From positions 1 through 44,977 of the forward strand of contig JYFJ02003214.1 in the NCBI GenBank assembly GCA_000934665.2: a stretch of 44,977 bases of DNA. The letters are read 5' to 3'. The number at the start of each line of letters is the position of its first letter. Position 1 is the first letter of the stretch. This DNA is from Catajapyx aquilonaris. Taxonomy: Eukaryota. A model generated the notes under the pieces. The model saw nothing but the letters and a program-made list of their open reading frames with translations, did not search any database and had not been told where the DNA came from. Below are positions 1 through 44,977 of the stretch, in pieces. The translations under genes were made by a program, and so were the position numbers.

Positions 1-381
1 GAATAAATTGCTCGGCGCCAAGTAGCGGCTAGCTCGTCATGACGAGGTCAGAAAAAGAGACTTGACCTCGCGGAATGACTTGCTCGGCGCCAAGTAGTGG
101 CTAGCTCGTCATGACGAGGTCAGAAAAAGAGACTTGAGATCGCGGAATGACTTGCTCGTCGCCAAGTAGCGGCTAGCTCGTCATGACGAGGTCAGAAATA
201 GAGACTTGACCTCGCGGAATGACTTGCTCGTCGCCAAGTAGCGGCTAGCTCGTCATGACGAGGTCAGGAGAATATTTTGACAGCCGCGAGGTCCCGCGAC
301 GTGGCGGCTATCCTGAGGCGAGCTCGCCAGCTTCTGGCGACCTAGCGGCAAGCTCGCGGCTAGGTTAAATTTCGGTAAGGG
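1..381. mobile_element. Probable right arm of a non-autonomous DNA transposon carrying the 72-bp array, terminus ..aatttcggtaaGGG
   Basis: GC-rich degenerate repeats end abruptly at taaggg, a CCC-type terminus on the opposite strand. The left end lies outside the window, so TIR and TSD cannot be confirmed. Confidence 0.4.
9..267. repeat. 72-bp minisatellite, ~3.6 copies, each with a perfect 14-bp palindrome CTCGTCATGACGAG
   Basis: Unit starts (tgctcg) at 9, 81, 153 and 225, with few substitutions. Confidence 0.95.
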
Positions 382-834
382 GTCTTTCTTAACGCATGTT
401 CGGATTACTTATAGAGAGCTTGAATCACTCGTCGTGGTAATTGCTCTCATTCTAGAATGTTAATTTTTGTGTGCTAACGAGTCACGACTTGCGCTTACTA
501 AACCGCAACATTTTGCATGGTTTGGTCGACGCAACGCGGGTGCGCAAATATTTGCGTTAACTGCCGAAATAAACAATAAAATTAAAATAGCGACATATCA
601 ATATAGGCTCGTCAAATAAATGTACAACAGTGTGTGAATAATAACAAAATAATTACAAAGCTAATAAAATTAGCGTGAAATAACAAAGCATAACTAAAAG
701 CGCGTAAAATAATAAACAGCATAATTATGAAAGAAGTAAACAAATATGTGATAAAATAAACAGCGAAATTAAATGTAATATAACGCAATCATCACTGGCT
801 AAGTCTGAAACGATTAACAATATGGCCTCCACCG

Positions 835-881
835 CCGACCGCAGGCCTAGAAAATAGCGAGCGAAGCGAGGGTTTTTCTAG
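835..881 (+). mobile_element. Helitron-like 3' terminus (hairpin ending CTAG|T)
   Basis: ctagaaaa-tagcgagcgaagcgagggt-ttttctag|t. A second copy lies in reverse at 9603-9655. Confidence 0.6.
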
Positions 882-2049
882 TACTGTATATAATGTAATT
901 CGCTAATTATAACAAACGCGATAAACAACACGTGACAACTACAATTTGACCTACGATTGATGGGTAAGTATTTCGGGCCTTTTCGGTTCGTCCGACTAGT
1001 CCAAAAATGGGGCAAAATGTAACCCTGCAGGACATGAATGGACTTGGGTGTAATCTTGAAATCTGTAGTAACAGGCTCCTCGGAATAGTCCAGCTGCGTA
1101 ATCCCAGGTGCAATCTGGCACAAATATCTTGTAATTGGAGTCAGACCTTATCTTAGGGATTCTCTCCGGGTAAGTAGGGGAAAAAGTCGGCTTTCTCCAG
1201 CTGCATTATGGCCTTCCCAAGAAGGGTGGTGGTGGGCCTGCCCCAACTGGTTAAAAAAAAACTCATTCCCAAACTTTTTTAATCCCGGCAAAAGTTGGAA
1301 TCATTCTGGTCGTAATGAGGTGATAAGAAGGGAGGGGACCTCGGAGATAAAAAATATATATAGAGGAAAGGAACGAATGGTGTGAAAAGAATATGGCCAG
1401 CGGGAATATGGGCCTGGTCTACAGAAAGGGATTTTTTTGTCTGTGTTTGTAAAGTGGCCGAGGGTGGGATAGAGGGGGAGGAGGGGGAAGGGGCTGGATT
1501 TCGCGATAAAGAAGACTGAAAGCACTTGGCTTGCATGGCCTCATTTCATAAAACCCAGCCCCCGTATTTACACTCCTGCTAATCGCCCTACTGTACTTGG
1601 GAGACCCCTTTTTTAATTGGGAACACTTTTTCTCCTTTCATTTATAGCTAGCTGCTTCTGCCAAATTAGTACGGTAGGCTTTGCAAGTAAGTATAGGCCT
1701 TTTTCAAACAGAATCAAGATGCACGGCAGTGCATCCGCCAAGTCTCAGCCACTTCCACCGCCACTGACCCGCACTATAGCCCCTTCTCTCATTTACTCTT
1801 ACGTCTCGCGCTGCCGTGTATCTTTACTGGAGCCAACTCGTACTCTACACTTCGGCATTTTCTAGTTCGGCACAGGAAAATGCTGCAAGTCTGAAATTTT
1901 AATACGACGATGGGGCACACCCGGGGACCATAAAAATAAATTGTCGTGAAATTTGGACCACTAGGTCCACAACAGGAGCGGGACCAAATTGGCGTTTTTT
2001 CTCCCCATTCATATATATATATATAGGGGTGGCGATAATCAAAAAGATT

Positions 2050-3097
2050 GGCCAGTTCCAGTTATCGTACAGATCCCAAATTTTTGTACAAAAATTGGCC
2101 CTCCTCTGAAACCCCCAGGAAAAGTCCAAAACCGGAAGTCGGCCATCTCGGGTCCAAACTGCCGCCATTCAAACACGAAAAAAATTCAGATTTCATCCAG
2201 AAACAATGAACAGACAATGAGCAATGAAAGACCGAAATGTTCGGGTACTCCCAGCTATGCTGGAAGCACCAAATTAGGCGCAAAAAATAGGCCCTGCTTT
2301 CAAACCTCCGGGAAAAGTCCAACATTGCAAGTAGGTCAACCCGGTTCAGGATGGTGGCCATTATAACAAGAAAAATATTCAGATTTCAACCAACAACAAT
2401 GACAACAATGTGAAGTGTTGCATAGCAATGTACTAGACTCTTTGACTAGCAGAACTGTAGCCTATATTATAGAGCAGTAGTAGTTATCCTGTGCTCCTCA
2501 TTTCCCTGTCCTCCTATACGCCTTCGGCAGGGATTACAACAGTGACTGCCACAAAAGAGGTAGCCATTTTGCCATAGAGTAATTCCACGCCGGAAGGTAC
2601 CGGAAGAGTCATTATCCAAAAATGAAGTAACGCATTGTGAGGTGGCTATGACTTATTGCAGAGGTTCCCAAACTGTGATCCACGAACCTTCTCCAAGTGC
2701 TCGGCGAAGAGGTAGAGGGATAAAATAATTCTTCAATAATTAGTTAATGACTTAATTTAGTCTCTCACTTCAAGGAAAGGCAGCAAATGGTTTTGATGTC
2801 ATGCAGTGATAAAGTACGAGGTGTGATCGAAAAGTTCTCGGATTTTCGATATACTCGTCCCGAGGAGTTGGGTTTTGAGGGGGTTCCTGAGAATACACCT
2901 TTTTTCGCCCCTCCCCCGTCCGCCCGGATCCCGGATTTGTGGTGGGTTGGGGGCTGGTATTGACCAGTTCCAATTATCATACAGATCCCAAATTGTACAA
3001 AAATTGGTCCTCGTCTGAAACCCTCAGGAAAAGTCTAAAGCTGTAAATCACCCATCTTGGGTCCAGACTGCAGCCATTCAAACACGAAAATAATTCA
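2050..3097 (+). repeat. Diverged ~140-bp direct repeats (2050-2190, ~2281-2400, 2962-3097), probably internal to an old non-autonomous element
   Basis: Shared string acagatcccaaat..tgtacaaaaattgg.cctc.tctgaaaccc.caggaaaagtc.aaa..gggtcca.actgc.gccattcaaacacgaaaa.aattca. Confidence 0.8.
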
Positions 3098-3353
3098 AAA
3101 AAAGGAACAATACATGATATATGGTCTCCATAGTACCAATGTATTGACATTGTTGCAAAGAGAATTCTAGAGGCTAGACGTGTCTTTCTCTCACTCTCTG
3201 TTCCAAATCAAACTCTTGGCTTGGTTAACGGTGCAGTTGGGTCTGTACACAGTGTTCCATACCACCCCGATTAGCCACAAAAAGTTAAATCCGTAAGAAT
3301 TAAATTTTCAATCGGTCAAGAGTTAATACCGGTTAATACCGATCAAGAGCAAA

Positions 3354-3772
3354 ATTATGACAAACGCATTCATCCATAGGAAACAATATTACCCTTAACA
3401 ACAGCTGACGGCATCACGATTCGTAAGAGCCAGCGCAGGGTTTGAGCATTGAGCTTATAGACAGTGTATATTATGGACTTTGGGTCGTCACTATACTTTT
3501 CTGTTGTGGTCAAGCGTGTGTGGCCTTGTCTCGAGTCAAAAAATTGGATGGAATTTATCAAATCAACTTTGATCGCACTCAAGTTAAAGCTAGCGATAAA
3601 GCCATAACGGAATATAACAGACGAAGACTTAAATTCAGGCCGGACCTTTGCAGTTTCCAATTCACTCATTCTAACTGTAAGAGGCATCCAAAGTTCCCTG
3701 ACCGAGTCAGGGCTACATCCAAATATGTACATCAGGTTCAAGAGGATAACCAAACATATCTCCAATGTCAAG
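3354..3772 (+). pseudogene. Decayed C-terminal part of a PIF1-family helicase of Helitron/Helentron RepHel type
   Basis: Stitching frames gives IMTNAFIHRKQ/LPLTTADGITIRKSQ/GLS..DSV/IMDFGSS/FCCGQACVALSRVKKLDGIYQINFDRTQVKASDKAITEYNRRR. This matches PIF1 motifs V (QFPLxxAyAiTIHKSQGxSL) and VI (F..GQxYVALSRV). Several frameshifts arise from small duplications. The fragment ends at the single N (3773). Confidence 0.85.
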
Positions 3773-3934
3773 NGGGGGGGGGTTGTTTCGTCGTGGACAA
3801 TACTCAAGGTGAATGCAGCGCCAATAGATTCTAGGGACAAGGAGATTGGTCATACTCCGAGGCAGCTAATTTTTACTTTCTTCGTGTCATTCATTCATTC
3901 AACCTTGATTCAACTTAACAAAAAGTGGTGAGAT

Positions 3935-4684
3935 CCCCTCAAAAGCGCACTCGTAAAAAACGCGCCAAGTCTTCCGCCGAAAAAACCTGTGAGATGGTGT
4001 CTGGGTGCCAAGCCTTGTCCACTTCGCCGTACAAAGTCGTGAGATCGTGGTGGACGCCAAGCCTTTCTTCGAGGCTATAAGCTAAGTGAGATGACTTGGC
4101 CGGACTTGGTTCACGTGCACGAGGAACAATGCGATGCGTGGTTTAATACAATAGAAAGTAAACTTTTAACACTCATTGGTAGAGCCATTACCCAAAAATG
4201 CGCAAAAATGTGACATTCGAATGGAATATTTACTTTTAACTGTCAGTGGTGGAGCAGTAACGTAACAACTCCACCTTCAAATAATTACAAATACAGTTTC
4301 TTGATTCATTACAATAATTATAAATATACTTGGACCTCTGATTCGTATCACAGGACTACAAAATGTCATCTTCGAATCGCACATGATTAGAACCACACAT
4401 GATTACAATCGCGGTTTATTAGACTTGAAAATTGAGTCGTACAGCTAAAATTGGGTAACTTGACCAAATTCCAGCGAACTGAACGCGTATTGTTCCTCGT
4501 GCCCGTGAACCAAGTCCGGCCAAGTCATCTCACTTAGCTTATAGCCTCGAAGAAAGGCTTGGCGTCCACCACGATCTCACGACTTTGTACGGCGGAGTGG
4601 ACAAGGCTTGGCACCCAGACACCATCTCACAGGTTTTTTCGGCGGAAGACTTGGCGCGTTTTTTACGAGTGCGTTTTTGAGGGG
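3935..4684. mobile_element. Young foldback MITE with ~200-bp TIRs, CCCC..GGGG termini, flanked by AT (CMC/EnSpm-like, tentative)
   Basis: 3935-4130 is the near-perfect reverse complement of ~4488-4684. AT lies on both sides (3933-34, 4685-86). The core is non-coding. Confidence 0.88.
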
Positions 4685-4989
4685 ATATAATATGCAGCCT
4701 AAAAATAAGCAAAAATTATTCGATAATATTGGAATAATGTGGATAAAATTGTATAACACTACAGATGAATTTCTAATGAATGCAAACGAGTGTGCACCGC
4801 AGTTGTCGCAGCGTGCACGGTTGTAATTACCAATGGGAGCTGGTACGCTCTGTATATATAATGAGTGTACACTTTTATTTCCAACGCTACGCTTGGCGGG
4901 AAACAAAATGGCGCTTGCGACGTTGCCAAAGCCCTGGAACAAGTCTTAGGAGCTATGGGGGCGAATAAATAAATTTGAAATAAAAATCA

Positions 4990-5171
4990 TAACAACTAAC
5001 TGTAGTAAATACAATAAATGTAACAACTAATATACTGTAGTAAATACAATAAATGTAACAACTAATATACTGTAGTAAATACAATAAATGTAACAACTAA
5101 TATACTGTAGTAAATACAATAAATGTAACAACTAATATACTGTAGTAAATACAATAAATATAACAACTAAA
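4990..5171. repeat. 35-bp minisatellite, ~5 copies (tgtagtaaatacaataaatgtaacaactaatatac)
   Basis: Unit starts at 5001, 5036, 5071, 5106 and 5141. Confidence 0.95.
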
Positions 5172-5173
5172 TA

Positions 5174-5256
5174 GAGTAAAACCTAGACATAACGCTCCCG
5201 CATATAACGCTACTTTTGGGCAGTCCCTTGACTAGCGTTACATCGAGGTTTTACTG
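5174..5256. mobile_element. 83-bp pogo/Tc1-mariner-type MITE
   Basis: TA-gagtaaaacctagacataacg ... cgttacatcgaggttttactg, close to the CAGTAAAACCTCGATATAACG TIR type. Confidence 0.75.
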
Positions 5257-6590
5257 TGTAAGAAATATAAGTGAAATAAAGTATAAACCAAATTAAATGT
5301 GGCCCTTGGTGAGTAGACTCTCTGATAATGTTGTCAGAACAATGGACCTGCGCGAATGAGGGTGTACTATTGCGATTGGTAAAATTCGTCTTTTTAATAG
5401 AAATAAGTATGCCTGGTATTTGTTCATGCGGCATAGAGTGAGTAGTAGATTTGATAATGCACGATTTTTTTTAAAAAAATGGGCCGATAATATTTTGATA
5501 TCTCCAAACATGCTACTCATATTCAGCGGAGAGGAGAATATTGCAGGCTGATAACCAAAAAAGAAAGTGTCGGAAAGAGTCCCATCCACATTTTTCCTTC
5601 CTCGAAAATTCAATTACGTTCGACTATGATGGGCGCCTATCGGGCGAGGTTCCTTCCCCCCCCCCCCTCTCTCTCCTGCTAGTATTGCTGCGGCCTTTCT
5701 CCACATCTCCTTTCCAACATTTCCACAATGTGATCCTGCAGCCTCCAAATGAAGGTGGAACCAACCCCCTCCCCGTTCCTATTCTGAAAAGCAGGTGCAT
5801 TTATTCCACCAGCAGTAGGAGAGAGGGAGAGAGAGAATCCGCCTCTTCCAATTCCACCCCAGTTTTTCCTCCCCCGAAACTATTTCAATTCCTTCTGACC
5901 CCAAGCCCAAAAGTGCACTATATGGGGCTGCACCCAGCTATTGCGCTATTATTCTCCCTCCAGCAGCCAAATCGATCCAATCGCAATCGGTTAGCGTTAC
6001 TTGCTCTCTGCTCCTTTCCACTTTCAACGTACTACCTTACACACCAGCTCCCACCATCATATTTTTTTATCGCGCCACACCCCGAAGGGATTTTAAAATA
6101 TTATATTCTTCTAACAATATTTGGGTTACAGTTTTCAACCCGCTACCTTTATTATTGTAGCCACTGTTGTTGTAACAGGTGCACCAGTCGAATAGAATTA
6201 TTATTATAATAATTAAAAGATGGAAAAGATGCGCAGCCTGCAGTAATGTAAATATTACCAGATGGCCCTAGTCCCGTTGCACAGGCGCCGTTTGGATGAT
6301 TAAATGGCCAAATGATTCCGATGTCCACTTGCACAATTGGACAGGTGACTTGGCATATACAGAGCTGTGTACAAATATTTGGGCCGTCCTTCGCGGGTCG
6401 TTTTTGATGGTCATCGAAGCGAAACTTGGCCAGACTTGGCCTCCCTGCACCGCATCCCAGCTGCCACACAAGGGGGTGGTCCATGCAGCCGCAGCTTTTT
6501 GTCCACAATCTCCTTTGATGGCACATACTCGTGCTGCGGGATAATTGGTTCCGGTCCTGTGCATGGCTACCTCCGGAAAACTCTCCTACA

Positions 6591-6594
<4 letters not shown>

Positions 6595-6650
<56 letters not shown>
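6595..6650. repeat. (TC)n microsatellite; a shorter (AG)n lies at 8108-8127
   Basis: Read directly from the sequence. Confidence 0.97.
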
Positions 6651-6652
<2 letters not shown>

Positions 6653-6948
6653 CTGAAAGTTAGCCTGCAAAATTGGTGCAGTTGACTCAAAACTTGCTCG
6701 TAAATGAACAAGCGGAATCTGACCAACTTGCCGTCAGTGTCTTCCGTGCAATTTAAAAAGTGGACTAGAAAACCCCCTCGCTTCTCTTTTTTTCTAGTCC
6801 CGCGGCTTGCGGTCGTGGAGGCCATATTGCTAGTCGTGATACACGGAAGGCTCATCAGAAGGCTTGCGGAAACATGCCCGGTACGATTTTATTATTAAGA
6901 TAGTACCACCGAAGACTGAATATAGTGTGTTACGGAACATACTGTAGG

Positions 6949-7411
6949 CAGGAGGACATAAGAGACGCAAACATTCGATTCGCGCGTCTCTCTGTTTGGG
7001 GCCTTTGCCAAGGCTGGCGGCCATTTTGAAGCGGGGGCAACGCCAACGAGGTATAAATAGAGTACAGGCAGCCCGTAAAGGTTTTGGCGGCCATGACACT
7101 TCACGGCAAGAACACGCGCGAATTCGAATATTTTTGCCGTACTTACGGAATTAATACGTAGAAAAGTGCAAGGAGCTCGTACGGCAAAAACATTCTAATT
7201 CGCGCGCCTTCTTGCCGTTAGGTGCCATGGCCGCCAAAACCATCAAAGATGGCGGACCTTTATACGGCCTGCCTGTACTCTATTGATACCTCGTTGGCGT
7301 TGCCCCCGCTTCAAAATGGCCGCCAGCCTTGGCAACGGCCCCAAACAGAGAGACGCGGACGTCAAAGAGGCCGACCGAAGTTTGCGCCTCTTATGCAATA
7401 TATGCTCCCTG
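6949..7411. mobile_element. Foldback MITE family M2 (P/Galileo-like), symmetric long-TIR copy, 7-bp TSD ctgtagg
   Basis: CAGG..CCCTG termini, arms of ~190 bp or more, TSD at 6942-6948 and 7412-7418. Confidence 0.85.
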
Positions 7412-8499
7412 CTGTAGGGCAGCGTGAATTTTGGTGCGATGGAAATGTTTTTGATGGACTGTCGCGACTGATGGAAATGAGCAGCTGGACACACACCATT
7501 CCGCATCCATGATACCGGGTATTGATACATTGCATTGATTTTTTTTTTCCTCTCACGTCTCGCTCGCGTTGGTCTGCCACCCAATGCATACAATGAAAAC
7601 TGAACCCTGTCCTGCTCAGATGCTGTCAAAAAATTCGGACGTATCGCGCATCTTTGCAGTTGCGCGATTTTATCACACATTTCTGCATATGTAGGCCAGG
7701 AATGAATTATTCGGACATGAAAAGTGTGTCGTCGGCATATGATGAAAACCAGTCCATTTAAATCAATTTGAGCCGGTTTCATACGCTCTTCCGGGTGTAC
7801 CATGTTTGCGAGTGAAATATTACTTGCTCGTAAATAATGAATGAAATCAGCCGTCTCGTCACATACACCAATGCCCAATGAGCACATCTGGCTGCTGGTC
7901 CCTATTTTCAATCCTCGGTGCCAAAAATGGGGGTTCCAACATATAGACATTATAGGTGTGTAATACTGGGCTCATTTACACGGCACCAAACTGGACTAGG
8001 TTCTAGCCCAGAAAACGCTCGACTGAAGCATCATCACGAAGGGAGTGGCGCTCAAATTACACCGCCATTAAATGGTGAAAAAGAGAGCTCTCCTGCTTTG
8101 CATTTTAGAGAGAGAGAGAGAGAGAGAAAAAAGCGCATCGAGAGCGGCTATTTCAAGCTTCGGACATGATAATAAAAGGCTCGATTGAACCCCCATAAGC
8201 GAGAATATTCCAAGCAGGAAACATCAATGCGCATCCCACCCTCTCTATTTTGCATATCGGCCGCTTTTTTGTGATGCTGAGACAATGGCGTCAAATGAAG
8301 GGATCGAGGGGCCAATAGTCGCTGACTATATGGAGATCCAGGTCTATATGATTTGCAGGGAATTGGTTCTAAAGCGCTTTATAATTATCCGAGTGTCCGC
8401 CTTTTCCAATTTTGACTCAACTGTCCACGTAGTACCATTACGCCTCATATAGATGGCGCGCTACTCCCACTCCGAGGGTAGTTCGAGAGGTCGTGGTAC

Positions 8500-8866
8500 T
8501 ATGAATATTTTAACGAACGCAACCGAGTGCGCACCCACATTCGCGCAGCTTCATTGTTCCGACAACAACGTTGCCAAAGTTACCCCCAGGACAGGTGCCA
8601 AATATTTTTATCGATAATTTGATTATTTAATTTTAGTCGATAGTGTTTCATACCCGTAGCCTTTCAGGTTTGTTCCAGAGCATTGGCAGCGTCGCAAACG
8701 TCGGCCATTTTGTTCACCCCAAAACGTAGCGTTGGAAATATAAGTGCGGAGCTTACTTACCAGGACACTCATTATACAGCGAGATTACCAGCTATCGTTG
8801 ATCATGCCAATTGCCAATCGTGCACGTTGCGCGAGCATAGGTGCGCAGTAGGTTGCGCACGTAACA
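8500..8866 (-). mobile_element. MITE family M1 copy
   Basis: cgcaaccgagtgcgcacc at the left end and gtgcgcagtaggttgcgcacg at the right end. Internal gtcggccattttgttc..cgtagcgttggaaat. Confidence 0.75.
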
Positions 8867-9602
8867 AGAGTGAACCAAAACTTGGCATAACTGTCGGAGT
8901 TGTACCATTTCTCTCACGTAGATGGCGCATTCTCCTCTGCACACTACTGGTACTCGGGGTAGTGGTGCTACATGCACCCAGGACAAACAGAGGCACAGAC
9001 TGAAGCCAATTCTATAACAGTTTGGCAGCGTCATCGTGTCCCGGAGCAAAGCCAATGGAATTTGGCCCAATCCCCCGCCTTTGTCTTGCTTTGCTGCCAA
9101 TGTTTCCGGCCAATTAGACCTAGGCCTATCCGCCCAATTTGCACACGTGGCAGGAGAGGATCAGAGTCTGTATTTGCTCTAGGCCTGAGACACATTCATC
9201 AGTGCTGGTGCATAGCCATGGGAGGCCTAAACTTTGAGGCCTAATCTGCCAGCGCCCGGATTAAAACCATTTGACAATCCTCCTGGGTTTGGCTCATTGC
9301 CCCTTCACTTTCTTCAAGCGTCATTAAGCAAATCGACTTCAACCCGACTTAGGCCCCTGTGACTTCAACCAGGTGTAAGAGTGTGGTACATTTCGCCTGC
9401 GAGTTTTCTCCACAAGCTCGACTCCCAAACGCCTTAGGTTGGGAATGATTCGCATGCATTATTTAAACCCCCATCCACACCGCCGGAGAACTGAATCGCA
9501 ATCGAAAAATTGCATGACTTTTCGAGCAGGCAGGATTCATAATTCATATTTTTTTTTGCAAAAAAACGAGCCATCTATTTTCAAACAGATTTTTAAATTA
9601 AA

Positions 9603-9655
9603 CTTAGAAATACCCTCCCTTCGCTCGCATTTTTCTAGGCCTGCGGCCTGCGGTG
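9603..9655 (-). mobile_element. Second copy of the Helitron-like 3' terminus
   Basis: Reverse complement reads gcaggcctagaaaaatgcgagcgaagggagggtatttctaag, matching 841-881. Confidence 0.55.
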
Positions 9656-10236
9656 GCACTGTCAAAGGACGTTAGGAACTGTTTACTCGTATTGTTGTGT
9701 GAGGGAGCCAATAGGAAGTTACGTGGTAACAATATGCGGCAGACCAATAAGAGGCCTCGGTCGAGCAACCAAGTAGTTTAATATTACAGATTGATCGTAT
9801 TGTTTGTGGAAATTTCGAAGGGGAAAAATATTTTGGTAAGCAAGCTGCATAATCACCATGAGAGGACATGAAAGCCAGTGACGCTCTTTTGTCGTCGTCA
9901 TCGTCGACGGGTTTTTTTTCTGCCCGTTGTCTGTACCCATGTCGATATCAGGCGTTTCGTTGCATCGAGATGAGCTTCCAAAAAAAAAAATTGGCTTTTT
10001 CATCATCAGGCTGTGACAACCGGAGCTTTTTGATTGGGTTTGTACCGCCAGACCGTCGCTGATCACAACAATGGTGCCAACCAAAACATGCCTCCGAGGC
10101 ATTGTCACCATCAGGCCAGTGCAGGTTCGGTGCATCGTTGACAAGGGAAGCGCACTAAAAATAGGCCATGTCACTCGTGTTCATAAACACAATCACATTT
10201 GCACATTCTGGCCTCCAAGTGTCATAATAGTAACTA

Positions 10237-10930
10237 GAGATGAAATTGTTTTTTTTGCGAGGGAGTGCGCACCACAGTTCGCGCAACGTGCACGGTTGGC
10301 ATTATCAATAGTGGATGTACTGCCCGGCACGTATTTCCAAAGCTACGCTTGGGGAGAACCAAAATGACCGACGCGTTCACGGAGACGACTTATAGTTAGA
10401 TGAAATTTTTATGAGCGCAACCGAGTGCGCAACACAGTTCGCGCAGCGTGCACGGTTGGGATTATCAATACACTCTAAGAAATGTCCGGGTTAAACGTAT
10501 TTATCCCGGAAAAAAGATCACTTTTGTCATGGTTATTTAACCCGGACATTTCTTAGAGTGTTTACACTCTAAGAAATGTCCGGGTTAAATAACCATGACT
10601 AAGAAATGTCTTAGTCATTTAGTCATTTCTTAGTCATGGTTATTTAACCCGGACATTTGTTAGAGTGTATATACACTCTAAGAAATGTCCGGGTTAAATA
10701 ACCATGACAAAAGTGATCTTTTTTCCGGGATAAATACATTTAACCCGGACATTTCTTAGAGTGGAGGCTGTATATAATGAGTGTAACTTATCTTGGGAGG
10801 GGAAGAACAAAATGGCCGATGTTTGCTACGTTGCCAAAATTCTGGGGAGTGACTCTGGCAACGTTGTTGTCAGAACAATGGAGCTGCGCCAGTGTAGCTG
10901 CGCACTCGGTTGCGCTCGTTAAAAAAACAT
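10237..10930 (+). mobile_element. MITE family M1: partial copy (10237-10375) plus full copy (~10395-10930) split by the CACT trimer
   Basis: TIRs ttttatgagcgcaaccgagtgcgca / tgcgcactcggttgcgctcgttaaaa. Confidence 0.8.
10471..10763. mobile_element. Trimer of a 90-bp CACT..AGTG MITE (CACTA/CMC-like): 10471-10560, 10565-10667, 10674-10763
   Basis: The 25-bp TIR cactctaagaaatgtccgggttaaa occurs six times. Copy 3 is the reverse complement of copy 1. Confidence 0.9.
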
Positions 10931-13671
10931 ATGTCGAGCAAGGAAACCGACTTGCGGAAAATTGAAGCCCGCTTTTAGCACACGACAAGCCTGATTTAAC
11001 CGACATATTGCATCACCGGGTTATATGGCTTGGAACTAACGTGTGGAAGTGCAGATGTGCATACACAAGCAACAGCGCCCCCCTTTTGCCTTCCTTTGGC
11101 AAACTCATCTATTTTGCAGGGGTGCCAGTGATGCCCAGCACCTCCCGCTTAATTAATCTGCTGAAGCTGCAGACACGAGCTGCTCGTGTAGCTAAAGCTT
11201 GTTTCTTAGCGTGAAAGAGGACGCTTCTTAATTAATTGGAGGGGGGGCCAGACCAACCTTTTGTGCCCTCAGCTTCCCAGGATTTTGATAAGGACCATAG
11301 GATCGATCCAGGATCAAAGCCCCGACCTTCTTCTCCAACCTACCGTTCATCCTCGCAATTTTTTTGTCAGACCAGTTTTACTCAACCCCATGCTTAGTGC
11401 AAATCCTTGTTATTCGCCACAAAATAAGACCTCGATCTCAATTATTGAAGCCAAACCACGCGTTTCATAATTAAGCTCACGTTCGCATCGGAGGAAATGT
11501 TCCGGGCTTTAAAATATTTGCAACCGTGTCCCATGCGAATATTTGCATCCGCTGCAATATTTTTGCGTCTCTCCTCGCGATGTCCGATTGTGCATTTTGC
11601 AGTTTGCATCTGACACCGCGTAATTACACGTCGTTTCAATTACCCCCGTAACTCTAGATTTAAATGGAATGTTCGAATTTTCAATCGTTTTTTTTTTTTG
11701 CAAGTTTGGCCCACGCCCCTCTAAAAAAAAAGTGCATCGCGCCCCAAAATATTGTTGGTTGGATCGAAATAATCGTCGAAGCAGTGAGTAGAAGTAGTGC
11801 GAAACGACAGCGCCAACTGGAGCGCGGAATCGAATAATGGCCACGTTATTACTCAACCTCGCCATTGTTGCAAAACCGAAGAAAATTTACCGAGTGTTTC
11901 GTAACAATCAAAAAAAAACTGTAAATAAAAGGCCCGCTCATTCCCCCGGAATGCGACATGTTCGCGAATGAGAACTATAAATGACGCGTCTATATTAATT
12001 GTTATTAGATCCAGTCTGCACCAAATCCGCAAAAAAAATTGTGTAGATTTTTTTTCTTCCATCCCCAGCATAATTGGCCAGGCGAATTTTTGCGCTGGCA
12101 TGTATTCTGGGTCAGGAATGCAATTTTTTTTTTTGCGATGGAGCGAGGGGTGGTCCCGCGGATTCCTCTAGTTTTCCCGGATTAGCTGGCAGCACTGGCG
12201 GAGACTATCCGGGAGATTTGCAGTTTAATTATACGGAGCAGATTGTGTGGGTAGCTCGCCAACCGGAGTATAAGCTTGCCCCGGAAATGCACAATTTTTT
12301 GCAACTCTCGCCGATTCGCATATGCGGCCGACGCGATTTTTTTGCGAGTGAATATTGGCAACGTCAATCATAAAATGGCGAAAGCATGTCCTATACATTC
12401 TTCGTCCAATACTAATATTTGGCTCAATTAGGCAACAATATTCACCCGGAAACTTTATCTCCTTATATGCTGCACCTTCTCAGGATCCGGGAAACAATTT
12501 ATTAGGAATATAAGCCTTGTTAAACTTATTAGTTCGCAAACTGGAATCTCCTAATATTCCAGAAAGTTGTCGTGTAATTAAAACGCACTTGTTAGGCCTA
12601 CTTGTACTTTTTCCCAACTTCATGAAAGATTCGCACTCTTGACACGGAACAGTTTCAATTACACATCATCCGATGCCTTCTCTTCTGGAGCCATCAATTA
12701 GCAAAATAATTTCGGCGCAGATAGGTCTAATTGCGGCACTATCACGCGGCAGAGGAATTTCATCAATATTTCGCGACCATCCGAGCAAATAATTTCGTCA
12801 ACCCTGGGTTCAGATCGAATGTCGACATCCGAGGCCAGACTCTGTCCTCATCCGGTCCAGCATCCCCGTTTTGATGGTTGGTCCCTGCCATCACTCGAGT
12901 CAATCCTGGTGATGGCCAATCAATCACTGTGGAGATGACTTCCGTCGTCAAACTGCGGAAGCGACGATCGCTCTCTTTTTTTTTATGCGGCCAGCCCAGC
13001 AACAACCCCCCCGACCTCTTTATCGCAGTCTCACCAAACCATCCTATAACTACCCATCAATCAAAATCCAGGCGGTAAAACACCGCAATTTCCACAACTA
13101 TTTTTTGGGGGAGGCCGCCGATGCTCATTAGTCTGGAAATTGCAAAAGTTGGGGACATATTGATTGCACCTTTAATTTGAATAGTCTTTCTCTCTCTTCC
13201 AGATGACACAGGCTAACCGATCGTTTATCAAGCCTTGTTATTCCTGTTTGTTCCTCTTTGGCCAATGTCCCTCCCCACAAAAACCAGCCTTTCCTTTCAG
13301 ATCCAAGAGGGGAAAAAAAGCCTTTTCCTCTTTTCACCCGCCATCTTTTTCTGACCGCAAAGCCCTTTGATTCCAACTCGACACGATCTTTCTTCTTCCT
13401 TTACAGTTGCCTCCAAATCCAGAGAGTATAATCTCAACACACAAGTGCTTCTTCCTTCTACTCCTCTCCACACATGCTCCGCAGACGTAATATTCTCACG
13501 AAGATTACAGGCACCTAAGACATCCTCAGGTCCAGCCAGGCCCAAGTAGAGAACGATGTACAGTATACTATCAGTATCAGGGACATAAAGTTTGTGATTG
13601 TGACGCTAACTGATTATGACAAAGGAGGCTTAGCTACCAACTCTGTGCATTTTGAAAACTCTCGGCGAGGT

Positions 13672-14038
13672 CAGGGAGCATATACTACATAAGAGACGCA
13701 AACATTCGATTTCCAAGTCTCTCTGTTTGGGGCGTTGCCAAGGCTCGCGGCCATTTTGAAGTGTGGGGAACGCCAACGAGGTATAAATAGGGTACAGGCA
13801 AAAATAGGGTCCGCCATCTTTGATTCGCGCGTGTTCTTGCCGTGTAGTTGCCATGGCCGCCAAAACCATCAAAGATGGCGGACCCAATTTTTGCCTGTAC
13901 CCTATTTATACCTCGTTGGGGTTGCCCACACTTCAAAATGGCCGCCAGCCTTGGCAACGGCCCCAAACAGAGAGACGCGAACATCAAAGGCGCCGACAGA
14001 AGTTTGCGCCTCTTATGTAGTAAGTTATATGCTTCCTG
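13672..14038. mobile_element. Foldback MITE family M2 copy, 7-bp TSD gcgaggt/acgaggt
   Basis: cagggagcatata..tatatgcttcctg with ~150-bp arms. Highly similar to the copies at 6949 and 20449. Confidence 0.88.
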
Positions 14039-15220
14039 ACGAGGTATTCTCTATTAATGATAGTTAATAAATTATAGTATGTATATCGCATTATTGATAA
14101 TTATCGCTAATAATAATTTGACTTTCCACTATAAACATTTTAATTAAAAAAATAAAGTCGGCGACGAGTGCGTCTTTTTGTGCCCGATTGTTTGCCATTT
14201 TTCTGGTACCTCGCAAATGTGTGTTTTTTTCGCGTTAATTCCCACTCCGGCAATTACGCTTTCAATGACCCAATCAACGCCAATCGGGTTCGATCATCGC
14301 CACATGTCACAGGGTTTTCGTGCTGCCATGGGCATCATCAATAAGTCGTTAAATTAGATAAAAAAAACAAACTCCAAACCGATTTGTTACATCGGTGGGC
14401 ATCAATGGCGCTTCAAATTGCGCAAGAATGCCAAATGAGTTGATCGATGGAATTCGTCGCGTATAATTAAAAGATTTACGACTATTTATCACATTGAATG
14501 TCGCGGGACTCTATATAATTATTTACTAAGAAAACCGTGGCATTCTCGATGTCGTCCCTTAGGAAACAATATGGCGGCCAATAATAATCAAAATGGTCGC
14601 CGTTGGTACAAAATCGTTTTTTTTTTTTTTTGTCGGTGGTTGGCGATTGCGGAGTCAATTCCAAACAATATGAAGTCGCTTATATGCGTTGGGGCTGACA
14701 ATGCAACACTGACCACACGACCCTTTCGCACACTGAGAGGCTGCATGATTGGAACGACCTGGGTGGAATAATTAATTAAATGTTGAACAATGTCGGGGTT
14801 ATTATTATTTTGGGTTTTAGGAGGCCGCAGTAGTTGATTTATCTCATGTGTTCCCATCTGGTACAATCAGAAAGTGAACATGTTCATTTACATCCTCCCG
14901 TCAAAACCCTGGCATCCTTCTCCAGCTAGAGGCTGGGGTGTATGAAGAAAACAACTGATGATCATTGCTGATTTATTGGTGAAAATATTCTCGTGCATCT
15001 CCAATGTCCATGTTCTGTATGTGGAATTAAGAGACTCGGTGGATGGGGCATTTAGGGCAGAGGGTGCGTGTTACACTTGCATGGGAATGACTTGTCAAAC
15101 TAATATATTGGGGTGGATCATTATACGTACAACAAATGAGAGGAATACACTGTACTTTCTTGTAGACGTGCAGCAAGGAAACCGGTGCGCACCCAGACAT
15201 CAAAGGAGAGGATTGAGGGT

Positions 15221-15360
15221 TTTATGTGGCGACCCTACCGGACTACGCTTAACTTTATGGGGCATAGAGGTACAAAAGGGAAGCGCTACATTGGCCACAT
15301 GTAGGGCTTCCCTTTTGTACCTATAAAGTTTAGCATGGTCCGGTAGGGTCGCCTAATAAA
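15221..15360. mobile_element. 140-bp hairpin element (unclassified MITE)
   Basis: ggcgaccctaccggac..aactttat..aggtacaaaagggaagc.ctacat / atgtag.gcttcccttttgtacct.ataaagtt..gtccggtagggtcgcc with a 7-nt loop. Confidence 0.75.
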
Positions 15361-15469
15361 TGCTCCTTGAAAGGTCTCCTGGCGCTCTCAGGTGAGCACC
15401 TCCTGCAAAACGCCCCGGCAGGCGATAAGAAAAGAACGTAGAGGTAGTGTCCGGTGGCTGGCCGGGTCG

Positions 15470-15600
15470 GAAGGACGGGAGAGGTTGGAGGTGTAGGAAG
15501 CGGACCACAGACGGCAGGCGACTGAAATGGTTGGCGTGCCGGATGGACGGACAGACAGACAGACAGACAGAATGACATCCGTCTTTATTGTATATTAGGA
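15470..15600 (-). mobile_element. Helitron-like 5' terminus (TC + AT-rich + (CTGT)n)
   Basis: Minus strand reads TCctaatatacaataaagacggatgtcattctgtctgtctgtctgtctgtcc, the typical 5' layout of arthropod non-autonomous Helitrons. Segment 15472-15526 is repeated at 15601-15657. Confidence 0.55.
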
Positions 15601-18600
15601 AGGCCGGGAGAGGCTGGAGGTGTTGCAGATATGGACCACAGATGGCAGGCAAATGACGTTCAATATTTTATTGCACCCATTTCCACACCGTCTTGCGACA
15701 GCAACGCTCGCGTTGCCTTGTTATCAGATGTAAGGTGGCGAGGCCACACTTCGCTGCACTGGGCTATCAGGTTCTGCTCCCCACTGAGCGAAATTGTGTG
15801 TGCCATTCGTGTGACTAGCAATGCATGCATTTAGGAAAATATCTGAATCGAGCTAAAATGTCATTTTCAATATATTGCAGACCCCAAGTCATTCAATTTA
15901 AACCAAAACATTGCAAATAATTCAATATACATTTCGGGGTACTACTTTCCGTTTACACAACCACCCACTGCAACCCCCCTCTTGGTCGATCCTTGGCCAA
16001 CCCACTGCGAATGTGGCAAGCCCTGTCCTCAACCTGGTCCCGTTTCGCCACACTCCTTCGCCGATTATATCAGCTCAATAATTCATATGCCAAAATGGCC
16101 CTAATCAGATCATACATGCTGCGAGACATAATAACATGTTGCCAAACTGATTTCAACACTCGCCAAGCTATACGAGTATAGACCTGGCCTCGGCGGACAC
16201 AGTGTGGACCTCTAATCGGATGACAGATTTTGTAGATAAACAGGCGGATACGTGTGTCCAGATGAGTGGAGGGGAGTAATGGTCGTGGGTTCGGGTCAAT
16301 TGTTGAAAGGGGTCAAAGTGGGAGGTGTGGTCTGAACCTGGGTGTACGAGAGAGGAGGAAGAAAAAGATAGTGGGAGCTGAAATTACGGCAAATGCCTAG
16401 TGATAAAAAATAATGCTACATGTATTTTTGTGCAAAGAAAGTGTTCAGTCCAGCTGCGGCTTCAGTCCGACTCTGGAGTTACTCCTTCACTTTGGCTATA
16501 GCCCAACGGTTCCTTTTAATATTAGGAGAACAACCCGCAGCATAACGGTCGCCTATGTATGCTTCGTATCATTCAGGGTTAGCCTACAATATTCTGCCCC
16601 ACTCTTGCGTCATCTCTCCATGCAAACACCGCCTCGAGACAAACAGTCGTATCATCTATCTGATATTACGAAGAGACAACTCGTGAATCCCTCAGGGAAA
16701 CGACGGAATATTGCGTGAGCAAAACCTGTGCCATACATTTCCTTTTTCAGCCCGGTGGAATATACGTCTTCAAGGTAAGTGGAACCAGAGTCTGCCTTCG
16801 AGATATGCAGTACATCGTCAGGAATCAAGACAAAAGTAATGCGAGGAGGAACATTTCTTTCCAGAATAATGTTAAGCTGCGCGATATTGTCAGACGTGGG
16901 CTGTTCCAGTCCGGAGACATAGATGCAACCTGTTTACAGTCCTGTTTGGGCCAGACCGTATGGATCGTGCAGTTTTCACCGCCTGCGTGGACAACTCAAG
17001 CAGTAAAAACAGGAGAGGTCGTCCCTGCACATTTTGAGAGCGCACTTTACAGCTTGGGAGCAGCGTGCGTGTAACGGCAGCCGGGCAGGCACATCGGTAG
17101 GTATTCGGGCAACAGATGCAGGCAACGACCTGCGCAACCCAAATTTGAAGGTAGAAGGACCCAGCCAGGCGCTAAAAGTTCCAAATCTGCAACAATACAC
17201 GCCGTATTCGCAAATAATATTGTAAACCTTCAGTCGAGTTTACTATATCCAGGAAATACTATCCTTTTCCCCCGAAATTTACGTCACAATTCGGGACTAG
17301 ATTGGCTCCAGGTTGGCAGAAGTCAATTACTTCTTGCACAGCTCAATTCGCATTTCTAATAATAAGCGCGCGCCGTTCCTCGACGCTTTATTAGAAGAGG
17401 AAAAAAAGTGTTTGCTCAAATGCGGAAGTCGGCCGGAATTAAAAGGCGGGCGAATTTTTGGCACATTGCAGCAGGTGCCAGCCCTTTTCAAAACGACAGA
17501 TGCCGTCGTTTAGGATCTAATTCCAGGATAAATTTTGCAAGCCTTTTGTATACAGCAGGGAGAGGGGAAAATCTCATCTGGCGAATATTGGCCAAAAAAA
17601 ACGGACGGAGCTGAATATTTTCCGCTGCTACTGATTAATGCTTCCTCGCATCTTAGTGGAAATCGCTCGATCGAAGCAAGTTGAGCCGATTCAACAAACG
17701 ATTATTCAAAGCCGTGATTCAATAATAAATGCGTCTACCTTGTCATCGAGGTATTATCGCAAATATTTTAGTATAATCTGGACCGCATCCTATCGTTCCT
17801 TCTCCTAAAATTGCATCGGATGTAGGATCACGTTGGAGTACCAAAAAAAATGTCCAGAGAAGATCCCAACTAACCCGTTATCCTCTCAGTTTTTTTTTCT
17901 CTTTCTCTTTTACGATCCGAGATGGCAATAAGGCGGAGGAAATGGTGGCCGATTCTTTCTCGAATTGAACTGTCGTTTCGAAGGAACATTCCGGGGCATG
18001 TTGGGAGTGTGGAGGCCAGAAAGAGTGGGAAAAAAATGTAGGTTGTGGTCAGCAGGTGGTTGAGTGTGGAGAAAACGAAGCGGAAACAGACCAAGAAATT
18101 GGCAAAGTTGCGCTTGTTTGGAAATGCAGAGATTTCCTTCCGAACTGTGCTAAAAAAAACACAGCTTACAAGCTGGAAAATGAAGCAGAAGCAGAGTAAT
18201 AACTACCGTAAATTCAATCGCAAATTGGTAAAAATAATGTGTGTTTTTGTTTAATTATTTAGTTGTATCGGATTCCACAACTGATGAGTTTATATTCTGC
18301 GCTTTCGTTGCGCGTTACGAAAAATGCAGCTTTATATGCGAGCCAGTTAGTAAAAGCATCGTACTGTACATAGAGCTCGTACACTACAAAATTACCTCTG
18401 CAATAATCATGAGCGGAAAATGGAGTGCAAGCTTCCTTTTCAACCGAGCAAGAGTGTGTTTACACCGCTTTGCGCTAAATTAACAGTCAACAAAACTGGA
18501 GCGAGCTCATATTTAAAATGTGGCTCTTATTGCATGCGGGTTTTTGCACATTTATTTTACCAGCCCCACCCCCCTTCCCATAACCTGCTTTGATCATTAT

Positions 18601-20413
18601 TAACTGCAGGCGGGAAGTACTTACCGAGCGGAGGTGTACACATTCTCATTAGACTCGGAGCGTGCAACGCTTTTGGGCGACACTCATATGCGAGAGTGTA
18701 AATCATTTTTGTAAATTCTGCAACACTTAAAGAGAATTATGGACTGCCCCCTTGCTTTTGTAGCCAGACTTTCGACTTTTAATCCTTCTTTTTTTTTAAA
18801 AAAAAAAAGGTACCCGGGTGCTAATTGGGCTCCTGCTTGATGAGCGATCAATGATTTGCACCCCGGTGGAAAAGATGGGCGAGTGATGAGAGGGGGTAAT
18901 TATATGGCTTTGGAGTGGAGCCTGTTTCGAGGTCTTATCCGGGCGAAAAGGGAGATGACAGCCCGGATTCATTAGTCAACTCCCTCCCCCCCTAGTTTTT
19001 TATCCTGGTTATTGGTTTTTGCATTTTCTTTGATGATGAAAGAGTGGTTGGAGTGAGCAAGGGCTGGACGTCGCTCACCAGTCAAATGGGACCCGGATTA
19101 AGCCCGGATTCAAAAAAAAGAGGAAAAGGTCTGACGGAGCTGCCACTTTCATGGAGGTATTATCCGCGGGATGGACTTGTGACCTTTTGACCCGCATGAT
19201 AATGTGACACGTGATGGACCGTCCCATTGACCCCGTTTTTCACCCAGCAGCATCCCATACCCAGGTGATTATAGAGTCCCGGCAGCCACTCTCTCACGTC
19301 CTCCATTTTTATCTGACGCCATTCTTTCTCCTCAAAGCTGCCATCAATTACTACTAGAGTGCTCTAGTTCAAATTGCTATGGCCGTATAGATACCGCAGG
19401 TCTAGTCTCAGCTTACCAGAGTTATGGCCGCCAAAAAAGTGCTAAATAAGCAACGCCGATAGACTTTCGCTGCGGAAAATAAATCTCGTGTAGAATTGGG
19501 TAAGCGAGACTCCGTCTGTCCACGGTGACTCATCACCGACGTGCATGTAGTCTGAGAGTGTGCTTGTGACATTGCGCGAGTGCACGTTAAAGATCCCCAG
19601 AGTGGCCAAATTTCCAGGAGGAGGACCGCCCTGAGCCTTAGAGGCAGAAATAGGCCGCCGTTAAGCCCCACTGAACCAAGTAGTGTGCAGAGAGAGAGAA
19701 CGCGAGCACCACCTGCTAATGGTATATCGTACCACGTTCAAGTGCGGGCCGGGCCGGGCAGTGTTGCCAAGTTGTGGCGACGAATTCGCTACTATAGTAA
19801 TTGATATTAGATAAATATTTAGTCGCACAAAAACGCATGGAAAGCTGACATCGCACTTTTTTTTAAATTTTATCAAAACTTTATAAAAGGTTCGATTAAC
19901 TGGTAGCCACTGCATTATTTAAAACGTGTGCATGTACAGTATATTCGCACTCGGAGCACTCCAGCTGCGTAATGCACGTTGCCAGCAGTATGCTTCGGTT
20001 AATTAAATCATTACCCTTTTTCTAAAAAATATATATAGCGAATGTTTCAGCATGAAGTCCTTTTGACTCTAGTGTCAACACTCGTCGCTTCTCTCTGTCG
20101 GTCACAAATTACAGCCAGAAAATAATATTACCATACGCGTCCTGCCAGATTCAATAACATTTACGGTACTATAAAGTTGACCGCTGAAATAATCAACTAA
20201 ACAATGACACCTGCGATAGCCTGTGTCATAAAGCCTATTCGTATGATTGAACGTTGGAGCAGTGTTTCCAGCTTTTGTTTCATAAAAATTTCATCCGTTT
20301 TATCTAGGGCACAGGAGTGAAACTGACAGGAAGCAAATAATCACTTGTCAGCAGCATTAGTTAATCCGTACTTGTTCATAAATTATGAAAAGTACTGCAA
20401 GTAAATACGTCTA

Positions 20414-20975
20414 CAGGGTGGCTCTAAAGTCAGGGTACATACTGTAGGCAGGGAGCACATACTGCATAAGAGGCTCAAAATTCTGTCGGCGCCTTTGATG
20501 TTCGCGTCTCTCTGTTTGGGGCCGTTGCCAAGGCTGGCGGCCATTTTGAAATGTGGGCAACGCCAACTAGGTGTAAATAGGGTACAGGCAAAAATAGGGT
20601 CCGCCATCTTTGATGGTTTTGGCGGCCATGGCAACTACACGGCAAGAACACGCGCGAATCAAAGATGGCGGACCCTATTTTTGCATGTACGCTATTTATA
20701 CCTCGTTGGCGTTGCCCACACTTCAAAATGGCCGCCAGCCTTGGCAAACGCCCCAAACTGAGAGACGTGGAAATCGAATGTTTGCACCTCTTATGTAGTA
20801 TAATATGCTCCCTACTGTAGGTAATAATTGTACTGTATTGTTGGTTTTCAGTTGTGCCAACTCCAAGTGCCAACAAGTCCAACTCATCCTTTACTATGTG
20901 TCAAAAATCTGCTAGTTGGCGCAACTGGAAACCAACAATACAATACGTGTGTATCCTGAATTTAGAGTCACCCTG
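20414..20975. mobile_element. Tc1/mariner-type MITE (CAGGGTG TIR) hosting the M2 copy
   Basis: TA-cagggtggctctaaagtcagggtacatac pairs with gtgtgtatcctgaatttagagtcaccctg. Inner arms 20830-20862 and 20914-20946 also pair. Confidence 0.78.
20449..20814. mobile_element. Foldback MITE family M2 copy (inverted relative to 13672), 7-bp TSD ctgtagg, nested in a Tc1-type MITE
   Basis: cagggagcacat..atatgctcccta. TSD at 20442-20448 and 20815-20821. Confidence 0.88.
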
Positions 20976-22399
20976 AGAATCAATTTCGTGCCAAATATCG
21001 TGCTGAAATGATAACCATTTTTTGCGACACTTTCTGCTATACACACAAGGCGAGAATATGTCGGAGATATGTAAACTAAGCCTGAAGCAGCAGTCGCTCG
21101 GATGCACGCATCTAAATAGAGACCCGACCTCATTTCCGTCAATGCTCCAGGCACATACTTCCAGGATGTTGTTGTTTTTCTCCAAAAGTTAGACGCATGC
21201 TAAAAAATAATAGAAAGAGAACGCGCAACAACAGCCGCAAGTAAGGTAAGAAAACCAACGTAAATTGCTCCCGGCAATTTAATCCACATAATATAGATTC
21301 CCACTGGCTTTGAAACGAGGTTTTTCGCAATGCAACGTTCCTAAGTCTCTCGTCATCCAGGAGCAAACTGGAGGCATGAAATGTTCTCCAGATCTATATA
21401 GTCTCATTGGAATTTACGCCGAGGCTGGGAGGGCTGATAAATCGAGCGTGAGTTTCTCCAGACTTGATACAAACCTCCCGTGTATCCCCATGAAATTCCT
21501 CGAGGTGCAAGAAATTATTCGATGCCAACACCTCGGATGTTAGCACTGTGCAAATTCAGACCTAATTACGTACAGTTTGTTTGACCTTTTCCTTCACATA
21601 TGACGAGGAAGCGAGGGCAACAATCGATGGATGAACACAAAATCCGGCTTGAGTTATGTGAGCCGTAAGCGTCATGAGGGAAGAAGAGATAAAAAAGGGA
21701 AGGAAGGAAGGAAGGACCGGGTGTTGAATCGTCCTTGTTCCCAGCCCTAGATAATTCTGCTCTCTGGGTTTTTTTCCCCCTCAGCCCAATCCATCCATCC
21801 ACCCGCGAAATACTTTTCCCAAGGATTTGCCAATATTATCTGCTTCCTCCACCTTTTCCACCCCTCCTCTTTTCCATGCCTTTTGATTCCCTCTATGCCC
21901 GTCTTGGTTTTCTGCTTGTCGCCTTCCTTCTAATTATTCCTCCCTTGCAAACCCGATAATCCGGCTTCCCCCAACCCTTCATACGCCCTTTCCGCCACTT
22001 CCTTAATCCTGAAATCGTTTGAATCCAGGCCTCGCAAGTCTTACGCCCGTTTGTCCAATAAGAGAATAAGAGATAAAGGATGAGTCTCATTCTACAGTTA
22101 AAACATGCCACTTATGACATTCAGAGAGAAGCAAACTTTCATTTCATCTGTGCCTATCGGAAGCTCATATTTTCTACTACTGTAGCTAGTAGCGAACCCG
22201 TTGCTACATTTTGGCAACACTGTTCCCCCCCACACACACACACTACTTGGACGTAGTACGAGAGGCCACTACCAGTTGGAGCACAGGCTCTCCCTCTGCA
22301 CACTCCTGCCGCTCTGAGGAGGAAAGTAGTACTAACCAGCACGTTGGTGATGATTCACTGCGCGGACAAAGTCCACCAGTGTTCTATGCTACCTTCTAT

Positions 22400-22623
22400 G
22401 GGTCTCGGACTTTTCGCCCCCGGCATATTGGCCCCCGTGACAATTTCGCCCCGGCCAGGCTACACGCAAGCCCAGGTCACTTCTCTATAAATGCCCAGCC
22501 GAATGCTTCAAAGTGGAATATGTCACGGGGGCGAATACGCCGGGGCAAAATTGTCACGGGGGCCAATGTGCCGGGGGCTAAAAGTCTGGGGGCGAAACGG
22601 TGGGGGCGAAAAGTCCGGATCCC
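22400..22623. mobile_element. MITE family M3 (GGG..CCC ends, subterminal tttcgcccc repeats)
   Basis: gggtctcggacttttcgcccc ... ggggcgaaaagtccggatccc. Shares an internal segment with 36187-36300. Confidence 0.82.
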
Positions 22624-25600
22624 AAGCATTCATTGCTTACTGCTTCCCCCCCCCCCCCGTTCAACAGGGCAGAATATAGTTTAAAATAATCAAATGAGAC
22701 ACATTTTTCAAGCAGAATTGGCGGATAGCCAAAATAAATTTCGGTTTCGTGTTTTCTGGTCGATGGATCTAGCCGGTGTTGTTCAATCAGTTTCCGTTGC
22801 AAGGGAAAGGAAGAAAGAAAAGAGGTTATGTTCAGGAGGGGGTGTCCGGCAAGAATCGTGCTGGGCATGGAATCTCTCGAGGGACACATTCGAGGAAGAT
22901 CAGGCTGCACATTCTTGTTTCTGAGCCGGACATTGCAGGCAAAAAGACCGGACAGAACCAATACGAAAGGGCTAAAATAATAAAAAGGGACTGGAGATTG
23001 CCGCTTTCAATTTTACACGAGCCATACGCAATATTGCACCAGTTCAAATCAATACCTGGGATGTTGTCTACATTATTAAATTTTGTGCGAATTTTTTGAA
23101 CAGAATATAGTCTAGCGCATTTCTGGAACCCAAAAGTTAAAAAATTAAAGTTTGCCCTCTCAAAAAAAATAGGACACTCTATTCAAGAGTGGAGTGAAGG
23201 AAGTGCAAGGTGCGATGTTTGCACCTCACTCTTCAGGCCCACCTCGCTGCCACTTCTTCCACCTTTTTTGTTCCATCACATTCAACAAAGTTAGTTCAAT
23301 TCCCGGAGAGAGAGAAAAGTGGTGGTGGTGGAGGGGGGGGGGAGGGGGAAAAAGTTTTGAGGCGAACAAAAGGCGAAAGGCAAATATGGAATTTGCCCAA
23401 TTCCGACCGTGTTCAAATATCTATTCACGTCATGTCGAATCTCATTCCTTACAGGGTGGCACAGCACAAAAAGGAACAATAATACCATTACAGAAATATT
23501 GGAATTATCCGGCCGAACTTCTTTTATTAATGCGATTTTTCTGGACTGCTGCTAAAAATGACAAAGTTGAACTATTTGCGTACATATACCCAGCGATCGA
23601 CATTAAATCCATTATTCATTGCTGGCAACAATATGCTAAGCAGTTAATAACAACAACTTGTTTTGGATTTTACATCGATCGTTCACCGCTTCACAATGAA
23701 ACTGAGTTGCATTACGGGTATGCGCGATCATTATTTACCGCATTACACATTTTCTTGGTTCGACTATATGGCGATCTTAATATATTTACGACGTATGGGT
23801 GGGAACTATAGTCGGGTGTGAAGAGAGTGGTTGTCCGGCGCAGAATCAGTCGGGGAAGGTGGGTGGTTCGGGCGTCGGAGGCGTCGCTGGATCAGTGGCG
23901 CCCCAGACGCCTCCCAGAGCACAAGCCTGCGTCGCACATCAACGCGCGCAGCCGTACGAAAACGCGCGTACTTAATTGCGTCATCACTTTGAGGGAAAAA
24001 AAGCTAGCAGGATTCGTAAAGAACTGAGTGCGAGCCAATCAGTGCAAGTGCGACATGATGGATTATACACTGAAGGACGCGGGTGGAAATCATGTGACGC
24101 TTGAATGACTCCACTGGTAAGTTCCTAACTTTTTATCAATCGCACACTTCCTATACATTCCGTTCAATTGAAGCCAGCTCTAGGTGTCGCAAGTGACAGG
24201 CATGAATCAGCGAGCCAAGTGAATTAGTTCCGCCCCAACAATGCAAAGGGTTAATTCGGCAGAGAAAAATGGACCGACTCCAGTGAGTGATGTTGATCTG
24301 TCACAAATTCTGGAGAGTAAAAAATTGCGGCTGAAGATTTATGGAGTGCGTTTGGGGCAGCTGCCCTTTGGTGAAAAGATAAGCTGGCCCCAGGAGATCG
24401 CCGTTCATTTTTATGCACAAAAAAGTGGCAATAATCCGGGTTAATTCCTGGCTTTATAAGTAGGAACAAAATAATGAGCGTTGCTCCAATAACAAGCAAA
24501 CTTTTTTATGTCCCTTATTTTTCACTCGTCTTTTGCTCGCTCTTTTTTTTTGCCGAGAATCCGAGTCTAACTTTCTGCATAACAACTAGATTGTGGCAGA
24601 GGGGGGAAAGGAATAAAGGCTGGGACGTTATGTAGAAAGGACTTTCGACATTTGTTTTCCTTTTTTTTAGGGAAGTAAAAAAAAGGATCACAATCCGAGT
24701 GCCCCGGAATGCAATATGGAGAGTGGAAACGTTTCTGGTGAAACTAAGAGCCCAATTCCAGACAGGAAAAAAAGACAAGCGCGATGTTGGAAAAACTAGA
24801 AAAAAAGTTGGTCTCGCAGCAATGCCTTAAGTTAGGCTACGTTAGGCTAGGTTAGTAGAAACCTGATATGCAAATGATATTTATTCGCAGGGCGGGGCCC
24901 AGCTAGAAAGAAACAATGTTGACAGAAGGATCACCTACAACATAAATTCTCGAATGGATCTTCCTGCTGGAACTTGATCGGAATACAATATTTCCACCGT
25001 GTGCAGATCTAGGAGAGGCTTTTGGCCACAGTGAGATCTGACGTCAAAGTGTGTGTGTGCCTGGTATGGTCTCTTTCGGATCGATCCATCTCACTGTTGA
25101 AAGTCGAAACCCGTCAACATAAGAGCCTTGAAAAGCCCTCCTGCTTACTGACATTTCATTTCTTGTTTATTTTTCTATTTCCTCCTCCTCCTCCTCCTAT
25201 CTTCCCATCGAAAGTCCACATTTATCACCGCAACTGCTTTTGTACGGTTTGCGAGTAGTGAGAAAAGCGATCCGTGCGAGGAAATATCGTGCGCGGCTGA
25301 TATTCTCGGCAGGGAGAGAGGATAATGATACTGCAATGAGAAAGAAGTTAATGGTGCAAGAACTTTCCGCCGAGACTCCTCCGTCATACTAATTAATGGA
25401 AAAAGCTTACGGCTTAATTTGCTTTTAAGGTGACGATGTCTAATGCGCAGGGGTGTTCGCAGAGAGTTCATATTTCATGCGATTAAAAAGTACAATCAAC
25501 TCGTGCTCTTATTTTCGTCGGATAAATGTCGGACCGAGATATTTTAATCGTGATTTTCAAACGCTCGAAGGCGCAACTGTAAAATTACTGTAATTATTAC

Positions 25601-28600
25601 ATGGAACACTAATTTAAGTCGGGATAACAAGGCCGACTCCAGCACATTTTCAGACTATTCAGCCGTAGGCTCTTTTTTATAACAAAAATAAAAATTTAAA
25701 TATCCGACAGACCTTTTCTGCAGCCTGACACGGAGACAAAGGCTGAATACAAAATTCAATGGTGCGTAACAAAACGTTTCTATTCCGTTCTTGCCTGCCT
25801 TTCACTCTGGGACTACAGTTGTCACATTCCGTTTTTTGCACAAGTCAGTTTCGCATAAAATTACAGCTTTTGCTTCGGAGGTGTGTCCAACGTTTTAGAC
25901 CGGAGTTGGACACTTTGCGGTTTTAACTACTGAAATTTTATAGGTTGACTCGAGCCCTATTCAACATTCAGCCCAGGAATAAATTGATATGTGGAAAGTA
26001 GCGAGGAATATCTCGTAGCATATTTGCGACGGATATGCGAATAATGCTGCTGGCGCATTTCAGCACTTTTCATAGTGTTCCCCGAGGCTCGATCCGGATG
26101 TTGTTCCGGAGAAAATGGCTCGACCCGGAAGGATCGCTGTATCAGTAGGGGGGCTAATTATAAGGGGTCAAAAATATATATCGTCGTCCCCTCCCCGTGT
26201 AATCCGATTATTGGTTTGGCAATTAAATGGAAATCCTATCGTCGCCGATGGTGATTGGTGGGAATAAGGGAGCACTCGCCATACAAGGATGGTTATTATC
26301 TATGGTATCTGGGACATTGATCGGCGGTTATTTGAACCCGGGCCAGGGATAAGCCGGATCGGAAAAGGTGGGAAAGGGCGGATGCCATTGCTCCATTAAA
26401 CCTACAGGGTGTTTCACAAAATGGCCTCGAAATATTCTTGTAAATTCAGCCAGCAAAGTGTCGTCGACCCGTTTCTACCGCAATTGCCCCCCTTTTAATC
26501 CGACCATTTGAATTCACTGCCTCAGCCCCCTCCGCAAAAGGCTTCTACTCCAAAGTGATTTTCCGATGAAGCGTGTTAAATACCCCGTGTACAAGAAGCG
26601 AGAGGAGGTTAGGAAGGAGGATTACCAGACTCGCAACCCTTTTCATGTACTCAATGTCGCTCTTAAGCCACGAGCACCTCTTGCAACTTTTCATAGATAA
26701 TGCGCCATATCCTGACTCTTCAGAGCTACCCTCGTGCCTCTTCTGCATGACGGGGAATCAAACTTGCAGGATGAAATACCAGAAGGCGAATTAGGAAATG
26801 TCCGCTTTATCGCATAAAAAGTACATAATATTGTCCCGCAGTCGCTGTCTCGGAGAATTGAATTAATCTTAATAAGGACACAGGAATTGCGACAATTATG
26901 TTTGCTCGAGGATAATGGTGTTCGTGGCTTATCTGCATGTTCCCGCATGTCATCACCCGCGAGTGCACATTACCCTCGCTGCCAAAATTTGTGCACCGCA
27001 ATGACACTTTCGGATCAGGGACGCGGCCATGAAAATTCACTCCGGGCAATAAACGAGGCGCAAGTTTAATCCGGGAGGGGGTTTTCTAGATCCGGATCCA
27101 GTTATGTCCTCTGCTCCCCGTTCCAAATGCAGCTTGCAATTATCCCCCGGTGCCCACGGGACCCAATATGGCGCCACTTGATTTAGAGCAGTCCGTGAAA
27201 TGAGTTTCGCTCTAGGGATGCTGCCACACAGAAAAGCACGATTGCTTCAATTGCAACTTGGACCATTTTGCAAGAGTCCAAACATTACCACAAAAATATT
27301 AGGCTCCCAAATTTTTGACCCAAGTACGACATTACGATGCCAATATAACATTGGGCATTTCTCGACCTTCCCACATCGGCACAACATTTTCCAATTTTCC
27401 TGGCCAATATTCTCCTGATCTGATCTGATATTGGCCGTGCCTTGGAGCAGAGTCCGTTGCTCCCTCACCATCATAACCGGTATGCAGTAATCGCTCCCGA
27501 GGGATTATTCCCAAATATTCTGCCGCCCCCCTTCCCCCTTGAGCCAACCGTAATAAAGTGGGGAAGGGCAGGAATTAATTCCGGAGCTTTTGGCCAGACC
27601 ACGGATTATTTCCAGTCCTCCGGGCCTAATGCCTCTCTACCCCTCCACTACCGCCAACCTGGCCCCAAATTCCACTTGCTTTTTGGTCACATTTTTTTTC
27701 TTTCTTCGAAAACACAACGTTGCAACATGTCGCCTGGAAATAAACTTCGCCAGCAGGTGCAACGAGCTCTACAATTCAAAAGGAATTTCGATGCATTCCC
27801 AACTACAAAAATAATTGCTCGGAAGAAATCGGTATGCCCCTCCCCATGTACGTAACAACCTCCGATGGAGAGATGGTCCGTTACTGCCCGTTTTTACTGT
27901 CGCCAACGGTGCATTCCTCGGCATGACCGATCTTTAAAACATTATACGACCATCTTTATGGCCGACATGTAATCACTGGCTGGGAAGAGGCCATTACAAC
28001 AAACCGGGCAGCAATATTTAGGAGGCCAAAAAAATGCAGGGAGATTGTCTGCGAATTCATGCAGTTAACCCGTAAAAATTTGCTGCCTCTTATCCAGTAA
28101 GCTGCAGCAGGACAGATACATGTATGTGCACACGGCGATTATAAAAATGCAGAAATTGCCGATATTACGGGCGAAACATAATTTTGCAAAAAAATTTAAA
28201 GAAGAATATATGCTTCCCTGGTCTCGTGGAAGTGATAATAACGTTTTACGATTTTCACCCGACATGCCGGGGCAGAATTGCACTCCCTACTCTGCCCAGG
28301 GCCAGGAGAAAAGGTCTGGTGCGTTTCAGAAAGTCAGAAATGACTATAATTACAGCGCCCTCCCCCTTTAAAATAAATATAAATAAAATAAAATAAAATC
28401 GAGCGATAATAGCGTGCATCGTTTAAATATTAATCGTGCCGTTGGGGGTACGCCACGGGCTGATTTCCATCGACATTACTAGCATGACCTCGCTGTACAG
28501 TAAAGTGCACTCTAGACATGCCAATTCAGGGGTCCCTTCTTTTGTTAGGTAGAAATCGATAGGATGTCGCGGCCCCTATTCTTTTTCTATCCCCAGGGGT

Positions 28601-31600
28601 TCGCTTTGTCGCCAGAAATGTATAGGATAATGACATAATAGAATGAGACAGCCCCGAGGCGACGAGATTCACAATCGATGGTTGGAATGATAAAAAAAAT
28701 CGACGCTTATGGAAAAAAAAGTATGTATTGTCGAAGCACTCGATTTTTTTTCTGATCGTGGTCTAGCTTACTTGGCAATTTAATTACGGTATAATAACAC
28801 CGTGCTAAAGCCGGTGTCCAAATTGGGTCGTCTCCAAGCAGGATTAAACGGACCCCCTCTTGTCCCGCTTCAATTACCAAGCGCAATAACAGCCACTTGT
28901 GCATTACCATCAGGCGGAGAAGAGTGCTTCTCAAACTAAGCGCGTCCTTCAACAAAACGATCATAAGCTCCACTTCCTACCGTGATTTTGGAGTGTCCCG
29001 GATAGCTAATCTAAAATAGTTGTTCGGAGGCAGGCTTTACAAACTCGAGTACGGTAAATATCGTCGTGCTTAAAAATACTGGAGGACTGCATGAAGCTTG
29101 CGAGTAATTACGCTGCTTGAGCCGGGAACTACTGTAGCCAGCCTTATAGTGATGAAAGCGAACTATATAAGTACCTTGCCTCGCAGTCAGGGTAAAATGG
29201 AAGTCTTCCAACTTAGCTTTATGACTTATGTTTATGATCTACCGGCAGGGATGCTTACTGGGGAGTCTATCGGTTGGTTATGAACCTCCCTCTGAGAGGG
29301 GATGAGTGCAGAAGTTTGGCAATTCATTTTGCCGGCAGTGCAGACTCCCGAAGAGTCAATATGTGCTGGCACACTTTCCGGATCATCGCTTCCGGATTAA
29401 GCCAGCAAGAGAGGCGGCTTGTGCTCAGCAACTGAGACTATAAAGGCAACTCCAGCAATGTATATTACGCACATACTGAAAAATATGTAGGTTCAATATT
29501 ATTTGGTTTTAGAAGGCTTTTTTTTGTCAGGACGAGCGAGATGTCATCCCCTGAAGCCTTTGGTCCAGCCAAATGGGGAAATGGCCCGGAGAGATAAATT
29601 CGTGGAAAAGAGAGCACCGGACCAACTGTGGTGAATCCCCCTCCCATCCTCTGGATGACCACCTTCCCCAACCCTCAGTGCGCACTTAATGGAAGCAATT
29701 AACACCCTATGTTGGAAGGAAGCCGCTTCATCAGTTACTCCAGCTGCACTATTCCGAATAAATAAAAAATTAGCTAAACATTCGTTTCAATCTTCATTAA
29801 TAATGAGAGCAACAGAAAATATAGCTCACGTATATATGTTCATTAGTACGACCTTGCGGCCTCGTGACTTTCCTGTTTAGAATTCATGCTGCTTCTATTA
29901 GTAAAGTGGACTTGCAGAATGGTTTGCGAAATTGCCCCCGGGGCGACAAGTACTTTTCACGCATTTTATCACCCGGGTTGCCATATTTGAGCTTACATTG
30001 CGACTCGCACAATGAGGCTTAATTAATCGTTTATTATTCATACGCGAGGCTGTTATTATTTGAGCAGCTGCAGAGAGGAACACGGGGAAATTACAAAACC
30101 TTATTGTAGATGTGCCATATATTCAAAATGAGGTGAAAAATTCAGTCTCCAGTGCTAATAAAGAATGTTTAAAAAATTAGCACACTGTAGAAGTAACGTA
30201 AAATGCTCTAGAAATTTCGAGAGAATCTTTAACGTCCTTGAATGCAATTGACGGGTCAGCAGGATCCAAGTGCTTTTTGCAGGAGAATAAGAAGTAGAGT
30301 CATTCTAATCTGCGAATTGACGGAGCGCGAATCGCGTCCATAAATTTTGCAAACTTATGGACGGGCTTGGGGAAAGACCGTAAAAAAGAGAGAGGTCCAT
30401 ACATCACCGGGAAGTGGCTGCCATTCTGTGTAGAAACCTGATAGAAAAGTTGCAAAAAAAAGAGAGCGGCCATTGTAGTGTACAAATGCAGTTTGCAAAA
30501 AAAAAAGTGACAACATTCTCGACAAAAAAGGTACATTTTGGAATTAATGTCCTCGCAAATGTGCCGACATGTCTCGTTACAAAAGTGATGTTTCTGTCGA
30601 ATTTTGCAATTAAATTTATGAACGTATGAGTTAGCCACAAGAGGTAGAAAATGCGGCCAATATAAATGTTTGCATTTCGCGCAGTCCCAGAAAATGCGGA
30701 TAACTTGGTTGCAGTTTCCACTTGAAAACTGTAATTTCGCTCGCAAATATTTTGCAAATTTACAATTATTCCTCCCTCACTTTTCTGACTGCGTGCTGCA
30801 CAGAAGAATCAGCTTCCAATCTGCTTCATGAATAAGAATGGGGGGAAAGAAAAGGGTGTGAGGAGGAGAAGGAAGGAAAAGTTTTTGCCACCCCCCCTCT
30901 CTACCAAACCCAAATTCATTCCAAAAATCTTTTAAATCTCGAGGCAAAAGTTTCCAACCTGTTCTTAATGAGGTGATAAGGAAGGAGAGGAAAAGATGGG
31001 AGAAGAAAAGGGAGAGAGAAGTGAGGAAGCGAGAGAACAATGCTGTCAGAAATGAACGGGCAGCGAGTACAGGGTATGCCATAATGATTCAAGAATTCGG
31101 CACGGAATTCTAGGGTAAACTGATGGGAAATGATTCGTTATTACACAACCTGTACAGTACCAATTAGATAAGTCTCGAAGGTGTGTCATGTATGTTTACA
31201 TATAAAAAGTGACAGGAGGTACTGTACGTAATCCGTAAGTGCAGGTTCCATTTGCAAAAAAATCTAATAACGTATCCTGTAATACCATTTGTTCTTATTG
31301 GCTCCCTCTTTCCATAATACATCCCACTACAGTATATTCCTCTTCTGCTTTGCTTCGTAATTGAAAATATTTTCCAGAGAGACTATTTTTCCCTGCAGGC
31401 ATGGAATGTAGACATTTCCTGCACCGAGTCTCATTACAAATCAGCAAGGATGTATACTCAATTCATGTGGACTTCATAATTACAGTATATGCACAATGCG
31501 ACCCCATTTTTAAAAATGTGATAAGAACAACAATCATGCTTCTGCTCTGCTTGGAAGAGAGGCAAGGTGGGTTGAGATTAATCGAGACAAAGAGGATTCT

Positions 31601-32567
31601 TCATAAGAGGAGTAGGCTCCAGGCGGAAGATTCACAGCCCTTTGCTGTACATGCATTAATTTTGTCTCCTTGGCCCCTCCACCCAGACCTCCATACATTA
31701 TTTCCCCCCCTTGTACAGTCCCCCCAGTAAGGAAGAATTAATGCCAGGAGCAAAGGCATGCTTCATTTCCGGCGGGGAATAAATGGGATCGAGTCAGCCG
31801 GATTAAATAACGGCCTTCAGGCTGCCTCGTGTTCACGCAAAAGGCACAGATTAACTCGGATCTTTGAAACCCAGAGAAAGCAAACTACAAGTACACCCAA
31901 TTGACAATTATTTTGTACGTATTCTTCGGATCTTGAATTACTGGCTTCCTCGAGTCCAACAACCGCTGTTCTGGTTTTCCCAGGAGAATCGACTAATGAA
32001 TCCTTCGCCTCCGGAGTCGCTTTCCATTGCCGTCAGGGGAACACTTTCCGGGAAGTTGGAAAGAGGAGGAAGGACCTCCTCCTCCTCCTCTCCCCAGTAT
32101 ATAATACGCCCCGGAAATTCTTCCAACAATTTTACGAGGTCGTTACGGGATAGTTAATGCGCCGGTTCAGGGCAAGGTCTGGAAGCCATCATGCAGATAT
32201 GGGCAGGCAGCATACCCTTCGAGGGTCGATATTAACCGGGGCCAAATCCGGGGCCAAATATTTGTCACTAAAGGCTGCTCACTCTCTCAGAACACACGAT
32301 CTTTTCCATTTGGCAAATTCGATTGGATCCATCGCATTCAAGAGCGAACAAATAAAACTGGCCCGAAAGCGAGTCTGTTCATAAACCCCTGGGTAATTCA
32401 ACATGCTGCTCATTGTTGTCCGACGCCAATCACAACAACCGTTTGTGTGTGCAGAGCGAGGGAGGGCAATCAGAGAACAGTTGTCCCGCTTGCTTCGATA
32501 ATATTAATTAATTAAAATGAGAGGGACAAAGCTTTGATTACCCTTTTTTCTATTGTCAGGTGTCCCC

Positions 32568-32651
32568 ATGGACGACCTCACCGGTGATGGAGCCTTGATG
32601 TCGCCCCATTATTCCGCCCCAGGTGCGGCCCCCGGGCGCGGCAGCCCCTAG
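32568..32651 (+). promoter_or_regulatory. Upstream ORF (27 codons, MDDLTGDGALMSPHYSAPGAAPGRGSP*) in the dpr 5' leader, in frame with the main ATG
   Basis: ATG at 32568 in context cccATGG. TAG at 32649-32651, then gtc, then the main ATG at 32655. Confidence 0.6.
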
Positions 32652-32654
32652 GTC

Positions 32655-32769
32655 ATGCTGACCTCTGACCTCCCATCCCTCCTCCTCCTTTCCCTTCTTT
32701 TCCTCGCCACCCACCGTCAAGCAGCAGGAACTACAACCGCCACAGAAGCAGCAACAACAACAGAAGCCG
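32655..32769 (+). CDS. dpr: dpr coding exon 1 (signal peptide); exon probably starts at acceptor 32560, implying an upstream non-coding exon not located
   Basis: Acceptor cttttttctattgtcag ends at 32559. ATG at 32655 is followed by hydrophobic [10 protein letters not shown]. Phase-1 donor g|gttagt at 32769/32770 joins in frame to exon 2. Confidence 0.8.
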
Positions 32770-33543
32770 GTTAGTATTACATAATATTTTGTAATCAGCG
32801 GATCTACCTCTTAATGACCACTTCATGGCCCTAGTTGCCTGGGCTTCCCCAACAAAGCAGCACCTTTTCATCCGCTGAGCCGATAGAGTAACAAAGCGAC
32901 GAGCGAGGTTGGAAATGACGGAATATTCATGGGGGCGGGAGGGGTAGTAGTAATATAAATTTCCAAAGTGTAATGCGCATAAACGGAGACTAACATGAGC
33001 ATAATCCGTAGGGAGCGAGGCCTCCAATTGGCCCGCATTTAACCAGATAAAAATGCGCCAGCCTCGCAATCAAAAAGGGTAATCAGCAATTTCAAGCACG
33101 CAATAAGCCAGCTTTTTTTTCCAGGGAGGGAAGCAGGCAACATCAACGTGCATCCTTTTCATGTCTCAACTCTCTTTTTGCCACGCGACATTATGTGAAC
33201 TCCGATTAAAAAGGCGGAGCTATAAAAAGGGGCCTATCGCGGACCAATAGACACGAATAACGACTGTAAAAGAACTTTTTGATAAGAAATGGAGTCAGTC
33301 TTTGACTCCTTAACCTTTGCTTCGATTCATATGAAATCAGTCGCTATTTCAATGGACTGTTGCTATAATATTACCGAGTGCGCACCCACCCTCGCGCAGC
33401 TCCATCGCAATGTCAGAACTGTCGGCCATTTTGTCACCCCCTCCTCCTTATGCGTAGCGTTGGAAACGGTTGGAAATAAGTGCTATCATTATTAGAATTA
33501 TTATTAGAATTATTATTAGAATTATTATTAGAATGCTTAACTA

Positions 33544-33603
<60 letters not shown>

Positions 33604-36600
33604 GAATTATTATTAGAATTATTATTAGAATGCTTAACTATAACCGAGTACGTATAGCCACACACGAGCAATGTTGCCAGAGTTACTCACGAGCCAAAAT
33701 ATTCGCACCAGTAGCATCTAAGGTTAGTCTTGGCAACGTCGGTCCTTTTCCAAGCGTGTAGCGTTGGAAATAAGTGCAGTGCAGTACACCTACTATACAA
33801 AGAGCTTACCAACTGTCATTGATAATGACAGTCGTGCAAGCTGCGCAAACTGTGGTGCGCACTCGGTCTCGCTATAGTTTTTTTTTAAAAATCAAGTACA
33901 GAGTAGTTCTACAACATGTGTCGTGCATGAGGGATTTGATCAACATGCGAGCAGGGCTTTTCCTCTTCCATGTCCCTTGCTCGGGTTACTCGGGTTGCTG
34001 GGCACACACAGCTAGAGCAAAGCCAGGGGATTCTTCGCCCGACTTGCTGCCGACGGTTTCCTCCAATTAGGGTTAAGCCGTTAAGGCCCCCCCCCAAACC
34101 TTCCTCATTTGTGCAAGGGACTTGCTCTTGACCTGGCCTACAGATACATCCATCCATCCGTCCAAAGTTTTACTCCAGCTCCCTAATCTAGTCCCGGCAT
34201 CATTTAGCAAATTGATATCAAGGACTGCTCCAATCACACGCATGCAAACACCACTGGAGAAACTCATTCTAAGCCAGTGGAAATATAATTACGGGCGACT
34301 TACGGATTTCATACGAGTCAGGATGGAGCTTGAATTGAATGGTTGCAGGAAAGAATCTGGGTCCCGCCATTGTCTCTTTTTTCGGGGGGACAGACTGGAA
34401 AATTGCCCCTTTTTTTCATCCCGGACTGGAATCTGACCTGGAGTCCGGTCCATTGTTCCTCCTTCCCCATTGCACAGGGGCTTCATTTTTCATCGGGGTT
34501 GAAAGGTGCACTTTTAGCTAGCATACCTCCAATGCAGGTCCAGCAGAGATGACTGCCGCGTATGGAGCGCAAGGGGACTGAAGGAGATTAAAACTTTTAA
34601 AGCCCTGCTTTCCAAAAAAAAAAGGGGGGGGGGGGCAATCTGTCTAAAAGTTTGCTCTACTCCCGTGATTAGGAGACTGAATGAGAGAGGGCCTTTCCTC
34701 AAATTACTTGCTTCAAAATTGCTGCTTTGCTTCGTGTAATGATGACACAACCCATTTTGGTCACGTAGGGTGTCATTACAGCTCCATTAATTGTCATTGA
34801 GGAACAACATGCATTTCGTTTGCATGCGATGAGCTTGTCACAAAATAGGAAATAAAACGACCCTATCGTCAATTGTTAACGTTTTTTTCCCCTCCACTTC
34901 CCCTCCCTGGTTTGTTGTCCCCACTTCCATTTGTTTCCTGTCCAGCTAAAGTCACTCGACCCATTTGTCTTCCTGAAGCTAGACACTTATAAAAAAGAGA
35001 TCCGGACTACCCCTTAGCTCCTCCCCTCCTTAATCCCTTTTCCAAGCGGATTCGTGGCCATTTTAATTTTTTATCGCTGTCTGTGCCAGGCTAAAAAAAA
35101 AACTCGTTCCGACATCCACTGCATTTATGCTTTCATTCATACTTCGTCAATCCTCCTAATCTCTCTTCCAGACTTTTATATATATAAAAAGCTGGAGGGG
35201 TTTAGTGCAGGAAGAGGACTTTCTGCCGTCTCTAATATGGATTTACTTCCCCGCACATGTCCATTTTAATATTTTATGCCTGGCCAGAAAAGGTTCGCGA
35301 ACGAGGATTGGGACCGTAAAAAAGCAGTCTTAAATTGCGTGGATTCCTATTTTGGTCAGAACCTGTCTGAATATAACTCACCCTGCAGGTGAGGTCGGGC
35401 AAGAAGCCTCGGATCAATGCAGCGGACAGAAGAAAAGAGTCGTTCGAATATTTATTGTTAAACTGTGTACTGTAATTGCAATAATTTCAGAGAGTACGAC
35501 GCATGGGCAGCTGATGATCACTCGGGAATTGGGCACGACAAGCAGCGATGTATCAACCCTGCCAACAACGTCGAGGCCAAGTGGTGTGGAAGAGAAGGAG
35601 AAGGAAAAGGAGGCCGCCCCGGGGCCGCCCCTGCACCATTATCACCAAGGCCCTCGCTACGGACCGTACTTCGAGGACGGCTCATCCTCTTCCAACGTCA
35701 CAGTTCGAGTCGGTGCCACGGTCCTCTTGGACTGTCGAATCGGGATGCTGCACGACAAAACAGTACGCAGTATTTTTCTTCTTAATTGGTATAAAAGGTT
35801 ATTTGAATCGTTACGAAACCTTACCTATCCTGACAGGGTCTCGGACTTTTCGCCCCCGCCGTTTCGCCCCCGTGACATATTCGTCGTGGTGGGCAAAGCC
35901 ACAATAACGTTAGTTGGCCTGCGGCGCCACAAGACGGACAGTAAATGTTGCGGATACAGAAACCCACAATAAGCGCCCAGCTCCGCTTCCGCTCCGTAAA
36001 AACTTAAAATATCACGCACGGGCGACGTACCGTGCCTGGCAGGGCCACAGGAATGGACAGTACTGTTGCGGTAACCAAAAAAAAAAACATAGAGCATCAC
36101 CAACACAAAGCGCACCTCCATCCCTGTGACCCAAGCAGAAGACCGCAAAATATTTTATAAATCAGGCATATTCATGGCTCGAGAAATGCCCAGTCGAATG
36201 CTTCAAAGTGGAATATGTCACGGGGGCGAAATTGTCACGAGGGCCAATATGCCGGGGGCTAAAAGACCGGGGATGAAACGGCGGGGGCGAAAGGTCCGAG
36301 ACCCTGTCAGGATAGGTTATGCGGTTTCGTAACGGCGGGGCGAAAAGTCCGGATCCCATTCCAACATAATATGTTGGAATGGGATCCGGACTTTTCGCCC
36401 CGCCGCGCCGTTTCATCCCCGGTCTTTTAGCCCCCGGCATATTGGCCCCCGTGACATATTCCACTTTGAAGCATATACATATACGAATTTGCTCTGAATG
36501 TGATCAGTACAGCGTGAAAGCTGCTTTTTAAAAGGGGGGGCAGAGAGAGATGTTCCTGGTGTCGTTGGGCTCACCCCATTCCGGGCCAGTTCCCCCATTA

Positions 36601-39600
36601 ATATGAGGCCCGCATAATTGGGAGCCGGCGCACACTACCCGGAACGCAACTTTTTGTGTGTGTATGTGTCCGGATCCTCTTTCCCGGATTAACGGCCAGG
36701 AGGCCATACCGTTGCAGTTTCATTATACGGGAGGTTGGTGGCCGAGCTACAGGCAGTGTTGCAACCCAAGGGCGGCCCATGGTCTGACTTTCAAGTCAGG
36801 ACCTAACTCTGAAGCCCCACTAATTTGAACGCAAATTAGTATAGAGTTAAACTTATTTCGCAAATAAAATGCATTATTCGCAAAAGTTACTCGCTTCTCG
36901 GAATCTTCTCAACTTACTGCATAGCATAATTAGAGAGCTCCAGCTCACCTTAAGCCTAGTCTCTATTAGAAGTAGGCAAGGGAAACTCTTGGCCAAGTTT
37001 TCTTGTCAATTAATAATGACGAATGAGGCAAGTGCGATTTGAAGTTTATCATCTCAAGTCCGACTCGAATCTAGAGTATCTGCGCTGTTTCCTATTTAAA
37101 TTTATTTAGTCGCGATATGTGCCTGCGTAATGGAATCTTTTCTATTAATCTTTGTTCAGAGAGAGTAATTGACACCGGGAGGCAGGTGTGAGTTCCTTTC
37201 CATTTCCCAAAACCCCAAAAGTAGGACCGCGGATCGAGTTAAGGAAGATGAGCCCTCGTTACTGCTCATTTGCTTTCGCTTCACCACTTTCCAGGTACGC
37301 AAACTTTATTCTGGCCCAAAATTATTGCACTCGTTTACCCAGCATCGGGAGTTGGGGAGGAGTTGGGCCGAGGAATTTAAACCAATTTGGGAATTCATGT
37401 TGAAACACCCCCCCCCCCTACCAGAACTACTGGCTTGTTACTAACCGACTCTTGTTTTAAAGCAGACGAAAACACAGTTTTCCGCCTTTTCTCTTTAAAA
37501 TCGCAATTAGCCAATAACGGCCATTCAATCCGATGCAGCCGGAGGGATATTGCGGCAATGCATGTTACAAAAAAAGGCGCGATTGCACAGCACCGCATTC
37601 GACATTAATTACATTACGTTGTGTTTACTCCACGATCATTTTACAGCAGTACAGTGCTGGACATTTATGGTGTCGTACTTGTCGCGCCACGAGCCGATGG
37701 CGGAAAAACAGCGAAATATTCAAAGTTGCCTCGGTACGACCGCTTCACTCGATTTATGATCCTGTGAAGGAAGTCATACGGAGAGCAAATTTCGATTCGC
37801 TCTTTTGACGAGGCGCAACCAGTACGACACCATCAATGTCCAGCACTTGTAGGCTACAACGAGTAGCCCTCAAGCCGTACCCTGATTGTTATTTTTCCGC
37901 AGGTTTCTTGGCTCCGTCGTCGGACTGAGGATGGAGACGGTGCCCTCGACCTTCTGACCTTTGGCAGACAGACCTACAGCAGCGACCAGAGAGTGTCCCT
38001 CTCCTTCAGGTACCCTGGAAACTGGCGTCTCTCCATCAGGTTCGCCAACAGGAGGGACGAGGGACACTACCTCTGTCAGATCTCCACCCACCCACCCACA
38101 GCACACATCGTCTACTTGAGGGTCACGGGTCAGTATTTAGTGCGCATGACCTGCCCTGAAACACATTGGGTGTGCAGCCCAGCAGTAAACAGCTTTGCGC
38201 TGAGGATGTCTCCTGAAGTAGTTTATGTCGAGCGAGCCCCTTTTTCATTCCTGTGGGTCGCCTCAGGAAGAGATTTGTTCCCGCTTCTCCCCATATCTCT
38301 TCCTAGTCACTCCCAAAAACCAGCTTTTCCTTTCAACCCCGGAAGGAGAAGGACCAGCCTCCCTCTTCCCCCTCGACGTCCTCCTTTTTTCCCCCTGACC
38401 GCAAAGCCCTTTGATTCCTGCGAGACACGATCCTTCTTGGCCTAATCCTCCTCTCCCCGAGTATCATCTCAACACACAAGTGCTTTTTCCTCCTACTCCA
38501 CTCCGCAGCCTCCGTTTCTCACGCGGATTACACACCAAAAGACATACTTAGGTCCATCCAAGCAAACTAAGGGGACATTCGCACTAAAAAAAAAAAGAGA
38601 GAGAGAAAAAGCACTTGGAAAAAGCAGCGGATAAAATCGAATCCATTCCTGACCTTGTCCGCTTGCAAACTTTGGCAACTTCGTAGATTGCTGTACGGGC
38701 GCAACAGAGTGCGCATCCACACTCGCGCAGCTCCATTGTTCTGACATCAACGTTGCCAGAGTTACTCCCTGGGGGCCAATAATTCACACTGCGGATGAAC
38801 TTTTTATGAGCGCAATCGAATGCGCGACACAGTTCGAGCAACTTGCATGGTTGGAATTATTAGCTGGTATGCATAGCAAGTGTACTGGTAAACTTATTTA
38901 CATCACTACGATTGAGGGGGTAACAATATGGCCGACTTCTGCGACGTTCCCGAAGCATGGCTACCTGTGTGAATTTGGCCCATGAAGAGTAAACTGTGGC
39001 AACGTTGTTGCTAGAACATTGGATATGCGCGAGTATGGGTGCGCACTCGCGTCAGTTGAGCTTTGAAGTTTGTTGCAGAGCTTTGGCAATGTCGCAAACG
39101 TCAGCCATTTTGTTTCCTCCTCAAGTGTGACGTTGGAAATAAGAGAAGCCCAGCACATCCACCAGAGAGCTTACCAGAATAATTGTTAATGCCAACCGTA
39201 CATGCTGCGCGAACTGTGGTGCGCACACTGCTGTTAAAGAATTTATGTATCATGATGCACTTTTTTTTCCACGCCAGCTCCAGAGCTGCGAGTGGTGGAC
39301 GAGCAGGGTCAGGTGGTGTCGGAGAGATACTACAAGGCTGGGTCAAGGGTCGAGCTGACCTGCCAGGCCTCGGAGCCATCTCCAGACGCCTCTCCCACCT
39401 GGCACCTGCAGGACCACGCCATCACTCCGAACAACTACTGGAGGGAAGGGGCCAGGTAGTTCTGATCTCTAAATTAGACGCTGCATCCATTGTTGCTCAT
39501 TGTTGCAAATATTTGCAGCGTGGATGGGAACGAGACGGTGGCCTTCCTCCGACTGGACGAGGCCAGAAGAGAGGACTCGGCCAACTACACCTGTCTGCTG

Positions 39601-39979
39601 GGGACCATGGCCAAGGCAGGGGTGGCCCTGCACGTGCTCAACGGTACATTCTCATTGTTGTATTAATTGAGGCAGTGCTGGTGACGTCGCTTTAATTTCA
39701 GGCGAGCTTCCAGCGGCGGCTCAGCAAGAGGACGCGTTGAACCGCGCGTCGCCGCGTCTGAGGTCCAGCTCTCCGACTGTTGTGGTCTTGGCCGCCTTGG
39801 CCGTCGTGGCCATGGCCACCGCCTGCCCCGGTGACAGTGACCACCCTGGAGGACTAGTTCCACTCCTGACCCACGACCCAGCTGCCCCAGACACGCAGCG
39901 CAACAATCTGTGTTCAACAATAAAGCGTGAAATGGCGAGTATACTGGAACACGACTATTCATTTCCAGTAAAGAGGTGA
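32655..39979 (+). CDS. dpr: Dpr-family (defective proboscis extension response / ZIG-8-like) 2-Ig cell-surface protein, 6 coding exons: join(32655-32769,35491-35762,37903-38128,39278-39455,39519-39643,39702-39979), 1194 nt, 397 aa
   Basis: All five introns are GT..AG with compatible phases (1,0,1,2,1). Translation gives a signal peptide ([25 protein letters not shown]) and a T/S-rich stalk. Ig1 reads [87 protein letters not shown]. Ig2 reads [49 protein letters not shown], followed by a hydrophobic segment. These motifs match my recollection of the Drosophila dpr14/dpr18/dpr20 subgroup; exact ortholog not resolved. Confidence 0.93.
33372..33872 (-). mobile_element. MITE family M1 copy or copies in dpr intron 1, hosting an expanded ATT microsatellite
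   Basis: accgagtgcgcacccaccctcgcgcagctcca..gtcggccattttg..gcgtagcgttggaaa. Right end gtggtgcgcactcggtc. Confidence 0.75.
33488..33641. repeat. Compound (ATT)n / (ATTATTATTAGA)n microsatellite with duplicated gaatgcttaactat
   Basis: Read directly from the sequence. Confidence 0.95.
35491..35762 (+). CDS. dpr: dpr coding exon 2 (stalk and first half of Ig1)
   Basis: Acceptor ataatttcag. Encodes ..[30 protein letters not shown]. Phase-0 donor aca|gtacgc. Confidence 0.92.
35809..36472. mobile_element. Rearranged M3 cluster in dpr intron 2: element 35809-36334 with extended inverted ends, plus inverted partial copy 36381-36472
   Basis: cgttacgaaacc..acctatcctgacagggtctcggac pairs with gtccgagaccctgtcaggataggt..ggtttcgtaacg. 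A perfect palindrome spans 36333-36405. Confidence 0.82.
37903..38128 (+). CDS. dpr: dpr coding exon 3 (second half of Ig1)
   Basis: Acceptor atttttccgcag. Encodes [38 protein letters not shown]. Donor g|gtcagt. Confidence 0.95.
38660..39235. mobile_element. Cluster of M1 fragments in both orientations in dpr intron 3
   Basis: gagtgcgcatccacactcgcgcagctccattgttctgac (38708), ttttatgagcgcaatcgaatgcgc (38802), tggcaacgttgttgctagaacattgga (38997), cagccattttgtttc..gttggaaataag (39102). Confidence 0.75.
39278..39455 (+). CDS. dpr: dpr coding exon 4 (Ig2 N-half)
   Basis: Acceptor ttttttttccacgccag. Encodes [36 protein letters not shown]. Phase-2 donor ag|gtagtt. Confidence 0.93.
39519..39643 (+). 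CDS. dpr: dpr coding exon 5 (Ig2 C-half)
   Basis: Follows a 63-nt intron ending atttgcag. Encodes [35 protein letters not shown]. Donor g|gtacat. Confidence 0.93.
39702..39979 (+). CDS. dpr: dpr coding exon 6 (GELPAA linker, hydrophobic anchor segment, tail)
   Basis: Follows a 58-nt intron ending tttaatttcag. GELPAAAQ matches the Dpr NGExPAAMQ motif, then [16 protein letters not shown], then TGA at 39977-39979. The true 3' end is uncertain (see findings). Confidence 0.8.
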
Positions 39980-42900
39980 CAAAATATTACCCGCTTTTTA
40001 ATACGACAAACATTTGCCTATATTCTATTTATTATGCAATTACTCGTTATTGGGGCTAAAAATTAAGTTAATCGGTCCAACGCGTTAAATATTTTTTCGC
40101 ATTAAAAAAAGGTGTATGGAAAAGTTAACAAATACGCCCCTGCTAATTACCCGCTGCATCAAAGAGCGTCGGTAATAATCAGGGTGTTAATTATTCTATC
40201 GGCACCGTGAGACTGCTGACACGAGTTTCATCGATACAGGCACGTGTATGATTAACTTTAATTGGGATTAATGCGTCATCGTGATGATATATGAGGGGTA
40301 TAGCTGCCAACATGTTGCAGCATGTGTAAGAGAGGATTACTCGCGTGTTTCAAATGGTATAACAAGAGTCGACCTCTTTCGAAGATAATTATATTAAATT
40401 TACGCCAAAATATTAATTTTCATTTTACATATTTTCATCCACTCTTTTACTATCCAAGTCCTTCGATGAGATTCCAGCAGATTCGTTACAAAAAGTGTAA
40501 CAAGCAGCGTGCTAAAAAAAATCCGCGTTAATTGGCCTAACGCCTTTAGACATTAACCAATAATTCCTATAGGAAATTGCCTGCCACTTTCTTCCCAACA
40601 ATCAGAAACCAACCCAACACTTTCTCCGAGGCTTGTTGTCCGGAGAGTGGTCATTGGGAAACCTCGCAGGTGGGCCAGCCAAAATCTTTAGAAAAGAATC
40701 TCGGGGGCTAAGAGGAAGGAAAAGGGGGAAAGGTTAAGTGGGTAATTAGAGTTCAATCGACGTGTACTGGATCGATACGCGCTTCCAAGACTAATCCGAT
40801 CGGTTTCTTTCCCGACACGTTCGTTTTCTTGCGATCAGTTTGAAGAGATCCCCGCACCTGCTGGCTCCAACATATAATTACTTTTATCCAACAAGTAAGC
40901 CAACTGATGTAGCCTCAAATGTGATTGTTTCCATTTTTAAGCAGATGTCGCACTGTGTACATAAAAGTCATATTTTCTTCCCCCGCCAACTTTTTCCCTC
41001 CCTTCCTTCTCCCAACATAATTTCCATAATCCTGGAAAAGCAGTGTGGCGAAAGCTTCATGTCGGACAGATCCCAGGCACAGAAAAGCCTCCTCCTTCCC
41101 CCAACTCTGAATATCATTTCAATCTCATTTCGCTTCCCAACAAAACCGCTTGCTCGACACCAACTGCGTCCTAATGAAATTCAGGCTCCTTATACACACA
41201 CACCCAACCAGCCACAACAATATTATGGGGCCCTTTCTTAGCCATTTTTTTTTTTTTTTGTCCAGAAAAAGGACCTGCATTGGCCTACTTTTCTTGGACA
41301 AAACACTCGCCAGATGATGTGATGTTCCGCTCCCTTAAAATGGTTCGCCTCATTTCTTCATGTCCTGGAGGAATGAGCTGGTCCAATTTGTACCTCCTAA
41401 TTCGGCCCATTCGACCCATAAATAGACTGCGATGGTCATCAGTGGTGTTGACCACCACTTGGAAGTCCAGGAGGACTCGTAATTTGACTACACCTGCGCT
41501 TATTTTTGTTACACACACACTAGACTATAATTAGGCCAGTTGGGGACCTTCCTTTTTTTTAGGCGAAAACAACCGCACTCCAATTTGCATGCAAAAACAG
41601 GGCACTCAGCACTGGACAAGAGCAGATTGCTTGCTTCATAAACCCTTCTTGCCCGGTGGATATTTACGTGTGAATGAAGCTGTTGCATGTAAACAATGCA
41701 ATTGGCATTAGGCAACAGAGTCGCAATTTGCGAATATTACGCATGTTACAATCGCGATCATTTTTCTGACATTGCAGTATATAGATTTTTAAATTAGGCC
41801 AGAAAAATTCCCAGGCACTCTTCCGTAATATAAGTCATTTTTGCGTGAAAAATTAGCACGGGGGAAAGTCTCATTACGCGAAGGAAACAATTCCTGCGGC
41901 ACAAATTTTTTTTGCGCGACATTTTGCAGCTTTATGGGCTTTGATCTTCATTCATTTCCCCCCTCCCCTTTTCCAAAATTGCGTAGAAAAGGTATACTTA
42001 CGCCTCCGTGGATGAATACATTTTAATTAGAGCTGGGCGCCAGCACTCTATCCTCGCGACATTAATTTCAGGCTGTAAATTACTTTGCGAATCGCTGCAA
42101 AACCCATCGTAACATTCGAGCAATTTGTAGCCACCTCCCTTTCTTGCCAAAAGGACCAGTGTTGTTTGCGCCACAGAGTTAATCAACTCGCAATTAATGC
42201 GGAGTATTTTTTGCAAGCCATTTGTCAGGCTCGAATTACACGTAGTCGTATTAATGTACTGCCGAGCTCGGTTCCATCTTTCAACTTTTGCAATGAAAAT
42301 GTGGAGAGAGTTGGAAATAAAGAAGGGCTATAGTAATATGTCAAAATGTAATTTTTTTTCTCTCTCTAGAATATACACGTAACTATTGGTGCCAACTTCT
42401 TTCTCACTGGATGGTAATGAGATTTCCCCATCCTTTGGCATAATTAATCCCATCCAGGCGGGAGATAATTAATCTGGTATGCTCGGGTGCACATGACGGA
42501 GTCTGCCTCTCAAGACGGATTAGACGCAAACGCTCTTGCCAAAATCTTGGTCACTTTCTTCGTGTCTAAATTCTTTCAGGGCTTACAATAGCGACGTGTT
42601 CATTCCCCGTGAAAAATAATTTTCAAGCAAGGCTCGAGAACATTGCACCGTCGCGTCGGACATACAGTACAGCAGACATGTACACGACATTTACGCGAGT
42701 GTGACCAGCAGACTCAGATTGAAAAGTGGGTCACCGCACCCGAATGAAAAAGCCATTAAAATTTTTGGACGTGGCTTCCATGTGGTCCGAACTGATTTCA
42801 TGAATAATTCGCGGTTGATTACTCTATATTTACTCGCCATTCCACGTTGCCAATGTGAAATTAAGGCGTGACAAAATTATTTGGGTATATTAGAAGATGA

Positions 42901-43644
42901 AACCTTGCATTCAAATAATCCCTTCGACCCTCGACAACATGGACGAAATAAGTCGCATTTTAGAGGGTTTTGCCTTTGGTGTCCACAGGACGTGACCTGG
43001 TTTATGAAGGGGAAAGGGCGATTTGGAGGAAAGGTTCTTGCAGGGCATCGGAAAAGCTATTATACCTGGGGAGCAGCTAATTCTTCCCTTCGGAGGTTAA
43101 AGGCCCTCATCCTTGTTTCCTCATTCGCGTCACACTCTCGTTTTATCGCCAATCAACGACAGAAGCTGGAGGAGGAAAAGGACAGTCTGGCTCAAAAAAG
43201 TGGGGGTTATTCTAATTTTGAAGCCATGAAATTCTTTCAGCTTATTCGCAACAACAATAGTGTTTTTTTCAGAATATAAAAGAGGTAAGTCATGTGGAGC
43301 GAGAGAATGTAACAAGAGCAAACAACTGGCGACCACAACATATTTCACCTCCTCGTCTTTGTGCGTGGCCAGTGGCCGGCACACACCATTTTTTTTAAAT
43401 CTCTCCTCTTTGTTGGTCCAACAAATGGCCGGCAGTTAGTTTGAAATATTACGCCCGGCCACCTATACAAGCCTTTGGCAACAAGAGCCTGCAGCCAAAC
43501 AGATGCACAGAGCTCATTCCAAATGTGTTGACCGCGCCAAACATCACTTCAGCCTAAGTGAATTATGATCTGCAATTTTAACCGTATATGCATCGACAAT
43601 GACAGTATTTTGGTTACTTAGATCTTCTGGCCCTGCTCCCTTAA

Positions 43645-43800
43645 CCCTGTAATGCCCCTTGGGTCATATCTGGCACACCATTTAGTGCAATTTGGCACAC
43701 TTACAGAAAATATAAAAATTGCAAAAGTTGAAAAAATTGCACTAAATGGTGTGGCAGATATGACGCAGTGGGCATTACTTAGATTAGTGGCATTACAGGG
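43645..43800. mobile_element. piggyBac-like MITE with TTAA target duplication
   Basis: TTAA-CCCTGTAATGCC ... GGCATTACAGGG-TTAA. Inner arms gtcatatctg.cacaccatttagtgcaattt also pair. The right end is partly duplicated. Confidence 0.88.
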
Positions 43801-44977
43801 TTAACCGTGAATTCGTGTTCAACTGACATAAACAGTGCTCTCGCGCGAGCTTGAAAGAGTACAGTGGCATTTAATATTCAATTAATTACGGAATAGTGTT
43901 CCTCATAAATAATTCCTACATGAGTCGAGTAAATCGTAAAAAATAATCATTTATTCGGGGAGGGGGGGGGGGCTAATTAAGCGCAACTTTTAAATTCCAT
44001 TTTTTCGTTATGACGGTGAACTAAACTAGTTGCTGGAACTAGATATACTGTAGTATAAATTCGCAAAACCAATAACTTGTAACTATTGACACAAATATAT
44101 ACAAATTGAAGACTCTAACCATTTTGGCATTAGCTGATTTTGATAGCTATCAATACTCGACTAAATATTTCTGAATGGGTCAACCAAGAGGTGGGTTGCA
44201 GTGCGTGGGCGGTTGTGTGTGCATGGTTGGGTGGGTGGGGGAAGTTCTACATCACTAGTTTGGTAGGCCTGTTCGTTCTTTACCCTTATTTCATTAATAT
44301 GCTTATACATAATGGCCCTGCCGTAGTAGAATAAAAATAATGTTTAGAGCCTTTTACCTCATTTTCTAGGTCGATTATCGATTTGCAATAAGTTATAGGC
44401 TGACCCATGGTGTTCATGAATATCCCATTGTTGAGAAGGCCCATACTTTTTTGAGTACAGGGTGTGCCATCCCCCGCGTCCAGTAGGTGGAGTTGGTTGT
44501 GTGAGTTGGTTGCTCTGCCAAGAGATGGAGGGAGGCGGGAGATCCCCAAATATCAGGAATTCCTCTTCATCTCCAACATAAACTGGGCACCTTTCTTGAT
44601 CTAAACTGCCGTTTAGAGCACAATATTTTTTTTCATGTCATTCTGCGTGGATGCAGTGGGTACAGCAGACAATATTTTGAACGCAGGACTGTACCAATGC
44701 AATGGTGCAAATTTGTTGATTAATCATGCATGTCCCGCATCGGGCTCTTATAATAAATTATTATCGTTTCATCCCTCAACTTTATAGTGTCAACTGGACA
44801 TCAAGAGCACTATTTATAAGTTGTTACCTTTCTATGTTTTTTAAAAATAATATACATTGCCCAAAATTGGTTTCCGCACATTTATTTATTTATTTATTTA
44901 TTTATTATTAGTTACCCCACAAGGCCCAAAGGCCTTCTTCGGGGGACACACATCACATTACATGATATCGGGTAATT

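Follow-up and report, generated by a model that had tools for sequence, protein, structure and literature searches.

The window analyzed here (44,977 nt of Catajapyx aquilonaris, contig JYFJ02003214.1) contains a collinear pair of segments of ~5.4 kb. The downstream copy (copy B) has the exon-intron structure of a Dpr-like gene. In the upstream copy (copy A) the anchors are single-copy and exons are undetectable. Copy A probably stems from a partial duplication of the 5' part of the Dpr-like gene that took place locally and long ago. It would have decayed nearly to saturation, except for one 275-nt non-coding block that is preserved unusually well.

The collinear core and its flanks

A sequence-only reading had proposed a backbone that spans positions 999–43557, occurs twice and is marked by 17 anchor pairs whose offset drifts from 29 to 22 kb. 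All 17 anchor strings are found where that reading had placed them, and most of the matches end after 8–11 bases. In a word-7 blastn comparison of positions 1–22500 (A) with positions 28501–44977 (B), nine of the 17 anchors (999, 6537, 7877, 11161, 12068, 18736, 19132, 21375 and 21555) are outside every HSP, and the HSP at anchor 17633 has a score of 12, which is chance level. Four anchors (8212, 9044, 9321 and 12218) are located in weak HSPs (score 14–19) and are meaningful only via their collinearity. Anchor 1313 is inside the HSP 1259–1373/30912–31028, and anchors 13351 and 13431 share the HSP 13267–13541/38306–38563; these two strong blocks are significant.

The two halves share 700 exact matches of at least 10 nt on the same strand, which allow a collinear chain of 52. 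The corresponding values are 754 and 49 for the inverted, 501 and 40 for the reversed, 547 and 38 for the complement and 277 and 29 for the shuffled control. Chains of 8–11-mers carry no information. The best same-strand chain of the unmasked sequence (446) exceeds that of the inverted control (359) by a modest margin only, because the MITE families are present in both orientations.

For the permutation tests 8248 bases were repeat-masked and both strong blocks were masked additionally. The gap-penalized same-strand chain then has a score of 140.7 compared to 88.5 ± 14.2 (1 of 1,000 permutations), and a second gap-penalized value, likewise masked, is 114.3 compared to 53.8 ± 10.0 (0 of 1,000). 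Without gap cost the excess shrinks (224 versus 173.6 ± 19.9, 11 of 1,000 permutations). One tight diagonal is common to five HSPs, with a null maximum of four (0 of 1,000). The same-strand diagonal hence persists above permutations in a self-comparison of the window with masked MITEs, the check that had been proposed along with the backbone. Its sole source is the region 8212–13541 of A with 33131–38563 of B (0 of 500 permutations, with the 275-nt block included or left out); the limits of this core were picked after inspection of the data, the a-priori test being the masked chain with 1,000 permutations. The left flank (284–500 of 500 permutations) and the right flank (200–394 of 500) are null, and the middle control gives 32–410 of 500. 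As the core is above the permutations and the flanks are null, the two regions are a genuine collinear pair of ~5.4 kb. The core chain consists of nine HSPs with offsets of 24327–25039, and the 275-nt block (offset 25039) has its diagonal in common with the weak islands (24859–24972). Neither a backbone from 999 to 43557 nor the drift of its offset is supported by these tests. The remainder of the proposed 42 kb is composed of chance short matches and ordinary MITE families.

One similar block stands alone at 1259..1373 (+ strand). It pairs with 30912–31028 at an offset of 29653 (70% identity over 121, E 6e-9), is partly purine-rich and has no collinear link to the core. Several same-strand matches at offsets of 24.9–30.4 kb are MITE copies, and the repeat families occur in both orientations. 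Within core A, high-copy MITE sequence extends from 8414 to 9034 (depth 7314/2188/769, baseline ~31), and a member of the family occupies the corresponding position of core B (33373–33887). It is followed by a high-copy repeat at 9449..9862 (depth 4356/1807) and a MITE cluster at 10070..11104 (depth 493–8841; inverted repeats I3, I9, I14, I17 and I21). This cluster sits where exon 1 would be expected. A very high-copy palindromic MITE is located just right of core A at 13589..14200 (depth 99088/116778/10371), and further copies of it are found at 6929–7418 and 20449–20813.

Copy number in copy A was estimated from the depth of ~257 Mb of contigs at a likeness of at least 80%, so that copies less than 80% alike are invisible. 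The anchors and the 275-nt block of copy A have depths of 26–48 at this likeness, which corresponds to the single-copy baseline (~31). The depth of the adjoining MITEs is 100–3000-fold higher (bins from 493 to 116778). A second alternative offered by the sequence-only reading, in which exons and transposons are threaded through a gene-independent scaffold repeated genome-wide, is thus extremely improbable. Nothing except the chain of short matches speaks for it. It conflicts with the nine unaligned anchors, with the long chains of the inverted, reversed and shuffled controls, with the null flanks and with the single-copy depth (at least 80% likeness) of the copy A anchors; the high-copy sequences are ordinary MITEs in both orientations.

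Gene-bearing copy B and exon-less copy A

Core B (33131..38563, + strand) begins ~2.3 kb upstream of exon 1 and takes in exons 1 and 2, the intron between them and 435 nt at the 5' end of intron 2. Exon 1 (35448..35762, + strand; donor GTACGC) encodes the first half of Ig1 along with a signal-like segment. Its open frame lacks an ATG ahead of this segment, and a further 5' exon is therefore expected. Exon 2 (37903..38128, + strand) covers the second half of Ig1 and is assigned by PDB matches, splice sites and a Pfam V-set match below threshold (E 0.0016, 19 bits, cut-off 26 bits). Ig2 corresponds to 39278..39643 (+ strand), as judged by homologue alignment and splice sites, and the stops in a straight read-through of this region imply a short internal intron. 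The second Ig region of P0001 (residues 182–287) and that of P0002 (residues 193–303) align to 39262–39645, in line with a two-Ig architecture. Two insect homologues back the identity of the gene, and a source names one of them zig-8-like. In the homologue comparison a C-terminal exon was not found; three coding stretches lie within the window.

The dpr label of the sequence-only reading agrees with the best matches among solved structures, which are Dpr6 (1.5e-10), Dpr10 (4.3e-10), Dpr2 (9.8e-9), DPR1 (1.7e-8) and ZIG-8 (2.2e-8). The matches to DIPs are weaker (5.8e-7 to 1.7e-4). These comparisons support a Dpr/ZIG-8-type two-Ig neuronal adhesion gene in copy B. Dpr, DIP, IgLON and ZIG-8 are described as the 'wirin' family of neuronal Ig receptors (PMC6525511). 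The copy B gene resembles this family in a V-set Ig1 that is closest to Drosophila Dpr6, Dpr10, Dpr2 and DPR1 and C. elegans ZIG-8 and in a second Ig domain. It differs in its visible extent, as its three coding stretches in the window are without a located start codon or C-terminal end.

Core A (8212..13541, + strand) is unique DNA broken up by MITEs and carries the chain of nine HSPs at single-copy depth outside the MITEs. Eight islands precede the 275-nt block, all of them on the + strand. Island 1 (8212..8236) pairs with 33131–33155 (22 of 25 positions identical), islands 2 and 3 (9044..9126) pair with 34015–34079, island 4 (9318..9342) with 34197–34221 and island 5 (9949..9985) with 34808–34845. 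The counterparts of island 6 (12173..12236; 36680–36730) and island 7 (12519..12540; 36846–36864) are in intron 1 of copy B, and island 8 (12941..12975) pairs with the start of exon 2 (37913–37947). In copy B the collinear anchors thus precede exon 1, fall within introns 1 and 2 and, in one case, coincide with the start of exon 2. As they interleave with the parts of the gene, copy A derives from the gene locus and not from a mobile element.

Exons were not detected in copy A by tblastn with E ≤ 10. A faint exon-2-like, F-strand-like peptide trace is present at 12980–13012 beside island 8 (score 37, rank 9 of 2423 windows), at the expected place and on the expected strand (p ~0.04 by a rough estimate), and is not robust. 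The equivalent of exon 1 only has rank 25 of 2423 windows. On the DNA level the alignment score of the exon-2 region (14) does not exceed those of shuffles (10.7 ± 1.2, maximum 14). Residual homology between the anchors is absent, with a combined z of ~1.3 over 10 segments (3.09, 0.76, -0.30, 0.47, -1.08, 1.90, -0.85, 1.11, 2.49 and -3.35). The weak islands alone fit simulated neutral decay to ~52–57% identity, at which the protein signal would be lost. An old same-strand duplication with an exon-less upstream copy, the first alternative of the sequence-only reading, therefore holds for the 5.4-kb core with its collinear anchors and lack of detectable exons, but not for the 42-kb span.

The 275-nt intronic block

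The most similar part of the core is a non-coding block at 13267..13541 (+ strand) in copy A, which is 70% identical over 286 nt (E 5e-30) to 38306..38563 (+ strand) in copy B. The copy B block is located in intron 2 and starts 178 nt 3' of the exon-2 donor. The homology starts abruptly and includes an exact 24-mer and an exact 20-mer. An open frame common to both copies is absent. The depth of the copy A block is 31.2/28.7, i.e. single-copy at a likeness of at least 80%, and one contig of 1975 nt covers 11723–13697. A structured RNA gene is not supported: there are no Rfam matches in the window, and the consensus folds have energies of -20.85 and -36.25 kcal/mol over ~300 nt, with two sequences being too few for covariation. 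Metagenome scans for conservation across species were empty.

The sharp edges of the homology would also fit a discrete inserted element. It is unlikely that no duplication took place, with the block being an old low-copy interspersed repeat pair, e.g. a decayed SINE-like element, and the weak islands chance matches or other old-repeat fragments. An A-rich tract (~38590–38610) after the copy B block only hints faintly at a retroposon, mobile elements abound in the window (36 inverted-repeat pairs), the block identity of ~70% resembles that between MITE copies and the depth test sees nothing below 80% likeness. However, 13175–13588 attracts no further contig, whole or partial, at a likeness of at least 80%, while MITEs draw thousands, and the block has no TIR, TSD or Rfam match. 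Furthermore, it is on the diagonal of eight independent single-copy islands, which form a significant chain even when it is left out (0 of 500 permutations).

Signs of uneven conservation, with invariant cores within diverged DNA, are seen in the 275-nt block only. The block stands out against uniform neutral decay: in a simulation that assumes uniform rates and short indels, 0 of 300 runs gave a short HSP with a score of at least 88 and a runner-up of at most 19. Its matches are clustered, with P = 0.00045 for a longest run of at least 24 and both exact runs (24 and 20 nt) in 0 of 20,000 column shuffles, a test that is inflated by gap columns. Both results would be compatible with a real duplication in which copy A persists as functional DNA, its islands and above all the 275-nt block being cis-regulatory modules, which is possible but rather doubtful. 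Such modules could act on the neighboring Dpr-like gene as an alternative promoter, as silencers or as enhancers of the duplicated or shadow type. A cis-regulatory skeleton kept as an enhancer array, as envisaged in the sequence-only reading, would be a speculative version of this. The block is single-copy, non-coding and without a known RNA family match, and the gene requires an additional upstream 5' exon, so that the transcription unit may include copy A. In vertebrates, paralogues are documented to retain conserved non-coding elements and to divide these between them (PMC1896008). On the other hand, large patchy indels or gene conversion could mimic the picture beyond the assumptions of the simulation, gap columns inflate the run test and the weak islands could well be neutral remnants. 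That selection has kept the 275-nt block and perhaps some islands specifically as a second distal regulatory module of the Dpr-like gene, which lies 25 kb downstream, in the role of a shadow enhancer or of an alternative promoter region, appears distinctly unlikely on present sequence comparisons. The better preservation of the block may be due to constraint on its short cores; other explanations would be gene conversion or a patchy turnover of indels.

Origin of copy A and relation to known systems

In the preferred reading of a decayed partial duplicate, a segment of ~5.4 kb would have been copied long ago in direct orientation to a position ~25 kb upstream. The direction and the mechanism of this duplication are conjectural. 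In the Dpr/ZIG-8-type gene the copied segment would have reached from the upstream region through exons 1 and 2 into the start of intron 2, and the remaining parts of the gene either were never in the copy or would have been lost from it. Without them the copy would have been non-functional as a coding unit and decayed. The exons of copy A have presumably decayed rather than never been copied. MITEs have inserted in both copies, and only islands of 22–64 nt and the 275-nt intronic block are alignable today.

Copy A shares with decayed partial gene duplicates (relics of local or tandem segmental duplication, unprocessed pseudogene fragments) a homology to the 5' part of a neighboring gene, introns included, that is collinear, on the same strand and single-copy. 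Further common traits are the absence of an intact reading frame and the later transposon insertions in both copies. In relics of gene duplicates the exons are usually the most recognizable part. In copy A, on the contrary, they are undetectable, and an intronic block has survived better than they have. The short, ordered, same-orientation non-coding islands in otherwise unalignable DNA are also reminiscent of the duplicated conserved non-coding elements of paralogous loci described by Woolfe and Elgar 2007 (PMC1896008). There, each of the two paralogues has retained its gene, and deep conservation across species serves to define the elements, whereas here only copy B carries exons, copy A is without a gene and the similarity is known within one species. 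MITE and SINE families are suggested by the MITE-rich window, but the core anchors and the 275-nt block differ from them in single-copy depth (at least 80% likeness), in collinearity and in the lack of TIRs and TSDs.

The main value of the analysis is corrective. A chain of 8–11-mers assembled by eye over 45 kb is uninformative, and the proposed new kind of genome organization is absent. The remaining feature is an ordinary but cleanly delimited evolutionary relic, a partial duplicate of the dpr family whose exons have vanished and of which one intronic block is recognizable. If this block is constrained, it would be a compact case of regulatory DNA outliving the coding sequence with which it was duplicated, and would bear on the diversification of expression in the large dpr family.

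The Dpr-like gene and its repeat surroundings

The window consists of 44,977 bases of eukaryotic DNA with a G+C content of about 45% and a single N at position 3773. Its sole recognisable gene is Dpr-like and lies on the + strand. Three coding stretches were mapped on this strand, 35448–35762, 37903–38128 (exon 2) and 39278–39643 (Ig2), by tblastn with two insect proteins: P0001, an uncharacterised protein of Anabrus simplex (E-values 4e-24, 6e-18 and 8e-15), and P0002, which its source lists as 'zwei Ig domain protein zig-8-like' (8e-20, 1e-8 and 7e-8). The gene model agrees with the splice signals. The nearest solved structures to exon 2 are Drosophila Dpr6, Dpr10, Dpr2 and DPR1 and C. elegans ZIG-8 (E-values 1.5e-10 to 2.2e-8), with DIPs scoring below them; the Dpr/ZIG-8 family is treated in PMC6525511. 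There are 168 open frames of at least 75 aa, of which 138 were searched against Pfam (the 30 left out are mostly overlapping and include 12702–12935 on the + strand); this gave one relevant match, a weak V-set hit at 37867–38442. In metagenome contigs, a pattern for the exon-2 peptide was matched by 472 stretches, none of them a relative.

The open frame of exon 1 (35334–35762) contains no ATG ahead of its signal-like segment. The gene therefore requires one or more short 5' coding exons further upstream, possibly many kilobases away. The Ig2 stretch is interrupted by stops on straight read-through, which points to a tiny internal intron, just a few tens of bases long. Intron 1 harbors MITE-like inverted repeats at 35823–36474 and 37653–37847; one begins about 60 nt past the exon-1 donor and another stops about 55 nt short of the exon-2 acceptor. 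Judged by position, they may be close enough to the splice sites to matter for splicing.

Palindromic MITE-like elements are densely packed in the window (36 inverted-repeat pairs) and several repeat families are present in both orientations. One family comprises 4739–5385, 8501–8868, 10224–10924, 33373–33887 and 38695–39272, another 22400–22624 and 35809–36474, and a third 6929–7418, 13672–14038 and 20449–20813. The palindromic MITE family at 13589–14200, 20449–20813 and 6929–7418 has arms of about 100–120 nt with 90–97% complementarity. With a summed contig depth of about 1e5, over a baseline of about 31, this family is by far the commonest element seen. A foldback element at 3933–4686 (201-nt arms, 98% complementary, spaced by 352 nt) looks like a very young insertion. 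At the left edge of the window, a tandem repeat (1–267, 3.7 copies of a 72-nt unit, 94% match) is truncated.

Collinearity after repeat masking

The sequence-only reading had proposed a collinear, same-strand backbone over 42 kb, marked by 17 paired short matches (anchors). The anchor strings are present at their positions, but most of the matches stop after 8–11 bases. In a sensitive blastn search, nine of the 17 anchors fall in no HSP, one in an HSP of score 12 and four in HSPs of score 14–19. The other three belong to two significant alignments, 1259–1373/30912–31028 (E-value 6e-9) and 13267–13541/38306–38563 (70% over 286 nt, E-value 5e-30). Exact same-strand matches of at least 10 nt between the window halves number 700, with a longest collinear chain of 52, compared to 754 matches and a chain of 49 in the inverted control and 277 matches and a chain of 29 in the shuffled one. 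Matches this short cannot tell signal from noise. In the unmasked sequence, the chain scores 446 on the same strand, compared to 359 in the inverted, 168 in the reversed and 194 in the complement control; MITEs account for the high same-strand and inverted values. An initial diagonal map was densest at about 2–7 kb (offset about 27 kb); this cell was discarded, since it pairs an ATT-rich simple repeat at 6193–6220 with the tandem array 33484–33641 and does not represent homology. This array is internal to the MITE copy 33373–33887.

Once 8248 bases in repeats and tandem arrays are masked, the chain on the same strand scores 351 versus 154–180 in three controls, or 228.7 versus 71.5–104 with a gap cost. 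The a-priori test was a null of 1000 permutations, in which HSP partners were shuffled and both significant alignments were masked as well. The chain then scores 140.7 with gap cost (null 88.5 ± 14.2, reached in 1/1000 permutations), 114.3 for a second gap-cost figure (53.8 ± 10.0, 0/1000) and 224 without gap cost (173.6 ± 19.9, 11/1000). Five HSPs share one tight diagonal; the null maximum is four. The only source of the signal is 8212–13541 (copy A) against 33131–38563 (copy B) at offsets of 24327–25039 (0/500 permutations whether or not the strong block 13267–13541/38306–38563 is included, for core limits that were picked post hoc). The left flank (284–500 of 500 permutations), the right flank (200–394) and a middle control (32–410) are at null level. 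Accordingly, the backbone is supported for a core of about 5.4 kb but not for the rest of the 42-kb span.

The other significant alignment, 1259–1373/30912–31028, lies on the same strand at an offset of 29653 and shows 70% over 121 nt; it is partly purine-rich and includes an exact 15-mer. A tie to the core has no collinear support.

Gene parts and the preserved block in the two copies

In copy B, the anchors are positioned upstream of exon 1 (33131–34845), in intron 1 (36680–36864), at the start of exon 2 (37913–37947) and 178 nt into intron 2 (38306–38563). This arrangement around the gene parts indicates that the 5' portion of the gene locus gave rise to copy A. No exons are detectable in copy A. 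A MITE cluster (10070–11104) fills the predicted site of exon 1, and the counterpart of this exon comes 25th among 2423 windows. The predicted site of exon 2 shows a faint Ig F-strand-like peptide (score 37, rank 9 of 2423), and the DNA alignment of the exon-2 regions is no better than that of shuffles. Between the anchors, no residual DNA homology was found. Members of one MITE family (8501–8868 and 33373–33887) occupy the two copies in equal orientation and at relative positions that agree to about 50 nt; either the insertion is older than the duplication or the site is a common target.

The 275-nt block (13267–13541, paired with 38306–38563) has no reading frame common to both copies and no TIR or TSD. 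Rfam gave no matches, this block included, and the consensus folds of the two blocks are unremarkable on either strand. Its exact 24-mer is absent from the metagenome contigs searched. An A-rich tract follows the block in copy B, so a retroposon origin is conceivable.

In simulations of uniform neutral decay with short indels, the short, weakly matching islands of the core are on their own compatible with an identity of about 52–57%, and 0 of 300 runs yielded a short HSP scoring at least 88 with a runner-up of at most 19. Matches within the block are bunched, with one run of 24 nt and another of 20 nt; none of 20000 column shuffles reproduced this, a result inflated by gap columns. As an outlier from neutral decay with clustered runs, the block may be constrained, may be younger due to gene conversion or may have survived patchy indel turnover.

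Copy number and origin of copy A

Contig depth was determined for region 8000–14200 at a likeness of at least 80%, using contigs from two DNA runs of one sample (about 257 Mb each). Depth is 26–48 at 8000–8413, 9035–9448, 9863–10069 and 11105–13588, which takes in all core islands and the 275-nt block, and 493 to 116778 in the MITE stretches; summed depth does not translate into a number of copies and serves solely to contrast unique with repeated sequence. The 275-nt block has depths of 31.2 and 28.7, and a single 1975-nt contig spans 11723–13697. In a further run, X5, coverage is confined to the MITE parts. The test covers the region of copy A and sees copies that are at least 80% alike. A genome-wide repeated scaffold, one of two explanations offered earlier, is not supported.

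The other explanation, an old dpr duplicate whose upstream copy lost its exons, is right in kind for the collinear core of 5.4 kb, but it does not extend over 42 kb; the enhancer array that this copy was proposed to form is hypothetical. The excerpted text of a paper on the dlx cluster (PMC3024246) does not address the retention of conserved non-coding elements after gene loss. Retention of such elements between paralogues, described in PMC1896008, is the nearest published analogue of the island pattern. The two copies probably go back to an ancient partial duplication, in direct orientation, that took in the 5' portion of a Dpr-like gene; this duplication has decayed to near saturation and has retained one unusually well-preserved intronic block.

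What the first reader, a model, noticed from the sequence alone, without database searches (positions are those of the whole stretch)
32461..40270. Inverted conservation: A/B similarity stops just before dpr exons and resumes just after them
Around exon 1, similarity ends at ~32515 (vs ~6900), about 45 nt before the acceptor, and resumes at 32813 (vs 7877), 44 nt after the donor. Before exon 2 the last match is ~35349-35388 (vs 11359-11395). After exon 3 it resumes at 38161 (vs 13155), 33 nt after the donor. Exons 4-6 fall in the gap 38570 to ~40100, opposite 13550 to ~17300. Paralogs normally keep exons and lose intron similarity, and neutral decay of a pseudogene should leave exons at least as alignable as introns. 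The reverse pattern implies selection or homogenisation acting on the non-coding blocks in both copies (inference).
Basis: partly seen in the sequence, partly recalled or inferred. Interest (0 to 1): 0.8.

Follow-up and report, generated by a model that had tools for sequence, protein, structure and literature searches.

The report
Decayed upstream duplicate of Dpr gene
An expressed two-immunoglobulin (Dpr-type) gene has an old, exon-less partial copy about 25 kb upstream that keeps only three clear non-coding blocks of similarity; this looks like ordinary decay of a dead duplicate, not a proven case of selection on introns.

Summary
Partly confirmed, modest interest. A six-exon Dpr-family gene lies at 32560-39977 (+). 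It is expressed and spliced.

Region A is truly homologous to it, in the same order and orientation. Only three blocks are solid:
- 30892-31071 ~ 1242-1408
- 32997-34156 ~ 8026-9202, which includes a SINE-like copy
- 38275-38611 ~ 13238-13590

Everything else is at trace level.

No exon has a convincing remnant in A. The best tblastn E-value is 0.08. The only hint is a 75-nt trace of exon 3 that sits exactly on the diagonal (P = 0.03).

The matches at 32515, 35349-35388, 38161 and 40100 are at chance level. The solid blocks start or end 154 to about 1490 nt from exon borders.

At least half of the non-repeat intron sequence is just as unalignable as the exons. Exon avoidance by placement alone gives P = 0.11-0.12.

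The blocks are no better conserved than neutral SINE pairs (74-80% of aligned columns). Selection is therefore not required.

Gene conversion, or constraint on the intron-3 block, cannot be excluded. That block has an exact 24-mer and is single-copy.

The parts
32560..32769 (+). Exon 1 of the Dpr-family gene (main ATG at 32655; a 27-codon upstream ORF at 32568-32651)
   Evidence: Splice sites and reading frame read. An RNA-like contig (X5 record 17) starts matching at 32559, and its first 200 nt lie outside 30000-44977.
35389..35762 (+). Exon 2 (low-complexity N-terminal part plus the first half of Ig1)
   Evidence: This acceptor keeps the frame open. There is no counterpart in A: DNA P = 0.88 (whole exon) and 0.20 (Ig part); tblastn best E = 0.082, elsewhere in the window.
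37903..38128 (+). Exon 3 (second half of Ig1)
   Evidence: phmmer against PDB: Dpr6 5eo9_A E = 1.5e-10; also Dpr10, Dpr2, Dpr1 and ZIG-8. X5 record 20 starts at 37903.
39278..39977 (+). Exons 4 (39278-39455), 5 (39519-39643) and 6 (39702-39977, stop): Ig2 and a hydrophobic tail
   Evidence: X5 record 22 joins 39292-39452, 39516-39642 and 39701-39886. Weak Pfam Ig hits.
30892..31071 (+). Solid homology block i (B side); partner A 1242-1408, offset 29650
   Evidence: nhmmer E = 8.7e-9. blastn 70% over 121 nt. Depth about 33-36x, so single-copy at 80% likeness or above. Alignment A2.
1242..1408 (+). Block i, A side
32997..34156 (+). Solid homology block ii (B side, intron 1): unique flanks 32997-33253 and 34014-34156 around a SINE-like copy at 33373-33872 that holds an (AAT)n microsatellite
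   Evidence: nhmmer 33102-33429~8194-8578 (E = 1.8e-7) and 33702-34155~8647-9201 (E = 1e-17). Flank-only queries give E = 4.9e-4 and 8.7e-4, both at offset 24971.
8026..9202 (+). Block ii, A side (SINE-like copy at about 8501-8868)
38275..38611 (+). Solid homology block iii (B side, intron 3): the strongest A/B match, starting 146 nt after the exon 3 donor
   Evidence: blastn E = 3.5e-32. nhmmer E = 4.4e-27. 244 matches, 78 mismatches, 46 gap columns; longest exact run 24 nt, P = 0.002. Lies in a unique contig of depth about 33x. Non-coding in all six frames. No Rfam hit.
13238..13590 (+). Block iii, A side; followed at 13670-14040 by a foldback element
12941..13007 (+). Possible remnant of the 5' end of exon 3 in A (matches B 37913-37987)
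   Evidence: 49 of 75 columns, offset 24972. P = 0.031 against 863 real segments. Second-best blastn hit of exon 3, E = 1.4. The global alignment of the whole exon region is not significant.
36593..37210 (+). Trace-level islands in intron 2 (36593-36741~12063-12250; 36849-37210~12409-12776)
   Evidence: Best hits of their tiles over both strands of A. Banded z up to 10.7. blastn top hit E = 0.08. NOT recovered by nhmmer at E <= 10.
34764..34871 (+). Trace-level island in intron 1 (~A 9905-10005)
   Evidence: Banded z 3.7-4.8. SW 69 of 98 aligned columns. nhmmer E = 2.1 on the diagonal.
41885..42318 (+). Downstream matches: 41885-42151~A 18490-18768 (offset about 23400) and 42054-42318~A 17291-17572 (offset 24763)
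   Evidence: 0 of 818 and 0 of 843 real segments score as high. Not recovered by nhmmer at E <= 10.
35809..36491 (.). Very high-copy foldback or MITE-like repeats in intron 2, B-specific within the duplicated span (relatives at A 22385-22634)
   Evidence: Self-blast. Summed contig depth 14100-18245 against a baseline near 30.
38695..39272 (.). Cluster of SINE-like family-1 copies in inverted orientation, ending 5 nt before the exon 4 acceptor
   Evidence: Depth 1220-2667.
10224..10924 (.). A-specific repeat cluster (family-1 copies plus foldback 10468-10763) inside the stretch opposite exon 2

Best explanation
Region A is an old local duplicate of the Dpr-gene locus, about 25 kb upstream on the same strand. 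Homology is solid over B 32997-38611 and probably extends to 30892-42318. Copy A is dead. It has no open exons, no Ig signal and no recognisable coding sequence.

Both copies then took up repeats (SINE-like elements, foldbacks) and indels. Most sequence, exon-equivalent and intron alike, fell below the level where it can be aligned. Three blocks and a few traces survive.

The survivors are about as diverged as neutral repeat copies, so no selection needs to be invoked. The exons appear to sit in gaps mainly because the gaps make up most of the locus.

Shown: the homology, its extent, the absence of exons in A, the divergence level and the repeat content. Inferred: that the patchiness comes from decay and turnover rather than from selection or gene conversion.
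For: Colinear homology
- 8 of 69 tiles fall on one diagonal.
- 4 of 5 B-side island queries have their best non-self blastn hit on that diagonal, against 0 of 28 pieces outside the span.
- nhmmer finds blocks i-iii, and both SINE flanks sit at the identical offset 24971.

Copy A is non-coding
- tblastn best E is 0.08 or worse for all 6 exons.
- Pfam: 0 Ig hits in 38 of 38 plus-strand ORF pieces of A 10920-13240, and nothing meaningful in the 25 longest ORFs tested. By the same method exon 3 of B hits V-set at E = 8.7e-4.

No excess conservation
- Aligned-column identity is 0.76 for block iii and 0.75 for block i, against 0.74-0.80 for SINE pairs.
- The SINE lies inside block ii.

Exon avoidance is not significant: P = 0.118 and 0.114.

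The possible exon 3 trace has the same identity as the blocks (49 of 67 aligned bases).

Normal paralogs exist elsewhere. Extra contigs at 80% likeness or above lie over exons 2, 3 and 5 but not over the introns.
Against: Divergence is clearly uneven.
- The 4126 nt between blocks ii and iii in B faces 4052 nt in A. After removing known repeats this is about 3250 vs 3350 nt. It is almost unalignable, with only traces on the diagonal. Random deletion and insertion turnover would not be expected to keep lengths this equal.
- If the SINE-calibrated divergence held everywhere, the exons of A should be about 75-80% identical to B and easy to find. They are not.
- Block iii has clustered exact runs of 24 and 20 nt (P = 0.002).
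- The colinear SINE pair is no closer than unrelated pairs: identity 0.66 against a range of 0.63-0.75, and 3 private shared bases against 0-4. Its age relative to the duplication is therefore not fixed.
Confidence: 0.5

Rival explanations
1. Younger patches from gene conversion. The duplication is much older than the blocks look. Exons and most intron sequence of A decayed in place. Later, conversion between A and B refreshed a few tracts. Tracts that would have overwritten B's working exons with pseudogene sequence were removed by selection, so only non-exonic tracts survive.
For: - It explains solid blocks of one similar divergence level set in an almost unalignable background of equal length.
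- It explains a SINE shared at the same position with homologous flanks, yet no closer than unrelated SINE pairs.
- It explains unrecognisable exons in A.
Against: - It needs at least three separate tracts of similar age.
- Conversion from B to A across exons would be harmless and should sometimes have restored exon similarity, which is not seen.
- No direct signature could be tested here (no outgroup; GC content of tracts not examined).
- Exon avoidance itself is only P = 0.11.
Confidence: 0.2
2. Retained regulatory DNA. The blocks, above all 38275-38611 and 30892-31071, are cis-regulatory modules kept by selection in both copies. Copy A would persist as an exon-less array of duplicate (shadow) enhancers for the Dpr gene or a neighbour.
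For: - Block iii is a mosaic of exact cores (24-mer, 20-mer, a stretch of about 45 of 49) separated by unalignable spacers with indels of 8, 8, 9 and 12 nt; run-length P = 0.002.
- It is single-copy at 80% likeness or above, non-coding and not an RNA family or a stable fold.
- Block i also has an exact 15-mer core.
- From recall, not tested: the 24-mer contains a CTTTGAT core like a TCF/Pangolin site.
Against: - Overall identity equals that of neutral SINE pairs.
- A repeat pair showed the same run-length signal (P = 0.004), so that statistic is not specific.
- Block ii contains a SINE and is rich in indels.
- No cross-species or chromatin data could be reached.
Confidence: 0.2
3. No duplication. 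The shared pieces are independent insertions of old, low-copy repeat families that happen to lie in the same order.
For: - The window is dense with repeats: 15 of the 26 A/B HSPs are on the minus strand and many are multi-copy.
- Family-1 copies occur about once per 5 kb.
- B 41885-42318 matches two separate A sites.
Against: - Blocks ii and iii share their offset to within about 70 nt across 4.1 kb.
- Both unique SINE flanks have identical offsets.
- The blocks lie in unique contigs at baseline depth.
- 0 of 28 control pieces hit the diagonal.
Confidence: 0.07

Closest known systems
Unprocessed (duplicated) pseudogene or degenerate segmental duplicate
   Same: A same-strand, colinear copy of a gene locus, introns included, lying near the parent. 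It has no intact coding capacity, and repeats were inserted after the duplication.
   Different: Typical unprocessed pseudogenes still show their exons, with frameshifts and stops, at least as clearly as their introns. Here only a doubtful 75-nt trace of one exon is left, while three non-coding blocks are clear.
Duplicated conserved non-coding elements near paralogous genes (CNE retention and loss after duplication; PMC1896008, of which I saw only the search listing and the start of the abstract) and shadow enhancers (recalled)
   Same: Non-coding blocks shared by two duplicated loci. The strongest block has short exact cores like clustered binding sites.
   Different: Such elements are defined by conservation above neutral and across species. 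Here identity equals that of neutral SINE pairs, one block includes a SINE, and cross-species data are lacking. One copy has no gene left.
Gene-pseudogene conversion tracts (for example CYP21A2/CYP21A1P; recalled, not looked up)
   Same: Patches of higher similarity between a working gene and a nearby dead copy, with selection expected against tracts that damage exons.
   Different: The known cases are young and more than 90% identical. These patches are about 66-76% identical, and no conversion signature could be tested.
Dpr / ZIG-8 family of two-Ig neuronal surface proteins (for the gene itself)
   Same: The exon 3 peptide matches Ig1 of Drosophila Dpr6, Dpr10, Dpr2 and Dpr1 and of C. elegans ZIG-8 (E = 1.5e-10 to 2.2e-8). 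Two Ig-coding halves, a hydrophobic N-terminus and a hydrophobic tail.
   Different: A long low-complexity N-terminal stretch is encoded by exon 2. Which Dpr subfamily it belongs to, and which organism it comes from, were not determined.

Membership tests
Dpr/ZIG-8 family (gene B) | Ig1 domain with Dpr-type sequence | tested here: met
   phmmer of the exon 3 peptide against PDB: Dpr6 E = 1.5e-10, Dpr10 4.3e-10, Dpr2 9.8e-9, Dpr1 1.7e-8, ZIG-8 2.2e-8. DIPs score weaker.
Dpr/ZIG-8 family (gene B) | Second Ig domain, signal peptide, C-terminal membrane anchor | tested here: inconclusive
   Exons 4 and 5 give only sub-threshold Pfam Ig hits (E = 0.0018 to 0.085). The hydrophobic N-terminus and tail are seen in the translation but were not run through a predictor.
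Unprocessed pseudogene / segmental duplicate (region A) | Colinear homology to the parent locus that includes intron sequence | tested here: met
Unprocessed pseudogene / segmental duplicate (region A) | Recognisable exon remnants carrying disabling changes | tested here: inconclusive
   Five of six exons show nothing. The 5' 75 nt of exon 3 is at P = 0.031 on the diagonal. There are no Ig hits in 38 ORF pieces.
Unprocessed pseudogene / segmental duplicate (region A) | Exon loss explained by a few large deletions | tested here: not met
   Between anchors 34848-38274 (B) and 9989-13237 (A), non-repeat lengths are about 2549 and 2548 nt. The stretch between blocks ii and iii is 4126 vs 4052 nt.
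Conserved non-coding elements / duplicated enhancers | Conservation above the neutral level | tested here: not met
   Aligned-column identity is 0.75-0.76 for blocks i and iii, against 0.74-0.80 for SINE pairs. Only the clustering of exact runs in block iii is unusual (P = 0.002), and a repeat pair shows the same (P = 0.004).
Conserved non-coding elements / duplicated enhancers | Conservation in other species; open chromatin or reporter activity | not testable with these tools
   No genome is held. There were 0 metagenome hits to the 24-mer and no earlier notes.
Interspersed repeat (for blocks i-iii) | Many copies in the genome | tested here: not met
   Summed contig depth is 26-56 in their bins against a baseline near 30, and 640-18000 in the repeat bins. 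The blocks lie in unique contigs. Only copies at 80% likeness or above would have been seen.
Gene conversion tract | Tract markedly more similar than its surroundings | tested here: met
   Blocks give nhmmer E = 1e-17 to 4e-27; the surroundings give no hit at E < 1.
Gene conversion tract | Copies within a species group together against orthologues; GC-biased changes | not testable with these tools
   No outgroup sequence was available.

The most novel reading that the evidence does not exclude
After an old duplication of a Dpr locus, one copy lost every exon but kept a small set of non-coding modules in place and in order: the intron-3 block with its exact 24-mer, and the upstream block. These were held either by selection as duplicate enhancers of the surviving gene, or by conversion that selection allows only outside exons. 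That would be an 'exon-less paralog' living on as regulatory DNA.
Probability: 0.2. Interest if true: 0.6.

Novelty: new member of a known kind. Interest (0 to 1): 0.3.

Why it matters
If the blocks proved to be constrained, this would be a compact, testable example of regulatory DNA outliving the coding part of a duplicated neuronal-recognition gene. As the evidence stands, it is an ordinary decayed duplicate in a repeat-rich genome. Its main value is cautionary. By-eye anchors of 30-40 nt next to exons were at chance level. Exons sitting in gaps is expected when at least half of the non-repeat sequence is gap.

Tried and rejected
- A whole-genome search was not possible: no genome is held.
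- Earlier notes: none.
- Rfam at gathering threshold: 0 hits. tRNA scan: 0.
- RNA folds of the core of block iii, both strands and both copies: z from -1.6 to +0.7, so no structure signal.
- The bacterial promoter and terminator scan does not apply to this eukaryote-type locus and gave nothing.
- Six-frame comparison of block iii: all frames match equally and copy A has stops, so it is not coding.
- Exact 24-mer in metagenome contigs: 0 hits.
- Global alignment of the exon 3 region: 182 against shuffles of 150 +/- 23, not significant.
- Diagonal-sum statistics with both the repeats and block iii masked were only marginal (137 against a null maximum of 131; tile counts no higher than the controls). 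The weak islands therefore rest mainly on top-hit placement.
- Island 35202-35289 maps into a repeat copy in A (10278-10358) and was set aside as doubtful, though it was still counted as island in the permutations.
- nhmmer did not recover the intron-2 islands or the downstream matches.
- No RNA holder was listed among the runs. X5 is of unknown kind and only behaves like RNA contigs.


Full report
THE GENE

Reading the sequence and testing splice combinations gives a six-exon gene on the plus strand:
- exon 1: 32560-32769 (ATG at 32655)
- exon 2: 35389-35762
- exon 3: 37903-38128
- exon 4: 39278-39455
- exon 5: 39519-39643
- exon 6: 39702-39977

The exon 3 peptide matches the first Ig domain of Drosophila Dpr6 (E = 1.5e-10), Dpr10, Dpr2 and Dpr1, and of C. 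elegans ZIG-8. Per-exon Pfam hits are weak Ig matches.

Contigs of the coded run X5 behave like RNA. One joins 39292-39452, 39516-39642 and 39701-39886. One begins at 37903. One ends on 32559-32669, with 200 further letters that lie outside 30000-44977. The gene is therefore expressed, spliced as modelled for exons 4-6, and has at least one more 5' exon upstream.

Extra DNA contigs at 80% likeness or above lie over parts of exons 2, 3 and 5 but not over the introns. Ordinary close paralogs, or alleles, therefore exist elsewhere.

IS THERE AN A/B SIMILARITY?

A first blastn of 24001-44977 against 1-24000 gave 26 HSPs at E < 1e-3, 15 of them on the minus strand. Most belong to multi-copy repeats found in both orientations. 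The self-comparison maps them:
- a SINE-like family: B 33373-33872 and 38695-39272; A 4739-4989, 5300-5385, 8501-8868, 10224-10503 and 10797-10924
- foldback elements: 35809-36491 with A 22385-22634; 6983-7357, 13670-14040 and 20436-20823; and others

Read laying confirms them as high-copy. Summed contig depth is 640-18000 in those bins against a baseline near 30.

Beyond the repeats there is real colinear homology.
- Of 69 300-nt tiles searched against both strands of A, 8 have their best plus-strand hit at offsets 24440-25055. All lie in 33001-38700.
- Of five B-side island queries searched against the whole window, four have their best non-self hit on that diagonal. Of 28 control pieces outside the span, none does.
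- nhmmer, an independent method, finds 30892-31071~1242-1408 (E = 8.7e-9), 33102-33429~8194-8578 (1.8e-7), 33702-34155~8647-9201 (1e-17) and 38282-38576~13254-13554 (4.4e-27).
- Queries limited to the unique flanks of the SINE copy each hit once, at E = 4.9e-4 and 8.7e-4. Both hits are at offset 24971.

This gives three solid blocks. There are also traces at 34764-34871, 36593-37210 and 41885-42318. These are significant by Smith-Waterman against real-sequence nulls, or by their placement, but nhmmer does not recover them.

Tested directly, the number of 200 shuffles scoring at least as high was:
- 32515/6900: 63 of 200
- 38161/13155: 96 of 200
- 40100/17300: 87 of 200
- 35349-35388/11359-11395: 24 of 37 matches, 8 of 200 in a very small search space, and about 900 nt off the diagonal
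- 32813/7877: 15 of 200

Solid similarity begins 228 nt after the exon 1 donor (32997) and ends 1233 nt before exon 2 (34156). It begins again 146-154 nt after the exon 3 donor (38275-38282) and ends about 670-700 nt before exon 4. The sharp edges next to the exons are not real.

EXONS IN A

- tblastn of each exon's own translation finds nothing better than E = 0.08, and nothing colinear.
- DNA tests against the intervals where the exons should lie give P = 0.88 for exon 2, 0.20 for its Ig part, and 0.56 and 0.24 for exon 1.
- None of 38 plus-strand ORF pieces of A 10920-13240 hits an Ig family.
- The 25 longest ORFs tested (19 of them in A) hit nothing meaningful.
- The exception is a trace: B 37913-37987 against A 12941-13007, 49 of 75 columns, offset 24972. 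That is the offset of the SINE flanks to within 1 nt. P = 0.031 against 863 real segments. The rest of exon 3 does not align.

Large deletions do not explain the absence. Between blocks ii and iii, B has 4126 nt and A has 4052 nt. After subtracting the repeats recognisable in the window, the two sides still match.

IS THE PATTERN MORE THAN CHANCE?

In 32926-38611 the islands cover 44% of non-repeat intron sequence and 75 of 600 exon bases. Circular shifts of the island mask give P = 0.118. Extended to 42318 and exons 2-6, islands cover 29% of non-repeat sequence and P = 0.114.

The expectation that exons should survive better than introns makes the deficit somewhat more notable. My rough binomial estimates, which depend on the assumed survival rate in A, range from about 0.02 to 0.3. 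These are inference, not a tool result.

ARE THE BLOCKS SELECTED?

Aligned-column identity is 0.76 for block iii and 0.75 for block i. Four SINE pairs in the window give 0.74-0.80. Block ii contains a SINE copy with homologous unique flanks.

The colinear SINE pair is no closer than unrelated pairs: 0.66 against 0.63-0.75, and 3 private shared bases against 0-4.

Block iii does show clustered exact runs, with a 24-mer found only at 38395 and 13351; run-length P = 0.002. A repeat pair gives P = 0.004 on the same test. Block iii is non-coding, matches no RNA family and has no stable fold.

Nothing therefore requires selection. What does need explaining is the unevenness: clear blocks on either side of an almost unalignable centre of conserved length.

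READING

Most likely (0.5) this is an old local duplicate whose upstream copy died and decayed. Repeat insertion and indels erased most of the alignable sequence, and the exons lie in the large erased part.

Later gene conversion that is tolerated only outside exons (0.2), and constraint on the blocks as duplicate regulatory modules (0.2), both fit the unevenness and cannot be separated here. Independent repeat insertions are unlikely (0.07), given the identical offsets and single-copy depth.

The kind of thing is known. The literature on retention and loss of conserved non-coding elements between paralogs is represented by PMC1896008, of which I saw only the search listing and the start of the abstract. 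Other comparisons are from recall.

Noticed in passing
window 32568-32651: Exon 1 carries a 27-codon upstream ORF (ATG at 32568, stop ending at 32651) just before the main ATG at 32655. Read from the sequence.
   Followed up: no
window 35809-36491 and 22385-22634: A foldback or MITE-like family of very high copy number. Summed contig depth is 14100-18245 in bin 35500-35999 against a baseline near 30. It has internal inverted repeats, for example 36333-36405 at 98.6%.
   Followed up: partly
window 13670-14040, 20436-20823, 6983-7357: A third foldback family. The copy at 13673-14025 is 94% identical to 20457-20813 in inverted orientation, which suggests fairly recent activity. One copy sits about 80 nt after the A side of block iii.
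   Followed up: no
window 33373-33872; 38695-39272; A 4739-4989, 8501-8868, 10224-10924: A SINE-like family with an A-rich tail, seen in the loose-end consensus of canonical copies. The B 33373 copy is split by an (AAT)n microsatellite at 33434-33637. The 38695-39272 cluster ends 5 nt before the exon 4 acceptor.
   Followed up: partly
window 3933-4686: A 754-nt near-perfect palindrome (arms 75% complementary) in region A. There is a single N at 3773.
   Followed up: no
window 1-272: A tandem repeat with a period of 144 nt (1-128 against 145-272, 94%) at the very start of the window.
   Followed up: no
window 35690-35726, 38016-38019, 39544-39552: Additional DNA contigs at 80% likeness or above, each at about single-copy depth, carry variant letters over exons 2, 3 and 5. 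These point to close Dpr paralogs or divergent alleles elsewhere in the genome.
   Followed up: no
window 41885-42318 vs 17291-17572 and 18490-18768: One B stretch downstream of the gene matches two separate A sites: 0 of 818 and 0 of 843 real segments score as high. The two A sites barely match each other (score 97). This could be a rearrangement or an old low-copy repeat.
   Followed up: partly
window 37653-37847 and 43649-43778: Two more foldback repeats with raised depth (about 860 and about 8400-11000).
   Followed up: no
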